Positions 1 to 64,000 of a DNA stretch of 64,000 nucleotides are shown one piece after another (position 1 is the stretch's first letter; each line of letters opens with the position of its first letter). Source of the DNA: Thermoanaerobaculia bacterium (GTDB lineage: Bacteria > Acidobacteriota > Thermoanaerobaculia > UBA5066); assembly GCA_963719225.1 (NCBI GenBank), contig CAVRAY010000001.1, positions 3,040,001 to 3,104,000 on the forward strand, in the 5' to 3' direction. The notes beneath the pieces are model-generated. The model ran no database searches and was not told where the DNA came from. It was given only the letters and a program-made list of their open reading frames with translations. The translations under genes and the position numbers were made by a program.

Positions 1-1
1 C

Positions 2-1066
2 TCGGCCACGAGCTCCGAGATGGCGCTCACGCTCGGACGTCCGGAAGGAAACCCGCCGGGCGGGAGCGGCCTCGCACTCTTCTACGTCGAAGCGCGCGAC
101 GCCTACGGTGCTCCGAACGGAATCGAGATCCTGCGGCTGAAGGACAAGCTCGGGACGCGAATGGTCCCGACGGCAGAGCTCCTCCTGGACGGCGCGGTCG
201 CGGTGCCGGTGAAGGGACTCTCCGACGGAGTGAAGAACATCGCGCCCATGCTCACGATCACGCGGATGTGGAACGCCGTGGGGGCCGTCGCCGGCATGCG
301 ACGCGCGCTCGCGCTGGCGCGCGATTACGCGGGCCGCCGCGTGGCTTTCGGTGCTCCTCTCGCGGAGAAGGCGCTCCATCTCGACACGCTCGCCGACCTC
401 CAGGCCGTGTTCGAAGGAGCGTTTCACCTCGCCTTTCGCGCCGTCGAGCTCGTCGGGCGGGACGAGGACCTTGGCACGGACGAGGCCGACCTCCTGCGCC
501 TCCTGACGCCGATCGCGAAGCTGACGACGGGAAAGCAGGTCGTGTCCGTCGCGAGCGAGACCCTGGAATGCTTCGGCGGAGCCGGCTACGTCGAGAACAC
601 CGGCCTGCCCCGCCTGCTTCGCGACGCCCAGGTGCTGCCGATCTGGGAAGGAACGACGAACGTGCTCTCTCTGGACCTCCTGCGGGCGGCGGCGAAGACG
701 GGCGGGCTCGCTCCCCTGTCGGCGGAAGTCGATCGGGCGCTTCGCGGCGTCACGCACCCGGAACTCGTCGCGGCGGGAGGGCGCGCCCGCGCGGCGGTGC
801 GCCGCGCGGAAAGCTGGCTCGCGGGCACGAAGGATCAGGAGAACCTCGAAGCCGGAGCGCGGCGACTCGCGCTCACGCTCGGCCTCGCGCTCGAGACGGC
901 GCTCCTCGTCGAGCACGCGAGCTGGGCGCTCGAGCACGAGGGCGACGCCCGCCCGGCGTACGCGGCACGGCGCCTCTCGCGCCGTCGCCTCGACCTCATC
1001 GACGACTCGTCGCCCCTCATAGAAGCCCGCACCCTCGGCCGCGACGAACCGGCTCCTTTCGAATAG
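2..1066 (+). CDS. Acyl-CoA dehydrogenase, AidB-like (5' partial)
   Basis: RLKDKLGTR, ECFGGAGYVE and RDAQVLPIWEGTTNV motifs; reading frame is open to the window edge. Confidence 0.85.
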   Translation, partial: SATSSEMALTLGRPEGNPPGGSGLALFYVEARDAYGAPNGIEILRLKDKLGTRMVPTAELLLDGAVAVPVKGLSDGVKNIAPMLTITRMWNAVGAVAGMRRALALARDYAGRRVAFGAPLAEKALHLDTLADLQAVFEGAFHLAFRAVELVGRDEDLGTDEADLLRLLTPIAKLTTGKQVVSVASETLECFGGAGYVENTGLPRLLRDAQVLPIWEGTTNVLSLDLLRAAAKTGGLAPLSAEVDRALRGVTHPELVAAGGRARAAVRRAESWLAGTKDQENLEAGARRLALTLGLALETALLVEHASWALEHEGDARPAYAARRLSRRRLDLIDDSSPLIEARTLGRDEPAPFE

Positions 1067-1093
1067 CCCCGGCATGTCGCTAACATCCTCTTC

Positions 1094-1408
1094 GTGAAAC
1101 GCGCGGCCCTGCTGATGCTCGTCGTCGGGGCGCCGCTCGTCCTGCTCTTCTTCCCCGAGCTCCGCCGCCGCATCGCACACAAACTGCGGTTCCTGCTACT
1201 CGTGTGGTCGGGGGCGGTGCTCTTCTTCGGGCTGGCCGGCGCGCCGGGGAGAGAGAAGAAGAGTTTCTTAGAAGGTGAATCGGGCGCGTCCATCGCCTGG
1301 TCTCTCTTGGGAGTGGCCCTGTTCGCCGCGGCGTTCGTCTCGGTCCTGCGTGATTTCCGGCTCTCTTCACCTTCTAGGGAATCTTCCGGCGGCGCGAAGC
1401 GCCGCTGA
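1094..1408 (+). CDS. Small membrane protein with three hydrophobic segments
   Basis: GTG start 7 nt after TAACAT; hydrophobic helices; carries a TTCTTAGAA motif pair. Confidence 0.6.
   Translation: MKRAALLMLVVGAPLVLLFFPELRRRIAHKLRFLLLVWSGAVLFFGLAGAPGREKKSFLEGESGASIAWSLLGVALFAAAFVSVLRDFRLSSPSRESSGGAKRR
1250..1386. repeat. Convergent pair of the dispersed TTCTTAGAA motif
   Basis: Forward core 1265-1273; degenerate reverse copy, core about 1372-1380. Confidence 0.75.
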
Positions 1409-1418
1409 TCGGCCTTCG

Positions 1419-3737
1419 CTATTCCAGCGAGACCCAGTCGACGCCGATCCCGAGCGCGCGCGTGTCGTCTCCCTTGCCGGCGTCCTTCGGGACCGTCGTC
1501 GGAGCGTGGAGCCACAGCCGGACCGGTTCGGGACCCGCGAGCGCGCTCAGGACCTCTGCCGTCAGAGGGAGGGACACCTCCGCGAAACCGACGTTCACGC
1601 GAATCGAGCCGGCCGGCACATCCCCGACCGATATCTCGACGTCGACCGGCGCCGCCACCGCGCGGGCCCGCAGGACGAGGCGCGAGGGAGTGAAGCCCGG
1701 CACGGGAGAGAACACGATCGACGCGGTGTCCGTCGTCCAGCGCATCTCGAGCCCCGCGTCCGCGATCTTCTCGCGTGAGAAGAAGCCCTCCGGGTCGAAG
1801 CGGCCGTCGTCGGCCGCGCCCAGCTCCGCCACGAGCCGGGGTCCCTGGTTCGGCCAAAGCGCTTCTGGCGCGTAGGAATACGTCGCTTCGCGAATCGTGA
1901 AACATCCCTTCGCCGGCCGCTTCGCTCCCTCGATCGGGGGCAGGTCCTTCGGGCGGTCGCAGGAGAGGATGTATTCCGTCGGCCCCGGCATCGGCCCGAA
2001 GATCGCGCGGGGCACGATCGCGATGTCGAAGGGCCCCGGCGTTATCCGGCGCTCGAGAAGCAGCCGCCCCGATGCCGCCTCGGTCACGCGCAGCGTCGTC
2101 TCGCCGACGTCTCCGGGCCTTTCACCGGAGAGAACGGCACAGAGCGGGCCCTGATCGGCGGGCACGTACAGGCGCGCGACGGGCCCCGCCCAGCGAAACG
2201 ACGGTGCTCCGGCCACGGTCTCCCGGGCGCCGAAGCCCACGCCGAAGAGCGGCGGCGCGGGGTCGCGCACGGCGACGGACAGAAGCCGCCCGTTTCCGAG
2301 CGCCTCGGCCACGCGTCCGCTCCTCGTGTACGAGCGCCAGCGAGGATCGACCAAAGTTGGAGAGCCCCCTTCGCCCGTGAAGTCCGCGAGACGCACGAGC
2401 CGCTTGTTCATCTGGCGCGGCGCCTTTACGAGCTCTTCGTCCAGATAGCCCCATACGATCAGGCGGTGCTCCCAGCGCTCGGTCCTGAGGAAGGCACTGA
2501 AATCCCCGTCGGCCACGATCGTTTCGCGGCCGGCGTGCACCCAACGCTCGAGATCGCGCAGCGCGGCGATCGGAGGCGTCTCCTCGCGCGCGCTCGCGCG
2601 CACCGCGGGCCACGCTTCCCGCGCGAAGATGAGCCCGGCGAGGCCGGCCGCGCAGAAAGCCACGACACCGCGCCGGAAGAGCGCCTCGAGCCCCGCTCCG
2701 ACCGCGAGGCCGAGAACGAGGACGAACGGCACCGAGTAGCGCGACATCGCGCGGCTGTGGAGGAACCACAGCGAGAGGAATGCGGGAGCGAGAACGAGGA
2801 CGAGATCGAAGGAGCCGCGCCGCTTGCGCATCCCGAGCGCGAAGAGACCCACGGCCGCGACCGCGAGCACGACGAGCGCGCGCCGCCACGTCAGAAAGTC
2901 CCGTACGAGGAAGGAGTCGAGGAGCGAGCCGACGGTGCCCGTCGCGAAGGCGCGCGCCCGGAACCCCGTGCGCTCGGCCAGCGACGCGAAGAGCCCGGGC
3001 GTCCCGCCCGCCTGGGCGAGCAGCCAGACGAACCACGCCGCCGTGCCGGCGAGCGCCGACAACCCGAACGTCCAGGCGGCGTCCGCGCGATCGCGGCGAA
3101 GCATGAGCCGCCCCATGGAGAGAAGGAGGATCGGGAAGAAGACGAGGATGAGATGCGGCCGGACGCCGATCGCCGCGGCCGCGAGAAGCCCGGCGAAGAG
3201 ACCGAGCAGGCGAACCCGCCGCGCGGCGACCAGGTCGCGCCAGCGCGTCTGATTCGGCGAGCGCCTCTCCTCCGCGGTTGCGAGGCACGCGAGAGCGCCG
3301 AGAAAGAGAGCCGTAGAGGGCGTGTCGGAGAACGCGCGGCCCCCGTTCACCCAGACGACCGGCAGCGCAAACGCGAAGACGACGCCGGCGAGAGCGGCCC
3401 AGCCCCCCACGACGCGCCGTCCCCAGACGTACAGCGCGGGAACGCTGCATGCCGCCAGCAGGGTGGACGCCGTCGCGAGCGCGTTGAACGGTGTGACGCA
3501 GAGTGGCAGCAGGGCCCGGCCGATCAGGATCCACACGGGAAAGCCGGGTGCCTGCGGCGAGAGATCGAACAGGTCGAAGCGCGTCACGGCGCCCGCGAAG
3601 ATCGCTTCGTCGATCTCGCCCGGCGAATGCGCGAGCGCGAAGAACCGGGAAGCGGCGACGGCTCCTACGACGAGCGCCGCGAAAGCGAGCGGCGGCTCGC
3701 GGCGCCGGTCGCCTTCCCGCCGGAAGCGCGTCAACAC
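1419..3737 (-). CDS. Polytopic membrane protein, GT-C/ArnT-like glycosyltransferase with C-terminal periplasmic domains
   Basis: N-terminal EIDE loop, PQAPGFP, AFSDTPS, many TM helices, C-terminal DTRALGI motif; start codon uncertain. Confidence 0.6.
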   Translation of the reverse strand: MLTRFRREGDRRREPPLAFAALVVGAVAASRFFALAHSPGEIDEAIFAGAVTRFDLFDLSPQAPGFPVWILIGRALLPLCVTPFNALATASTLLAACSVPALYVWGRRVVGGWAALAGVVFAFALPVVWVNGGRAFSDTPSTALFLGALACLATAEERRSPNQTRWRDLVAARRVRLLGLFAGLLAAAAIGVRPHLILVFFPILLLSMGRLMLRRDRADAAWTFGLSALAGTAAWFVWLLAQAGGTPGLFASLAERTGFRARAFATGTVGSLLDSFLVRDFLTWRRALVVLAVAAVGLFALGMRKRRGSFDLVLVLAPAFLSLWFLHSRAMSRYSVPFVLVLGLAVGAGLEALFRRGVVAFCAAGLAGLIFAREAWPAVRASAREETPPIAALRDLERWVHAGRETIVADGDFSAFLRTERWEHRLIVWGYLDEELVKAPRQMNKRLVRLADFTGEGGSPTLVDPRWRSYTRSGRVAEALGNGRLLSVAVRDPAPPLFGVGFGARETVAGAPSFRWAGPVARLYVPADQGPLCAVLSGERPGDVGETTLRVTEAASGRLLLERRITPGPFDIAIVPRAIFGPMPGPTEYILSCDRPKDLPPIEGAKRPAKGCFTIREATYSYAPEALWPNQGPRLVAELGAADDGRFDPEGFFSREKIADAGLEMRWTTDTASIVFSPVPGFTPSRLVLRARAVAAPVDVEISVGDVPAGSIRVNVGFAEVSLPLTAEVLSALAGPEPVRLWLHAPTTVPKDAGKGDDTRALGIGVDWVSLE

Positions 3738-3813
3738 CGTCCGAGTGTTTCATTTTTCGGGCTGCGCCGAAACAGTTACAATGAAGCTCGATGTCGATTC
3801 GACATCCCGCGGG

Positions 3814-5160
3814 ATGAGCATTCCCCGCATCCTGCCTCGCGCCGAGCATCCGATTTCGCGCGGCTACATCGATCCCGACGCCTTGCGCGTCCTGTACCGG
3901 CTGCATCGCGCGGGCTTCAAGGCGTATCTCGTCGGAGGGTCGGTGCGCGATCTCATGACGGGTCGCACGCCGAAGGACTTCGACGTCGGAACCGACGCGC
4001 GCCCCCAGGAGGTCCGCCGCCTGTTCCGCAACTCGCGCATCATCGGGAGGCGTTTCCGGCTCGCGCACATCCTCTTCGAGGCCGGAAAGGTCGTCGAGGT
4101 CTCGACGTTCCGCAAAACTCCCGACTCCGTCCAGGGTGAACAGGGCCAGGAAGGGGACGATGATCTCCTCATCCGCTCGGACAACACGTTCGGATCGCCC
4201 GAGGAAGACGCCCTCCGCCGCGACTTCACGATCAATGGGCTCTTCTACGACATCGCGACGTACGCCGTTCTCGATTTCGTAGGCGGCGTCGAGGACCTCG
4301 AGCGGCGCGTCGTGAGGACGATCGGAGATCCCCTCATCCGCTTCCGCGAGGATCCGGTCCGGATGCTCCGCGCCTGGGAGTTCGCGGCACGCCTCTCCTT
4401 CCAGATGTCCGAGGACGCGCGCGCGGCCATCGCGGAGCTCAACCGCGAGGTCACGAAGAGCGCCGCCCCCCGCGTCACGGAGGAGCTGCTGGACCCGCTT
4501 CGGCGCGGCTGGGGGCACGATACGTATCGCCTCTGGTCCGAAGCGGGACTTCTCGACGCGCTCCTGCCCGAGCTCGGCGGAGCCGGAGCGGCGCGCGCGG
4601 CCGAGGAGTCGCCCGAGGGGCTTCTCTTCGCGCTTCTGCGGGAGATCGACGCGAAGCGGGCCCTGGGAGAGAGGCTCGAGGATGCAACGCTCCTCTCCGC
4701 CATGTTCCTGCCCGTCGTGTTCGAGGCCGTGCGGCGCCACGGGCACCTGACCGGCCCCGGCCAGATTCTTCTCGTGCTCGAGGACACCGTGAATCCGCTC
4801 GCGATCCGCATGGCCCTTCCGAACCACCTCACGCAGACCGTCAAGCACGTTCTCGAAACGCTCGGACGCCTCACCAGCACGCGCCCGGACGATCCCGGCG
4901 CGCGGCGTCTCGCCGGCAGACCCTATTTGAAAGCCGCCGTCGCCCTTCTCTCTCTTTATGCGCGTGCCTCGGGACGCTACCGGGAGCCGGCCTCGGCCTG
5001 GGAAGACGCCGTCGAGCACGGCGTTTCGTCGCATGCGCTCGCCGCCCCCATTCCCGATGCGCCCGTTCCGCCGGATGCCATCGGCGGGCTGGCGCCGGCC
5101 CGGAGGCGCCGACGCGGCGGCCGCCGACGCCGCCCCCAGGTCTCGGCAGCGCCCGTCTAA
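3814..5160 (+). CDS. pcnB: Poly(A) polymerase I
   Basis: LVGGSVRDL, PKDFDV, IIGRRFRLAHI, EVSTFR, RRDFTIN, EDPVRMLRA; Arg-rich C-terminal tail; alternative ATG at 3781. Confidence 0.9.
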   Translation: MSIPRILPRAEHPISRGYIDPDALRVLYRLHRAGFKAYLVGGSVRDLMTGRTPKDFDVGTDARPQEVRRLFRNSRIIGRRFRLAHILFEAGKVVEVSTFRKTPDSVQGEQGQEGDDDLLIRSDNTFGSPEEDALRRDFTINGLFYDIATYAVLDFVGGVEDLERRVVRTIGDPLIRFREDPVRMLRAWEFAARLSFQMSEDARAAIAELNREVTKSAAPRVTEELLDPLRRGWGHDTYRLWSEAGLLDALLPELGGAGAARAAEESPEGLLFALLREIDAKRALGERLEDATLLSAMFLPVVFEAVRRHGHLTGPGQILLVLEDTVNPLAIRMALPNHLTQTVKHVLETLGRLTSTRPDDPGARRLAGRPYLKAAVALLSLYARASGRYREPASAWEDAVEHGVSSHALAAPIPDAPVPPDAIGGLAPARRRRRGGRRRRPQVSAAPV

Positions 5161-5954
5161 CGCGCCCGGGTCTTCAGCCAGTCCGCGAGGTCGGCCTCGA
5201 GCCGCGCGTAATCCGCGCGCAGCGTCTCCCGCATCGCGTCCTCGACGAGAGAGCCTTCGCCCAGGCGGTCGAGAAAGTGCGCCAACGCCCCGTAGCCACG
5301 CGTGTCCTTCAGCATCTCGGCCGCGGCGAGAGAGATCGCGTAACCGCCGCGCGCCTGCGACGCGGAAAAACCGGTGAAGCCGCCTTCTAGGCCCTGGAGC
5401 GAGAACGTGCCGCGCGAGGCGTAGGAACCCCCGAGCGCGGACGCGAAGGGAGCGGACGTCTTGCCCTCCTCAACCTGCGCGAGCCCTTCCTGCAGCCAGG
5501 TCGGAGCGCGTCCTTTCGCCCGGAAGTGGACGAAGCTGTGCGTCATCTCGTGCTTGAGAACGGAGAGCAGTTGCGGCGTGACGCCCGTGATCCCGCGCGC
5601 CGGCACGCGCACTCGCCCGTCGAACAGGCCGTCGGCCCAGGCGGGAGCCTGCGTGGAAACCTGGAAGTCGCGCTCGGCATAGACCACGACCACGACTTTC
5701 TCGACGGGACCCGAGCCGAAGTCCTGGACGAGGTCGGCGTAGGCCCGTTCGAGCGCCGAGAGGAGAACGCCCTCGAGCCCCGGATCCACGCGCTTCCCGT
5801 CGTAGACGAGGAGGATGCTCGAGCTCGCACGCTCGGTATAACGCTCCTCGACGCCCGAGGCGCTGCGGCGGCCCGAGGCGTCCTGCTGCGCGGCCGCGGA
5901 CGCGGCCGCGAGAAGAAGAATACACAGAATCGCCGGCTTCATACGGGAAAGCAC
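5157..5954 (-). CDS. Secreted peptidase MA-like zinc metalloprotease domain protein
   Basis: Signal peptide; HEMTH followed by PTWLQEGLA; start is GTG 5954 or ATG 5942. Confidence 0.75.
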   Translation of the reverse strand: MLSRMKPAILCILLLAAASAAAQQDASGRRSASGVEERYTERASSSILLVYDGKRVDPGLEGVLLSALERAYADLVQDFGSGPVEKVVVVVYAERDFQVSTQAPAWADGLFDGRVRVPARGITGVTPQLLSVLKHEMTHSFVHFRAKGRAPTWLQEGLAQVEEGKTSAPFASALGGSYASRGTFSLQGLEGGFTGFSASQARGGYAISLAAAEMLKDTRGYGALAHFLDRLGEGSLVEDAMRETLRADYARLEADLADWLKTRAR

Positions 5955-5990
5955 ATGGCATTCTAGGCGTTCGATCCGGAGCAGCGCGCC

Positions 5991-7064
5991 TCAGGGCTGC
6001 TTTGGCGCCGAAAGCAGCTTCAGCTCGATGGACACGACGTCGTGCACGGCCCGGCCCGGGCTGCGCGCCGAGATCAGCGAGGGAAAGTCCTTCAGGTCGA
6101 GCTCCGGGCCGTCGGCTGCCAGCACCTCGTCGACCGAGAACGCCGCGGAGTACCCATCGCGTCCCGTGACGACGAGAACGGCGGAGGAAAGAGCGCGGCG
6201 CGCCGCCGCGCCTTCCGTGGGCGTGCCGAGAAAATCGAATACTCTGCGAAGAGGGACGCGCGTCGAGTCGCCACCTCGAATCTCGGCAATGGTGATTTTC
6301 TTAGAAGGGGAAAAGGGGCCGAGCAGATCGATCGCCGGCTGCTTCGATGCCGCGGCGGCGCCCGTGCCCTCTCTACCATTCGCAGAAGATCTCTCTTTCT
6401 CCGCGCGCCTCCCCACGGGGCGCTCGACGAGCCTGTCGTCCGCGGGCGCGTTCATCGATCTCTTCAGGAATCGCATGCCGGCTTCCGCCGTCTTCCAGGT
6501 CTGGCGGCCCTTTTCGTCGAATCCGCGGTCCCATTGCGTGAAGCCGTCCTGCGCCAGGATCAGCACCGTTCTCATCGTCGCCGCGGATTTCACCGTCGAG
6601 GGGCAGTCCGTTCCCGGCATCTCCCCTTCCCAGAGGTCGCCCTTCTTCCGGAGCAGCACGGCGCAACCGGGTCGCTCACGCAGGTCGCTTGCGCCGTAGA
6701 GCGCGAGGGCGGAGGGATCGCGCCACTTCCCGCGCACGAGGATGGGGTCCTTGGGGTCGAAGGCGCGCATGCGCACCGCATCCCCGTCCTCTTCGAGGCG
6801 GTAGAAGCGCTGCTGGGTCGGCTCGTCGAGCCTCGGAGCGGCGGCCAGCTCGCGATAGACGACGAGAGCGCCGTTCGCGATCCGGCTCTTCGGCACCGCC
6901 ACGACGACGACCCGGACGGCTTCCGGCGTGCCTTCGGAACCCTGGTCCTTCAGCTCGAAAGTTCCCGTGAGCCGGGCGGCGACCTCCGCGGCCCGGCCCC
7001 CGTCGGCGACGAGGGGCGCCGCGAGGAGCAGGCCGACGACGGCAGCCGCTCCCGGCGCTTTCAC
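5991..7064 (-). CDS. Secreted CpcT/CpeT-like (bilin lyase fold) protein with an extra C-terminal domain
   Basis: [33 protein letters not shown] resemble CpcT/CpeT; GTG start overlaps the typA stop. Confidence 0.65.
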
Positions 7065-8899
7065 GCCTCTTCCTCCTCCAGGACCGTGCTCCTTTTCTCG
7101 GAGACCCGGCGCATGGAATGGTCGAGGATTCTCTTCCTGAGCCTCACGGACTTCGGCGTCACCTCCACGAGCTCGTCGTCTTCGATCCACTCGATGGCGA
7201 GCTCGAGAGGCATCGGGCGCGGCGGCGTGAGGCGGATCGCGAAATCCGAGCCGGACGAGCGCATGTTCGTGAGGTGCTTCTTGACGCAGGGGTTCACGAC
7301 GAGGTCGTTGGGCCGCGCGCTCTCGCCGCAGATCATGCCGCCGTAGACCTCGATCCCGGGGGGCAGGAACAGCGTCGACCGCTCCTCGAGCCGCTCGAGC
7401 GAATGCGCCGTCGTCTCTCCCGCTTCCTTGCACACGAGCGCGCCGCGACCGCGGCCCGTCACCTCGCCGCGGAAAGGCTCGTAATCGTGGAAGACGTGAT
7501 AGAGCAGACCCTCGCCCTTCGTGTCCGTCAGGAACTCGTTGCGGTACCCGAACAGCCCTCGCGTCGGGATCTTGAACTCGATCTTCACGCGTCCCGAGCC
7601 GTGGTTCGTCATGTTCGTCATCTCGGCCTTGCGCTGGCCCAGCTTCTCGATGACGGTGCCCATCGCGACTTCCGGAACGTCGACGACGAGCTCCTCGATC
7701 GGCTCGCAGGTCTGCCCGTCTATTTCCTTCAGGATGACCTGCGGGCGTGACAGCGCGAACTCGAAGCCTTCGCGCCGCATCATCTCGACGGTGATCGCGA
7801 GGTGCAGCTCGCCGCGCCCCGAGACCCGGAAGGCGTCCGGGCTGTCGGTCTCCTCCACCCGCATCGCGACGTTCGTGCGCAGCTCCTTCTGGAGGCGCTC
7901 GCCGAGGTTGCGGCTCGTGACGTACTTGCCCTCGCGGCCGGCGAACGGCGAGTCGTTCACGCGGAACATCATCGAGACCGTCGGCTCGTCGACCGCGATG
8001 GGAGCGAGTGCGACGGGATTCTCGAGATCGGCCAGCGTTTCGCCGATAGTGACTTCCTCGATGCCGGAGATCACGACGAGGTCGCCGGCGCTCGCCTCTT
8101 CGACCTCGACGCGCCGGAGCCCTTCGAACGCCATGAGCTTCACGATCTTCGCCTTCGCCATGGTGCCGTCCAGCTTGCAGACCGAGACCTGCTGGCCTGG
8201 CACGACGGTTCCGTTCACGATGCGACCGATGAGGAGCCGGCCGAGGTAGTTGTCGTAATCGAGAGAGGCCACGAGGATCTGCAACGGCGCCGAGGCGTCG
8301 CCGCCCGGCTCCGGAACCTCCACGAGAATCGCGTCCAGGAGCGGCCGGACGTCCGTCTCCGTGTGATCCACCTCGCGGCGGGCGAAGCCGTGCTTGGCGG
8401 ACGTGTACACGATCGGGAAGTCGAGCTGCTCGTCGGTGGCGCCGAGATCGACCATGAGATCGAACACCTCGTCGATGACCTGGTGAGGCCGCGCGTCCGG
8501 GCGGTCGATCTTGTTCACGACGACGAGGGGCTTGAGCCCGAGCTCGAAAGCCTTGCGCAGGACGAAGCGCGTCTGGGGCATGGTGCCTTCGGCCGCGTCC
8601 ACGACGAGAAGCACCGCGTCCACCATCTTGAGGACGCGCTCGACCTCCCCCCCGAAGTCGCTGTGGCCCGGCGTGTCCACGATGTTGATCTTCGTGCCGT
8701 GGTAGTGGATGGAGGTGTTCTTCGCGAGGATCGTGATGCCGCGCTCCCGCTCCAGGTCGTTGCTGTCCATGATCCGCTCGGTGCCCGACATCGCCTCGTT
8801 CGCGCGGAACGTCCCCGACTGCTTCAGGAGGCAGTCCACGAGCGTGGTCTTGCCATGATCGACGTGCGCGATGATCGCGATGTTGCGGAGTCCGGACAT
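7061..8899 (-). CDS. typA: Translational GTPase TypA/BipA
   Basis: [50 protein letters not shown]. Confidence 0.97.
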
Positions 8900-8981
8900 G
8901 GAGCCTGCTTTCGGGACGCGGGGCCAGAAAGCTGGCCGCCTCGCGAGCCCTGCAGTTTACCAGAAGATGCCGGTCCTCCCG

Positions 8982-9614
8982 TTACTTCTTGTGCAGGCTG
9001 CTCGTCAGGAAGGCCACGAATTCCTTTCCTCCGGGCGCGAGATCCATCGTGAGGACCAGCTCGCCGTCACTCTTCCGGGAAAAGAGCATCCGCGCCCTCG
9101 TGCCGGCTTCGGCGTTCAGGAGCTCGCGCGACACGAGGCGCACGCTCTCGGGTCCGAATTCGACGTCGAACGTCCCGCTGATGCCCGTCGAGAAGAAATA
9201 CGTGGCGACGTACCGCCGCTTCTCCCGGTCGTATGTGAAGTAGCCGACCTCCTCGATCGTCTCCTCCTTGCCGTCCTCGGCCGTCAGGATCGTGCTTCCG
9301 CGGTGGACGAGGTAATTCCCGGTGAATTCCGGCGTGAAGCGCGCGACGCGCCCTCCGACGCGCGCGCCGGATTCGGCGCTCCCCGACCACGATCCGATGA
9401 GGAAAGTGAATTCCTGAAATGGCCGCCAGGCTGCCACCGCGGCCGCCGTGGCCGGCGCGGGAGCCGCCGTGACGGGCGAGGGGGCCGCCGTGGCGGAGTC
9501 TGGGGCCGCCGCGGACGGAGTCGGAACGGGCGTGGGCGAGGGCAGAGTCTGGGCCGCGGCCGGAGCCGACGCCAGCAGGACGAGAAGCGAGAAACGGGCG
9601 GATCGGCTCCGCAT
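8982..9614 (-). CDS. Secreted hypothetical protein (Pro/Ala linker followed by a beta-barrel-like domain)
   Basis: Signal peptide, FLIGSWSG motif. Confidence 0.6.
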   Translation of the reverse strand: MRSRSARFSLLVLLASAPAAAQTLPSPTPVPTPSAAAPDSATAAPSPVTAAPAPATAAAVAAWRPFQEFTFLIGSWSGSAESGARVGGRVARFTPEFTGNYLVHRGSTILTAEDGKEETIEEVGYFTYDREKRRYVATYFFSTGISGTFDVEFGPESVRLVSRELLNAEAGTRARMLFSRKSDGELVLTMDLAPGGKEFVAFLTSSLHKK

Positions 9615-9667
9615 CGACTTTCTGCCCTCCTCCGGAACTCTTGACGATTATAGACTTAGCAGCGCCC

Positions 9668-9692
9668 GAACCGCTGCGGCCGCTTTTTCGTT
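9668..9692 (+). promoter_or_regulatory. Possible ECF-type autoregulated promoter (GAAC-N17-CGTT)
   Basis: Matches the generic ECF AAC/CGT consensus just upstream of the ECF sigma gene. Confidence 0.35.
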
Positions 9693-9711
9693 ACGTCGAC
9701 TCAGAGGACCC

Positions 9712-10353
9712 ATGACCGCAGAGCCCCACCCCGACGCCGAGCTCGTGACCCGCTGTCAGAAGGGGGACGAGGGCGCCTGGGCGGACCTCGTCGCGTCGTA
9801 CGGGAAGAAAGTCTACGGGATCGCCTGGCACATGACGTACGACCGCGCCGAAGCGGAGGAGCTGACGCAGGACTGCTTCCTCAAGATCTGGCAGAACCTC
9901 GATCGATACGAGCCCACGGAAGCCTCGCTTCTCGCCTGGATCGCGGCGCTCTCGCGCAACCTGTGCATCGATCACTACAGAAGGAGAAAGCGGGAGAAGG
10001 GCTTCTCGTTCCTCTCTGACGACGCGGTGTCGACGCTTCTTCCGGCTACGGACGATCCGCAGGCGGACGCCGTGCGCCGCGAACGCGTGCGGATGCTGCT
10101 CGACGCGATCTCCGAGCTGCCCGATGAGCTCGCCGAGGTCGTGATCCTGCGCGACCTCGACGGTCTCGACTACCGCGAGATCGGCGATCTCCTGCAGCTC
10201 GCCGACGGCACCGTGAAGTCGCGCCTGAACCGCGCACGAATCGAGCTCGCCCGCGTCGTTCGGGGGCGTGTCGGCGCTTCGATGGGAGACGGACGGTCGC
10301 TCTATTCTCCATTCGGCCCCCGCCCCACGACCGCCACCGGAGGCGCCCGATGA
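9712..10353 (+). CDS. ECF RNA polymerase sigma factor
   Basis: AEELTQDCFLKIW (region 2), LDYREIG...GTVKSRLNRAR (region 4); GAGG RBS. Confidence 0.92.
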   Translation: MTAEPHPDAELVTRCQKGDEGAWADLVASYGKKVYGIAWHMTYDRAEAEELTQDCFLKIWQNLDRYEPTEASLLAWIAALSRNLCIDHYRRRKREKGFSFLSDDAVSTLLPATDDPQADAVRRERVRMLLDAISELPDELAEVVILRDLDGLDYREIGDLLQLADGTVKSRLNRARIELARVVRGRVGASMGDGRSLYSPFGPRPTTATGGAR

Positions 10354-11132
10354 GCGCCGCCTGCCGCGCCTTCGAGCAGCGACTCGCCGAAGCCCTGGAT
10401 CGCGCCGCGGAGGGCACCACGGCTGCGGCCGCACGCGCCCTCGCGGCCTCCGACCCGCACGCGGTGGAATGTTCCGACTGCGCCCGCCTCGCGACTCTCG
10501 TCGCCGGCCACGCGGGCGTCTTCGCGTTCCTCTCGCATCCCGAGCCGTCGACCGAGTTTCTCTCCCGGCTCTCGGAGACTCCGGCGGACGTCCGCGCGCG
10601 CCAGGAGGCTTCGGAAGTCCTCTCGTTCCTCACGCCGGGAGCGCTCGCGAGGCCGGAGCCCTCCCGCGCGCTCGTGAAACGTCTCCTCGCCGTACCCGCG
10701 CCCGCGCCCTCCGGCGCCCTGTCGAACGTCTCGCGCGGCATCTTCGGCAGGCTGAAGCCCCTCGTGACGGACTGGCGGTTCGCCGTCGCTGCCGCCTACG
10801 CGGCGACGTTCCTGATCGTCGCGCTCCTGCGCCTCGATCCGATGTCGGCGGCTCGCGGCGCGGCGGACGATCTGACGTCGGCGGGCGAGCGCGCGCTCTC
10901 CGAAGCGCGCGTCGCGGCGGTGCATCGCTTCGACGAGAGCGCTCTCGGCCGGGCCGCGGCGCCGATCACGAAGCGCCTCGACTATCGCGTCTATCGCGCC
11001 TTCGCTGCGGGCCGCGCCCGGGCGATCGCGTATTCGCAGCTCGTCTTCGAAAAGATCTTCGGCGGAACGGTCGACGCCCTGCAAGCCTCGCACGAGACGC
11101 CGGAACCTTCCGAGCCCTTTCGACGTTCTTGA
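10350..11132 (+). CDS. Putative membrane-anchored zinc-binding anti-sigma factor
   Basis: HAVECSDC (HxxxCxxC ZAS motif), single TM helix, ATGA overlap with the sigma gene. Confidence 0.75.
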   Translation: MSAACRAFEQRLAEALDRAAEGTTAAAARALAASDPHAVECSDCARLATLVAGHAGVFAFLSHPEPSTEFLSRLSETPADVRARQEASEVLSFLTPGALARPEPSRALVKRLLAVPAPAPSGALSNVSRGIFGRLKPLVTDWRFAVAAAYAATFLIVALLRLDPMSAARGAADDLTSAGERALSEARVAAVHRFDESALGRAAAPITKRLDYRVYRAFAAGRARAIAYSQLVFEKIFGGTVDALQASHETPEPSEPFRRS

Positions 11133-11147
11133 CGACAGGTGGAAACG

Positions 11148-11723
11148 ATGAACGACACAAGCTCGAACCCTCAACCCCCGAACCCGCCTTCCCTCTCCCA
11201 GGCGCCGCCGCCTCCGCCGATCGCTTTCGGACCTGCGGCCGCGTCGCCGGTTCCGCCGCTGCCGAAGAACCCCGGCGCCGCGGGCGTGCTCGGGATCATT
11301 CCGGGAATGGGGCACCTCTACCTCGGCCTCTACCAGCGCGCCGCGATTCTGTTCGGAGTCTGGGTCCTCTTCATCTCGCTGGCCGGGCGCACCCATGGCC
11401 CGTTCCCGGGAATCGCCATTCCGTTCTGGATGGTGTTCTCCATCATCGACGCGGTGCGGCAGGCGAAGGCGATCAACATGACGGGAAAGCCGGAAGCGAA
11501 CGTGCTCGGCTCAGACGAGCCCGTGCGCGTGAGCGGCAGCCTCACCGCGGGCCTTCTCCTCATCCTGATCGGCGGATTCCTGCTCCTCGACCGGTTCGCG
11601 ACGATCGACCTGTCGTTCCTGAACGACTGGTGGCCGATCCTCCTCGTCGCCTTCGGGGCCTGGCAGGTGTTCCGCCACTACCAGTCGAAACGCGCCGAAA
11701 GCGGCCAATCGCCCGCGGCCTGA
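11148..11723 (+). CDS. Membrane protein (TM2-like and LiaI/LiaF/DUF5668-like segments)
   Basis: PGMGHLYLG and WWPILLVAFG motifs; third gene of the ECF operon. Confidence 0.65.
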   Translation: MNDTSSNPQPPNPPSLSQAPPPPPIAFGPAAASPVPPLPKNPGAAGVLGIIPGMGHLYLGLYQRAAILFGVWVLFISLAGRTHGPFPGIAIPFWMVFSIIDAVRQAKAINMTGKPEANVLGSDEPVRVSGSLTAGLLLILIGGFLLLDRFATIDLSFLNDWWPILLVAFGAWQVFRHYQSKRAESGQSPAA

Positions 11724-11754
11724 GCGCCCTCGTCGCACGGCCGATTGCGGGAGC

Positions 11755-12285
11755 TCAGTCCCCGAGCGAGGTGACGAGGACGATGGTCTTGGCGAGGATC
11801 GCGCCCGTGCGGGGATCGATGAAGTGGTCCTCGATGTCGATCTCCAGAGCGCCGTCCGCGCGGTTCCAGCGCGCGGATCGCCCTCTCTGGCCCGCGGCTT
11901 TCGCGACCGCGGCCGCGTCCGCCTGGATCGCGCCGCTCTTCATGCCGTCCTGAAGGTCGGCCTCGAGATTGCGCTCGGCGAAGATGAAGCGCGATTGCGG
12001 GATCTGCCTCTCGTAAGAGGCGACGCTCTCGTCCAGCGACTTCGGAGTCGTGAAGACCGCGATCTTGAGCTTGGAGAGGCGTTTTTTCAGCTCGGCCTTT
12101 TCCGCGGCACTTCGCGTCGTGTCGGCGTCGAGGCTGGCGAGGACCTGTTTCGTCTCGGCGGCCGCGCGGTCGGTCAACACCTGCGTGAGAACGGGATCGA
12201 TCTCCCCTCCCGGAGGGAACGGCACGCCGGGAATCGGCGAGGCGGGCGCCGCGAGGGCCAGCAGGAGGGCGAGAGCGAAAGGCAC
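11755..12285 (-). CDS. Secreted hypothetical protein
   Basis: Signal peptide; GTG start 6 nt after TAGAAT. Confidence 0.6.
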   Translation of the reverse strand: MPFALALLLALAAPASPIPGVPFPPGGEIDPVLTQVLTDRAAAETKQVLASLDADTTRSAAEKAELKKRLSKLKIAVFTTPKSLDESVASYERQIPQSRFIFAERNLEADLQDGMKSGAIQADAAAVAKAAGQRGRSARWNRADGALEIDIEDHFIDPRTGAILAKTIVLVTSLGD

Positions 12286-12325
12286 GAGAGGATTCTAGCG
12301 GCCTTCGAAGGCCGCCCGCTCGCGA

Positions 12326-13894
12326 TCAGCCCTTCTTTGCGCCCTTCGTCTCTTCCTCCGCCTTGATCCCGAGCTTGCCCAGAAGGACGCTCATGTCGAG
12401 GCCCAGGGCCTGCGCCGCCTGCATCACCTGGAACATCGTCGTGGGAACGGTGCTCGCGAGGCGGTTGACCGTGCCGTTGCCGTCTCCCGACCCACCCGAG
12501 TCGATCATGACGAGCTTGTCGATGTTTCCCAGAGGGGCGGCGACGGCGCTCGCGACAGGGGCGAAGGCCTTGATGATCTCCGGGTATCGCTCGAGGACGA
12601 GGAGAGCCCGGGCGGAGTCGTCCAGCTTCGCGAAAGCCTCGGCCTTTCGAAGCGCGCCCTCCGCCTCGGCGAGCAGCTTCGCCTTGATTCCCTCCGCTTC
12701 CGCGAGGAGCTTGGCCTTGTTGCCTTCGGCCTCGGCGAGGAGCTTCGCCTTGGTTCCCTCGGCTTCGGCGAGGAGCTTCGACCGCAGCGCGTCGGCCTGC
12801 CCGAGCCCCTCCATCGCGAGCCTCTGCTTCTCGCCGTCGGCGATCGCGATGATCGCGGACTTCTTGCCCTCGGCCTCGAGGATCTCCCGCTGCCTCGAGG
12901 CTTCCGCCTGCAGGATGATCTGCATCTTCTGGGCCTCGGAAGGCTTGACGACCTCCGACAGGAGCTGCTTCTCGCGCTTCAAGGCGTCGGCCTCGGCGAC
13001 TTCCGTCTGCTTGCGCGTCCGGACCAGCTCGACCATCACCTCCTGCTCGATGACCTGCTGCCGGGCCCGTGCGTCCGCGAGCGGCCCCGACTGCTTCGCC
13101 GTGGCCTGCTGGGAGAGGACGTCCGCCTCGTACGTCGCCTTGCGGACGTCCCGCTCCTTTTCGGCCAGCGCGACGAGCGCGAGGTTCTCGTTCTCCTTCT
13201 CCTTGCCTTCCCGAAGGGAGGTCGTGGACTGGATCGTGGCTTCGCGTGCCGCGTTCGCCTCGCCGATCTGCGCGTCGCGCTTCACCTCGGCGGTTCGCTT
13301 CTTCCCGAGCGCCTCGATGTAGCCCTCGGAATCGTTGACCTTCTGGATCGTGAGGACGTCGACGCCGAGGCCGATCTTCGCGAGGTCCGACGTCGCTTCC
13401 GTCAGGACTTCCTGGTTGAACTTGGAGCGGTCGCGGACGATTTCCTCGACGGTCAGGCGGCCGACGATCGAGCGCAGGTGGCCTTCCAGGTTCTTGTACG
13501 CGATCTGCTTGATCTCGGCGGGCGTCGACCCGAGGAAGCGCTCGGCGGCGGCCGTGAGCGACTGCTCGTCGCTGCGGACCTTCACGTTCGCGACCGCCTG
13601 GACGCTCACGAGAACGCCGTCGATGTTCGGCACGTCCCGCACGTCGAGGTCGATCGGGAAAACGCTCAGGTCGAGGTACGTGACGTTCTCGAGGACGGGC
13701 CACTTCCAGCCCGCGCCGCCCGTCACCAGGCGAAACCCGACGAGCTTTCCGTCGGGCGTCTTGTGCTTTCGCCCGTAGAAGACGGCCACCTTGTTCGGCG
13801 GGACCTTGATGTAGTTGCGGACGGCCGTCATCAGGACGACGAGGAGCACGACCGCGACGAGGACGAGAAGGACGGGAAGGATGAAGGTGGACAT
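12326..13894 (-). CDS. Flotillin / SPFH domain protein
   Basis: N-terminal TM helix, LEGHLRSIVGRLTVEEI, AEAE-rich coiled coil, NIDKLVMID. Confidence 0.92.
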   Translation of the reverse strand: MSTFILPVLLVLVAVVLLVVLMTAVRNYIKVPPNKVAVFYGRKHKTPDGKLVGFRLVTGGAGWKWPVLENVTYLDLSVFPIDLDVRDVPNIDGVLVSVQAVANVKVRSDEQSLTAAAERFLGSTPAEIKQIAYKNLEGHLRSIVGRLTVEEIVRDRSKFNQEVLTEATSDLAKIGLGVDVLTIQKVNDSEGYIEALGKKRTAEVKRDAQIGEANAAREATIQSTTSLREGKEKENENLALVALAEKERDVRKATYEADVLSQQATAKQSGPLADARARQQVIEQEVMVELVRTRKQTEVAEADALKREKQLLSEVVKPSEAQKMQIILQAEASRQREILEAEGKKSAIIAIADGEKQRLAMEGLGQADALRSKLLAEAEGTKAKLLAEAEGNKAKLLAEAEGIKAKLLAEAEGALRKAEAFAKLDDSARALLVLERYPEIIKAFAPVASAVAAPLGNIDKLVMIDSGGSGDGNGTVNRLASTVPTTMFQVMQAAQALGLDMSVLLGKLGIKAEEETKGAKKG

Positions 13895-13915
13895 GAAGAG
13901 AGGCTCCTTCGAGGG

Positions 13916-14416
13916 CTAACTCACGGGCTCGACGAGCAGCATCGCTCCGTGCAGCTCGGTGACCTTCACGAGAGCCCCTTCGCCGATCGGCTGCGGGCGA
14001 GCCGCCCTGGCCATCCGGCGCGTGGTCTGGGACTTCAGCCGGCACGTCACCTCTCCGACACCGTCGGCGGGAATGGCGACCGTGACCATGGCGGTCAGGC
14101 CCACGAGCTCGCGGTCCTCGATGAGGGAGCTCGCCTGCTGGGACCTGATGAGCTGCATGGCCGCGACGTAGATGGCGTACGTCGCGACGCCGGCGAGAAG
14201 CCCCCAGAGGGAGCTCGTGATGGGGGGCTTCTCGAGGTACCGCCCGAGGGCCCCCACCGTCCCGAACGTCAGGAGGAAGATCGCCATCGCGCGCAGGCTG
14301 AAGAACCCGACGCCGCCGACCTCGAGCTCGGGATGAGCTTCGAAATCGTGTCCCAGCAACGCCGAAGCGGCGGTCAGGAGGAGACCGATCGCCGCGAGAC
14401 TGACGAAAACGAGCAT
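13916..14416 (-). CDS. NfeD-like membrane protein (flotillin partner)
   Basis: TM helices and C-terminal OB-fold (IPADGVGEV...GALVKV); directly upstream of flotillin. Confidence 0.8.
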   Translation of the reverse strand: MLVFVSLAAIGLLLTAASALLGHDFEAHPELEVGGVGFFSLRAMAIFLLTFGTVGALGRYLEKPPITSSLWGLLAGVATYAIYVAAMQLIRSQQASSLIEDRELVGLTAMVTVAIPADGVGEVTCRLKSQTTRRMARAARPQPIGEGALVKVTELHGAMLLVEPVS

Positions 14417-14447
14417 CTGGCGCCTTTGGAACGGATTCTATCCCGTC

Positions 14448-15368
14448 TCAATCCCGGGTCTTCACGACGATCTCGGTCGGCTGCCCGGCGACGTAACGAA
14501 GCGAACATTCGGCGAAGCCTTCACATTTCACGCAGATTCCGTCACGGTCACCCTTGAAATCGATGGGCTTGCAGATGTTCACGCCGGGGACGACGAGCTT
14601 TCCGAGCTCGGCCGCGAACTCGCGCTGGCGCGGCGGCGGGTCGCCGCCTCCCTGAGTCGCCCGACGGAGGTCCTCGACCTTCGAGAACAGCTCGCGGTTG
14701 CGCCGCTCGAGCACCGCGTCCTCGCGCAGCGAGCCGGCCGATTTCACGGCGACGACCGCGGACTGCGCCGCCTTCTTCACCCGATACCGGCCATGGTGAC
14801 GGATCCAGAAAAAGAGGAAGCCCGCGCCGGCGCCGGCGACGGTGACGAAACCTGAGCCCGGCCGCCCCGCGAGCGTCGCCTTCAGAAGCTCCCATCCCAG
14901 GAAGGCCACGGCCAGCCACGCGAGCCACTTCACCTTCACGGGGATCACGAACATGATCAGGAACTGCATGTCGGGGAAGAGGTACGCGTAGGCGAAGAGC
15001 ATCGAGGCGCCCGCCACGACGCCCCCCGAGGTGAGGACGTTCCCCGTGGCGAGCGCGGCGAGAGACGCTCCGAAGGTCGAGATGAGCCAGAAGACCGTGA
15101 ACTCGCCGGTTCCCCACTCGCCCTCCAGCGCGGATCCCAGGATGTAGAGGATGAGCGCGCCGAAGAAGAGGCCGAAAGGCTCGCCGTGGAGGAACTGGTA
15201 CGTCACGAACGTCCACGGCCTCGCGAGAGCGGCCCTCGGATCGAACGCGAAGAGCCCGTACGTCTGCTCGGGGTTCATCTTCAGGAGGAAGAAGAAGATG
15301 AAGTGAAAGCTGCACAGCGGCAGCGTGAGGCCGAGCCTCGGCGCGAAGAGGTCGTTGCGATCGCTCAT
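14448..15368 (-). CDS. Rhomboid-like intramembrane protein with a Cys-rich C-terminus
   Basis: PWTFVTYQFLH, GSALEGEWG, FPDMQFLIMFVIPVKVKWLAW; ATG overlaps the mutL stop. Confidence 0.7.
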   Translation of the reverse strand: MSDRNDLFAPRLGLTLPLCSFHFIFFFLLKMNPEQTYGLFAFDPRAALARPWTFVTYQFLHGEPFGLFFGALILYILGSALEGEWGTGEFTVFWLISTFGASLAALATGNVLTSGGVVAGASMLFAYAYLFPDMQFLIMFVIPVKVKWLAWLAVAFLGWELLKATLAGRPGSGFVTVAGAGAGFLFFWIRHHGRYRVKKAAQSAVVAVKSAGSLREDAVLERRNRELFSKVEDLRRATQGGGDPPPRQREFAAELGKLVVPGVNICKPIDFKGDRDGICVKCEGFAECSLRYVAGQPTEIVVKTRD

Positions 15369-17257
15369 CCCCGCCGCCCGAAACGTCTCTCGAGCTCCTC
15401 GTGCGCGAAAGCGAGGAGGATGGGCCGGCCGTGCGGGCACGTCCACGGGTCGCGGCAAACGGCGAGGTCCGCGAGGAGCCGTGCGGCCTCGGCCGGCGCG
15501 AGCCGGTGGTTCACCGTGATCGCGCCGCGGCAGGCGAGGGACGCGGCGAGGACTTCGCGCCGCAGCGCGGGCGACGATACTGCGCCCTCGGGCAGCGCCG
15601 CGAGGCGCGCAAGGGTGTCGCGGAGGGCGGGAACGACCGAGGACGCCGGCGTCTCGGGAGGCGTCGCCGAGACGAGGAACGTGCGGTTCGAGAGCTCGGA
15701 GACGACGAAGCCGGCTTCCGCGAGGAAATCGTCCGAGCTCGACAGGAGCGTCGCCTCGTGCGGCGTCGCCTCGAACGTCATCGGCGTCAGGAGATTCTGG
15801 GAATGGACGTCCGAGGTCTCCAGTCTCTCGAGGAATCTCTCGTATCGCACGCGCTCGTGCGCGACGTGCTGGTCGATGAGCACCAGACCTTCCTCTCCTT
15901 CGGCCACGAGGAACGAGTCGCGGTACTGGCCGAGGAGGCGGATGAGGCCGAGCGGGGAGGGAGAAAGAGGAGAAGAGATTTCTTGTGAATATGGGGAAAG
16001 AGAAGAAAGAGAAGAGGAGATTTCTTCTGAATAGGAAGAGGGGGAAGGGCCGGGCGCGATCGCGTCGAGCAGCGCCTGCGTGTCGGCACGGTCCCGCCCC
16101 GCGCCCCAGCCGCCCGCGCCGTAGCGAGCCGTCCCCTCGCCGACCTCAGACGCGCCCCGCCAGCCTATTCCCCCTTCTAAGAAGTCTCTCTCTCCTCTTT
16201 CTCTATCGCCTTCTCTTCTTCCTCCGATGCCCTCGAACGCCTCCCCCTCCACCGACACCGCGCGTTTCCCGCCCGTCAGCGCCTGAACGAGGCCGCGGTG
16301 GACGAGCGCGTGCACGGTGCCCGAGTCGCGGAACCGGACCTCGAGCTTCTGCGGGTGAACGTTCACGTCGCAGAGCTCCGGGGCGCAGGCGAGAAACAGC
16401 GCGAAGCCCGCATGGCGATCCGAGCGCAGCACCTCGCGCGTCGCGAGGCCGACCGCGTGCGCCACGGTCGCGTCCCGTATGGCGCGGCCGTTCACGAAGA
16501 ACCATTGGTGCGCCCGCGACGGGAACGTCGTGTCCGGCCGCGTGACGGCGCCCGTGAGCGTCATCCCGTTGAAGGCGAAGTCCACCTCGCGCGGGGGCGC
16601 GGGCGAGGCGAGGCCGAGGACTTCGCGAAACCGCGACGCGATTCCGGCCGCGGGAGGCAGATCGAGGAGGAGCCGGCTTCCCGCGCCGAGCGCGAAGGAC
16701 ACGTCCGGCCGCGACAGCGCGAGCGTCGTGACGGCCTTCACGACCGCCCGGAGCTCGGCGTCGGCGCTCTTCAGGAACTTGCGCCGCGCCGGGACGTTGC
16801 CGAAGAGGTCCTCGACGACGACGCGCGTACCTCTCGGGTGCCGTGCGGGCGAGACTTGCACGGGCGCGCCCCGTTCGGCGACGACCTCGGTCCCGAGGCC
16901 GGAGTCGTCCGGCGACGTCGTGAGGACGAGGCGCGAGACGGAAGCGATCGAGGGAAGGGCCTCTCCTCGAAAGCCCATGGTGCCGATCGAGGTCAGATCC
17001 TGGAACGTGCGGATCTTCGAAGTCGCATGCCGCTCGAGGGCGAGCCGCGCGTCCCCGGCGGACATGCCGGAGCCGTCGTCCAGGACCTCGATCCGCGTGA
17101 TCCCCCCGCCTTCGACGTCCACGCGGACGCGCCGCGCTCCGGCATCGAGCGCGTTCTCCACGAGCTCCTTGACAGCGGACGCCGGACGCTCCACGACCTC
17201 GCCCGCGGCGATCTGGTCGACGAGCGTGTCGGGAAGAACGCGAACGGGTCCGCCCAC
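15365..17257 (-). CDS. mutL: DNA mismatch repair endonuclease MutL
   Basis: QIAAGEVVERPASAVKELVENALDAGA, GFRGEAL, DQHVAHERVRYE, ACR, CPHGRP. Confidence 0.96.
   Translation of the reverse strand: MGGPVRVLPDTLVDQIAAGEVVERPASAVKELVENALDAGARRVRVDVEGGGITRIEVLDDGSGMSAGDARLALERHATSKIRTFQDLTSIGTMGFRGEALPSIASVSRLVLTTSPDDSGLGTEVVAERGAPVQVSPARHPRGTRVVVEDLFGNVPARRKFLKSADAELRAVVKAVTTLALSRPDVSFALGAGSRLLLDLPPAAGIASRFREVLGLASPAPPREVDFAFNGMTLTGAVTRPDTTFPSRAHQWFFVNGRAIRDATVAHAVGLATREVLRSDRHAGFALFLACAPELCDVNVHPQKLEVRFRDSGTVHALVHRGLVQALTGGKRAVSVEGEAFEGIGGRREGDRERGERDFLEGGIGWRGASEVGEGTARYGAGGWGAGRDRADTQALLDAIAPGPSPSSYSEEISSSLSSLSPYSQEISSPLSPSPLGLIRLLGQYRDSFLVAEGEEGLVLIDQHVAHERVRYERFLERLETSDVHSQNLLTPMTFEATPHEATLLSSSDDFLAEAGFVVSELSNRTFLVSATPPETPASSVVPALRDTLARLAALPEGAVSSPALRREVLAASLACRGAITVNHRLAPAEAARLLADLAVCRDPWTCPHGRPILLAFAHEELERRFGRRG
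15961..16222. repeat. Cluster of dispersed purine-tract/TTCTTAGAA motifs in the mutL linker
   Basis: Two truncated forward copies GAGATTTCTT(G/C)TGAATA; reverse core 16175-16183. Confidence 0.8.
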
Positions 17258-17292
17258 GCCGGGGATGTTATCGGCTTCGGGGCAGGTCGCGT

Positions 17293-18687
17293 TCAGCGCT
17301 CCGCCATCGCCTTCTCCACGTCCGCGATCTCCCGCGGAGCCGAGCACGAGAGGCACTCCGGCCCTGTTTCGGTGACGAGGATGTCGTCTTCGATCCGAAC
17401 GCCGATGTTCCACCACTTCGGGTCGACGCCCTCGCTCTTCTCGCGGACGTAGATGCCAGGCTCCACGGTGAGGACCATTCCGGGACGTAGCGTCGCGTTC
17501 GCCGAGAAGTAGCGCGTCCAGCGGTCCGTCGGATCCCCACTCTCGTAGCTCCCCGCGTCGTGGACGTCGAGGCCGAGCCAGTGCGACGTGCCGTGCGGAA
17601 AGAACGCGATGAACGAACGTGACCGTTTCACCTCTTCAAGCGTGCCCTTGAGGAGACCGAGCTTCACGAGCCCGTCCACGATGACCTCGTACGAGGCGTC
17701 GTGGACGTCGTGGTACTTCGCTCCGGGCACCGCCTTCGCGATACCTGCCTTCTGCGCCGCGAGGACGATCGCGTAGAGAGAGCGCTGCTCGGGAGAGAAC
17801 GTGCCGTTCACGGGATAACTGCGGGTCACGTCCGCGGCGTAGAGCCCGTACTCGCACGCCGTGTCGTTGACGATCATCTCGCCGGCGAGCATCGTGCGGC
17901 TCGCGTCGGCGTAATGGAGGACGACCGAGTTCGCGCCCGACCCCACGATCGGCGCGTAGGCCATGCGCGCGGAGCCTCCCGCGAGGCAGCGCTCGACCAT
18001 GGCGGCCTTGAGGGCGCCCTCGTTCACGCCGGGGCGCGTGCGCGCCATCGCGGCGAGGTGCGCCTCGCCCGAGAGCCTTGCCGCTTCGCGCATGATCGCG
18101 ATCTCCGTCGCGTCCTTCACGAGGCGCATCTGCCCGAGGAGCGGCGTGACGTCGAGCGCCGGAAGCGGCTCGGTGCCGGTCTCCACGAGCGTCTGCCAGG
18201 TGGAGACGATCTTCTCGCGGAACTCCCTGTCGTGCGCATCGGCGTAATAGAGAGCCTTCGCCCCCGCGAGAAGCGCCCGGGATTCCTTCTGGAAGTCGGC
18301 GACCGGGCGGGCAGCGTCCGCCCGAAACTCCTTCGCGCCTTCGACGCCCGCGCGGCGTCCCGTCCACTGCTCCTCCGCCCAGTTCTTCGGCATGAGGAAG
18401 AGCGTGTAGCGTTTTCCCTCAGCCGCGCCCGGCCGGAAGACCGCGACCGCATCCGGCTCGGAAAAGCCCGTGAGATACCAGAAATTCGAATCCGGCCGGT
18501 AGGCATCGAGGTGATTGCCGGCGTGCTCCGCCGGGGCACGCAGCACCACGACCGCGTCCTTCGGAAGCTTTGCTGCGAGGGCCGTGCGGTGCGCGGCGAA
18601 CCAGTCCGGACCGGGCGCGGGCGGCCCGGCCACGGCGAGCGCGGACGAGCAAACGGCAAGAACGACGAGAAACGTCGGGACGCGCAT
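17293..18687 (-). CDS. pepP: Xaa-Pro aminopeptidase (aminopeptidase P family) with a signal peptide
   Basis: YRPDSNFWYLTGF, YAADVTRSYP, HWLGLDVHD, TVEPGIY, GVRIEDD. Confidence 0.85.
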   Translation of the reverse strand: MRVPTFLVVLAVCSSALAVAGPPAPGPDWFAAHRTALAAKLPKDAVVVLRAPAEHAGNHLDAYRPDSNFWYLTGFSEPDAVAVFRPGAAEGKRYTLFLMPKNWAEEQWTGRRAGVEGAKEFRADAARPVADFQKESRALLAGAKALYYADAHDREFREKIVSTWQTLVETGTEPLPALDVTPLLGQMRLVKDATEIAIMREAARLSGEAHLAAMARTRPGVNEGALKAAMVERCLAGGSARMAYAPIVGSGANSVVLHYADASRTMLAGEMIVNDTACEYGLYAADVTRSYPVNGTFSPEQRSLYAIVLAAQKAGIAKAVPGAKYHDVHDASYEVIVDGLVKLGLLKGTLEEVKRSRSFIAFFPHGTSHWLGLDVHDAGSYESGDPTDRWTRYFSANATLRPGMVLTVEPGIYVREKSEGVDPKWWNIGVRIEDDILVTETGPECLSCSAPREIADVEKAMAER

Positions 18688-18737
18688 GAGACCTCCGAGG
18701 AGGGCAGTGTAAGGGCGGAGGACACTCCGTGGAGCCC

Positions 18738-18777
18738 TTGACGGCCGCCGCGTCGATATGTACCGTATTCCTGTACA
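18738..18777 (+). promoter_or_regulatory. yefM-yoeB promoter/operator (TTGACG -35; TGTACC and TGTACA operator-like cores)
   Basis: TGTACA is the core of known YefM operators; followed by an AGGAGG RBS. Confidence 0.55.
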
Positions 18778-18789
18778 GGAGGACCGAGC

Positions 18790-19080
18790 GTGCCGACCAG
18801 CGAAACGACCTACACCTACGCGCGAGCGAACTTCGCCGCAATCTGCGACGCCGTCGCTTCGTCCCGGGAAGCGGTCGTCATCCGGCGCCGCGGTGCCCAC
18901 GACGTTGCGCTCGTCGCCGCCGACGAGCTGCGGAGCCTCATGGAAACGGCACATCTCCTGAGGTCCCCGAAGAACGCCGAGCGACTTCTGCGCGCACTGG
19001 GTCGCGCTCGGCGTCGAAGAGGCTCGCCGCGATCGGTCGTACACCTCCGCCGGGAACTGGGACTTGGCGGCGCCCGCTGA
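18790..19080 (+). CDS. yefM: YefM/Phd family antitoxin
   Basis: YTYARANFA...SLMETAHLLRSPKNAERL. Confidence 0.9.
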   Translation: MPTSETTYTYARANFAAICDAVASSREAVVIRRRGAHDVALVAADELRSLMETAHLLRSPKNAERLLRALGRARRRRGSPRSVVHLRRELGLGGAR

Positions 19081-19360
19081 CGCGGGCTTACTCCCGAAGG
19101 GACGCCGCGAAGCTGTCTCCCAGAAGGAGTTCCTGGAAGACCTCAGGTTCTGGGTCGACACGAACCGACGCGTTGCACTCCGGGCGCTCGATCTCGTCGA
19201 GGCGATCTTGCGCGAGCCCTTTCAAGGCCTCGGGAAGCCCGAGCCGCTGAAGTACCTCGGCCCCGGAATCTGGTCGCGCCGACTCACGGAGGAGCACCGC
19301 GTCGTCTACCTGGTCCGCCACGGCCGAGTCGATTTCCTCCAGGCGCGTTATCACTACTGA
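19064..19360 (+). CDS. yoeB: Txe/YoeB family toxin
   Basis: GLGKPEPLKY, WSRRLTEEHRVVY, C-terminal ARYHY. Confidence 0.92.
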   Translation: MAAPADAGLLPKGRREAVSQKEFLEDLRFWVDTNRRVALRALDLVEAILREPFQGLGKPEPLKYLGPGIWSRRLTEEHRVVYLVRHGRVDFLQARYHY

Positions 19361-19376
19361 TCGGATAATCTGCGGC

Positions 19377-20420
19377 ATGAAAAGAGCTCTACGCTTCCTC
19401 CTCCTCGGCGCGTTCGCCTTCGCCGGCGCGGCGCGGGGCGAGACGCCCCTCACCGTCGGCACCATCGCCGCGAAGCCAGGAGAGAAAGTCTCCGGATGGC
19501 TCGACGTGCCGGCCGGCGTCGACGCGGGCACGAAGATCCCCGTGAGCGTGGTGAACGGGTCGAAGCCGGGCCCGGTCCTCGCGCTCGTGGCGGGCACGCA
19601 CGGGTCCGAGTACACCTCGATCCTGGCCCTGCAGCGCGTCCTCGCCCGTCTCGACCCCGCCGCGATGTCCGGCGCGGTGATCCTCGTCCACATGGCCTGT
19701 CCGCCCACGTTCTACGGCCGGCGCATCTATTACGGCCCCGACGGCAAGAACCTGAATCGGATGTACCCGGGGAATCCGAACGGCACCGTCAGCGAGCGCA
19801 TCGCCCATGTCCTCACGCGCGACGTCATCGATAAGTGCACGCATCTCGTCGATCTGCACTGCGGGGACGGCAACGAGTCTCTCCGCCCTTACAGCTACTG
19901 GATGACGTCGGGAAACGACGCGGTCGACAGGGTTTCACGCGAGATGAACCTGGCTTTCGGGCTGGACCACGTCGTGATCGACAACCAGCGCTCGCTCGAC
20001 GCGAAGAAGAGCGTCTACACGGCGATGACGGCCATCCTCCGCGGGAAGCCGGCCATCACGACGGAGTCGGGAGGGATGGGGCAGACGGACGAAGCCTCGG
20101 TGCGGGCGCAGGAGGCCGGCGCCATGGGCGTCATCGGCTTCCTGAAGATCCTCGCGCGGCCGGTCCCTCTCGCGAAGCCGGTCTGGATCGATCGGTCGGA
20201 AGTCGTGCGGACGCCGGTGACCGGAATCTTTTTCCCGGCCGTCGAGAAGATGCAGAACGTCGCGTCCGGCGCCCTCCTCGGCCGGGTGACCGATCCCTTC
20301 GGGAAGGTCCTGCACGAAGCGCGGGCGCCCTTCGCCGGAGAGATTCTCTACGTGCTCGGAACGCCGCCCGTCAACGAGGGCGAGCCCCTCCTCTTCGTCG
20401 GGCACGTCGCGAGCGAATAG
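19377..20420 (+). CDS. Succinylglutamate desuccinylase/aspartoacylase (M14) family protein, secreted
   Basis: AGTHGSEY, NLNRMYPG, VDLHCG, ITTESG; signal peptide. Confidence 0.85.
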   Translation: MKRALRFLLLGAFAFAGAARGETPLTVGTIAAKPGEKVSGWLDVPAGVDAGTKIPVSVVNGSKPGPVLALVAGTHGSEYTSILALQRVLARLDPAAMSGAVILVHMACPPTFYGRRIYYGPDGKNLNRMYPGNPNGTVSERIAHVLTRDVIDKCTHLVDLHCGDGNESLRPYSYWMTSGNDAVDRVSREMNLAFGLDHVVIDNQRSLDAKKSVYTAMTAILRGKPAITTESGGMGQTDEASVRAQEAGAMGVIGFLKILARPVPLAKPVWIDRSEVVRTPVTGIFFPAVEKMQNVASGALLGRVTDPFGKVLHEARAPFAGEILYVLGTPPVNEGEPLLFVGHVASE

Positions 20421-20433
20421 CCCCTTTCTTCCT

Positions 20434-21789
20434 TCAGAGGCTGCGATGCCGGAACGGACGGGCGTCTTTCCCGCTGTACGTCTCCACGACCTGGCCGCTG
20501 CCCCTCAGGAGGTACTTGTACGTCACGAGCCCGTCGAGGCCCACGGGGCCGCGGGCATGAATCCGGCTCGTCGAGATGCCGACTTCCGCTCCGAAGCCGT
20601 AGCGGAAGCCGTCGGCGAAACGCGTGGAGGCGTTGTGGAAGACGCCGGCCGCGTCGACACGAGAGAGAAACGCCTCGGCGGCGGCCGCGTCGGCCGTGAC
20701 GATGGCCTCCGTGTGGTGCGAGCCGTATCCGTTCACGTGCTCCACGGCCTCGTCTAGCGACTCCACGAGCTTGACGGACAGGGTCGGCCCGCCGTACTCC
20801 GAGCGCCAGTCGTCCTCGGAGGCTGAAGCGAGATCGAGAGCGGAGGCGAGAGCCCGCGTCTTCGCGCACGCGCGGATCTCGATCCCTGCCTGAACGAGCC
20901 GAGTCAGCAAGGGGACGAGGAAACGCTCCGCCGCGTCCCGGTGGACGAGGAGAGTTTCGGCCGCATTGCACGCCGCCGGGTACTGGAGCTTGCTGTCGAG
21001 GACGATCGCCTGCGCCATCGCTTCGTCCGCCGCGCGATCCACGTAGACGTGGCAGACCCCTTCCGCATGGCCGAGAACCGGGATGCGCGTATGCGCCTGG
21101 ACGTGCCGGACGAGATCGTATCCGCCGCGCGGGATGACGAGGTCGATGTGCTCGTCGAGCGCGAGGAGCGCGTCGACCTCGGCGCGCCCGGCCACGGACG
21201 TGAGCGCGCCGTCCGGGATGTCGGGGAAGGACGCGAGGGCCATCGTGAAGACGTCGAGGATTGCCGCCGTGGACCGAACGGACTCGCGTCCGCCCTTGAG
21301 GATCGCCGCGTTGCCCGACTTGAGCGCCAGCGACCCGATCTGCGCCACCGCGTCGGGACGCGACTCGAAGATCACCAGGAGGACGCCCAGCGGACACGTC
21401 ACCTTCTCCAGGACGAGGCCGTCGTCGAGGAGCGTTCTGGAAAGGACGCGCCCGGAGGGGTCCGAGAGCGCGGCGACGGCACGGACGCCGGCGGCCATTC
21501 CGTACACCTTGGTCTCGTCGAGCTTCAGGCGTTCGAGGGCCGAGGGCGCGAGAGGATTTTCTTTGAAGGTGGTGCGGGCGGCGTCCATGTCCTCGGCGTT
21601 TGCGCTCAGGATGGCTCCGCTGAATCGCTCCAACCCGTCCGCCACCTTTCGAAGAAAATCATTCTTTTCGTCCGCCGGCACGGCAGCCAGCTTTCTCGCC
21701 GCCTCTCGGGCTCGCGTCGCGATTCCGACCGGTCCCATATTCCCTTCTAAGAAATCTCTCTCTTCCTCTTTCTCTCCCTCTTTCGTCAT
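20434..21789 (-). CDS. proA: Glutamate-5-semialdehyde dehydrogenase
   Basis: FESRPD, KSGNAAILKGG, PAACNAAET, NASTRFADG, GISTSRIHARGPVGL. Confidence 0.95.
   Translation of the reverse strand: MTKEGEKEEERDFLEGNMGPVGIATRAREAARKLAAVPADEKNDFLRKVADGLERFSGAILSANAEDMDAARTTFKENPLAPSALERLKLDETKVYGMAAGVRAVAALSDPSGRVLSRTLLDDGLVLEKVTCPLGVLLVIFESRPDAVAQIGSLALKSGNAAILKGGRESVRSTAAILDVFTMALASFPDIPDGALTSVAGRAEVDALLALDEHIDLVIPRGGYDLVRHVQAHTRIPVLGHAEGVCHVYVDRAADEAMAQAIVLDSKLQYPAACNAAETLLVHRDAAERFLVPLLTRLVQAGIEIRACAKTRALASALDLASASEDDWRSEYGGPTLSVKLVESLDEAVEHVNGYGSHHTEAIVTADAAAAEAFLSRVDAAGVFHNASTRFADGFRYGFGAEVGISTSRIHARGPVGLDGLVTYKYLLRGSGQVVETYSGKDARPFRHRSL
21550..21785. repeat. Cluster of dispersed motifs in the 5' part of proA
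   Basis: Forward core 21559; reverse cores 21648 and 21745. Confidence 0.75.
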
Positions 21790-22634
21790 CGATCTCTCGT
21801 CCCGGCCTTCGGACCGAAGACGGTGCCGACCGCCTCTCCCGCGAAGAGACGATCGAGGACGCCGGGCGTCCTGCCGTTCGCGATGACCGCGACGCCGCCG
21901 GAGCCCGTCGCGATCCGCGCCGCGTCCAGCTTCGAGGTCATGCCGCCGCGGCCCCGGCCGCTTCCGCCGTCGGCATGCCGGACGATCTCCTCCGTGATCT
22001 CCTTCACGAACGGGATGAGCATGGCCGATCGGTCGTGCGCCGGGTTGCCCGTGAAGAGGCCGTCCACGTCGGAGAGGATGACGAGGACGTCCGCCCGGAC
22101 CTTGCTCATGACGAGCGCCGAAAGCCGGTCGTTGTCTCCGAACAGGCCGCGCGCACCCTTGCCGTCGGGCGACTCCAGTTCCAGCGTCGAGACCGTGTCG
22201 TTCTCGTTCAGGATCGGGACGGCATCCAGCTCGAAGAGCTTCTCGAGCGTCGCCGAGAGGTTCTGGAAGCGCGTCCGGTCGGTGAAGTCGTCCTCGGTGA
22301 GGAGGACCTGAGCGGTGAGAAGGCCCATCTTCTCGAACCCCTCTTCGTACACGGACATCAGCCGGCTCTGCCCGATGGCGGCGCACGCCTGCTTGAGCGT
22401 GAGAGAGCCCGGCTTCTTCTCCAGGCGCAGGCGCTGTGCCCCGAGTCCCACCGCGCCCGAAGAGACGATCAGGACGTGCCGCCCCTGCTTCTTCAGGCTC
22501 CCGACGGACTCGATGAGCCCGTAGAGGCGTCCCAGCGCCACCGCGCCGTCGTCGCGCATGATCACGTTCGTCCCGGCCTTGACCACGATCCGCCTCGCGG
22601 CGGCCACGCGCTGCCGGATCCGCGCCTCGTCCAT
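21786..22634 (-). CDS. proB: Glutamate 5-kinase (short form without PUA domain)
   Basis: VVKAGT, VSSGAV, AAIGQ, NENDTV, FGDNDRLSA, GGMTSK. Confidence 0.95.
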   Translation of the reverse strand: MDEARIRQRVAAARRIVVKAGTNVIMRDDGAVALGRLYGLIESVGSLKKQGRHVLIVSSGAVGLGAQRLRLEKKPGSLTLKQACAAIGQSRLMSVYEEGFEKMGLLTAQVLLTEDDFTDRTRFQNLSATLEKLFELDAVPILNENDTVSTLELESPDGKGARGLFGDNDRLSALVMSKVRADVLVILSDVDGLFTGNPAHDRSAMLIPFVKEITEEIVRHADGGSGRGRGGMTSKLDAARIATGSGGVAVIANGRTPGVLDRLFAGEAVGTVFGPKAGTRDR

Positions 22635-22738
22635 CCGGGGATTGTAGGGGCCGGGAGGGGGGCCAAAGCCCGGATCCGGACCGGGGAATCAGCGAACTTT
22701 TGCGGCTCGCATCCGTATATGCGGACGAGAGGTCCTGC

Positions 22739-23959
22739 ATGTCCAAGAAACTCAAATGGATCCTGACGTCCGCCGGGGTCGTCCTGCTCGCGGGCGGGGG
22801 GGTCGTCTTCGCCTCGCGCGGCAAGGACAAGGCCAAAGGGCCCGACCAGCCGCCGTTCCGGATCGGGAAAGTCCAGGCCGAAGACCTCCAGGTGAGCGTG
22901 CGCGAAGTCGGGGTCGTCGATCCGGAGACGAAGGTCGACGTCAAGTCCGCCGTTTCGGGGCGGGTCGTCTCCCTGAAGGTCCGCGACGGCGCCGTCGTGA
23001 AGTCCGGCGACATCCTGGCCGAGGTCGAGCCCGACGTCACCCAGGCACAGTCGCTTTCCGACGTGAGAGCCGGAGTCACCCAGGCCGAGGTCGGCCTCAA
23101 GGACACGGAGCGCCAGCTGCGCTCGCAGGAGCGGCTCTTCAAGGACGGCCTCATCGGAGGCGAGACGCTGAAGGACTACGTCACGAAACGCGATCTCGCG
23201 GCCGAGAACCTCAAGGCCGCGCGCCAGCGCTACGAGATCGTCGAGGGCCACGGCATCCCGATCGGGGGCGACGCCGTCACGCAGCGCGCGCGCGTCACCG
23301 CCCCGATGTCCGGCGTCGTCATCACGAAAGGCGTCGAGCTCGGGGAGACCGTGACCTCGGGCGTGTCGTCCTTCAACGCGGGCACCGTCCTCTTCACGGT
23401 CGCGGACCTCAAGACGCTCCTCATCAAGGTGAATCTCAACGAGGTCGACATCGCGAAGGTGAAGGTCGGCCAGCCCGTCCGCATCACGCTCGACGCGTAT
23501 CCCCAGAAGACGTTCACCGGCAAGGTCCGGTTCGTCGCGCCCGCCGCGAAGCTCCTCGACAAGATCAAGGTCTTCCCCGTCGAGATCGCGCTCGACGAGC
23601 TCGGCGACGCCTACCGCACGGGCATGAGCGCGAACGTCGAGATCCTCGGCGAGAAAAAGGACAAGGCCGTCTCGATCCCGCTCGAGGCGCTCCAGCGCCG
23701 CGAAGGCAAGACCGTCGTCTACCGCCTCAAGGAAGGCCTCGCCCCGAAGCAGATCGCCGCCGCCAAGGAAGGCCTCGGCGGCCGCGGCAAGTACATCTGG
23801 CTCTCCGACCACTGGAAGGACTATTACGAGGTCGTTCCCGTGACGGCCGGCATCGCGACGCTCGAGCGCGTCGAGATCGTCTCCGGCCTCAAGGGCACCG
23901 AGCAGGTCGCCCTCGAGGACCCGACGAAGAAAAAGGTCGAGAAGGACGATGACAACTGA
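22739..23959 (+). CDS. Periplasmic adaptor (MacA-like membrane fusion protein)
   Basis: VKSAVSGRV, APMSGVV, NEVDIAKVKVGQ, GMSANVEI. Confidence 0.88.
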   Translation: MSKKLKWILTSAGVVLLAGGGVVFASRGKDKAKGPDQPPFRIGKVQAEDLQVSVREVGVVDPETKVDVKSAVSGRVVSLKVRDGAVVKSGDILAEVEPDVTQAQSLSDVRAGVTQAEVGLKDTERQLRSQERLFKDGLIGGETLKDYVTKRDLAAENLKAARQRYEIVEGHGIPIGGDAVTQRARVTAPMSGVVITKGVELGETVTSGVSSFNAGTVLFTVADLKTLLIKVNLNEVDIAKVKVGQPVRITLDAYPQKTFTGKVRFVAPAAKLLDKIKVFPVEIALDELGDAYRTGMSANVEILGEKKDKAVSIPLEALQRREGKTVVYRLKEGLAPKQIAAAKEGLGGRGKYIWLSDHWKDYYEVVPVTAGIATLERVEIVSGLKGTEQVALEDPTKKKVEKDDDN

Positions 23960-24647
23960 GCGCTCGATCATCGAGACCGTCGGCCTGACGAAGGTCTTCG
24001 GAGCGAACGGCATGGCCGTCCACGCGCTCCGCGGGATCGACCTCACGGTCGCGCGCGGCGAGTTCGTGGCCCTGGTCGGACCGTCGGGCTCGGGCAAGTC
24101 GACGCTCATGGCGATCATCGGCTGTCTCGACTCGCCGACCGCAGGCTCGTATGCCCTCGACGGCGTGCCCGTCCAGGGCCTTTCGGGCACGGCCCTCGCA
24201 CGCATCCGGAACCAGAAGATCGGCTTCGTCTTCCAGAGCTATAACCTCCTCCCCAAGGCCACGGCCCTCCGCAACGTCGAGCTGCCGCTCCTCTACGCGG
24301 GCGTCTCGCGCAAGGAGCGCCGCCGCCGCGCGCTGGAGATGCTCGAGCGGGTCGGGATCCCCGAGAAGGCGGGAGTTCTGCCGGCGCAGCTCTCGGGCGG
24401 CCAGCGGCAACGCGTCGCGATCGCGCGGGCCCTCGCGAACAACCCCGCGCTCCTCCTCGCGGACGAGCCGACGGGCGCCCTCGACTCCAAGACGGGCGGG
24501 GAGGTCCTCGACCTCTTCAAGGAGCTGCACCGGCAGGGAAACTCCGTGATGCTCGTGACGCACGACCCGCACATCGCGTCCCTCGCCGAGCGGCGGGTCG
24601 AGCTGTGCGACGGGCTCATCGTCGCCCCAGAGCAGAAGGCGGCCTGA
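23949..24647 (+). CDS. ABC transporter ATP-binding protein (MacB/LolD type)
   Basis: GPSGSGKS, LSGGQRQR, ADEPTGALD, VTHD. Confidence 0.95.
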   Translation: MTTERSIIETVGLTKVFGANGMAVHALRGIDLTVARGEFVALVGPSGSGKSTLMAIIGCLDSPTAGSYALDGVPVQGLSGTALARIRNQKIGFVFQSYNLLPKATALRNVELPLLYAGVSRKERRRRALEMLERVGIPEKAGVLPAQLSGGQRQRVAIARALANNPALLLADEPTGALDSKTGGEVLDLFKELHRQGNSVMLVTHDPHIASLAERRVELCDGLIVAPEQKAA

Positions 24648-25894
24648 TGTTCTCCGGGGCCTTCCGCGAGCGCCTCTTCGGCGCCTGGGTCGAAATCCGC
24701 GAGAACCTCGGCCGTTCGACGCTCCAGACGCTCGGCGTCGTCCTCGGCGTCGCGTCGGTCCTCGGCGGGTTCTCGATCTCGGACAGCCAGCGGAAGCGCT
24801 CCGACGAGCGCTGGGTGAAGCTGGGCGGGATGGACCGCCTGAACGTTCAGCCGTCCCAGGCGGTCAAGGACGGCCAGCCGAGCGCGCTCCAGACCGCCAA
24901 CCTCGGCCTCCGCAACGAGGACGCCGTCGAGGGCGACGCTCTGGACTCGAAGGCCACGACGGGGGTCGCGCAGCAGAAGAACGCCCGCGCCCGCGTCCGC
25001 TCGCAGTACGCCGACCAGGATCGCCAGATCACCGGGATCGGCGGCGACTACCTCGCCCTGAACGGGTACACGGTCGACAAAGGCCGCGGATTCACCGCGG
25101 ACGACCACGAGAAGGGTCAGGCCGTCGCGATCCTCGGCGCGGAGGCCGCGTCCACGTTCTTCCCGACGGGCGAGGCCGTCGGTCAGACGATCCGCGTCGG
25201 TGACATCCCCGTCGTCGTCGTCGGGACCTTCGCCGAGAAGGTCTTCCGCTGGCGCAACAACCAAGGCAACCAGTTCGCGTGGAGGAACCGGATTGTCGCC
25301 GTGCCCTCCACGCTGGTTTCCACGCGCATGAACGGGGATCGCTGGCAGCGGGTGGACCGCGTCGTCTTCCGGATGCGCGACCTCAACGTCGGCGAGAAGC
25401 TCACGGAGAGTCTCACGGGCCTCCTCCTCGGAAACCACCGCCAGCAGGAGGACTTCCGGATCGACGACATCGCGGCGCGCATCCGCAAGCGCCGGAGCCA
25501 GGGCGACGTCTACAACGTCATCTTCATGCTGTCTGGAATCCTGTCGCTCATCGGCGGCGGGATGGTCAACGTCAACATCCAGATGGCGACGCTCAAGGAG
25601 CGCGTGCGCGAGGTCGGCGTCAAGATGGCGATCGGCGCCTCGGGCCGCGAGATTTTCAAGGGCTTCATGATCGAGGCGCTCGTCCTGACGGTCTTCGGCG
25701 CCTTCGCGGGCCTCCTCGGCGGCATCGCCTTCTCCAAGACGATCACGTCCTTCCTCAATATCCCGCTCTACATGCAGCCCGCGAGCTTCCTCTGGGCCTT
25801 CGCGCTCGCGGCAGGCTTCGGCTTCCTCTTCGCGCTCTACCCCGCGTGGAAGGCGAGCCGCCTCTCCCCGATGGAGGCGCTGCGGTATGAATGA
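24647..25894 (+). CDS. MacB/FtsX-type ABC permease
   Basis: ERVREVGVKMAIGA; C-terminal PAWKASRLSPMEALRYE. Confidence 0.9.
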   Translation: MFSGAFRERLFGAWVEIRENLGRSTLQTLGVVLGVASVLGGFSISDSQRKRSDERWVKLGGMDRLNVQPSQAVKDGQPSALQTANLGLRNEDAVEGDALDSKATTGVAQQKNARARVRSQYADQDRQITGIGGDYLALNGYTVDKGRGFTADDHEKGQAVAILGAEAASTFFPTGEAVGQTIRVGDIPVVVVGTFAEKVFRWRNNQGNQFAWRNRIVAVPSTLVSTRMNGDRWQRVDRVVFRMRDLNVGEKLTESLTGLLLGNHRQQEDFRIDDIAARIRKRRSQGDVYNVIFMLSGILSLIGGGMVNVNIQMATLKERVREVGVKMAIGASGREIFKGFMIEALVLTVFGAFAGLLGGIAFSKTITSFLNIPLYMQPASFLWAFALAAGFGFLFALYPAWKASRLSPMEALRYE

Positions 25895-25957
25895 AGAGAA
25901 GAAGATTTTCTTAGAAGGTGAATGCGGGCCGTGGCTCGTGCGCGCGGAGACCACCCG

Positions 25958-27277
25958 ATGAACGGCGCCTTCGACACCATCGAAGAAATCCCTCTCTCCG
26001 TCCCCTCTGCCCCTGCCGAGCCGATGGCGCCGAAACGGCTCCCCTGGGGCGCCCGGCTCGGCATCGTCTGGGAGGTCGTCGTCGGAGGATTCGTCGAGCT
26101 CTGGGCCCACAAGCTGCGCTCGCTCCTCACGCTCACGCTCCTCATGCTCGGCGTCTTCGCCCTCGTCGTCATGACGTCCGTGCTGGACGGCGTCATGGAC
26201 AAGGTCGCGATCGGGTTCTCGGGGATGAGCTGGGACGGCACCGTTGTCATTCAGCCCAAGCCGCCCGAGACGACCGAGGAGCAAAAGCGCTTCGCGATGA
26301 GTCCCGGTCTGCGCTACGAAGATCTCGTTCGCGTCACGGCGCCGCACGAGCGCGTCGTCGCGTTCCTTCCTCGCGCGACGAAGTCGACCCGGGTCCGCAC
26401 GGCCGGGGGCCCCGAGCGCATCTGGGTCACGGGACTCACGCCCGACTACGCCCTCCTCATGAACCGGCCGATCGCGTCGGGCCGGGGCCTCACGGACGAC
26501 GACCGCAAGAGACGCAGCACGGTCGCGGTCGTCGGCTCGACGCTCGGCGTGAAGCTCTTCGGTGGCGCCGATCCCGTCGGGCGCGACGTCCTCGTGGACG
26601 GGATCCCGTTCCGGATCGTCGGGCTGCAGGCGCCGCTCCAAATCTTCAACGAAGAGCTCTGGCTCGACTCGAACGGGCTCATGATCCCCCTCGAGACGTA
26701 CATGGACCGCATGGACGCGGACCACAAGCTCACGAGCGTCGCCGTGAAGCTCCGCAAGCGCTCGGACCTCGACGAGGTCTCGGCGCTCGTCCTCGGCCGC
26801 GCGAAACAGGCGCACCACGGGATTCAGGACGTCGAGATCAAGGACCTCGAGTCGGAGGCCGCGCGCTCGTGGTCGGGGTTCCTCGACCAGATGTTCGGCT
26901 GGCGCGTCGTCCTCTCGAGCCTCGCGGCGACCGTCCTTCTCGTGGGCGGCGTGGGCGTCCTCTCCGTGATGCTCATCTCGTTCTCGGACCGCCGGTACGA
27001 GATCGGCCTGCGCAAGTCGCTCGGTGCCTCGGATCACGAAATCTTCGTTCAGTTCCTCCTCGAGGCGTGCGTCCTCGCGGCCCTCGGCGCGCTTGCCGGG
27101 ACCGTCAGCGGCGCGGTCCTCTGCCAGGCGCTCTCTTCGAAATTCCCGTACGGCCTCGTCGTCAACCCGATGGGCCTCGCCCTGGCATGGGCCGTGGCGC
27201 TCGGTCTCGCGCTCGTCTTCGGCCTCTATCCCGCCATCCGCGCCTCGCGCCTTTCGCCGATGGAGGCGATGCGGTAG
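25958..27277 (+). CDS. MacB/FtsX-type ABC permease (second copy)
   Basis: HKLRSLLTL, DRRYEIGLRKSLGA, PAIRASRLSPMEAMR. Confidence 0.9.
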   Translation: MNGAFDTIEEIPLSVPSAPAEPMAPKRLPWGARLGIVWEVVVGGFVELWAHKLRSLLTLTLLMLGVFALVVMTSVLDGVMDKVAIGFSGMSWDGTVVIQPKPPETTEEQKRFAMSPGLRYEDLVRVTAPHERVVAFLPRATKSTRVRTAGGPERIWVTGLTPDYALLMNRPIASGRGLTDDDRKRRSTVAVVGSTLGVKLFGGADPVGRDVLVDGIPFRIVGLQAPLQIFNEELWLDSNGLMIPLETYMDRMDADHKLTSVAVKLRKRSDLDEVSALVLGRAKQAHHGIQDVEIKDLESEAARSWSGFLDQMFGWRVVLSSLAATVLLVGGVGVLSVMLISFSDRRYEIGLRKSLGASDHEIFVQFLLEACVLAALGALAGTVSGAVLCQALSSKFPYGLVVNPMGLALAWAVALGLALVFGLYPAIRASRLSPMEAMR

Positions 27278-27293
27278 GTCCTAAGATCCGCGA

Positions 27294-28262
27294 ATGGCGG
27301 CGCGCCGGAGAAGCAACGTCCATCCGCTGAACGGGCGTTCTCTGCGAGCCGCCGCGGCGCGGCTCAAGCGCGGGGAGCTCGTCGCGTTCCCGACGGAGAC
27401 CGTCTACGGCCTTGGAGCGAACGCGCTGGACGAGCAGGCGGTCGCGAAGATCTTCGCCAAGAAGGGACGGCCGCGCGACAACCCGATGATCGTGCATGTC
27501 AGCGACAGAAAGATGCTTAGAAAGGTAATTCGGCGACTGCCGCCGCTCGCCGTGCGACTGGCGGCTCGCTTTTGGCCGGGGCCTCTCACCCTCGTCCTTT
27601 CCAAGAAATCTTCAATCTCTTCTCTTGTGACCGCCGGACGGGACACGGTCGCCGTCCGGATGCCGCAAGGCGTCGCGCGCGACCTCGTCCGCCTCGCGGG
27701 CGTCCCGATCGCCGCGCCCAGCGCGAACCTGTCCGGCCGCCCGAGCCCCACGACGGCACGGCACGTCGCCGAGGACTTTCCGGACATCTATGTCCTCGAC
27801 GGCGGACCGACGGAGCACGGCCTCGAATCGACGGTCCTCGCGCTCGAGCCGCGACCTGCCGTGTTGAGGCAAGGCGCGCTGAGTGAAGAATTTCTTAGAA
27901 AGATGATCCCTGGGCTTCGCCGCAGCCACGCCGGCAACCATGGCGCGAGCCCCGGCACGAAGTACACACATTACGCGCCGTCGCGTCCCCTCATTCTCTT
28001 TCTAAGAAAATCTTCTCTTCTCTCTTACTCTCGAAGGCATCCCAACGCGCTCGTCCTCGGCCCTGCGCTTCTCTCTCCTCTCTTTCCGAAGCAAAGATTT
28101 CTTTCCCTCGGCTCTTCATCCGAAGAGATTGCGCGCGGGCTTTTCGCCGCGCTGCGCACGCGCCGCAAGGGGACGGAGCTCCTTGCGCTCGCCATCCCCC
28201 GCCGCGGCGTCGGCCGCGCGGTCATGGACCGTTTGACACGCGCCGCGACGCGCGTGGTGTGA
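27294..28262 (+). CDS. sua5: L-threonylcarbamoyladenylate synthase (Sua5 type)
   Basis: VAFPTETVYGLGA, KGRPRDNP, FWPGPLTL, AAPSANLSGRPSPT, PGTKYTHYAP. Confidence 0.92.
   Translation: MAARRRSNVHPLNGRSLRAAAARLKRGELVAFPTETVYGLGANALDEQAVAKIFAKKGRPRDNPMIVHVSDRKMLRKVIRRLPPLAVRLAARFWPGPLTLVLSKKSSISSLVTAGRDTVAVRMPQGVARDLVRLAGVPIAAPSANLSGRPSPTTARHVAEDFPDIYVLDGGPTEHGLESTVLALEPRPAVLRQGALSEEFLRKMIPGLRRSHAGNHGASPGTKYTHYAPSRPLILFLRKSSLLSYSRRHPNALVLGPALLSPLFPKQRFLSLGSSSEEIARGLFAALRTRRKGTELLALAIPRRGVGRAVMDRLTRAATRVV
27505..28030. repeat. Two convergent motif pairs inside sua5
   Basis: Cores at 27514/27599 and 27892/28000. Confidence 0.75.
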
Positions 28263-28265
28263 CGC

Positions 28266-29477
28266 GTGAATCCCTGGCGCGGCCTCGGAGGCCTCCCGCG
28301 TGCGGTCTGGGTGCTCTCGTTCGCCACGCTCGTGAACCGCTCCGGCACGATGTTCGTGCCGTTCCTCGTCCTCTACCTCACGCGCGCGCGCGGCTACACG
28401 CCGACGGCGGCCGGCGCGATCCTCTCGCTCTTCGGAGCGGGTGCACTTCTCGCGGCGCCGGTCGCCGGCCGGCTCGCGGACCGTTTCGGGCCGATGCGCA
28501 TCATGCCGGGCTCCCTCGCCGTCTCGGGCGCGCTCCTCCTCCTCTTTCCGCTCGCGAGCGGCCCGGTCACGATCGCCATCCTCACGATTCTCCTCGCGTT
28601 CGTCTCCGAGGCCTTTCGGCCCGCCAGCCTGAGCGTCATCGCGCACACGGTGGTCGCGGACCGCCGCAGGTCCGCGTTCGCGCTCCAGCGCCTCGCGACG
28701 AACCTCGGGATGAGCATCGGTCCCGCCGTGGGCGGCTTTCTCGCGGAGATCTCGTGGCCCGCGCTCTTCATCGCCGACGGCGTGACGTCTCTCGCGGCCG
28801 CAGGCGTCCTTCTCGCGTTGTTCCCGAAAGAAGCGGGGGCGCCGGCGGCCTCCACGCCGGAAACGTCCGACGAGCCGCGCCGCGCCGGCCTGAGGGATCC
28901 GGCGTTCGTCCTTTTTCTCGCGGCCCTCGTGCCGGTTGCGATCGTGTTCTTTCAGCACGAGTCGTCGATGGCCCTTTACCTCGTGCGCGATCTCGGCATC
29001 GCGGTCTGGGTCTTCGGGCTCCTCCACACCGTGAACACGCTGCTCATCGTGTTCCTGGAGGTGCCGCTGAACCTCGCGACCGCGCACTGGCCCCACCGGC
29101 GCACGCTCGTCCTCGGATCAGTCCTGGTCGCGGCGGGGTTCGGCGCCCTCGCGTTCGCGCGCACGCTGCCGGCCGTGGTCGCGACGGTCGTGATCTGGAC
29201 GTTCGGGGAGATGATGCTGCTTCCCGGCATGGCGTCCTACGTCGCCGACGTCTCACCCGCGAACAGACGCGGCGCCTACATGGGCCTCTACACGATGGCG
29301 TTCAGCCTCGCCTTCGTCATCGGCCAGCCGCTGGGGACGGCGCTCCTCGACAAGGCCGGCGGCCGCGCGCTGTGGTTCGTCATGCTCGCTCTCGGGCTCC
29401 TCTCGGCGTTCCTCTTCTCGCGCGTCCCGGAGCCGGAACGTCCCGCCGGGGAGGGCGTACGTCTCCCTACGCCCTGA
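28266..29477 (+). CDS. MFS transporter
   Basis: GRLADRFG motif A; about 12 TM helices. Confidence 0.9.
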   Translation: MNPWRGLGGLPRAVWVLSFATLVNRSGTMFVPFLVLYLTRARGYTPTAAGAILSLFGAGALLAAPVAGRLADRFGPMRIMPGSLAVSGALLLLFPLASGPVTIAILTILLAFVSEAFRPASLSVIAHTVVADRRRSAFALQRLATNLGMSIGPAVGGFLAEISWPALFIADGVTSLAAAGVLLALFPKEAGAPAASTPETSDEPRRAGLRDPAFVLFLAALVPVAIVFFQHESSMALYLVRDLGIAVWVFGLLHTVNTLLIVFLEVPLNLATAHWPHRRTLVLGSVLVAAGFGALAFARTLPAVVATVVIWTFGEMMLLPGMASYVADVSPANRRGAYMGLYTMAFSLAFVIGQPLGTALLDKAGGRALWFVMLALGLLSAFLFSRVPEPERPAGEGVRLPTP

Positions 29478-30936
29478 CGAAGTCGATGTAGCCACGCTCG
29501 ACGTCCGTCGAGACGAGCTTGACGCGCACCTTCTCGCCGACCTCGAGGCCTTCGAAGCCGCGCACGATCTTGCCTTCCACCGGCGGCCGGAAGATGCGCG
29601 CCCACGTGCCTTTCTCCGAGGCCCCGGTCACGACCCCGTCGAAGCGCTCGCCGATGCGCGTCTCGAGGAGCAGCGCGCCCGCGGACTTGCGCAGGAGGCG
29701 CTCGACCTTGTTCGCGGCGTCCTCCTGCTCGGTGCAATGGACGGCGAGGGCGTTCAGCTCCGGGACAGAATACGGCGACGGGCGGCGTGCGAGCGCGGCT
29801 TTCAGGAGACGCTGCGTGATGACGTCGGGGTACCGGCGATTCGGTGCGGTGGAGTGCGTGTAGTCGCGCACCGCGAGCCCGAAATGGCCGACCGGCTCCC
29901 TGCCGGGCAGCTCGACGACGTATTCGCCCGCGCCCATGAGCTTCACGATGACGAGGGAGAGGTCCGGGAAGCGCAGCGGATCCGCCTTCCGGCGCGCCAC
30001 GAGGAACTTCTCCAGGGCCTTCGAGTCCGGCTCCTCGGGCAGGGAGAAACCGTACTCCGCGGCGACGGAGACGATCCGCTGCCACCTCTCGGGCGAGCGC
30101 ACGATGCGGCGCAGCGCGGCGAAGCCGGCCTCCTGGAGATAGCGGGCCGTGACGCCGTTCGCCGCGATCATGAAGTCCTCGATGAGCTGCTTCGGCTCGT
30201 TTTGCTCGTCGACCGTCAGATCGCGGATCTCCTCGCCGTCGAATACGGCCCGCGCCTCGATCGTCTGGAGGTCGAGCGCGCCCTGGGCGTAACGGAGGCG
30301 CCGGAGGCGTTGCGAGACGTCTTCCTGCAGGGTGATCTGCGCGTCGATCCCGGGGACCTTCGCCATCGCCTCCGGCATCTCCGCGCGCCCGTCGCGCCAG
30401 GCGTCCACGGAGTTGTAGGCGAGCTTCGCCTTGTTGCGCACGAGGGCGCGCGAGACGTTCGAGTCGCCGAGCGTGCCGTCCGCGTTCACGACGTACTCGA
30501 CGACGACGGCGAGCCGGTCCTCGTCCTGGTTCAGCGAGGTGAGGTTTGTCGAGAGCTTCTCCGGCAGCATCGGAAAGATCCCGCCAGCCGTGTACACCGA
30601 GGTCGTGTTCCGGGCCGCGCGCGCGTCGAGCGGCGTCCCTTTCTTCACGATCGCGTCCACGTCCGCGACGGCGACGAACACTCTCGCCGCGCCGCCTTCC
30701 AGGACCTCGGCGACGGTCAGCTGGTCGAGGTCGCGGCTGTCGTCGTTGTCGATGGACGCCCAGAGCCGGTCGCGCAGGTCGCGAATGCCCGGCTCCTTCT
30801 CGCGGGCGGGCTCCTCGATGCGCTCGAGCTGTTGAACGGCGTCCTTCGGAAAATCCGGGTCGAGCCCCTTCTCGCGCATCGCGCGCCGCGCGATGTCGGC
30901 GAGGTCGGAGCGATGGTGCCGGCCTCTTCTCGTCAT
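29467..30936 (-). CDS. RNB-domain exoribonuclease (RNase II/R family, short form)
   Basis: SIDNDDSRDLDQ, IEDFMIAAN, HFGLA, HSTAPNRRYPD. Confidence 0.9.
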   Translation of the reverse strand: MTRRGRHHRSDLADIARRAMREKGLDPDFPKDAVQQLERIEEPAREKEPGIRDLRDRLWASIDNDDSRDLDQLTVAEVLEGGAARVFVAVADVDAIVKKGTPLDARAARNTTSVYTAGGIFPMLPEKLSTNLTSLNQDEDRLAVVVEYVVNADGTLGDSNVSRALVRNKAKLAYNSVDAWRDGRAEMPEAMAKVPGIDAQITLQEDVSQRLRRLRYAQGALDLQTIEARAVFDGEEIRDLTVDEQNEPKQLIEDFMIAANGVTARYLQEAGFAALRRIVRSPERWQRIVSVAAEYGFSLPEEPDSKALEKFLVARRKADPLRFPDLSLVIVKLMGAGEYVVELPGREPVGHFGLAVRDYTHSTAPNRRYPDVITQRLLKAALARRPSPYSVPELNALAVHCTEQEDAANKVERLLRKSAGALLLETRIGERFDGVVTGASEKGTWARIFRPPVEGKIVRGFEGLEVGEKVRVKLVSTDVERGYIDFVRA

Positions 30937-30949
30937 GCGGTGAATCTTG

Positions 30950-31876
30950 TCATGGGCGGACGAGGCTGACGGCCGCCGCGACGGCCTTCCTCCCCGCCGG
31001 CGACTTCGGATCGATGATCTCGAAATGCCCGCCTGGGACGCGCACGAGCCGCGCGTCGTCACCTCCGGCTTTCGCGCGGCCCACATAGGCGTAGCTGAGG
31101 TCGAACGGCACGATGTCGTCGCGCTCCCCGTGGACGAGGATCTGCGGGACGCCGAGCGGAAGGAGCTCGGCCGGCGAAGAGGAGAGATAGCGACCGGCCA
31201 TGTCGCCCGGCGAGCCGCCCATGAGCGCGCCCACCGCTCCGCTCCCCACGCCGTCGCGGTAGGCGCGCGCGAGATCCGGGACGCCCGCGAGGGAGACGGC
31301 GCCTCCCACGCGAAGCGGATCAACCTCGAAGAGCGGATCCGTCTTCCAGATTCGCGGGCGCGCGGCGAGCCAGAGTGCGAGGTGGCCGCCCGCCGAATGT
31401 CCGATCGTGACGACGCGCCCGAGATCGAGCGGATGCGTCTTCGAGAGCGCACGCAGGTGATTCGTCGCCCGGGACGCGTCGCGGAACGTGCCCGGCCAGC
31501 CGCCGCCGTCTTCGCCGACGCGCCGGTACTCGATGTTCCACGTGGCGACCCCGGCCGCCGTGATCGCCGACGAGAGCCTGTCCATGAGATCGAGGCCGTA
31601 AGCGGCCTTCCAGAAGCCGCCGTGCACCACGACCGCGACGGGATGCGGCCCCGCGCCGCGGGGAAGGCGCAGCTCCCCGAACTGCGACTTTCCGGTTCCG
31701 TAGGAGATTCTGATTAGGGAAGAAGAAGAGGAAGAGGAAGAGGAGAAAAGAGAGGAAGAGAAGATTTCTTTGAAGGGAAGAGGGGCTCGGGCAAGCGCCC
31801 GGTTCGCGAGCGCCGCCGAAGCCGCGGCTCCGGCGCTCATGATCATTCTAAGAAAAACCCTCTTCGAACAATCCAT
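30950..31876 (-). CDS. Alpha/beta hydrolase with Tat-like leader and poly-Ser linker
   Basis: HGGFW, GHSAGG, HGERDDIV, GGHF; leader contains SKRVFL. Confidence 0.8.
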   Translation of the reverse strand: MDCSKRVFLRMIMSAGAAASAALANRALARAPLPFKEIFSSSLFSSSSSSSSSLIRISYGTGKSQFGELRLPRGAGPHPVAVVVHGGFWKAAYGLDLMDRLSSAITAAGVATWNIEYRRVGEDGGGWPGTFRDASRATNHLRALSKTHPLDLGRVVTIGHSAGGHLALWLAARPRIWKTDPLFEVDPLRVGGAVSLAGVPDLARAYRDGVGSGAVGALMGGSPGDMAGRYLSSSPAELLPLGVPQILVHGERDDIVPFDLSYAYVGRAKAGGDDARLVRVPGGHFEIIDPKSPAGRKAVAAAVSLVRP

Positions 31877-31950
31877 TACGTCGACAGCAGTGCTGCTACG
31901 AACCGAGCTTCCTCCAGCCCTATTCACCTTCTAAGAAATACTCTCTTCGA
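31716..31950. repeat. Cluster of dispersed motifs with a long GA tract
   Basis: Forward core 31766; reverse cores 31846 and 31929. Confidence 0.8.
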
Positions 31951-31971
31951 ACGATCCACTGAGCGAGAAGC

Positions 31972-34725
31972 TTACTTCCGCAGCGCCGCCTGCGCCGCCG
32001 CGAGCCGGGCGATCGGGATGCGGAACGGCGAGCAGGACACGTAGTCGAGGCCGATGCGGTGACAGAACTCGACGCTCGACGGGTCGCCGCCGTGCTCCCC
32101 GCAGATGCCGAGGTGGATGTCCTTGCGGGCGCCTCGCCCCAGCTCGACGGCCATCTTCATGAGCTTGCCGACGCCGACCTGATCGACCTTCTCGAAGGGG
32201 TCGGCGGGCAGGATCTCGCGCCGCACGTACTCGGGCAGGAACTTGCCCGCGTCGTCGCGCGACAGCCCGAAGGTCGTCTGCGTGAGGTCGTTCGTGCCGA
32301 AGCTGAAGAACTCGGCCTCCGCGGCGATCTCGTCGGCCGTGACCGCCGCGCGCGGCAGCTCGATCATCGTGCCGAGGAGGTATTTGACCTTGATGCCTTC
32401 CGCTTCGAACACCTTCTTCGCCGTGTCGCGCACGATCCTGGCCTGGTCGGCCAGCTCGTGGACGTGGCCGACGAGCGGAATCATGATCTCGGGCCTCACG
32501 TCGATGCCTTCCTTCTTGACGCGGCAGGCAGCCTCGAGGATCGCGCGCGTCTGCATGCGCGTGATCTCGGGGAAGGAGATGCCGAGGCGGCAGCCGCGGT
32601 GCCCGAGCATCGGGTTCATCTCGTGCAGCTCGGCGACCTTGCGCGCCACCGTGCTCACGTCGACACCGGCCTCGCGCGCCACGCTCTCGCGCTCCTTCTC
32701 GCCGTGCGGAAGGAACTCGTGGAGCGGCGGGTCGAGAGTCCGGATCGTGACGGGGCGCGAGCCCATGGCGCGGAACAGGCCGATGAAGTCGTCGCGCTGC
32801 ATCGGAAGGATCTTGTCGAGCGCGCGCTCGCGGTCCTCGGTCTTGTCGGCGAGGATCATCTCGCGCATCGCCGTGATGCGCTCGCCGCCGAAGAACATGT
32901 GCTCCGTGCGGCAGAGGCCGATGCCCTGTGCTCCGAACGCGACGGCGTTCGTGGCCTGGTCGGGCTGGTCGGCGTTCGCGCGCACCTTCAGGCGCCGCGC
33001 CTTGTCCGCCCATGACATCAGCGTCGCGTAGAGCCGGTAGACGCCGCTCTTCGCGGGATCGAGCGAGCGGTCGAGGAGGACCTGCAGGACCTCGGAGGGC
33101 TTCGTCGCGATGCGGCCCTCGATGACCTCGCCCGTCGAGCCGTCGATCGAGAGCCAGTCGCCCTCGCGGACGGAGCGCGGCTCTTTCGCGCCGGGCGACG
33201 CGACCGTCATGACGCGCTTCTGCGCGTCGATGCGCAGGGCCTCGCAGCCCACGATGCACACCTTGCCCATCTGGCGCGCCACGAGCGCGGCGTGGGACGT
33301 CATGCCGCCGCGCGCCGTGAGGACGCCCTCGGCCGCGTTCATGCCCTTGATGTCCTCGGGGCTCGTCTCTTCGCGCACGAGGAGAACCTTCTCGCCGCGG
33401 CTCGCCCACTCGAAGGCGTCGTGCGCCGTGAAGACGACGCGTCCCGTGGCGGCGCCCGGACCGGCGTTGAGGCCCTTCGCGAGACCCTGTCCCTTGGCCA
33501 TCGCCTCGGCTTTCGCCGCGGGATCGAAGATGGGCCTGAGAAGCTGGTTCAGGGAGTCGGGGTTCACGCGCAGCACCGCCTGGTCTCGCGTGATGCGCTT
33601 TTCTCCGACCATCTCGACGGCGATGCGGACCTCGGCGAAGCCCGTCCGCTTGCCCGTGCGGGTCTGGAGCATCCAGAGCTTTCCGGTCTCCACGGTGAAC
33701 TCGATGTCCTGCATGTCGCCGTAGTGGTCCTCGAGCTTCTTCCGGATGCCGAGCAGCTCCTTGTAGACCTTCGGCATCTTTTTCTCGAGCGTCGCGATCT
33801 TCTGCGGCGTGCGCACGCCGGCCACCACGTCTTCGCCCTGGGCGTTGATGAGGTACTCGCCGTAGAAGACGTCCTCTCCCGTCGCGGGGTCGCGCGTGAA
33901 CGCGACGCCAGTTCCGCAATCGTCGCCGAGATTCCCGAACACCATCGACTGGACGTTCACCGCGGTGCCCCAGCTCTCCGGAATCCCGTTGAGCTGACGG
34001 TAGACCTTCGCGCGGTCGTTCATCCAGGAGCCGAACACGGCGCCGATCGCGCCCCAGAGCTGCTCGAGAGGATCGTCCGGAAAGGTCTTTCCCGTGCGCT
34101 TCTTGATCTCGGCCTTGAATTCGCGCACGAGCTCTTTCAACGCCTCGACGGGAATCTCTGTATCGAGACTCACTTTGAACGCGCGTTTCTTCTTCTCGAG
34201 GAGGACCTCGAACGGGTCGCGCTCGTGCCTGTCAAGAGGTTTCAGCTCGAGAACGACGTCCCCGTACATCGCGACGAAACGGCGGTAACAGTCCCAGGCG
34301 AAGCGGGGGTTTTTCGAGACTTGCGCCAAACCTTCGACCGTCCTGTCGTTCAATCCGAGGTTCAAAATTGTGTCCATCATGCCCGGCATCGAGGCCCGGG
34401 CCCCCGACCGGACGGACACCGTCAAGGGGTTCTGCGGATCTCCGAACGTGCGCCCCAGCTTCTTCTCGATCGCCTTCAGATGGATCGCGACCTCTTCCCG
34501 CAAACCCTTGGGGTAGCTCTTCTTGTTGTCGTAGAAGTATGTACAGACTTCGGTCGTGATCGTGAAGCCGGGGGGCACCGGCAGGCCGAGACGACCCATC
34601 TCGGCCAGGTTCGCACCCTTGCCTCCGAGCAGGTCCTTCCGTTTCGCGCTCCCCTCGGCGGCTCCCGCGCCGAATGAGTAAACGGCCTTCCTGGGTGCCG
34701 ATTTGCCCTTTTTCTTCGTTGCCAT
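31972..34725 (-). CDS. ppdK: Pyruvate, phosphate dikinase
   Basis: [47 protein letters not shown]. Confidence 0.97.
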
Positions 34726-34794
34726 CTGATCCCACCCCTCGATTCCGAATGTCGGACGATAGCGTTGAATTCCGGTGGCTTGCGAGAGCTCCGG

Positions 34795-34824
34795 TTGACC
34801 CTTGCCGAAAAGCGGGCGTAGCAT
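34795..34824 (+). promoter_or_regulatory. Putative sigma70 promoter (TTGACC-N18-TAGCAT) for the sigma/TPR operon
   Basis: Near-consensus hexamers upstream of the ATG at 34852. Confidence 0.45.
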
Positions 34825-34851
34825 ATAGGGGCTCTTCTCAGAAGGGGAAAG

Positions 34852-35340
34852 ATGTCCCGGAACTTCGACGAGATCGTGTCCGACGAGGTACTGAAGCAGC
34901 GCTCCCGTTTTGCGCCTGCCGAGGTTCCTGTCCCGGCGCGGCCCGTGTGGAACTGGGAAGAGCTGAACGCGAAGTTCCGCCCCCGCCTCATTGCCGCCGG
35001 CGTCATCCGTTTCGGCCTCTCGCAGGATGACTGCGAGGGCGCGGCGCAGACCGTCTTTCTCAAGGTGCTCGCGATGAATCCGCGCGTGCGCGACCCGAAG
35101 GCGTACCTGCGCGCGGCGTTCCTGAACCAGTGCAACAACATCCTGCAGGCGCGCGAGAGGCGCGGCGTCGGGGATTCCGACTCGGGGGTCGTGTTGCGCG
35201 AGCTCAGGCTCGCGGAATCGGGAGAGATCGAGCTTCGGGCCGAGACCGCGCCCGTTTCCGACCGGACCGGCCCGATGCCGGCGGTCCGGCGCACGCTGTG
35301 GGATCGCATTCGCGCCGGACTGGCGACGGTGACGCCGTGA
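34852..35340 (+). CDS. ECF-like sigma factor with region 2 present and region 4 apparently deleted or degenerate
   Basis: [13 protein letters not shown]...[15 protein letters not shown] is region 2; no recognisable region 4 HTH. Confidence 0.65.
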
Positions 35341-36590
35341 AGCACGACGACGTCTTCGACGCAATCCTCGAGGCGGAGCTCGTGCCAGAGCTGCCGCCTC
35401 AAGCCATGGGCCGTACGCTCCCCTTCGTAAGGGCGAACGCCCACGCCTCCGTCGAAGACATCTACCGGCTCTCGCAGGACGCGGAGAAGCCCTCCGAGCT
35501 GATCCTGAAGGCTGCGCGATCCGGCGCCGACGAGCTCGCCGCCACCCTGCGGTCGCTGGACGGCAAGCCCTACCGCGGCTTCGCGCTGCTCTATGCGGCG
35601 CAGAAGGCATTCGCGCTCGTTCCCGAGGATCCGGCCCGCGCAAATCTGGTTGCCGACCTTCTCTTCGAGGAGGGTGCGACGCTGGCGGCAGCGGTTCCCG
35701 ATTCCCGTGCATCGACGCCAGCACCTCGCCAGGCAGTCCAGGCAGAGGCCACCCTCCTGAGAGCGTATACGTTCCTTCAATCCAGTGAGCCTCTCCTCGC
35801 TCGGGCGGCCGTGACCCCGGCTCGCGAATATTTCAAAGAATCGGGCGACCTCGGTTTTGGCTCGGCCCTCTGCGATTACTACGAGGGTCAAGCCGCGAGC
35901 TACTCTCGCGACTACGAATCTGCTGAACGCCTCCTAAACAGCGCTCTCGGGACCTTTTCGGAGTTCGGCCAGGATCATCTCCACGCACGTGCTGAAGTCG
36001 CGCTGGGAACTCTCTTTCTCCACCGCGGCGATAACGATCGAGCACTTCAGTATCTCGAGCGGGCCGCGGCACGTTTCGACGCGGAACAGGATGCGCAGTT
36101 CCTCGTCCCGACGCTCAACAACCGTGCTCAGTGCCTCATGCGCCTCGAGCGGTTCGATGAGGCGCGGGCGACCCTGGCGAAGTCCATGAACCTCTGCCTG
36201 CGCTTCGGCTTTCGCTCGCATCTCCTCTTCGTACGGAACGGTCTCGCAGAACTCGACGTGCGCCGCGGTCAGTTCAAGCGCGCTCTGCGCACCTTCGGCG
36301 AAATCGTCAAGGAGGTCACGGCCCCGATTGACGTCGCGTTTGCTCGCCTCTATATCGCCGAGTGCCACGCCCGTCTCGGCAACCTTGGACCAATGGCGAC
36401 GGAAATCGAGGCCCTTCGGCGCGAGCGTCAGGAGAATCCCTTCGCTCCCTCACCCGCTTTCGGCGAACTCTTCGTCTGCCTCGACCAGGGAATGCTCGAC
36501 GCAGACCTCATCGCGCACGTCCGGGAGTACTTGCAGGACCAAGAGAACGGCACGAAGCGCGCATACCTTCCTCTGAGGCTCGTCGGCTAG
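35337..36590 (+). CDS. Cytoplasmic tetratricopeptide-repeat protein
   Basis: Repeated TPR-like helical pairs ([22 protein letters not shown]; [19 protein letters not shown]); GTGA overlap with the sigma gene; no signal peptide. Confidence 0.75.
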
Positions 36591-36620
36591 ACACAGCTGC
36601 CAACCTGTTGCGAATTTACT

Positions 36621-36649
36621 CGGCCGCCTTCGGGCGGCCGATGTTTTTT
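36621..36649 (+). terminator. Rho-independent terminator after the TPR gene
   Basis: CGGCCGCC-TTCG-GGCGGCCG followed by ATGTTTTTT. Confidence 0.8.
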
Positions 36650-36698
36650 CGGGCGTCGGGGGTCAAAAGGGCCTTTGTCCCCTGTCCTAGTAGGTGAA

Positions 36699-36723
36699 GG
36701 GCAGGTGAAACGAACACCTGCCC
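36699..36723 (+). other. Perfect 9-bp hairpin upstream of the peptide ORF
   Basis: GGGCAGGTG-AAACGAA-CACCTGCCC, ending 11 nt before the AGGAGG RBS. Confidence 0.6.
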
Positions 36724-36744
36724 GGCTTCGGGGTAGGAGGACGC

Positions 36745-36900
36745 ATGGACTTTCTTCTTATGTTTTTTGAGCTTTTTCCAGGTTTTCTGATGGGTGAATC
36801 GGGGCTTGCCGGCGGACGCCCCAGAGGCGTATCGATCAGCTCGACCCCCATCGGGATCAGTTCGACGCCCATCGGAATCAGCTCGACGCCGATTGGCTGA
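36745..36900 (+). CDS. 51-aa precursor-like peptide MDFLLMFFELFPGFLMGESGLAGGRPRGVS-(ISSTPIG)x3
   Basis: AGGAGG at 36735-36740, ATG 36745, TGA 36898-36900; all differences among the three 21-bp repeats are synonymous in this frame; absent from the supplied ORF track. Confidence 0.8.
   Translation: MDFLLMFFELFPGFLMGESGLAGGRPRGVSISSTPIGISSTPIGISSTPIG
36835..36897 (+). repeat. Three tandem 21-bp repeats encoding ISSTPIG
   Basis: ATCAGCTCGACCCCCATCGGG / ATCAGTTCGACGCCCATCGGA / ATCAGCTCGACGCCGATTGGC. Confidence 0.95.
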
Positions 36901-36982
36901 AGGAGCCCTGGGTAGAAGGAATTTGGATGACGCCGCGCGGCGGCGTCACGGGAATGTTTCGCCCGCAGGGAGGAGTATCGAC

Positions 36983-37393
36983 ATGCTGAGAAGCCATCTG
37001 CCGAAGGAAGAGCCGGCTGGCGACGTCACGCTGTCGTTACAGCTCCACGCGCCGCAGCCGGTCGTCGTGTCGAGCGCGACGGAACCAGGAAAGGTCCTCC
37101 TCCACCTCGAAATCCGAAACAAGTCGAATCAAGCGTGGGAGGGATCCACGGAAGCGGGTCCCCTCCTCGAGATGGTCCTCCTCGACTCGGAGGGCCACGA
37201 GCGCTCCCGGCAGACGCGCCAGTGCCGGATGCTCGCCTATCCCACCCGCCTGGAGCCCGGGCGGGGATTCAACCTCCCCCTCTTCTTCACCCTGCCCGGG
37301 CTCTCCTCTTCCGGCGAAGACTTCCGCATCGAGATTCGCCTCGTGCCCGGCCGCGAAGTCCTCACCGGCCACCTGCGCGTCGAGCCGCACTGA
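36983..37393 (+). CDS. Small hypothetical protein, possibly Ig-like/BsuPI-like beta-sandwich
   Basis: GGAGGAG RBS; LHLEIRNKS...RLEPG pattern. Confidence 0.55.
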   Translation: MLRSHLPKEEPAGDVTLSLQLHAPQPVVVSSATEPGKVLLHLEIRNKSNQAWEGSTEAGPLLEMVLLDSEGHERSRQTRQCRMLAYPTRLEPGRGFNLPLFFTLPGLSSSGEDFRIEIRLVPGREVLTGHLRVEPH

Positions 37394-37454
37394 CGGCTGC
37401 GGGGCTTCGCCCCGTTTGACCTCCTTCCACCCTTTTCGGCATGATCCCCGCGCG

Positions 37455-38363
37455 GTGATCCCAGCGAAGAGTTCCGTTTCGTCTCTCATCGGCATCCCGA
37501 CGCAGCGTCCGACCGCCTGGTGGCTCGAGACGCTTCGAAAGCGCGCCGAAAAGATGTACGGCGAGCACCTGGACCTCTCGCAGCCCGTCGAGTTCGAGTC
37601 CGAGGAAGAGCGCCTCGCCTGCATCAAGTTCTTCAACGCGGCATACCGCGCCGAGGAATCCGGAAAGGCCGGAGCGCACCGGCTCGCCGATGAAGTCCGC
37701 GCGTGGGATCCGGACCTCGCCGAATGCCTCGTCCTGTACGGCAACGAGGAAGGCTGGCACCGCGAGCTCCTCGACGAGTTCCTCGGACACATCGGTGGCG
37801 GCGTGACCGCCATGGGCCGGATGACGAGGACGTTCTACGGCGTCTACGCGAAGGCCGAGCGCATGGAATCGATCATGCTCACGAACCTCATGTTCGAGAC
37901 GATCGGCGCCACGACGTACCGGCTGTCGCTCCGCCGCGTGAAACAGCCGCTCGCGCGGCAGGTGCTCACGATCCTCACGCGCGACGAGTCGTTCCACGTG
38001 CCGCTCAACGTGCACTTCATCCGCGAGATCCTCAAGCACTACCCCGAGCGCAGCCGCGCGCGCCTGAAGGCCATCTACCAGATGGTCTTCCACTCGCTCG
38101 TTCTCCTGTCCCTCGGAAGCCGCAAGGTCGCGCAGGGCTTCGACCGGATCTCGTGGAAGGAGCTGACGTCCGCCTACGTCGAGAACCTCGGACGTCTCTT
38201 CGTGAACGAGCCCGACCTCGACTTCGCGCCGCCGCGCCACCTGCTCGCGGCCTTCGGCATGTCGCGCGGCAGCCTGACGAACACCGGCGGCGTCGACGCG
38301 ATCAGCGTCGCGGCGGCCGAGGCGGCCGCGCGGCGCGAAGACGTCAGCGTGACGCCGCTCTAG
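37455..38363 (+). CDS. Ferritin-like di-iron carboxylate protein
   Basis: E...EEGWH...E...DESFH ligand pattern (two ExxH motifs); start uncertain (TTG 37416 or GTG 37455). Confidence 0.75.
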   Translation: MIPAKSSVSSLIGIPTQRPTAWWLETLRKRAEKMYGEHLDLSQPVEFESEEERLACIKFFNAAYRAEESGKAGAHRLADEVRAWDPDLAECLVLYGNEEGWHRELLDEFLGHIGGGVTAMGRMTRTFYGVYAKAERMESIMLTNLMFETIGATTYRLSLRRVKQPLARQVLTILTRDESFHVPLNVHFIREILKHYPERSRARLKAIYQMVFHSLVLLSLGSRKVAQGFDRISWKELTSAYVENLGRLFVNEPDLDFAPPRHLLAAFGMSRGSLTNTGGVDAISVAAAEAAARREDVSVTPL

Positions 38364-40131
38364 AAGGCGCTTTCGCCCGGAGAGGGGCCGGTCCCAGACC
38401 TTTCACGAGGCGGTACGCCCCGGCAGGCAGCTCACCGAGATCCTGCGCCGTTCCATCCGGCCACCGCACCGCCACCTTCGCGGAGGAAGCCGTCCCCAGT
38501 CCGAAGTGAAGCGGCTGCCACGAGCCGCTCGCGTAGGACGGCACGACGTAGAACTGCTTCGTGCGTCCGTCGGCCGTCACCGTCGTTCCGAGGACCGTCT
38601 TCCGGTCGGCGCCCGCGACCGGGAGGATCTCCAGCGCGCGCCCGCCGGGAGCCGTGTTGCGAAGAACGATCGCGGGCACGTCGATCGGGTTGAAGACCAG
38701 GTCTTCCTTCCCGTCGCCGTCGAGGTCGCCCGCCGAGAGCCCGCGCCCGACCACGCTCATGCGGCCGAGGTCGCCGGACTCCGCCGAGACGTCGCGGAAC
38801 TTCATCTCTCCGGGCGCGCTCTCGTTGTGGAAGAGAAACTGCCGCTGCGCGTAGCTCCTCTCGCCGACGGCGAAGTTCCGGGCTCGCGGGTTGAACCACT
38901 TCGCGACGACGGTGAAGAGACGCGAAAGGATCTGGCCGCTCGAGACCGCGAGGTCGTCCTTGCCGTCGTCGTCCCAGTCGAGCGCCACGACGCCCCACTT
39001 CGAGAGCGGGAGGACGGGATCGTGGTCTCCCCCGAACGCCTCGATCTCGCTTTCGGCGAACGTCGCGCCCTCGACGTTGCGGTAGAGGGTGTCCGGCTCG
39101 TTCGCGTAGTTCGTGACGTAGAGGTCGGGCCGCCCGTCTCCGTCGAGATCCGTCGCGACGAGCCCCATGCCGCTGCGCGTCCTCCGGCCGAAGGCCGTCG
39201 TGCTGCCTTCCACGGGATAGCCCGTACCCGTCTCGTCCGAGACGTCGCGGAATCGGCCGTCCCCTTCGTTGTGGAAGAGGGTATTGCGCCACTGGTCGTT
39301 CGCGACGTAGAAGTCCGTGCGTCCGTCGCCGTCGTAGTCGAGCGCGGCGGCTCCGATCGTCTTGCTGGCCGGGTCCCTCGTGCCGCTCGCGTCCGTCACG
39401 TCCGCGAATTTCCAGTCGCCGAGGTTTCGGAGCATCTGGTTGTCCTGCCCCTTGTACTCGTCCGGCGTCATGAAGGAGGTGGCCTTGGCCTTGGACTCGC
39501 GGTCGGGGTCCGTCTCGAGGTAGTTCCCGATGTAGACGTCGGGAAGGCCGTCGCCGTCGATGTCGAGGGCGGCGAGCCCGATCGTGAATCGCCCGCCTTC
39601 GAGGCCCGTTTTCTCCATCCTCTCGAACGTCCCGTCGCCCTTGTTCCGGAAGACGAGGTTCGCCTCGCCGGCGTTGCCGATGACGAGGTCCGGGAAGCCG
39701 TCGTTGTCGAGATCGGCCCACATCGCGGTGACGCCCCAGCCGCAGGCCGCGATCCGGGAGCGCTCCGTCACGTCCTCGAAGGTTCCGTCGCCCCGATTCC
39801 GGAAGACGCGCGTGCAGTCGGCCAGAGGCTGCGTGCGCCCCGCCTTCCGCCACTTCGAGCCGCTCTTCACCTGCTGGACGAGGACGAGGTCGAGGTTGCC
39901 GTCCCCGTCGAAGTCCGCGAGCGCCGCGCCTCCGCCCATCGTGGGAATGAGCTTGGCGTCGATGATGTCGCCGTGAAAGCGGAACCGCACGCCGGACGCT
40001 TCCGTGACGTCCGTGAACAGGGAGCCCGTGACGCTCTTCCTTCGGGAGTTCTGTTCGTGGAGGAGCACGCTGCACGCCAGGCCGCCGGCTGCCGCGACGA
40101 GGACGACCGCGAGAGCGAGAAATCGACGCAC
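38344..40131 (-). CDS. CRTAC1/ASPIC-UnbV family FG-GAP repeat protein, exported
   Basis: Many DxDGDGxxD repeats, FRNRGDGTFEDVT, C-terminal LHFGLG...VRWPDG. Confidence 0.88.
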   Translation of the reverse strand: MRRFLALAVVLVAAAGGLACSVLLHEQNSRRKSVTGSLFTDVTEASGVRFRFHGDIIDAKLIPTMGGGAALADFDGDGNLDLVLVQQVKSGSKWRKAGRTQPLADCTRVFRNRGDGTFEDVTERSRIAACGWGVTAMWADLDNDGFPDLVIGNAGEANLVFRNKGDGTFERMEKTGLEGGRFTIGLAALDIDGDGLPDVYIGNYLETDPDRESKAKATSFMTPDEYKGQDNQMLRNLGDWKFADVTDASGTRDPASKTIGAAALDYDGDGRTDFYVANDQWRNTLFHNEGDGRFRDVSDETGTGYPVEGSTTAFGRRTRSGMGLVATDLDGDGRPDLYVTNYANEPDTLYRNVEGATFAESEIEAFGGDHDPVLPLSKWGVVALDWDDDGKDDLAVSSGQILSRLFTVVAKWFNPRARNFAVGERSYAQRQFLFHNESAPGEMKFRDVSAESGDLGRMSVVGRGLSAGDLDGDGKEDLVFNPIDVPAIVLRNTAPGGRALEILPVAGADRKTVLGTTVTADGRTKQFYVVPSYASGSWQPLHFGLGTASSAKVAVRWPDGTAQDLGELPAGAYRLVKGLGPAPLRAKAPSRAASR

Positions 40132-40169
40132 GAAAGACGAGTATAGGGTGCGGAATCGGAGAGACCGCT

Positions 40170-42524
40170 TCAGCGAGTCGCGGAAGCGGCGGGAGCCGCC
40201 TCCCGCGCGTTCGCCGGCGGGGGACCGTCTGCGTCGAGAAGCTCGATCTTCTCGAGAGAGGGGATGTTGAAGCTCCCGACCGTCGCGAAGGTCAGCACGT
40301 TTTTCTTCGTTTTCGGGTCGAGCTTCATGTGATACGTCGTGACGGCGTACGCGCCCTCCGGGAGGAACGAGGCGACGCGCACGTCGAGCGGCATTGCAGG
40401 AGCGTCGACCGTAAGCCCGTTCGCCGACAGGACTTCTTTGAGAACGTCCCACGGGATCGGGATCCCGCGCCGCGAAAACGAAAGAAATTGAGGCGGAAGA
40501 GGCTTGCCGGATTCTCTCCGGACGACGAGCCCCGCGAAGACCGACGGCGCGCGCACGCGCACCGGCATGCGGCAGTCCTCGGCGTGCTCGCACGACGTGG
40601 GAGTCGGCAGGAGCTCCATCGCGAGGGCGCGGCCCGGCGAGATCACGAAGGCGGGCCTTCCTCCGTACCGGTCCCCGCGCAAGCGGAGCTCGCCCTGGGA
40701 ATCGGTGCTCCCCACCGTCACGACCGCACCCATACGGCCGACGCTCGAGTAGTATGTCAAAGGAGACGCCAGGATCAGAACCGTCGCGCCCGCCACGGCG
40801 ACGTCGCTCTCATCCGTCGCGACGAGGACGAGGTCCTGCGACCCTTCGACGAGGATGTCCACGCGTCGCATCTCGTCGCGGACGACGGACACCTGACCGA
40901 CGTCCTTCGGGTAGTGCTTCTCGCAGTTCGCGGCGACTCGCACGGCGCCCTCGGCCAGGCCGTACTCGTGGACGAGCCCCTCGGAATCGGCGTTCCGGAT
41001 CATCGACCGGGACCCGCCTCCGCCCTCCTGGTCCCAGGTGATTTCGACGGGGCAGCCTGGGAGCGGGTCGTTCGTCCGAGCGTCGCGGACGGCGATCTCG
41101 AGACCGGTGGCGTCGAGCTCCAGCTCGAGACCTTCCACGACAGGCTTGTCTTCAGTCAGCTGCGTGAGCGGGCCGCCCCAAGCCACGGCCTTCGGCTCGC
41201 TCGAGTCCGCTTTCAACCCGATCTTGTTTCCCGACCTGGAGACGACCTTCAGTTCGAAGGAGCCGTCCGCAGCCGACATGGCCGTGGCGGCCGTGCCCTC
41301 GCCGAGGCCGGCCACGAACTCGATTGCCTCCACGTGCGCGGCGACCAGCGCTCCGCCGTGGAGGCGCGTCGTCCCGCGAAGAGTCCACTCGCCGACGGCC
41401 AGCTCCAGGACAGTGACCGGGGAGTCGCCATCGCTCGCGACCTCGACCGTCTCGTGGGTGCCACCGACGCCCGGCACGTGCAGCTCGACCTGATGGAAGC
41501 CGCCGTCCACTCGCGGGAATCGGGCCCGGCCCTCGTCATCCAGCGGGCGCCGCCGAGCATCCCCCGGGCGGCAGCTCGATCTCGCCCTCTGGATTGCGCA
41601 CCGCGCGAGGGTGACTTCCGGCCGCGCCTCGCCCCGCCGTCCGGCGAGGCCATTCACGCGGACCTCCACGTCCTGGTTTGGGACGAGGACGATGTCGCGG
41701 AGACCTTCCTCGAAGCGGGCGCCGAGCTTCAGCGTCGCGACGCGAAACCCTGGTCCGGAGACGCGCAAGCTCGATGGCGATTCCGCGGGGAAGAGTCCGA
41801 AATCGAGGAGGCCGTTTTCGCCCGCCGGCGCCGCGCGGCGCGCGAGGAGCGCAGCAAGCGCGCGGTTCGACGTCTCGAACGCCGCGCCCTCGAGGCGAGC
41901 GCCCTTGACGGGACTCTTCGCGGAGCCCTCCACGGCGCGGATACTCAGTCGCCGGCACTCGGCAGGCTTCGCCGGAACCCGGGTTTCATGTCCGGCGGAG
42001 ACCTCGGCGTCAGCGAAGAGGACGGGCAGCGCGGCGCCGCGCTCGATCGCAAGTGCGTAGCGTCCCGCCGGAAGCCGGAAGGACGACCACGGGATCCCAT
42101 CCGCCGTCCCGTGCGCGGCTTCGGTGATCTCCCACTGCGACGTTCCGCGAAACTCCGGCGGAACGAGAGCGGCGGCGAAAAGGCGTGGCCGAGGCCCGCC
42201 GGTCACGTTCACGCCCGTCACGCGGGCGAGCCCCGACGGGAGAACGTGGATCTCCACGCTTCCGCCCGCTCTGAGAAACACCCGTTCGCTGAATATCTCC
42301 GGGCCGAGCGCCTGCGCGAAGAAGGCCCCTGTGGGAATCGCCGGGCTCGCCGCTCCCGACGTGAACTCGACGATTCCATCCTTCAGCGTCTTGCCATCAC
42401 GATCCGTGAACGTCAGGCGCACGAACGCCTTCGCAACGGGAACGGGACGCAATTCGAGCCTGATCGAAGTTTCGGCTCCGGCAGCCGCGATCTGCGAGAT
42501 CAACGCGACGACGAGCAGATTCAT
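40170..42524 (-). CDS. Large secreted protein with carboxypeptidase-regulatory-like beta-sandwich repeats
   Basis: Signal peptide; repeated PVxGA...DxxGxF patterns; GGA/GAGAGG-type RBS. Confidence 0.6.
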   Translation of the reverse strand: MNLLVVALISQIAAAGAETSIRLELRPVPVAKAFVRLTFTDRDGKTLKDGIVEFTSGAASPAIPTGAFFAQALGPEIFSERVFLRAGGSVEIHVLPSGLARVTGVNVTGGPRPRLFAAALVPPEFRGTSQWEITEAAHGTADGIPWSSFRLPAGRYALAIERGAALPVLFADAEVSAGHETRVPAKPAECRRLSIRAVEGSAKSPVKGARLEGAAFETSNRALAALLARRAAPAGENGLLDFGLFPAESPSSLRVSGPGFRVATLKLGARFEEGLRDIVLVPNQDVEVRVNGLAGRRGEARPEVTLARCAIQRARSSCRPGDARRRPLDDEGRARFPRVDGGFHQVELHVPGVGGTHETVEVASDGDSPVTVLELAVGEWTLRGTTRLHGGALVAAHVEAIEFVAGLGEGTAATAMSAADGSFELKVVSRSGNKIGLKADSSEPKAVAWGGPLTQLTEDKPVVEGLELELDATGLEIAVRDARTNDPLPGCPVEITWDQEGGGGSRSMIRNADSEGLVHEYGLAEGAVRVAANCEKHYPKDVGQVSVVRDEMRRVDILVEGSQDLVLVATDESDVAVAGATVLILASPLTYYSSVGRMGAVVTVGSTDSQGELRLRGDRYGGRPAFVISPGRALAMELLPTPTSCEHAEDCRMPVRVRAPSVFAGLVVRRESGKPLPPQFLSFSRRGIPIPWDVLKEVLSANGLTVDAPAMPLDVRVASFLPEGAYAVTTYHMKLDPKTKKNVLTFATVGSFNIPSLEKIELLDADGPPPANAREAAPAASATR

Positions 42525-42599
42525 GGAGATCCTCTCGGTTCCATCCAGTCTACGTTCCAGCAACTCGACTCGTCTAAGATTTGTCGCGGAGGTTTTCGC

Positions 42600-43277
42600 A
42601 TGGGCGAGAAAGTCACCTTCACCGTGGACGGGCAGACGGGTGAAGGGTGGTTCGCGAAGCCCGTCTCGGGAAACGGGCCGGCCGTCGTCGTGATCCAGGA
42701 GTGGTGGGGACTGGTGCCTCACATCAAGGACGTCGCGGAGCGCTTCGCGAAGGAGGGCTTCGTCGCGCTCGCGCCCGATCTCTACCACGGCAAGACGACG
42801 ACGTCCCCGGACGAAGCGGGGCGGCTCCTGATGGAGATGGACGTGGAGAGCGCGAGCCGGGAGATCGCGGCGGCCGGCGCGTTTCTCCTGGGCCGGCCCG
42901 AGTGCTCGTCGAAGAAATTCGGCGCCGTGGGTTTCTGCGTAGGCGGGGCTCTCGCGCAATACGCCGCGACGACGAACCCGAACGTGGGTGCGGCCGTGAG
43001 CTTCTACGGCGGGTTCAAGAAGCTGACGATCCCCTGGGAGGGCCTCTCCAGCCCGATCCTGATGATCTACGGCGAAATGGACGAGGGCGTCCCCGCCTCC
43101 GGGGCGAAGCCGCTCGAGGACAAGCTCAAGGCGCTCGGGAAGAAGGTGGAGACGATCATCTTCCGCGGCGCCCCGCACGGCTTCTTCAACGACACGCGCC
43201 CGAACGTCTACCGGGAGGAATGCGCGAAGGACGCCTGGCAAAGGACCGTCGCCCACTTCCGCATGCATTTGGTCTAG
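42600..43277 (+). CDS. Dienelactone hydrolase family protein
   Basis: QEWWGL, GFCVGG, HGFFND; GGAGG RBS. Confidence 0.92.
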   Translation: MGEKVTFTVDGQTGEGWFAKPVSGNGPAVVVIQEWWGLVPHIKDVAERFAKEGFVALAPDLYHGKTTTSPDEAGRLLMEMDVESASREIAAAGAFLLGRPECSSKKFGAVGFCVGGALAQYAATTNPNVGAAVSFYGGFKKLTIPWEGLSSPILMIYGEMDEGVPASGAKPLEDKLKALGKKVETIIFRGAPHGFFNDTRPNVYREECAKDAWQRTVAHFRMHLV

Positions 43278-43318
43278 GACCGCGAGGCACGGGACGCCGT
43301 ATTCCCTAGAATCCGTTC

Positions 43319-45265
43319 GTGGCGATCGAGACGCTCCGGACCGTCTGCAACCGGGACTGCCCCGACGCGTGCGGGCTCATCGCGACGGTCGAGGACGGGA
43401 AGCTCGTCCAGCTGGGCGGGGACCCGGCACATCCCGTCACGCAGGGCTTCATCTGCTATCGCACTTCGAAGTTCCCCGAGCTCCAGAATTCGAACGAGCG
43501 CCTCACGGCGCCGCTCATGCGGCGCGGCAAGGACTTCGTCGAGGTGTCGTGGGAAGAAGCGCTCGGCTCGATCGCCGACCGCCTGCTCGCGATCCGGAAG
43601 GAATCGGGTCCAGCCGCCATCCTCCACTACCGCTCCGGGGGATCGCTGGGGCTCGTGAAGTCCGTCGTGGATTACTTCTGGGAGCTGTTCGGTCCGGTCA
43701 CCGTCAAGCGCGGCGACATCTGCTCCGGCGGAGGCGACGCCGCGCAGACGACCGACTTCGGCGAAGAGGAGTCGCACGACCTCTTCGACATCCTGAATTC
43801 GAAGAACATCCTCCTCTGGGGTAAGAACCCGAACGTCTCGAACATCCACATCCTGCCGTTGCTCCAGAAGGCGAAGAAGGCCGGGGCGCGGATCCTCCTC
43901 ATCGATCCCGTCCGGCACAAGGCCGAGAAGATCGCCGACCGGACGATTCTCGTTCGCCCCGGAGGCGACTTCGACCTCGCGATGGGAGCTGCCGCGCTCC
44001 TCTTCGCGCGCGGGCAAACGGATGGGGACGCACCTTTTTATTGCGACGACTTCGAGAAGTTCCGGGCGCTCGCCCTTTCCCGCACTCCGGAAAAGTGGGC
44101 GCGCGCCGCCGACGTGAGCCTCGAGGACGTCTCCGCGGTCGCCTCGGCGCTCGCGGAGAAGCCCTGCTCGATCCAGGTGGGCTGGGGCATGGGCCGCAGG
44201 ATGAACGGCTCGGGCATCGTCCGGGCGCTCGACGCGCTCTCGGGAGTCAGCGGGAACATCGGCATCCCCGGCGGCGGCGTGTCGTTCTATTTCAAGAGGC
44301 GCGGCGCTTTCGACACGACGTTCCTAAAGAAGAACCCGCCCCGCACGATCTCCGAGCCGCTCCTCGGCCCGGGAATCCTCGAGGCGAAGGATCCGCCCGT
44401 CCGCGCGGTCTGGGTCACCGCGGGAAATCCCGTCGCGATGCTGCCCGATTCGGGCGCCGTTGCCCGCGCCCTCGAGACGCGCGAGCTCGTCGTCGTCGTG
44501 GATCCGTTCCTGACGGACACGGGCCGCCGCGCGCATTTCGTCCTGCCCACGACGACTCTCGTGGAGGACGACGACCTCCTCGGCGCCTACGGCCACCACT
44601 GGCTCGGGGCCTCGACTCCCGCGCTCGCGCCGCCGCAAGGCGTCTTGTCCGACCTGGAGATCGTCCAGGCTCTCGCGAAAATCATCGACGAGAGGACCGG
44701 GAAAAGAGAAGAAAAGATTTCTGAGAAGGTAAGAGGGACAGCCCGGGAATGGAAGGAGCGTCTGCTCGCGCGAGTCGCGCCGCTCGGCCTCACGGCGGCG
44801 AGACTCGAGCGCGAGTCCGTTCGCAACCCCTTCGTGGAAAAGGTTCTCTTCTCAGATCGCAAGTTCCCGACCGCGTCCGGCAGGATGAAACTCGTCCACG
44901 AGTTGCCCCCCGCCCCGCCCGAGGAGCCCGGCTTCCCCCTCTGGCTGTTCTCAAACTCCACCGAGAAATCGCAGAGCTCCACGTGGGCCGGCGGCCCGCC
45001 CGACCTTCTGACGGCGACCTGCCACCCGGCCGCGGCGAACGGCTTCGCCGACGGCGACGTCGTTTTTCTCGAGAGCGCCCTCGGACGGCTCCGCGTCCAG
45101 GTGAAGCTGGACGCGGGCCAGCGCCCCGACGTCGTGATCGTGCCGAAGGGCGGCCACTACGACAACGGCACCTCGGCGAACGCGCTCATCAGGGCGCGAA
45201 CGACGGACGCGGGAGAAGGCGCGGCTTATCAGGACTGCCGCGTGCGGCTCGTGCCGGGCGCCTGA
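43319..45265 (+). CDS. Molybdopterin-dependent oxidoreductase
   Basis: CNRDCPDAC...GFIC Fe-S motif, GNPVAMLPD, DPFLTDTG, C-terminal molybdopterin dinucleotide-binding domain. Confidence 0.88.
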   Translation: MAIETLRTVCNRDCPDACGLIATVEDGKLVQLGGDPAHPVTQGFICYRTSKFPELQNSNERLTAPLMRRGKDFVEVSWEEALGSIADRLLAIRKESGPAAILHYRSGGSLGLVKSVVDYFWELFGPVTVKRGDICSGGGDAAQTTDFGEEESHDLFDILNSKNILLWGKNPNVSNIHILPLLQKAKKAGARILLIDPVRHKAEKIADRTILVRPGGDFDLAMGAAALLFARGQTDGDAPFYCDDFEKFRALALSRTPEKWARAADVSLEDVSAVASALAEKPCSIQVGWGMGRRMNGSGIVRALDALSGVSGNIGIPGGGVSFYFKRRGAFDTTFLKKNPPRTISEPLLGPGILEAKDPPVRAVWVTAGNPVAMLPDSGAVARALETRELVVVVDPFLTDTGRRAHFVLPTTTLVEDDDLLGAYGHHWLGASTPALAPPQGVLSDLEIVQALAKIIDERTGKREEKISEKVRGTAREWKERLLARVAPLGLTAARLERESVRNPFVEKVLFSDRKFPTASGRMKLVHELPPAPPEEPGFPLWLFSNSTEKSQSSTWAGGPPDLLTATCHPAAANGFADGDVVFLESALGRLRVQVKLDAGQRPDVVIVPKGGHYDNGTSANALIRARTTDAGEGAAYQDCRVRLVPGA

Positions 45266-45297
45266 TTCTCAAAGCCCAACCCAACTAGAATCCGCGC

Positions 45298-46560
45298 ATG
45301 ATTCGCAGCCTTCTCGCTTTCTTCCTTCTGCTCCCCGTGTCCACGGTCTCCGCCCAGACCGTGACCGTCACGGCGAAGCGCCTCCTCGACGTCACGACGG
45401 GGAAATACGTCGAGAACCCCGTCGTGCGCATCGAGAACGGCCTCGTCACGAAGGTCGAGCCGCGCCGTCCGGGAGAGGCCGTGACGCTGGACCTCGGCGA
45501 CGTCACGCTGCTGCCTGGGCTCGCCGACTGCCACACGCACCTCGTCGGCGGCGAGGAGGAGACTCCCTACCAGAGGCTCACCGAGACCACGGCGCACGCG
45601 GCGATCGAGGGCGTCGTCAACGCGAGAAAGACGATCGAAGCGGGCTTCACGACCGTGCGCGACCTCGGCGCCCGCGACTTCGCCGACGTGGCTCTTCGCG
45701 ACGAGATCGCCGCGGGCAGGGTCGTCGGCCCGCGCATGCTCGTCGCCACGAAATCGCTCTCGGCGACGGGCGGGCACGGCGATCTCAACGACCTGCCCGA
45801 GGACATCCACGTCCGCCGTTATTCCGGCATCGCGGACGGGCCGGACGAGATCCGGAAGAAGGTGCGCGAGAACATCAAGTTCGGGGCGGACTGGATCAAG
45901 CTGCTCGCCACGGGCGGCATCGGCTCGGCGGGCACGGACCCGCGCCAGTCCGACTATACCGAGGAGGAGATCCGCGCCGCCGTCCTCGCCGCGAAGGAGA
46001 AGGACCGGGACGTCGCGGTGCACGCGCACGGCACTCTCGGCATCCTCCGCGCGGCGCGCGCCGGCGTCCGCTCGGTGGAGCACGCGTCGATGATCGACGA
46101 CGAGGCGCTCGCGGCGCTCAAGGCGAACGGGACATTCATCGTCTCGAACCCGCTTTCGAACGCGTACATGCTCGAGCGCGGCGGGGTCGGCGGCTACCAG
46201 GACTACCAGCTCCGGAAGTCGCGCGAGGTCTACGCGCTGAAGGTCGAGAGCCTGAGGAAGGCGATTCGCGCGGGAATCCCGGTGGCGTACGGCACGGACG
46301 CCGGCGTGCAGATCCACGGGATCAACGGGAAGCAGCTCGCGATGTACGTCGAGGCCGGGATGACGCCGTTGCAGGCGATCCAGTCCGCGACGCTCGTGGC
46401 GGCGCGGCTCCTTCGGATGGAGAAGAAGATCGGCCAGGTCGCGCCGGGCTTCTTCGGAGATCTCGTCGCGGTGGCGGGAGACCCGCTCGCCGACGTGCGC
46501 GTCCTCGAGTCGCCCCGCGCGGTCGTGAAGGAAGGAAAGCTCGTCTTCTCGCGCCGGTAG
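45298..46560 (+). CDS. Amidohydrolase family protein (Xaa-Pro dipeptidase-like), secreted
   Basis: LPGLADCHTH, GFTTVRDLG, VAVHAHG, SVEHA, YGTDAG. Confidence 0.88.
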   Translation: MIRSLLAFFLLLPVSTVSAQTVTVTAKRLLDVTTGKYVENPVVRIENGLVTKVEPRRPGEAVTLDLGDVTLLPGLADCHTHLVGGEEETPYQRLTETTAHAAIEGVVNARKTIEAGFTTVRDLGARDFADVALRDEIAAGRVVGPRMLVATKSLSATGGHGDLNDLPEDIHVRRYSGIADGPDEIRKKVRENIKFGADWIKLLATGGIGSAGTDPRQSDYTEEEIRAAVLAAKEKDRDVAVHAHGTLGILRAARAGVRSVEHASMIDDEALAALKANGTFIVSNPLSNAYMLERGGVGGYQDYQLRKSREVYALKVESLRKAIRAGIPVAYGTDAGVQIHGINGKQLAMYVEAGMTPLQAIQSATLVAARLLRMEKKIGQVAPGFFGDLVAVAGDPLADVRVLESPRAVVKEGKLVFSRR

Positions 46561-46590
46561 GCGAAACGGTGGCGGGCCCCGGCCCGGCAA

Positions 46591-46623
46591 TGTGGCCACA
46601 AATTCAATATAATTGTGGCTACA
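46591..46623 (+). promoter_or_regulatory. vapBC promoter/operator: two palindromes TGTGGCCACA and TGTGGCTACA flanking a TATAAT -10 box
   Basis: Palindromes at 46591-46600 and 46614-46623; TATAAT at 46608-46613; AGGAG RBS follows. Confidence 0.75.
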
Positions 46624-46635
46624 GGAGAATCGATC

Positions 46636-46908
46636 ATGACGCGCGTCGGGGTGCGGGCCCTCAAGAACCATCTGAGCGATTACTTGAGGCGTGCCGGGGA
46701 AGGCGAGCGCATCGTCGTCACGGATCGGGGCGAGCCACTCGCCGCCTTGATCCCCGTCGAGGAAACGGACGAGGCGCGATGGGGGTGGGACCTCGTTCGT
46801 GAGCGGATCGCGAGCTGGAGCGGAGGCAAACCCCGAGGGAGCGTGAGGGCCGCGGCTCTGAAGGGGAAGAAAACGACCGCCGAGATGGTGCTCGAGGATC
46901 GGGATTGA
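46636..46908 (+). CDS. vapB: Phd/YefM-fold antitoxin (VapB)
   Basis: VGVRALKNHLSDYLRR...GERIVVTDRGEPLA. Confidence 0.88.
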   Translation: MTRVGVRALKNHLSDYLRRAGEGERIVVTDRGEPLAALIPVEETDEARWGWDLVRERIASWSGGKPRGSVRAAALKGKKTTAEMVLEDRD

Positions 46909-47324
46909 TCGTCTATCTCGATACGAGCACCCTGGTCAAGCTCTACGTCGAGGAGGAGGGCTCGCGCATGGTTCGAGACCTCGTGGAGCCCGCCGAGCTC
47001 GTGGCGACGTCGGTTGTCACGTACGTCGAGGCCCGGACTGCCCTCGCCCGCCAGCGACGCGAAGGTGGGCTGACAGCCGCAGGTTTCGGACAGGCGAAAA
47101 ACGACTTCGAGATGGACTGGCCCAGGTATCTGGCCGTCGAAGTCAACGAGGCGGTTTGTCGACGTGCCGGGGACCTGGCCGAAAAGCATCATCTTCGAGG
47201 CTTCGACAGTCTTCACCTCGCCTCGTACCTTTCCCTCTACGGCGAGGGCGTGCGACAGATCCGCTTTTCGTCGTTCGATGAGGCGCTCAACCGCGCCGCT
47301 CGGAAGGAAGCGAAGGCACGGTAG
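46905..47324 (+). CDS. vapC: PIN-domain toxin VapC
   Basis: YLDTSTLVKLYVEE, LRGFDSLHLAS, SSFD. Confidence 0.9.
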   Translation: MIVYLDTSTLVKLYVEEEGSRMVRDLVEPAELVATSVVTYVEARTALARQRREGGLTAAGFGQAKNDFEMDWPRYLAVEVNEAVCRRAGDLAEKHHLRGFDSLHLASYLSLYGEGVRQIRFSSFDEALNRAARKEAKAR

Positions 47325-47364
47325 GCTTCATGGCACTTTCCGCCGGCACCCGGTTCCCCGGATC

Positions 47365-48876
47365 CTACGGTGAGTCGCGGCCGCCCTGAAGCGCCCGCAG
47401 GCCGAACCAGACGAGCGCCAGCGCGAGAAGGGCCAGCGTGCGCGAATCGAACAACGGCACGTCGGACGCAGCCAGACTGCCGACGCCGACGTTTGCGGTC
47501 GCCGTGACGCTCGATACGTTGGATCCGGCGATCGTGACGACGTTGGTGAGGAATCCGGCCGAACCCGGCGCCTGAACCTGGATCGAAAGCGTCGCCGTCC
47601 CGCCGGCGAGGACGGTTCCGAGCGCGGCCGTCACCGTTCCGCCCGATCCAACCGGAGGCCCGACGCAAGTTCCCTGGCTCGCGGCACACGAAACGAATGT
47701 CGTTCCCGCGGGAAGCGGATCGGAAGCCGTCACGGCGAGCGCGGCCGTCGCGCCCGGGTTCGTCACCGTCACCGTGAACGTGAGCACCGCTCCGAGTGCG
47801 ACGGGGTTGGGCAAGCCGATCTTGGCAACGGCGAGCGTCGCCGGGCCGCCGCCGCTCGTGGGCGTCGGAGTCGGCGTCGCCGTTGGTGTGGGCGTAGGCG
47901 TTGCCGTCGAGGCTGCCGTCGGCGTGGGCGTCTGCGTTACCGTCGGCGTGTTCGTACTCGTTACCGTCGGCGTATTCGTTGGCGTGACCGTCGGCGTGAT
48001 CGTCGACGTGATCGTGGGCGTGTTCGTCGGCGTGATCGTGGGCGTATTCGTCGGCGTGATCGTCGGGATGGACGTCGGCGGCGTGGACGTCGGGGTGTTC
48101 GTCGGTGTCGGAGTCGGCGTGTTCGGCTCTGCCTTGACCGCGACGGAGCCGAGCGCCCAGTGCCGGTTCGGCGACCAGCTGTCCCAGCTCATCGTCACCG
48201 ACGCGGCCCCGGGCTCCGTGCTCGCTCCCCCCCAGCCGCCAGTGACGCTGTTCTGGGTGCGGATCAGCCACTGCTGGGTCTGGCCGGCGCCCGCGACGGG
48301 ATCGGTGGTCGTGTCGCCCCGGGTGGCGAACGTGTCGAAGACGACCTCGCCGCTCGCGCTCGAAATCGTGAGGGTCGACGGCACGACCGTCCCTCCGGCG
48401 CCCACGAACGAGCCAAGTGGCGTCACGGAGTTGACGCCGAAGAAAGACACCGCGCCCGCCACGAACTGCGCCGCGGCCGACAACGTGACGGTCATCGTGC
48501 AGGCGCCCGAAGGCGGATTCGCGAGTCTCCAGATCTCGATCCTGGACTCGGCTACCTCGCCGACCGAGTTCCTCGCCCCGACGAGCGACAGGGCGTTGAC
48601 TCCGCACGTGGCCGAGGTGACGACCTTGCCTCCGCCCACCATGTTGATCGAGACACCCACGAGGAGGTGGCGACCCGGGGACGCGCCGACCGTGTGCGTC
48701 CAGGTCACGGAATTCGCGGCGACCGCGCCGGTCGAGCTGGAGCTCGCCGCGTCCACCGTCACATCGGCCCAGACGGGAGTCGCGGCGCCGAAAACGGACA
48801 GAAGAAGGCCGCCGAAGAGGCTTCCGCGCGCAACGTCGGGACCTTTCGGACCTGAGTGCGCGGCGTGACCTACCAA
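47365..48876 (-). CDS. Surface protein with Pro/Thr linker, DUF11-like domain and IPTL-CTERM-like sorting tail
   Basis: TPTN/TPTI repeats; [11 protein letters not shown]...SDPLPAG (DUF11); C-terminal [25 protein letters not shown]; start uncertain. Confidence 0.7.
47858..48125 (-). repeat. Coding low-complexity (TPTx)n repeat
   Basis: Degenerate 12/24-bp period encoding the Pro/Thr linker. Confidence 0.85.
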
Positions 48877-48903
48877 GCTGGACCAGATTTTAGACGAAAT
48901 GGA

Positions 48904-50046
48904 CTATGCCCGCAGGACCTCTCGCGCGATTACCATTCGCTGGATCTCGGACGTGCCTTCGCCGATCGTGCAGAGCTTCACGTCCCGGTAGAACTTCTCG
49001 GCCGGGAAGTCCTTCGTGAAGCCGTATCCCCCGTGGATCTGCACGGCGAGGTTCGCGACGCGCACCGAGACCTCGGAGGCGTAGAGCTTCGCCATCGCGG
49101 ACTCCTTCGTCGTGACGTGGCCCTGGTCCTTCGCCCATCCGGCGCGGTACGTCAGGAGGCGCGCCGCATCGATCTCCGTCGCCATGTCGGCGAGGTAATT
49201 CTGGATGGACTGGAACTCCGAGATCGCCTTTCCGAACTGCTTGCGCTGCTGCGCGTATTTCAACGCACCGTCGAGGGCGCCCTGCGCCATGCCGAGCGCC
49301 AGGGCGGCGATCGAGATGCGGCCGCCGTCGAGCACCTTCATCGCCTGGATGAACCCCTCTCCCGCGGCGCCGAGGAGGTTGCCCTTCGGGATCCGGCATT
49401 CCTCCAGGACGATCGTCGCGGTGTCGGACGCCCTCATGCCGAGCTTGTTCTCCTTCTTGCCCGAGTGGACGCCTTTTTGGTGAAGGTCCACGACGAACGC
49501 CGAGATGCCGCGCTTCCCGGCGGCCTTGTCCGTGACCGCCATGAGGACCGCGACGTCGCCGACGGAGCCGTGCGTGATGAACGTCTTGGCGCCGTTCAGC
49601 ACCCACGCGTCGCCGTCGAGAACGGCCGTCGTGCGCGTCCCGCCGCTGTCGCTGCCCGCCTCGGCTTCCGTGAGACCCCAGGCGCCGAGGAGCTTCCCCT
49701 GCGCCAGCGGCGTGACCCAAGCGCGGCGCTGCTCCTCGTTTCCGAAAAGCCACAGGTGATTCGTGCAGAGGCTGTTGTGTGCGGCGACCGAGAGTCCGAC
49801 CGAGCCGTCCACGCGGGACAGCTCCTCGATGACGTGGATGTAATCGATGTACGTCAGGCCCGTGCCGCCGTACTCCTCCGGTACGAGCACGCCCAGCATC
49901 CCGAGGTCGCCCAGCTTTCGAAGCGTCTCGCGCGGAAACGTCTGGGCTTCGTCCCACTCCTTGACGTGAGGGGCGATCTCGCTCTCGGCGAAGTCGCGCA
50001 CCATCCGCCGAATCGCTTCCTGCTCTTCGGACAGCGCGAAACTCAT
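48904..50046 (-). CDS. Acyl-CoA dehydrogenase
   Basis: [46 protein letters not shown]. Confidence 0.93.
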
Positions 50047-50153
50047 GCCGGGAAGCGCTCGAGCCGAGGTCGAAGGGAGGTCGAGAACGGGAGTAACCAT
50101 GTGAGGCTCCTGAGTGCGAGGAATTTGACGAGGGTGTCAAATTTCTGGCGATC

Positions 50154-51173
50154 TTACACGAGAACGGGAGGAGCGTCGCCCTCCGGCGCCACCACGACGG
50201 GCGAAGCGCCTTCTCCGCTCGTGACCGGCCAGAGCGAGACGAACGCGCCGGTCACGACGAGATCGTAGGCGACGCTCACGAGCATCTGGGCCATGACGAC
50301 GAGAACCGTTCCCGCGACGAACAGGGCGAGGGAACGCCCCGCGAAGAAAGAGACGGCGAAGCGCGGGACGACGAAGGCGAATCCCGTCACGAAACCGGCC
50401 GCGAGGGTCAACAGGTAGAGCAGCACGACGCGCGACAGCGACGCGCGCATGAGAGACACCGCGCGCGCCACGGCCTCCAGCGCGTCGACGTCGTCGGTCG
50501 CGGCGAGCCGGCACGAGACGAGATAGAGGACGCGCAAGGCGGCGGCCCCGCCGATGAAGAGAGGCAGGAAGAGAAGGAAGATCACGAGGGCCGTCGCCAC
50601 GACGCCGCCCCGCTCGCGTATCGCGCCGACGACGACGAGACCGAACGGCAGGAGAATCAAGAGCACGAGGAACGAGATCGCGAGCGCGTAGAGGTTCACG
50701 AGCGCGAAGACGCGGCCGAAGAGCCGGCGCGCCGACTCGCGAAAGACGGCCCAGACGCCTGGACGCCGGAACGCGGCCAGAAGGGCGTCCTCCGTCGCGT
50801 GCGCGTCGATCGAGACGAGGGAACCCACGATGCCGGCCCTCAGATAGGCCGCGAGGACCGTGAGGAGGAAGAGGAGGACGAGCAGCGCGAGGAGGCCGCC
50901 GATGAGGACGAACGGCGCGGCCAGGAGACCTTCGAAGAAACGTTCGAGGCGCGGCAGGAGCGACCCGGCGTCGCGCGCGAAGTCCGCCACCCGCGGGAAC
51001 CCGCGATGAGCTCCGGCGAAGCCCACGAGCAGGATGAAGACCGGGACCGCGACCGCGCCGACCGTCAAGGCGATGAACGCGAGCGGGGCGAGGATCAGGC
51101 CCGGATTCGCCACGACCGCCGAAAGCCCGCGCCGGAAGGCCTCCGGTGCCGAGCGCGGCGGCGCGGTCATCAC
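50154..51173 (-). CDS. Integral membrane hypothetical protein
   Basis: About six hydrophobic helices; co-oriented with the upstream operon. Confidence 0.7.
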   Translation of the reverse strand: MMTAPPRSAPEAFRRGLSAVVANPGLILAPLAFIALTVGAVAVPVFILLVGFAGAHRGFPRVADFARDAGSLLPRLERFFEGLLAAPFVLIGGLLALLVLLFLLTVLAAYLRAGIVGSLVSIDAHATEDALLAAFRRPGVWAVFRESARRLFGRVFALVNLYALAISFLVLLILLPFGLVVVGAIRERGGVVATALVIFLLFLPLFIGGAAALRVLYLVSCRLAATDDVDALEAVARAVSLMRASLSRVVLLYLLTLAAGFVTGFAFVVPRFAVSFFAGRSLALFVAGTVLVVMAQMLVSVAYDLVVTGAFVSLWPVTSGEGASPVVVAPEGDAPPVLV

Positions 51174-51174
51174 G

Positions 51175-51900
51175 TCAGACCTTGACGGCGCGCCACGCCC
51201 GGTAGTCGAGTCCGTCGAGCACGACGAGGTCGCACATTTCGTGGAGGCGGCTGCGCACCATCGCGCCGATCCGCATCTCCAGCGTCTCTTCGCCGGTGCG
51301 TGCGGGCGTGTCGGAATAGTTGGAGGTGACGATCGTCAGGCGCTGGCGGTTGTAGCGGGTGTTGATGAGCCCGTAGAGAACGTCCCGGACCCAGTCGGTG
51401 GGCCGGCGCGCCCCGAGCTCGTCGAGCACGAGCAGGTCGGCGTCGCGATAAGGGGCGAGGACGTCGTCGGCGTTGTCGGGATTCGTTCGCGAGAAGGTCG
51501 CCTGGATTCTCTCCAGGAGGTCGGAAAAGTCGCAGAAGAGACCCCGGACGCCCCAATCCTCGATCAACGTCTTGAGGATCGCCACGGAGAGATGCGTTTT
51601 CCCGACGCCGACGGGCCCTATGAAGAGGAGGCCGCGATCCCGCGTTTTCCATTCCTCGATGAACTTGCGTGCCACGAGGCTTGCGCGAATGTGGCTCTGC
51701 GAAGCTCCGGGACGCTTCAGGTCGTAGTTCTCGACCTTGCAGTTCAGATAGCGCTGGGGAATCTCCGCGGCTTTCAGGCGGGCTTCCGCGAGGCCGGCCG
51801 CCCGGCACCGGCAGGCGACGACACGGCCCTCGGGTGTCTCGAGGACGCCAAAGCCCTTGCACGCGGGACAGACTTCACCTTCGGGAGCGTTTGCGGCCAC
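51175..51900 (-). CDS. DnaC/IstB-like AAA+ ATPase (helicase-loader family)
   Basis: N-terminal CPACKG...CRC, GPVGVGKTHL, LLVLDELG, TIVTSN, SRLHEMC. Confidence 0.8.
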   Translation of the reverse strand: MAANAPEGEVCPACKGFGVLETPEGRVVACRCRAAGLAEARLKAAEIPQRYLNCKVENYDLKRPGASQSHIRASLVARKFIEEWKTRDRGLLFIGPVGVGKTHLSVAILKTLIEDWGVRGLFCDFSDLLERIQATFSRTNPDNADDVLAPYRDADLLVLDELGARRPTDWVRDVLYGLINTRYNRQRLTIVTSNYSDTPARTGEETLEMRIGAMVRSRLHEMCDLVVLDGLDYRAWRAVKV

Positions 51901-51916
51901 GGCGTGATTCTAGGAC

Positions 51917-52804
51917 TTAATTGAGGAATGCTTTCAAGGCGCGGCTCTTCATCGTGCGCTTGATGCGCGCGATGGCCTGCGCCTCGATCTGGCGCACGCG
52001 CTCCCGCGAGAGGCGCAGCTCCTCGCCGATCTCCTGCAGCGTCATCGGCTCGCGCTCGCCGTCCGAGCCGTCTTCGGGGATTCCGAACCGCCGGCAGAGG
52101 ATCGCGCGCTCCTTCTTCGGGAGGGACTCGAGGAGGTTTCGCGTCTGCTCCACGGACGAACGCTGGAGGAGCTGGTCGTCGGCGGCCGCGACGGTCGTCT
52201 GCTCGAGCGTGTCCCCGAGCGTGCGGTCCTCCTCGGCGCCGAAGAGCTCGGAGAGGGACTCGGAGCTGCGCGACATGGCCATGAGGTTCTCGGCCTCGTC
52301 CGGGCGGAGCCCGGCTTCCGTCGCGATCTCCTCCATCGTGGCTTCCCGTCCGAGCGACCTCGACAGCGCTTCCTTCACGCGTCCCAGGCGGGAATGGAGC
52401 GTGGCCTGCTTGTGCGGGAGCCGGATCGCCCCCCATTGCTCCGAGAGCGCGTTCGAGATCGCCTGGCGTACCCACCACACGGCGTACGTGATGAACTTGA
52501 CTCCGCGATCGGCGTCGAAGCGCCGGGCGGCCTGGATGAGCCCGATGTTGCCTTCGTTGATGAGGTCGAGGAACGAGATGCCCGGGGAATGGAACCGCTT
52601 CGCGTACGAGACGACGAACCTGAGGTTCCCGCGGACGAGCTCGTCGATCGCCTCGCGCCGGTCGTCCTCGGTGGTCTGGGCGCACTGGATGATCCGCCCG
52701 AGCTCCCGCTCACGTTCGGGCGTGAGGATCGCGTACCGCGCGATGTCGTCGAGATACTTTCTCAGGACCTTGGAGTCGTCTTCGGGACGCAGGCGCTGGC
52801 TCAC
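51917..52804 (-). CDS. Sigma-70 family (RpoD/RpoS-like, lacking region 1.1) sigma factor
   Basis: NLRFVVSYAK, DLINEGNIGL, KFITYAVWWVRQAI, TLQEIG...SRERVRQIE. Confidence 0.92.
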   Translation of the reverse strand: MSQRLRPEDDSKVLRKYLDDIARYAILTPERERELGRIIQCAQTTEDDRREAIDELVRGNLRFVVSYAKRFHSPGISFLDLINEGNIGLIQAARRFDADRGVKFITYAVWWVRQAISNALSEQWGAIRLPHKQATLHSRLGRVKEALSRSLGREATMEEIATEAGLRPDEAENLMAMSRSSESLSELFGAEEDRTLGDTLEQTTVAAADDQLLQRSSVEQTRNLLESLPKKERAILCRRFGIPEDGSDGEREPMTLQEIGEELRLSRERVRQIEAQAIARIKRTMKSRALKAFLN

Positions 52805-52846
52805 CGAAAGCGATTATGCCCTTCGCCGGCCGCTCGGGCGACTTCG

Positions 52847-53281
52847 TCAGCGGGTGTGGAGAACGATGGGACCGCGCGGGCGGACCGCGAGCGCCCGCGA
52901 CGCTTCCCCGCTCCGGGACGCGTGTTCCGCCGCGACCGCGCGGATCGAGTCCATCAGGCGGCCGACCTCGCCTTCCATGCGCTTCAGCCGCGACTTCAGC
53001 TCCAGGATCACCTCGACTCCCGCGAGGTTCACGCCCAGCTCGCGCGTGAGCGTGAGGATGATCTCGAGGCGCTCGACCGTCTCGAGATCGTAGAGGCGGG
53101 TGTTGCCGGAGGAGCGGGCGGGCCGGATGAGGCCCTCACGCTCATAGAGGCGCAACGTCTGCGGATGGACTCCGAACCGCCTCGCGACGGCTCCGATGAA
53201 GACGTAGGTCTCCCGCGGTCCCGGGGCCGGGTCGGGGGCCTCGGCGTCCGGCCGGGCCCCCTTGCCACGAGAAACCATCAC
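52847..53281 (-). CDS. hspR: HspR-like MerR-family heat-shock repressor
   Basis: VHPQTLRLYEREGLIRPARSSGNTRLY...GVNLAGV; directly downstream of dnaK. Confidence 0.85.
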   Translation of the reverse strand: MMVSRGKGARPDAEAPDPAPGPRETYVFIGAVARRFGVHPQTLRLYEREGLIRPARSSGNTRLYDLETVERLEIILTLTRELGVNLAGVEVILELKSRLKRMEGEVGRLMDSIRAVAAEHASRSGEASRALAVRPRGPIVLHTR

Positions 53282-53287
53282 GCGACC

Positions 53288-55217
53288 TTATTTCTTCTGC
53301 TCCACGACCTCGGCGTCGATGACGTCGTCGGCCGGCTTTGAGGAAGGCGAGCCGCCGGGCTCCCCGCCCCCTTCCCCGCCCCCTTCGCCCGGACCGCCGC
53401 CCGCCGGGGCCGACTTGTAGAGCGCCTCGGCGATCTTGTAGCTGGCCTTCTGCAGATCCTGGGCGGCCTTCTTCAGGGCCTCGCCATCGCCCGCGCTCGA
53501 CTCGAGCACCTTCTTCGCGTCGGCGACCGCCGCCCGGACGGACTCCTTCTCCGCCTCCGGCACCTTGTCGCCGCTCTCGTCCACGAGCTTCTCCGTCGAA
53601 TAGATGAGGGCGTCGAGCGCGTTCTTGGCCTCGATCGCCTCGCGCCGCTTCTTGTCTTCCGAGCTGTGCGCCTCGGCGTCCTTGACGAACTTCTCGACTT
53701 CCTTCTTGTCGAGGCCCGACGACGACGTGATGCGTGATCTTCTGCTCCTTGCCCGTGCCCTGTCCTTTGCCGACACGTTCAGGATGCCGTTCGCGTCGAT
53801 GTCGAAGGTCACCTCGATCTGCGGCATGCCGCGTGGCGCCGGCGGGATCCCCACGAGGGGAAGACGCCGAGGAGCTTGTTGTCGCCGGCCATCTCGCGCT
53901 CGCCCTGCAGCACCTTGATCTCGACGGACGTCTGTCCGTCGGCAGCCGTGGAGAACGTCTCGGCCTTCTTCGTCGGGAATCGTCGTGTTGCGCTCGATGA
54001 GCTTCGTCATGACGCCGCCGAGCGTCTCGATGCCCAGGGAAAGCGGCGTCACGTCGAGGAGAAGCACGTCCTTCACGTCGCCCGCGAGGACGCCGCCCTG
54101 GATCGCCGCGCCGATCGCGACGACCTCGTCCGGGTTGACGCACTTGTGCGGCTCCTTGCCGAAGAAGTCCTTCACGAGCTGCTGCACCTCGGCATGCGCG
54201 TCTGGCCGCCGACGAGAACGACTTCGTCGATCTTCGAGGCATCGAGCCCGGCGTCCTCGAGCGCCTGCCGGCAGGGGCCGACCGTGCGCTGGAGGAGGTC
54301 GTCGACGAGCTGATTCGAGCTTCGCGCGCGTGAGCTTGACGTTGAGGTGCTTCGGCCCGGAGGCGTCGGCCGTGATGAACGGCAGGTTCACGTCGGTCTC
54401 GACGGTCGTCGAGAGCTCGATCTTCGCCTTCTCGGCTGCCTCCTTGAGCCGCTGCAGCGCCATCGGGTCCTTCGAAAGATCGATGCCCCTGATCCTTCTT
54501 GAACTCGTCTCGAGCCACTCGATGACGCGCTGGTCGAAGTCGTCGCCGCCGAGGTGCGTGTCGCCGTTGGTCGACTTGACCTCGAAGACGCCCTCGCCCA
54601 CCTCGAGGATCGAGATGTCGAACGTGCCGCCGCCGAAGTCGTAGACGGCGATCGTCTCGTTCTTCTTCTTGTCCAGGCCGTACGCGAGCGCGGCCGCCGT
54701 CGGCTCGTTGATGATGCGCTCGACCTTGAGGCCCGCGATCTGTCCCGCGTCCTTCGTGGCCTGGCGCTGCGCATCGTTGAAGTAGGCCGGCACGGTGATG
54801 ACCGCCTCGGTCACCTTCTCGCCCGAGGTACGTCCTCCGCGGCTCTCCTTGAGCTTCTGAGGATCATCGCGGAGATTTCCGGCGGGGATGTATTCCTTGC
54901 CGCCCACCTGGACGCGACGCGTCGCCGTTCGCGGAACGCACGACCTTGTAGGGCACCATCTTCATCTCGTCGCTCACCTCTTCGAATGCGGCGGCCCATG
55001 AACCGCTTGATCGAGTAGACGGTGTTCTCGGGTTCGTGACCGCCTGGCGCTTGGCGACCTGCCCGACGAGGCGTTCGCCGGCCTTGGTGATACGCGACGA
55101 CGGAAGGAGTCGTGCGTCCGCCTTCTGAATTCGCGATGACCTCGACCGGCTCCCGCCCTCGAGGACGGCGACGCACGAGTTCGTGGTGCCGAGGTCGATA
55201 CCGATGATCTTGCTCAT
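53288..55217 (-). pseudogene. dnaK: dnaK (Hsp70) interrupted by many frameshifts; probably sequencing error
   Basis: [57 protein letters not shown]; motifs distributed across all three frames. Confidence 0.9.
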
Positions 55218-55261
55218 TGCAGGTGTCCTCCGGACCCTGCCGTCGAAGCAGGTCCGGGCTA

Positions 55262-55291
55262 AATCTAGAATCTTAGCGTTCCATTGTCAAG
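55262..55291 (-). promoter_or_regulatory. dnaK promoter (TTGACA-N17-TAGATT) overlapped by an imperfect HAIR-like inverted repeat
   Basis: -35 at 55285-55290, -10 at 55262-55267; CTTAGC-N8-GTCAAG at 55272-55291. Confidence 0.65.
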
Positions 55292-55335
55292 TTCTATCTT
55301 ACAGACACCTACAGCGTCGCAGAAGATTCTATAAG

Positions 55336-56643
55336 TCATTCCACAATAACAATTTCCTTTGTCGATGGGTGCTGGATGTCGTCTCGCCGGGTGTCCCGAA
55401 GGACGACCGTCCGCGAGAAAAGGAGGTCCGGATCGGTTCGGCCGAGGGGATCGAAACCGACCAGATAGAACTTCTCGTCCCGTACGATGTAGCGGTAAGC
55501 GGCTCCCCAGGGATCACGGAGATCGGCCGGCGCCAGGATGTGCGAATCGACGAGCGCCTCGACCGTCTCCGGGAGGCGCCCGGAAAGAAGCGTGTAGGAG
55601 TCGACGCCCTCGGCAACCCTCCGGAGCTTGAGAAGCGACAGCGATTTCTTGAACCCATCGACGATCGGAACCCGGCGCGGAGGGAGCGTGAGCAGGTTGA
55701 AGGGATTTCGCGACTGGAACTTGAAGGCGAGGAGCGCGACCACCGCGAGAGCGAGCCCCGCCAGGAGGGCGAGGTCGAGGGGCCTGCGCACCGGCCGCGC
55801 GTGCGCGGGTGCGTCCGCGATGAGCGCTTCCTTGGGGAGCTCCTCGGGGCGCGGCGTCGACTCTTCGATGAGGCCGCGGCTCACGAGGTCGAAGCACGCC
55901 TTGCACCCGTCGAACTCCGAAAGGAAAGCCAGCTCGTTGATCTCGGCGACGGTCAAAACGCCGTCCACGAGCTCGTAGACGGACCATTCGGCGCGCGAGA
56001 CCCGGATCGGATCGAGTCTCTTCTCGCGGGCCCGCCGCGCGAGCGTGGAGTCCTCGACGTCTTCGACGGCGTCCTCGTCCTCCGCGGGGATGACCGGCTG
56101 CGCGACGGGAACCCTCTGGTACACGATGTCCAACGACCAGACGACCTTCTCGACGATCGGCCACTCGTCGATCATCCGGGCGCCTTCCATCAGGAGGCGC
56201 TCGACGGCGATGGGCGTCGTCGACTCGGCGTCGTAGTCGACCTGCTCGGTCTGCTCGAACACGTAGTCTCCGTCGGTCCACCGGAAGAGGCCGTAGGCGA
56301 TCCTCTTGATCTGGATGTCCAGCCCGTCGCGCAGGTCCTGCGCGGAGCAGAACCCGTTCTTCAGCAGAATGAAACCGAGCCGCTGCAACGTCTGGGCCTG
56401 TGTCTCGAGGGCTCGCGCGAGGGCTTCCGCCGTCAGCCGCCTCGTCTTGACGAGGACGGTTCCGAGGCGCGTGTCGAGCCGTTGCGCCGAGGACTCGGCC
56501 GTGACGAGCATCCCGTCGAGGAACCCGAGCGTGACGGTGTCCGCGGGTCCGTGCACCGTCAGGAGTCCGGTCTTGTGCTGAAGAGAGATCAGCTGCAGGA
56601 TGTCCGCCAGCGAGAAATCCCGGAGTGTGCCTTCGAGAGCCAT
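55336..56643 (-). CDS. DUF4388 domain membrane protein with a GspG-like C-terminal domain
   Basis: MALEGTLRDFSLADILQL...KTGLL; TM helix; DPWGAAYRY. Confidence 0.8.
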   Translation of the reverse strand: MALEGTLRDFSLADILQLISLQHKTGLLTVHGPADTVTLGFLDGMLVTAESSAQRLDTRLGTVLVKTRRLTAEALARALETQAQTLQRLGFILLKNGFCSAQDLRDGLDIQIKRIAYGLFRWTDGDYVFEQTEQVDYDAESTTPIAVERLLMEGARMIDEWPIVEKVVWSLDIVYQRVPVAQPVIPAEDEDAVEDVEDSTLARRAREKRLDPIRVSRAEWSVYELVDGVLTVAEINELAFLSEFDGCKACFDLVSRGLIEESTPRPEELPKEALIADAPAHARPVRRPLDLALLAGLALAVVALLAFKFQSRNPFNLLTLPPRRVPIVDGFKKSLSLLKLRRVAEGVDSYTLLSGRLPETVEALVDSHILAPADLRDPWGAAYRYIVRDEKFYLVGFDPLGRTDPDLLFSRTVVLRDTRRDDIQHPSTKEIVIVE

Positions 56644-56646
56644 CCG

Positions 56647-58584
56647 TCAGGCCTTGTGCGTCGCGCTGACGAGTCCGATGATCCAGCCGGCGAGAGCGAC
56701 GGAAATCCAGAAGAACACGCCCGGAGTCCCGGCCGTGAGCGTCGGCCGCGGGAGCGTTGCGAGCGCATCACCGAAAAAGATCGCGAGAAGCCCGAACGCG
56801 AAGAGCCCGAAAGCGAGCACTGCGGACGCGAGCCGCGAGTCGAGGAACGCGGTCGAGCCGGGAAGCAGGCTGTTCAGGATCAGCTGGCTCCGCTCCTCGA
56901 ACGAGCGGCGCCGCCTGACGTCGTCGAGCTTCTGGAGCTTCGTCTCGATCGCGACGCCGTCCTTCTTGAGATACACGTGCACGCACTGCGAGCACAGGAG
57001 CGCGCTCTCTCCGGGCGGCTTGCAGAGCCGGCAGAAAGACCGCCCGCACTTCTGACACTCGGACGCGTAGCCGCGCCCCTGCCGGCGCGAGCGATCCAGA
57101 AGCACGGCGGCGACGATCGCGAGGAGAACTGCCCAGACGAGGGGAACGCCGACGTCCACCGAGAACGGCGTTCTCTTGAAGCGTGGAAGGCCGACTCCGT
57201 CCGCGAGCTGATAGCCCCGGTAGTGGCCCAGGAGCCGTCGGGTGCGGCTGTCGCGCTCCATCCGCTCGATCTTCCTCCGCGCCTCGTCCGGCGTGAAACC
57301 GATCGAGACGACTTTCACGAGGGTCGGCGTCTCCTGAAAGCTCTGGACGGTGTGCGCGTCCAGGGCCCGGGCCTCCTGGAGAGTCTCGGCGGCCTCGATC
57401 GTCCGGAAGGTCTCGGCGTAGAGAAGCGCGAGGTTGTACCGCGCCGCGATGCTGCGCCCATCCCGTTTCAGCGCCTCCTGGTAATCCTCCTGCGCGGAGC
57501 CCAGATCGCCGTCCACGAAACGGATGTTGCCGCGGTTCACGAGGCAGCGAATGTCGGCCGGGGCGATTCGAGAGCCTTCGGTGTACTCGGAGATCGCGCG
57601 GTCGTTCTGCCCGAGAGCCTGATAGAGGCGGCCCAGAACGAAACGGATGTCCGCGTCGTCGGGAATGATGGCCTTGGCCGCTTCCAGGTTGTCGAGGACC
57701 CGCTGATCGTATCGGGACTCGTGGAGCGCCTCGGCGGCGCGCAGGATCGGTGACGAGGTCATGCTCAGGTCGTACGCGACCCGGTCCAGCACGGGCAGGA
57801 GCAGCATCGAGAGTACGAGCGCGACGGATGTCGCGATTTTCTGCTCGAGGCTCGCGTAGCCGAAGAGAAGGACGAAGAGAAACAGGGCGAGCCACAGGAC
57901 GTCGAGCGAGAGGAGAAGAGGGGCCGCGAGAAAGGCGGCGACGGCGACGCCGGTCGCACGGCCGTGGAGGATTCCATCCGCCGACTCCCTCAGGTCGTGG
58001 ACGAGGCGGGGCCCGTGACGGACGAGGAGCACGAAGATGGCGGCGAGCGCGGCCGCGCAGGCGGTGAGCAGCAGGAGCAGGAAGAAACGGACGAGCACGA
58101 CGCGCCGCGACTCGCTGTCCGCGAAGGTCGCACGAAGCGCGCCGAGAAAGTCCGGGACGAGATCGCCCCAGGCACGCGACGACGCCGCGAGCGAGAGGCG
58201 CGCCCAACGCGGCTCGGGGAGGTCCGGATCGAGGCGTATGGCGGCCGTGAACGCCTCCCGCGCGATGCCCTTCTTGCCCGCCGCGAGCTCGCGGCGCCCG
58301 AGGAGAGTGGCGGACAGGGCAAGGTCGGTCATGCGCCGGATCTCGATCTTCTGGGCGTACTTGAGGATCTCCTCCACCTTCGCGCGCGCCAGCGGAGTGT
58401 CCCCTTCCTCCTGTGCGGCGAGCCAGCCGAACCACTGTCCTCGCACCAGCTTTCGGAACGCGGTCTGGTTCGATTCGCCGGGAGCGACGAGAACCTGGGA
58501 ACGGGCCGCGGTCGGGGGCAGGAGCGCGAGCAGGACGAGAAGGGACGCGGCGGCGCGCCCATGTCGGGTCATGCGGCGCTCCAC
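56647..58584 (-). CDS. Membrane protein with TPR domains and a Cys-rich zinc-finger-like segment
   Basis: TPRs (LGRLYQALGQ, NRGNIRF), CQKCG..CRLC...CSQC; start may be ATG 58572. Confidence 0.7.
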   Translation of the reverse strand: MERRMTRHGRAAASLLVLLALLPPTAARSQVLVAPGESNQTAFRKLVRGQWFGWLAAQEEGDTPLARAKVEEILKYAQKIEIRRMTDLALSATLLGRRELAAGKKGIAREAFTAAIRLDPDLPEPRWARLSLAASSRAWGDLVPDFLGALRATFADSESRRVVLVRFFLLLLLTACAAALAAIFVLLVRHGPRLVHDLRESADGILHGRATGVAVAAFLAAPLLLSLDVLWLALFLFVLLFGYASLEQKIATSVALVLSMLLLPVLDRVAYDLSMTSSPILRAAEALHESRYDQRVLDNLEAAKAIIPDDADIRFVLGRLYQALGQNDRAISEYTEGSRIAPADIRCLVNRGNIRFVDGDLGSAQEDYQEALKRDGRSIAARYNLALLYAETFRTIEAAETLQEARALDAHTVQSFQETPTLVKVVSIGFTPDEARRKIERMERDSRTRRLLGHYRGYQLADGVGLPRFKRTPFSVDVGVPLVWAVLLAIVAAVLLDRSRRQGRGYASECQKCGRSFCRLCKPPGESALLCSQCVHVYLKKDGVAIETKLQKLDDVRRRRSFEERSQLILNSLLPGSTAFLDSRLASAVLAFGLFAFGLLAIFFGDALATLPRPTLTAGTPGVFFWISVALAGWIIGLVSATHKA

Positions 58585-58607
58585 CGACGCAGAGGTCCCG
58601 GAGGACC

Positions 58608-59060
58608 TCAGCCGCGCCTCGCCGGGGGAGGCGGAACGGGGGACTTGGGCTTCGAAGCGCCGGCGAGCCGCGTGAAGGCGAGCTGAAGCTCGCCGAGCAG
58701 CCCGTCGAGCGCATCGGACTCCTCGAAAGAAAGCCGCGCGCGCGTCTTCTCGCGAAGCGCGAGGAGCGAATCGACGATCTGCCTCGCCCCCGCGAGATCC
58801 GGCTGCCGTCGTCCCGTCGCGGGGTCGGGAAAACCTTCCATGTAGAGGGCCGCCGTCTGCGCCAGCATGTCGAGCAGGCGAAGGAACGCCGGGCTCGTCA
58901 CCGGAGCCGCCTCGGCGGGCGATGGTGTCGGCGGGGCGGGCGCCGGCTCGGGGACCGGGTCGGGCGCCGCGAGCTCCGCTTGCGCTTCCGCGCGCACTTC
59001 ACCGTCGGCCGTGAAAAGGCGGCGATCCACGACCTTGATCGGTTTCTCGGATTCGGACAT
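58608..59060 (-). CDS. DUF1844 domain protein
   Basis: KVVDRRLF, ARQIVDSLLALREKT, ELQLAF. Confidence 0.8.
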   Translation of the reverse strand: MSESEKPIKVVDRRLFTADGEVRAEAQAELAAPDPVPEPAPAPPTPSPAEAAPVTSPAFLRLLDMLAQTAALYMEGFPDPATGRRQPDLAGARQIVDSLLALREKTRARLSFEESDALDGLLGELQLAFTRLAGASKPKSPVPPPPARRG

Positions 59061-59110
59061 AAATCCCCTCGGGTCAGCGTATTTTACGTAAACGCCGGGA
59101 GGTTGCGCGC

Positions 59111-59920
59111 ATGGAAGATTCGGATGCCGCCGGGGCTCTCGTCGCGCTCATGGAAAGGCTCCGAAACGAGTGTCCGTGGGACCGGAAACAGACTCCCCGC
59201 GACCTCGCCGGCTATCTTCTCGAGGAGTGCTACGAAGTCCTCGAGGCTCTTGCCCGCGAGGACTGGCGCGAGCTGGAAGGCGAGCTGGGCGATCTCCTCT
59301 TCCAGATCGTCTTTCTCGCCAAGCTCGGCGAGGAGCGCGGCGCTTTCGACTTCTCGAGCGTCGCCCGTCGCATCCACGACAAGATGGTCGCCCGCCACCC
59401 GCACGTCTTCGGCGAGGCGGCGGTGCGGGACGCCGAAGGTGTCCGCGTGCAATGGGAGGAGCTCAAGCGCAGGGAGCGCGAGAAGGAAGGCCGCCCGCCC
59501 TCTCCGTTCGACGGAGTCCCGCGCGCCCTTCCCGCGCTCCTGAAGGCGGTACGCCTGACGTCGCGCGCCGCCGATCTCGGTTTCGACTGGGAGCGCGACG
59601 CGGACGTCCTCGTCAAGCTCGACGAGGAGGTCGCGGAGTTCAAGGCGGAGCTGCTGGCGCCCGGCGGAAAACGAAAAGAGCGCGTGGCGGCCGAGATCGG
59701 CGACCTCCTCTTCACCGTCGTGAACGTCGCCCGGCGCCACGGCGTCGATCCCGAAGCCGCGCTCCAGGGCACGAACGACAAGTTCCGGCGCCGCTTCGAG
59801 GAAGTGGCGCGGCGGGCGAAGGCGGTCGGGAAAGAGGTCAAGACGACTCCCCTCGCGGACCTCGACGCGCTGTGGAATGCGGTCAAGATCGAGGAAAGAG
59901 AGAAAGAGAAAGATTCTTAG
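59111..59920 (+). CDS. mazG: Nucleoside triphosphate pyrophosphohydrolase
   Basis: CPWDRKQT, EECYEV, ELGDLLFQ, RHPHVF, EIGDLLF, KFRRRF. Confidence 0.93.
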   Translation: MEDSDAAGALVALMERLRNECPWDRKQTPRDLAGYLLEECYEVLEALAREDWRELEGELGDLLFQIVFLAKLGEERGAFDFSSVARRIHDKMVARHPHVFGEAAVRDAEGVRVQWEELKRREREKEGRPPSPFDGVPRALPALLKAVRLTSRAADLGFDWERDADVLVKLDEEVAEFKAELLAPGGKRKERVAAEIGDLLFTVVNVARRHGVDPEAALQGTNDKFRRRFEEVARRAKAVGKEVKTTPLADLDALWNAVKIEEREKEKDS

Positions 59921-59980
59921 AAAGGAAGAGGGACAACGCGCCGCAGGGCGTCCTGCCCTATTCACCTTCTAAGAAAAAAC
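59891..59980. repeat. Convergent motif pair at the 3' end of mazG
   Basis: Forward core 59914-59922 includes the mazG TAG stop; reverse core 59967-59975. Confidence 0.8.
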
Positions 59981-60008
59981 AACCGCGCCTTGGCTCCGTC
60001 GAAGCAGG

Positions 60009-60929
60009 CTACGGGACCAGCTCGGACACCCGCACGGCTCTCGGTCCTTCTTTCTTTCCGAGCAATCCGAGCTTTTCCGAAAGGAACGCGAGAGTTTCCT
60101 TCCGCGGGTGGCCGATCACGATGGCCTGGCCCTTCTTCGCGGCGAGCGCGAGCGCTTTTTCCCACGCCGCGTCGAGCGCCTCCGGGGCGCCGTGTTTCGC
60201 GGCCGTCTCGGCCGCGACGTCGTCGAGAAAGACGTCCCGCGCCAGGAACGGGACGCGCATCGCGGCCGCCTCGGAGCCCGCGACGGAGGCGTTCGTCGTC
60301 CGCGAGTCCAGGTAGAAGAGTCCCTTCTCCTTGACGACGCCGAGGACGTCGCGCATGACGCGCGCGTCGGCCGTGGCCTTCGAGCCTTGATGGTTGTTGA
60401 TGCCGATCGCTCCGGGCGTCTTCGTGAGAGCCGCGAGGACCCGGGCGCGAATCGCGTCGCCATCGTCCTTCGCGCCGATCGCCTCGGCCTCGGAGGGGCC
60501 CGACTCCGGCTCCATCGGAAGATGCACGAGGAGGTCCCAGCCTTTCTCGCGCGCCAGCGAGACCGCGCGGGAAGCGAAAGGAGCGCTCGGGATCACGGCG
60601 ATCGCGAAGGGCACGTCCCAGTGCGCGAGGATTTCGAGCGCGCGCTCGTCATAGCCGACGTCGTCGACGACGAGGGCGACGACTCCTCCCATCCGGCGGT
60701 CGGCGGGCTCGAAATCGGACGGGATCACCCGCGCCGGCCGCGCCGCGGCGGGAGGGGTCGCGCGCGGCGTCGCTTTCGACGGTGCGGGATGGGAAGGCGT
60801 CGAGGGCGCCTCCGGGGCGCGCGCACAGCCGCGAACGAAGAGCGTGGCCGTGACGCCGAGCGCCACGCCGAAGAAGACGAGAAGGACGCCCCGAAAGCGC
60901 CCGCGCGTCCGCGTCTTCGGGCGCGTCAC
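60009..60929 (-). CDS. Divergent polysaccharide deacetylase (YibQ family)
   Basis: VVDDVG, HLPMEP, GINNHQGS, YLDSRT, RDVFLD, IGHP. Confidence 0.88.
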   Translation of the reverse strand: MTRPKTRTRGRFRGVLLVFFGVALGVTATLFVRGCARAPEAPSTPSHPAPSKATPRATPPAAARPARVIPSDFEPADRRMGGVVALVVDDVGYDERALEILAHWDVPFAIAVIPSAPFASRAVSLAREKGWDLLVHLPMEPESGPSEAEAIGAKDDGDAIRARVLAALTKTPGAIGINNHQGSKATADARVMRDVLGVVKEKGLFYLDSRTTNASVAGSEAAAMRVPFLARDVFLDDVAAETAAKHGAPEALDAAWEKALALAAKKGQAIVIGHPRKETLAFLSEKLGLLGKKEGPRAVRVSELVP

Positions 60930-62242
60930 GCCGCCGCTTTGACCCGGGGCGTGGACTCCGAGAGGACCTTGAGGCCCCGCTGGAGGATCGGATCGAGGCG
61001 CCCCCCCGAGTCGTCCGGACCGTGGTAAACACGGTCGTCGGGCTGGAGGCCCTTCGGGCACAGCGCCTTTCCGGCCACCGTCCGGATCTTTCCGACCGAG
61101 AGCTTCAACGATCCGCCGCTCGCGAGCTTCACGACCTGTGCCGTGAATCCCATTCCCACGGTCGGCTCGCCCACGAGGCGCACGGCCAGCTTCTGCTTGT
61201 CGGCGTCTTTCGTGGCCTCGGCACCCGGATCGAACGCCTCGAGCGCGTCCGATTCGTCGGCGTTCGCCTTCTTCTTGTCCGCCGTCGCGAGCTTCGCGCC
61301 CTCTTTCCGCGTCCCCGCGTCCCGGACGGCGGCCGCGAAGAGCTCGGCCGGTCCCGCGGTCCCGCTGTCCACGAGGACGACGAGGCGGCTCTCGTGCACG
61401 CGCTCGCCAGGCTCGGAGCTGAACGTCTTGGTCTCGATCCGGCGTCCCGAGAGCTCGCCGAGAGGGCCGGCGGGCACGAAGAGAGCCGCCGCACGGGCAG
61501 CCTCGTCGAACGAGCCGGTCGCGCTGCTGCGCAGGTCGAGGACGAGCGGCCGCGTGCGGTCGAGCGGCTTCAGGATCTCCTTCAGAGCGGCCGTCGTGCC
61601 GGGCACGAAGGAAGGAATCCGGAGCACGGTTTCGCCGTCGATGCGCTCGGCCGACGGAGCCGAAGGCGTCCAGCTCGCGCGCACGATGTCGAGCGTGCGA
61701 TGGCGCGGTTTTCCTTCACGGACGACCGCGAGATGAACGCGGCTCCCCGCCTTCCCCGAGAGCCTGGACTCGAGCTCCCACAGGGCCATGCTCCGCGTGA
61801 GCGCGCCGTCGATCTTCTCGATGACGTCGTCACTCCTGACTCCGGCGGCGGCTGCGGGGCTGCCGGCGACGGCAGCCACGACGACCGGAAAGCCGAAACG
61901 CCGCGCGAGGACGATCCCCGTGTCGAGGATTTCCCTCCTGTCCTTCGCGGCCTCGAACGCCGAGAACGCGGCCATCTTGTCCGGCGGGACGTACTCGGAG
62001 AACGGGTCCATCGCTTCCGTCATGCCGGAGAACGAACCCTGAAGGAGGGGTTTCAGCTCGGTGGGCTCGACGTAGTTCGATCGAACGAGTCCGAGGACCT
62101 CGGTGAAGAGGCCGAGAGGACGGTAAAGGGCTTCCTTCCCTTCCTTGTCCTTCTCGTCCGCGCCCATGCCGGGCAGGACGATGAAAAGGGCCAGGAGGAG
62201 GGCGGCGGAGGCGGCGACGGAGAGGGCGCGCGTCTTGCTCAC
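60926..62242 (-). CDS. S41/CtpA-like PDZ protease homologue with degenerate catalytic residues
   Basis: MDPFSEY, PDZ (GSPAAAAGV), VLDLR, GLQPD; TAGPAE and TVGMG where SASASE and TFGKG are expected. Confidence 0.8.
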   Translation of the reverse strand: MSKTRALSVAASAALLLALFIVLPGMGADEKDKEGKEALYRPLGLFTEVLGLVRSNYVEPTELKPLLQGSFSGMTEAMDPFSEYVPPDKMAAFSAFEAAKDRREILDTGIVLARRFGFPVVVAAVAGSPAAAAGVRSDDVIEKIDGALTRSMALWELESRLSGKAGSRVHLAVVREGKPRHRTLDIVRASWTPSAPSAERIDGETVLRIPSFVPGTTAALKEILKPLDRTRPLVLDLRSSATGSFDEAARAAALFVPAGPLGELSGRRIETKTFSSEPGERVHESRLVVLVDSGTAGPAELFAAAVRDAGTRKEGAKLATADKKKANADESDALEAFDPGAEATKDADKQKLAVRLVGEPTVGMGFTAQVVKLASGGSLKLSVGKIRTVAGKALCPKGLQPDDRVYHGPDDSGGRLDPILQRGLKVLSESTPRVKAAA

Positions 62243-62262
62243 CGGGGAATGATACGCGGGCC

Positions 62263-63474
62263 CTAACGGAGCCACAAAGCCGGATCCACCGACGCCCGTG
62301 CGTCGCGAATCTCGAAGTACAGGCCCGAGACCTCGTCGTCGGGCGACTCGCCGAGGACTCCCACCGAATCCCCGATCGCGGTGTGCGCGCCTCGCGCGAT
62401 CGTCCCCGTCGAGAGCCTCCCGTAGAGAGTGAAGACGCCGTCGCCGTGGTCCACGACGACGAGGTTCCCGTAGCCCTTCAGCCACTGGGCGTAGACGACC
62501 TCGCCGGTGAAGATCGCGTGGACCGGCGTCCCGGACGGCGCGTCCAGAGTCCAGCCCGACGAGCGCAGGAACGTTTTCGGGAATTTCGGGTTCGCGATCC
62601 GGCCGAAGGGCACCGCGACCCTGCCTTTCAACGGCCAGTCGAGAGCCCCGCGGTACTTCCGGATCGACGCCGCGCCCGGCGCGAGGGCCCGACCTTTCCC
62701 CTCGAGGAGCTCGAGCAGAGCCGCGAGCCGCTCCGACTTGTCCTCGAGCTTCGTCACCTGGACCTTCGCCGCCTCCGAGGTCTCCTCGAGCTGCGCGAGC
62801 AGAGTCGACCGTCGCGCGCGCGCCGCCAGCAGAGCGGCCTCCTTCTTCCGGCTCTCGGCCGCCAACGCCGCGAGCTCCTTCCGTCGACTCGCGAGGTCCT
62901 CCTCGCGCTCTCCGAGCGTCGTCACCGCCGTCTCGTAGTGTTCGAGGAGCGCGGCATCGCGGCGCGCGAGATGCGTGAGGATGCGCAGTCCCGAGAGAAA
63001 CGACTGGCCCGAGTCCGCGGCCGCGAGCGGCCGGAGGTATCCGAGCCGTCCCATCCGGTAGAGAGCAGCGAGGCGGGCTCCGAGGCCTTCGCGCAGGCCT
63101 CCCACCTCCTTCTGCGCTGCATCCCGCTCCTCGGTGGCGCGGGCCGCCTCCCGCTCCGTGTCGGCCTTCTTCAATTCGAGGACCCTTCGCTCCGCCGTCT
63201 GGAGCTGAAGGTCGAGCTCGGCCGTCTCCATTTGCGCCTTGAGATCCGCCGCGCGGCGCGTGGACACGTCGAGCCGCGCCCTCAGGCCCGAGATGCGGCG
63301 GCGCAACTCCTGGAGCTCCGCCTTCCGTTCCGCGACGCCGAGGGAGGCCGCGGGCCGCTCCACCGGCGGGGGCGTCGCGTCCGGTGCCGGCGTCGGAACG
63401 GGGGAAGGCGCCTCCTCGGCGCCCGCCGGGGCGGCGAACAAGAGCAGCGCGACGAGAGCGGCGAGGCGCCTCAG
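62263..63474 (-). CDS. envC: EnvC-like murein hydrolase activator (coiled coil plus degenerate M23 domain)
   Basis: Signal peptide, coiled coil, WPLKG, GYGNLVVVDHG, LYFEIR; probable CTG start overlapping the upstream stop. Confidence 0.8.
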   Translation of the reverse strand: MRRLAALVALLLFAAPAGAEEAPSPVPTPAPDATPPPVERPAASLGVAERKAELQELRRRISGLRARLDVSTRRAADLKAQMETAELDLQLQTAERRVLELKKADTEREAARATEERDAAQKEVGGLREGLGARLAALYRMGRLGYLRPLAAADSGQSFLSGLRILTHLARRDAALLEHYETAVTTLGEREEDLASRRKELAALAAESRKKEAALLAARARRSTLLAQLEETSEAAKVQVTKLEDKSERLAALLELLEGKGRALAPGAASIRKYRGALDWPLKGRVAVPFGRIANPKFPKTFLRSSGWTLDAPSGTPVHAIFTGEVVYAQWLKGYGNLVVVDHGDGVFTLYGRLSTGTIARGAHTAIGDSVGVLGESPDDEVSGLYFEIRDARASVDPALWLR

Positions 63475-63998
63475 AAGAGCGGCACCCCGTCGAGCTTCTC
63501 GGGCGGCGTGACCTCGAGCACGTGGTAGATCGTGGCCGGAACGTCCGCGATCCACGGCTGCTTGTCCTTCGGAAGCGGGCGATTTGCGAAAAGGATTCCC
63601 GGGACGACCGCGGGATCGAGCGAGCAGTGGTCGCCGGACCAGATCTGGTTGTTGTCCTCGAAAATCTCCTTCGACACGACGCCGAGGCTGCCCTGCCAGC
63701 CGATGCGGGTTCCCGCCGTGTTCGTGACGAAGAGATCCGGGATGACGTCGGCGTCGAACGAGCCGTAGGCCTCCTCGCGCGTGAAAATGCGCGACACGGC
63801 GCGTTGCCCGGTCTTCGGATCCACGAGCGTCACGAGCCTCTTCTTGATCTCGTCGCGCACGGTCTCGTACTCGGCGCCCGGCGAGACGCACCCCTGCCCC
63901 TCGCGCCCTTTGAGGTTGATGTAGATGTCGCCGAGGCCCATCGCGTAAGCCTTCGTCTTCGTCCAGTCGATGTTCGGCCAGAACTCGCCCTGACCGAA
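63471..63998 (-). CDS. Alkaline phosphatase superfamily / nucleotide pyrophosphatase (5' partial)
   Basis: IYINLKGRE, WSGDH, DVPATI, LDG; frame open to the window edge. Confidence 0.75.
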   Translation of the reverse strand, partial: FGQGEFWPNIDWTKTKAYAMGLGDIYINLKGREGQGCVSPGAEYETVRDEIKKRLVTLVDPKTGQRAVSRIFTREEAYGSFDADVIPDLFVTNTAGTRIGWQGSLGVVSKEIFEDNNQIWSGDHCSLDPAVVPGILFANRPLPKDKQPWIADVPATIYHVLEVTPPEKLDGVPLF

Positions 63999-64000
63999 GA

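Follow-up and report, generated by a model that had tools for sequence, protein, structure and literature searches.

Several families of short dispersed DNA sequences resemble the element described here. Rickettsia palindromic elements (RPE) are short palindromic repeats found between genes and in frame within conserved protein-coding genes, where they occupy tolerant loops. RPE copies follow one consensus from end to end and are known only as insertions; no transposase of their own is known. REPINs, or REP doublets, consist of two inverted short repeats around a less conserved spacer. They are extragenic and RAYT-dependent. Uptake sequences, such as the USS of Pasteurellaceae and the DUS of Neisseriaceae, act as single sites with a rather even distribution. 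The sites matS (read by MatP), NBS (read by Noc) and parS are single short palindromes that number in the tens per genome, and for each the reading protein is known.

The element analyzed here was found in a 64,000-nucleotide stretch of a Thermoanaerobaculia chromosome (the window). It appears to be made of two inward-facing AT-rich boxes of ~30 bp, separated by 30-300 bp of unrelated DNA, and no published description of such an element was found. Like RPE, the boxes occur between genes and in frame within conserved genes (RNB and DUF2400 insertions). Unlike RPE, copies resemble one another at the two ~30-bp ends alone, the interiors are unrelated, and some boxes lie on pre-existing conserved codons without insertion. 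The inverted doublet with a variable spacer (224 forward-reverse pairs, +-, against 13 -+), the hundreds of copies per genome, the vertical persistence and the lineage specificity recall REPINs. In contrast to REPINs, 142 of the 224 pairs lie within genes, no Y1 transposase was found, the consensus carries no GTAG or CGTC tag and a single box forms no hairpin. Terminal inverted repeats, a unit of ~100-250 bp, presence or absence between relatives and occasional in-frame insertion are shared with bacterial MITEs such as Correia elements, but there is no common interior and no autonomous partner, and boxes arose de novo in conserved domains. As with USS and DUS, the motif is lineage-specific, has a strongly conserved core of ~10 bp with weaker flanks and overprints codons without changing protein length; here, however, the oriented pair is the unit, whole units are inserted and density changes along the dif-origin axis. 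With matS, NBS and parS the boxes share tolerance in genes, conservation across species and an origin-terminus distribution. They differ from these in being ~740 asymmetric paired boxes whose distribution is graded, not bounded, and the ParB paralogue encoded beside dif (ParB2) does not track the motif. Our preferred reading, held tentatively, is a genus-specific paired-box element that was probably an ancient mobile non-autonomous unit, and whose boxes are probably now kept as putative protein-binding DNA sites.

Box copies and their pairing

The box comprises ~30 bases, a purine tract followed by TTTCTTnGAAGGTGAA, with a core of ~11 bp. Allowing up to three mismatches, TTCTTAGAAGGTGAA was matched 13 times in the window; in 100 shuffles the expectation was 0.36 and the maximum 3. 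Copies were called with a 33-column weight matrix at a score of at least 14. This yielded 21 copies in the window, where a preliminary description made from its letters had placed the motif, and 740 genome-wide, a density of ~1 per 6 kb. As a control, the reversed sequence was scanned. Raw matches at a score of at least 14 numbered 752 in the genome against 140 in the control, and at a score of 20 the numbers were 568 and 44. The paired AT-rich boxes are real and far above chance. An assembly artefact is excluded by the presence of the motif in 24/24 other genomes of the genus. Among the cores listed in the preliminary description, the forward boxes at ~15980 and ~16022 proved to be sub-threshold variants seen by eye and the partner at ~44831 was degenerate.

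Neighbouring copies at most 400 bp apart were sorted by orientation genome-wide (+- 224, ++ 31, -- 31, -+ 13). An inverted partner within 300 bp on the GGTGAA side was present for 77% of 417 strong copies, and on the other side for 2.4%. Read on either strand, any pair presents a 5' purine arm and then a 3' pyrimidine arm. The median spacing was 101.5 bp, with 198 of the 224 pairs at 50-190 bp and 103 at 70-112 bp. Forward-then-reverse pairing at ~50-190 bp, as first proposed from the window, holds genome-wide. Pair spacing showed no ~10.5-bp periodicity and hence no helical phasing. Rigid looping is therefore not supported, whereas a DNA-level signal of paired binding sites, the other part of that proposal, is still the best reading.

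Invertible segments (invertons), in which a site-specific recombinase flips the DNA between the repeats, have this architecture too: inward inverted repeats, variable spacing, no helical phasing. For these pairs inversion is very improbable. Their interiors hold indispensable sense-oriented motifs (RFWPGPLT and SPGTKYTHYAP in Sua5, the alphaC region in kinases), the free central base is equal between partners in only 53/142 genic pairs, and one orientation was seen in all orthologues examined.

In the following, window boxes are given as weight-matrix centres with strand and, in brackets, score; spans of pairs are unstranded. The pair at 1253..1392, 1269+ (40.5) and 1376- (28.4), lies in a 104-aa ORF without Pfam family (1094..1408, +). 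The pair at 6286..6399, 6302+ (40.9) with a weak reverse box 6383- (15.0), occupies the C-terminal part of a CpeT/DUF1001-like ORF (5991..7433, -) and is conserved in the closest relative, G003. At 15954..16195, all boxes fall in the interdomain linker of MutL (15365..17416, -): the two tandem variant forward boxes are followed by 16179- (31.4), and the extra forward copy is a 24-bp duplication that G003 and G044 lack. The group at 21547..21765, 21563+ (25.0), 21652- (16.9) and 21749- (35.6), falls within the opening ~80 codons of a gene of the aldehyde dehydrogenase family (20434..21789, -), with box 21749 immediately after the called start. The pair at 25896..25999, 25912+ (44.3) and 25983- (22.0), is intergenic and separates two MacB-like permease genes.

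Two pairs lie in the Sua5/TsaC gene. Boxes of pair 1 (27502..27619), 27518+ (20.2) and 27603- (16.7), encode DRKMLRKV and LSKKSS and flank the conserved RFWPGPLT motif; compared with distant homologues, protein length is unchanged. Pair 2 (27880..28020), 27896+ (20.0) and 28004- (42.1), encodes SEEFLRK and LFLRKSSLLS around a length-variable interdomain linker and the SPGTKYTHYAP motif. At 31754..31949, between an esterase-like gene and a pyruvate phosphate dikinase gene, 31770+ (31.3), preceded by a long purine tract, is followed by 31850- (21.2) and 31933- (45.9). A solo forward box (34823..34855, +; centre 34839, 22.2) sits directly 5' of an ATG at 34852, at the place expected for a ribosome-binding site, a role that its position suggests. 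The forward box 44723+ (29.9) and its degenerate partner (44707..44850) lie between the Molybdopterin and Molydop_binding domains of the gene at 43319..45265 (+). This region has equal length in four relatives, and the residue at the free central base varies (E/S/L) while the box is retained. Finally, the pair at 59902..59987, 59918+ (27.4) and 59971- (36.8), spans the stop codon of mazG (59111..59920, +) and the spacer ahead of a convergent gene. Its boxes are kept in three relatives, with an interior that varies in sequence and length.

Recognition as DNA or as RNA

The fixed order of a 5' purine and a 3' pyrimidine arm in any transcript would also suit a long-range RNA stem that governs translation, termination or the stability of the mRNA. 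In its sequence the forward arm is like a Shine-Dalgarno site and the reverse arm like the 3' tail of 16S rRNA, and Sua5 pair 2 (z -4.36) and the mazG pair (z -2.19) fold well. We nevertheless consider such a stem unlikely. Of four window pairs, two are no more stably folded than shuffled sequence (z -0.28 and -1.59), and interiors show hardly any structure (z -0.36 and -0.46, compared with -0.02). Arm-arm identity was 20.28 of 41 positions, compared with 19.93 ± 0.19 for shuffled partners, and the covariation term was 0.1 (16 orthologues), so covariation between the arms is absent. In sense transcripts of the 142 genic pairs G:U and A:C were balanced (539:533), and beyond the ~11-bp core only ~40% of positions pair in genic pairs. 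Convergent gene ends were not preferred (7/64 intergenic pairs; 441/2869 background spacers), and Rfam gave no match. Because partner covariation, helical phasing and a G:U bias are lacking and boxes outlast interiors, recognition of each box as DNA, rather than as a hairpin, is favoured. Each box would likely be read singly by a putative sequence-specific protein. This protein may bind facing boxes in a head-to-head arrangement, much as transposases and recombinases occupy terminal inverted repeats.

Whole-unit insertion and overprinting

Crude gene calls contained 524/740 copies, on both strands and spread evenly along gene length, in agreement with the copies inside genes reported for the window. 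Both arms of 142/224 pairs fell in one called gene; the Sua5, MutL and kinase cases were checked by homology. The same box was seen in several reading frames and also between genes.

Some pairs entered as blocks. The window, L021, L026 and G003 carry the unit 25912/25983, which is missing as a block from 10/12 other orthologous loci in the alignment, as well as from G044 and G001; L017 and L019 have unrelated sequence at this locus. We submitted 30 of 45 sampled pairs to a Pfam span test, which revealed net insertions within domains (RNB +40 aa, DUF2400 +37 aa) and domains split at box pairs (DNA_ligase_aden, AMP-binding_C). In-frame insertion into conserved ORFs holds for some copies only, and these units fall in loops and linkers. 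The suggestion that the DNA between partners is ordinary coding sequence therefore applies to those pairs with original coding interiors, whereas others are whole-unit insertions that encode low-complexity peptide. Spacers adjacent to dif carry box pairs in g1 genomes and none in motif-free genera. Two units at unlinked loci with unrelated flanks (C1:947481 and C1:1963213) are ~88% alike over ~110 bp. The insertion of many pairs as whole units points to a likely mobile origin, with entry probably as a small non-autonomous unit. Since only one duplicated unit occurs among 224 pairs, mobility would be old or rare.

A consensus spanning the whole element was not found; the likeness is limited to the ~30-bp ends. 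Interiors are GC-rich, and in an all-against-all BLAST of the 224 pairs they matched only in paralogous kinase genes, in the one whole-unit duplicate and in a few short patches. The 23 long-range +/- box intervals of this genome (0.4-4.3 kb) have no sequence in common and contain runs of ordinary genes, thus revealing no autonomous element. An IS5-like element near dif has ends unrelated to the boxes. A search for RAYT (Y1 transposase, PF01797) gave 0 matches in G000, with positive controls in 6/14 reference genomes. Units end in low-complexity purine or pyrimidine tracts, flanks of empty sites are strongly diverged, and no target-site duplication was resolved.

Other boxes appear to have been written onto conserved codons without length change. 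Compared with 10 distant homologues, the four Sua5 boxes show no indel at any box. Thirteen paralogous Ser/Thr kinase genes carry a box pair at subdomains II-IV, and in Peptidase_M61_N, SSF, Histidinol_dh and Acyl_transf_1 the net length change at box pairs is only +1 to +7 aa. Selection or biased conversion favouring the box sequence may have placed boxes within such domains. The rare AT-ending codons noted from the window recur at identical positions in 16 Sua5 orthologues, with a GC3 of 0.50 in box codons and 0.86 elsewhere. In a 15-genome alignment the four boxes are among the best-conserved 15-mers (0.97, 0.94, 0.91 and 0.85). Synonymous-codon identity between orthologues was no higher in box codons (0.644) than elsewhere (0.649). 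It is therefore the lasting rare AT-ending codons and the 15-mer ranking that argue for constraint. As at 59918/59971, boxes at orthologous sites persist while interiors diverge. Together with the shared codons of Sua5, the 44723 box that outlasts its residue and the occurrence in several frames and between genes, this bears out the proposal of a signal at the DNA level.

The motif is abundant in every genome searched of its genus, and 188 further genomes of the class are almost devoid of it. It is genus-specific, the genus being one of uncultured Acidobacteriota from soil. Copy number of a 16-mer ranges about five-fold among its species, from 40 to 212. G003 has 11 matches where the window has 21, and its boxes at shared sites are weaker. 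This copy-number spread and the weakening in G003 are as compatible with a host function as with a selfish or driven element.

A selfish non-autonomous transposon family without host function (MITE/RPE-like) is the principal alternative, and we regard it as doubtful. The boxes would then be terminal inverted repeats, kept alike by concerted evolution or transposase-linked conversion. Such a family would account for units present or absent as wholes, the one duplicate, the in-frame insertions in loops and linkers, the copy-number variation and the decay in G003. But transposition cannot yield boxes on conserved codons without insertion, nor does it explain boxes that persist at orthologous sites around randomised interiors. 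Moreover, this genome holds no transposase-encoding element with these ends and no RAYT, and the 224 interiors are unrelated apart from paralogues and one duplicate.

Density along the chromosome

The boxes follow a density gradient between dif and the origin that is new in this analysis. Per 250 kb, 57-75 copies were counted within 1 Mb of dif and 4-15 near the origin, on both replichores, a symmetrical drop of about four- to five-fold. A change-point analysis delimited 0.84-3.08 Mb, with 23.4 copies per 100 kb against 9.6. Genic and intergenic copies both follow the gradient, as a selfish family would predict if the bias came from weaker purifying selection or target preference. The gradient could stem from weaker selection or insertion bias near the terminus, not from function. 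Under the preferred reading of boxes kept as protein-binding sites, the host would preferentially use or tolerate them in the half of the chromosome nearest the terminus, for instance to organise or process that half.

The gradient also bears on uptake-signal-like sequences of the USS/DUS type, piling up by molecular drive through biased uptake and recombination. The comparison had been drawn in the preliminary description, and boxes that overprint codons in tolerant frames with no indel speak for it, as do the restriction to one genus, the conserved orthologous sites and ComEC in 27/29 genus genomes. ComEC is widespread, however, and its presence discriminates little. The nearly obligatory and strongly oriented pairing at 50-300 bp, units inserted and duplicated as wholes, the dif-centred gradient and a density of ~1 per 6 kb make an uptake signal quite improbable.

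We found no reader protein co-occurring with the boxes; the sole candidate tried was ParB2, encoded beside dif. In other genera of the family, including some that lack the motif, ParB2 is present in 5/5 genomes. Its HTH is conserved there as well, and ParB2 does not track the motif.

A more far-reaching reading, which we consider rather unlikely, takes ~350 head-to-head pairs with a dif-peaking gradient as mobile-born and then selected into housekeeping codons. A dedicated putative protein would read them, thereby organising, compacting or disentangling the half of the chromosome near the terminus, alongside the lineage's terminus-linked second ParAB. If so, the paired boxes would be a chromosome-scale signal of a new kind.

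The whole-unit insertions, the genus specificity and the origin-terminus density trend had escaped the preliminary description. A second genome, G044, has a similar central high-density zone, which contains its dif.

A paired AT-rich box in genes and spacers

A 15-mer of the motif, searched with up to three mismatches, gave 13 matches in the window against 0.36 expected. At up to two mismatches it occurred 266 times across the source genome (G000; 4.75 Mb, 68% G+C, two contigs, C1 and C2), and TTCTTAGAA was found 273 times genome-wide. With a weight matrix (score of at least 14), 740 merged box copies were obtained; the reversed-sequence control gave 140 matches against 752 raw matches. The recurring paired motif reported in the preliminary description is thus confirmed.

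In the box consensus a purine tract precedes aTTTCTTnGAAGGTGAAtAGGG, and TTCTTnGAAnG is the invariant core. The core had been read as a gapped palindrome. Its sixth position is free, with A in 70% of the copies, and the apparent palindrome is therefore used asymmetrically. The proposed forward-then-reverse order was borne out: among neighbours within 400 bp, 224 were forward then reverse and 13 reverse then forward, with 31 in each of the two same-strand classes. For 77% of the 417 strong copies an inverted partner lay within 300 bp on the GGTGAA side, against 2.4% on the purine side. Pair spacing had a median of 101.5 bp (interquartile range 79–141). A helical phasing of about 10.5 bp, raised earlier as a check, was absent from these spacings, and no period exceeded the family-wise threshold. 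Deviations from the consensus were not shared between partner boxes (20.28 of 41 identical, compared with 19.93 ± 0.19 for shuffled partners).

As had been claimed, copies lie within genes on either strand. By crude gene calls, which cover 90% of the genome, 524 of the 740 copies were intragenic, on both strands and evenly spread along genes. The 224 pairs included 142 within one gene and 64 in intergenic spacers (48 tandem, 9 divergent, 7 convergent). The latter split is near the background of spacer types, and hence a terminator-like preference is absent. In the window, pairs were located in the small ORF 1094..1408, in the C-terminal region of a CpeT-like protein, in the interdomain linker of MutL, at the N-terminal end of an aldehyde-dehydrogenase-family gene, in Sua5/TsaC (two pairs), in a molybdopterin-oxidoreductase linker and in three intergenic spacers. 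The lone copy at 34839 is immediately upstream of a start codon. Forward boxes that end just 5' of a start codon (window 21745-21789, 25908-25925 and 34835-34855) could supply a Shine-Dalgarno sequence (AGAAGG/GGTGA). For the annotation of these genomes, boxes account for patches rich in AT, clusters of rare codons, inserts of poly-Ser and poly-Glu/Lys and some signals at start sites.

Since a pair read from either strand has a 5' purine arm and a 3' pyrimidine arm, it is conceivable that the arms form a stem in the transcript. Some pairs did fold well (z -4.36 and -2.19), but others were without a folding signal (z -0.28 and -1.59), and the interiors barely exceeded shuffled sequences in structure. 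In sense transcripts of the 142 genic pairs, G:U and A:C oppositions were about equally frequent (539 vs 533), and pairing outside the core reached only about 40%. The covariation term for the first Sua5 pair was 0.1 in an alignment of 16 orthologues. Rfam gave no match at the gathering score in the window, nor at E ≤ 1 in 25800-32100. On these grounds we prefer a reading in which each box is recognised as DNA.

A box gradient centred on dif

Cumulative GC skew has its minimum at about 0.33 Mb on C2, where the origin is marked by dnaA, mnmE, the canonical rsmG-parA-parB operon and the sole perfect parS, and the GC-skew maximum is at about 2.05–2.1 Mb on C1. A dif-like site, CCGATAATATTTATTATGTTAAAT, was found at C1:2,037,573-2,037,596. 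It is flanked on one side by lptFG, a fused lptF and lptG gene encoding 765 aa, and on the other by a second parA-parB operon; this arrangement is at C1:2,037,573-2,039,524 (locus L117:3573-5524). Six genomes of the motif-bearing genus share the order lptFG, dif, parB2, as do two other genera. Together with the GC skew, the placement of dnaA and parS on C2 and of dif on C1 leads us to infer that both contigs belong to a single chromosome of about 4.75 Mb and not to a chromosome plus a megaplasmid.

Box density declines away from dif on both replichores, a gradient newly recognised in this analysis and alike for genic and intergenic copies. Within 1 Mb of dif we counted 57–75 copies per 250 kb, except in the 500–750 kb bins (41 and 46, one per replichore). 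Counts were 39–41 at 1–1.25 Mb, 19–27 at 1.25–2 Mb and 4–15 near the origin. A two-level fit gave 23.4 copies per 100 kb at 0.84–3.08 Mb and 9.6 outside. The window, at C1:3040001-3104000, lies on the right-hand border of this dense zone. The low-density half could reflect young DNA: a 20-kb piece of its right side matched five relatives over only about 4.4 kb, but the left-side piece matched over 12–17 kb, much like the window itself. The ribosomal-protein cluster at about C1:2.69 Mb is in the terminus-proximal half, and low-complexity extensions of about 100 aa, N-terminal in L30 and C-terminal in L29, contain box pairs there (C1:2,691,021-2,695,429).

On a 3.67-Mb contig of a compared genome (G044), with dif and parB2 at 1.72 Mb, forward 11-mer matches numbered 3–4 per 200 kb at 0–600 kb and mostly 7–12 at 1.0–2.6 Mb (4 in the 1.8–2.0 Mb bin). 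Past 2.6 Mb there were at most about 3.4, as derived from the 18 remaining forward matches. Synteny places the counterpart of the window at 2.50–2.56 Mb of this contig. Another genome, G019, had 46 exact matches, too few to replicate the gradient. The spacers beside dif carried pairs or single boxes in six of six genus genomes examined and none in the motif-free G086 and G134. Through the gradient a dispersed repeat becomes linked to the axis of replication, which gives a testable handle on how an uncultured acidobacterial lineage deals with the terminus of its chromosome.

The motif is a property of the genus. A 16-mer (up to one mismatch) occurred 40–212 times in each of 24 other genus genomes, and once, in one genome, among 16 genomes from other genera of the order. 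The exact 12-mer was present 45–138 times per genome in 12 of 12 genus genomes (the source genome included), 16 times in a sister genus (G178), and no more than 0–4 times per genome in a further 188 members of the class, with zero in G025 and G030. An over-represented AT-rich 9-mer was absent from small samples of G027 (80 kb), G029 (100 kb), G026 (25 kb) and G030 (12 kb). Logan contigs from four of 18 sequencing runs, all with small shares, contained only fragments of relatives, at 90–95% likeness. Viral contigs had no match to a 21-mer. The 16-mer hit 120 viral loci, all of at most 46% G+C and each with a single matrix match, except L139 with a second match on the outer side. Because these loci are AT-rich with single matrix matches, they were taken as chance matches and viral carriage was rejected.

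Inserted units and boxes kept within codons

Two modes of origin were distinguished, the insertion of whole units and the overprinting of codons. The unit with box centres at 25912/25983 consists of a purine tract, a box, an interior of about 55 bp, a second box and a pyrimidine tract. It was found in the window, L021, L026 and the closest relative, G003. The block is missing in 10 of the 12 remaining orthologous loci of the alignment and also in G044 and G001; L017 and L019 have unrelated sequence at this position. From the intragenic pairs 45 were sampled and 30 submitted to Pfam. Pairs coincided with net insertions of 40 aa in RNB and 37 aa in DUF2400, and the DNA_ligase_aden and AMP-binding_C domains were split at pairs. 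Many other checked pairs were in linkers or extensions (L30, L29, UvrD, AlaRS, Wzt). Overprinting, with no real length change, was seen in Peptidase_M61_N (+3), SSF (+7), Histidinol_dh (+7) and Acyl_transf_1 (+1). One unit occurs twice: its copies at C1:947481 and C1:1963213 are about 88% similar over some 110 bp including the interior, with unrelated flanks. The remaining interiors are mutually unrelated, with the exception of a few short patches and of the interiors in 13 Ser/Thr kinase paralogues. In the kinases the pairs, also overprinted, encode FLEGEE and YSFEEIP and flank the alphaC region. At C1:2,295,900-2,319,700, nine or more kinase paralogues of about 2.6–2.9 kb each stand in tandem, every gene with a box pair at identical 93-bp spacing.

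The four Sua5 boxes are likewise overprinted: they occupy columns common to 10 distant homologues, archaeal ones included, free of indels, and bracket the conserved motifs RFWPGPLT and SPGTKYTHYAP. Identical rare codons are at identical positions in 16–17 orthologues. The GC3 of these box codons is 0.50 vs 0.86 elsewhere, in agreement with the earlier claim that boxes force rare codons. L022, an orthologue that falls outside the motif-bearing group (65% identity, without matrix matches), has similar residues in GC-rich codons. In an alignment of 15 genomes over 6 kb, the four boxes rank with the best-conserved 15-mers. Three relatives keep the boxes at 59918/59971 around an interior that varies in sequence and length. 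At 44723 different residues (E/S/L) are encoded at the free base, and the flanking box bases are kept. The suggested orthologue comparison revealed turnover: G003 (about 88% DNA identity) has 11 matches compared with 21 in the window, with weaker boxes at shared sites, and a new forward box was gained in the Sua5 linker of some relatives.

Our tentative reading, still short of probable, is that the pairs would have originated from an ancient mobile paired-box unit, and that boxes may have been kept, and some newly created, as protein-read DNA sites concentrated in the terminus-proximal half of the chromosome. Protein-read boxes would be a rare long (about 30 bp) non-coding signal imposed on codons of conserved enzymes such as Sua5/TsaC, kinases and HisD, and protein sequence and codon choice would be constrained genus-wide. 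Synonymous-codon identity between Sua5 orthologues, 0.644 for box codons vs 0.649 elsewhere, counts against constraint. The main rival is a purely selfish element, which we consider rather unlikely; it would represent a mode of persistence with ends kept, interiors free and ends created in place. To our knowledge, known models of MITE, REPIN and RPE repeats do not cover this combination. These repeats are closest to the paired-box element in origin and architecture, and uptake sequences (USS/DUS) resemble it in the overprinting of codons. The element departs from each of them in one or more defining features. Among the papers listed in literature searches, none dealt with a Thermoanaerobaculia inverted repeat, and nothing relevant appeared on a palindromic or in-frame element in Acidobacteria or an Acidobacteriota MITE; those listed for the box 11-mer were unrelated.

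Candidate readers and mobilisers

No RAYT was found in the source genome, and 23 long-range box intervals had no shared sequence that would mark an autonomous element. An IS5/IS1182-like element (DDE_Tnp_1 and DUF772; C1:2,033,790-2,035,125) with inverted ends of about 21 bp and a CTAG flank lies about 2.5 kb from dif. It was rejected as autonomous partner because its ends are unrelated to the boxes.

ParB2 was present in 29 of 29 genus genomes (counting a broken copy in G007) and in five of five genomes of the family's other genera, with a near-identical HTH. Since it occurs in this form in motif-free genera too, ParB2 does not track the motif and was rejected as reader. ComEC was detected in 27 of 29 genus genomes. 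ComEC (PF03772) was unmatched in G024 (99% complete, second-lowest box count) and G011 (74% complete). The genome with the lowest box count, G004, has ComEC, so no pattern with box count can be claimed. Among the candidates examined no reader protein of the boxes was identified. The DNA-level paired signal of the preliminary description is supported in part.

Other genes of the window include a YoeB-like toxin gene (19064-19360) and a PIN-domain gene (46905-47324), likely toxin-antitoxin modules with no relation to the motif. The weak second Bac_DnaA match derives from an IstB/DnaC-like ATPase gene (51175-51900), which adjoins a sigma-70 gene, a MerR-family gene and a partial Hsp70 match.
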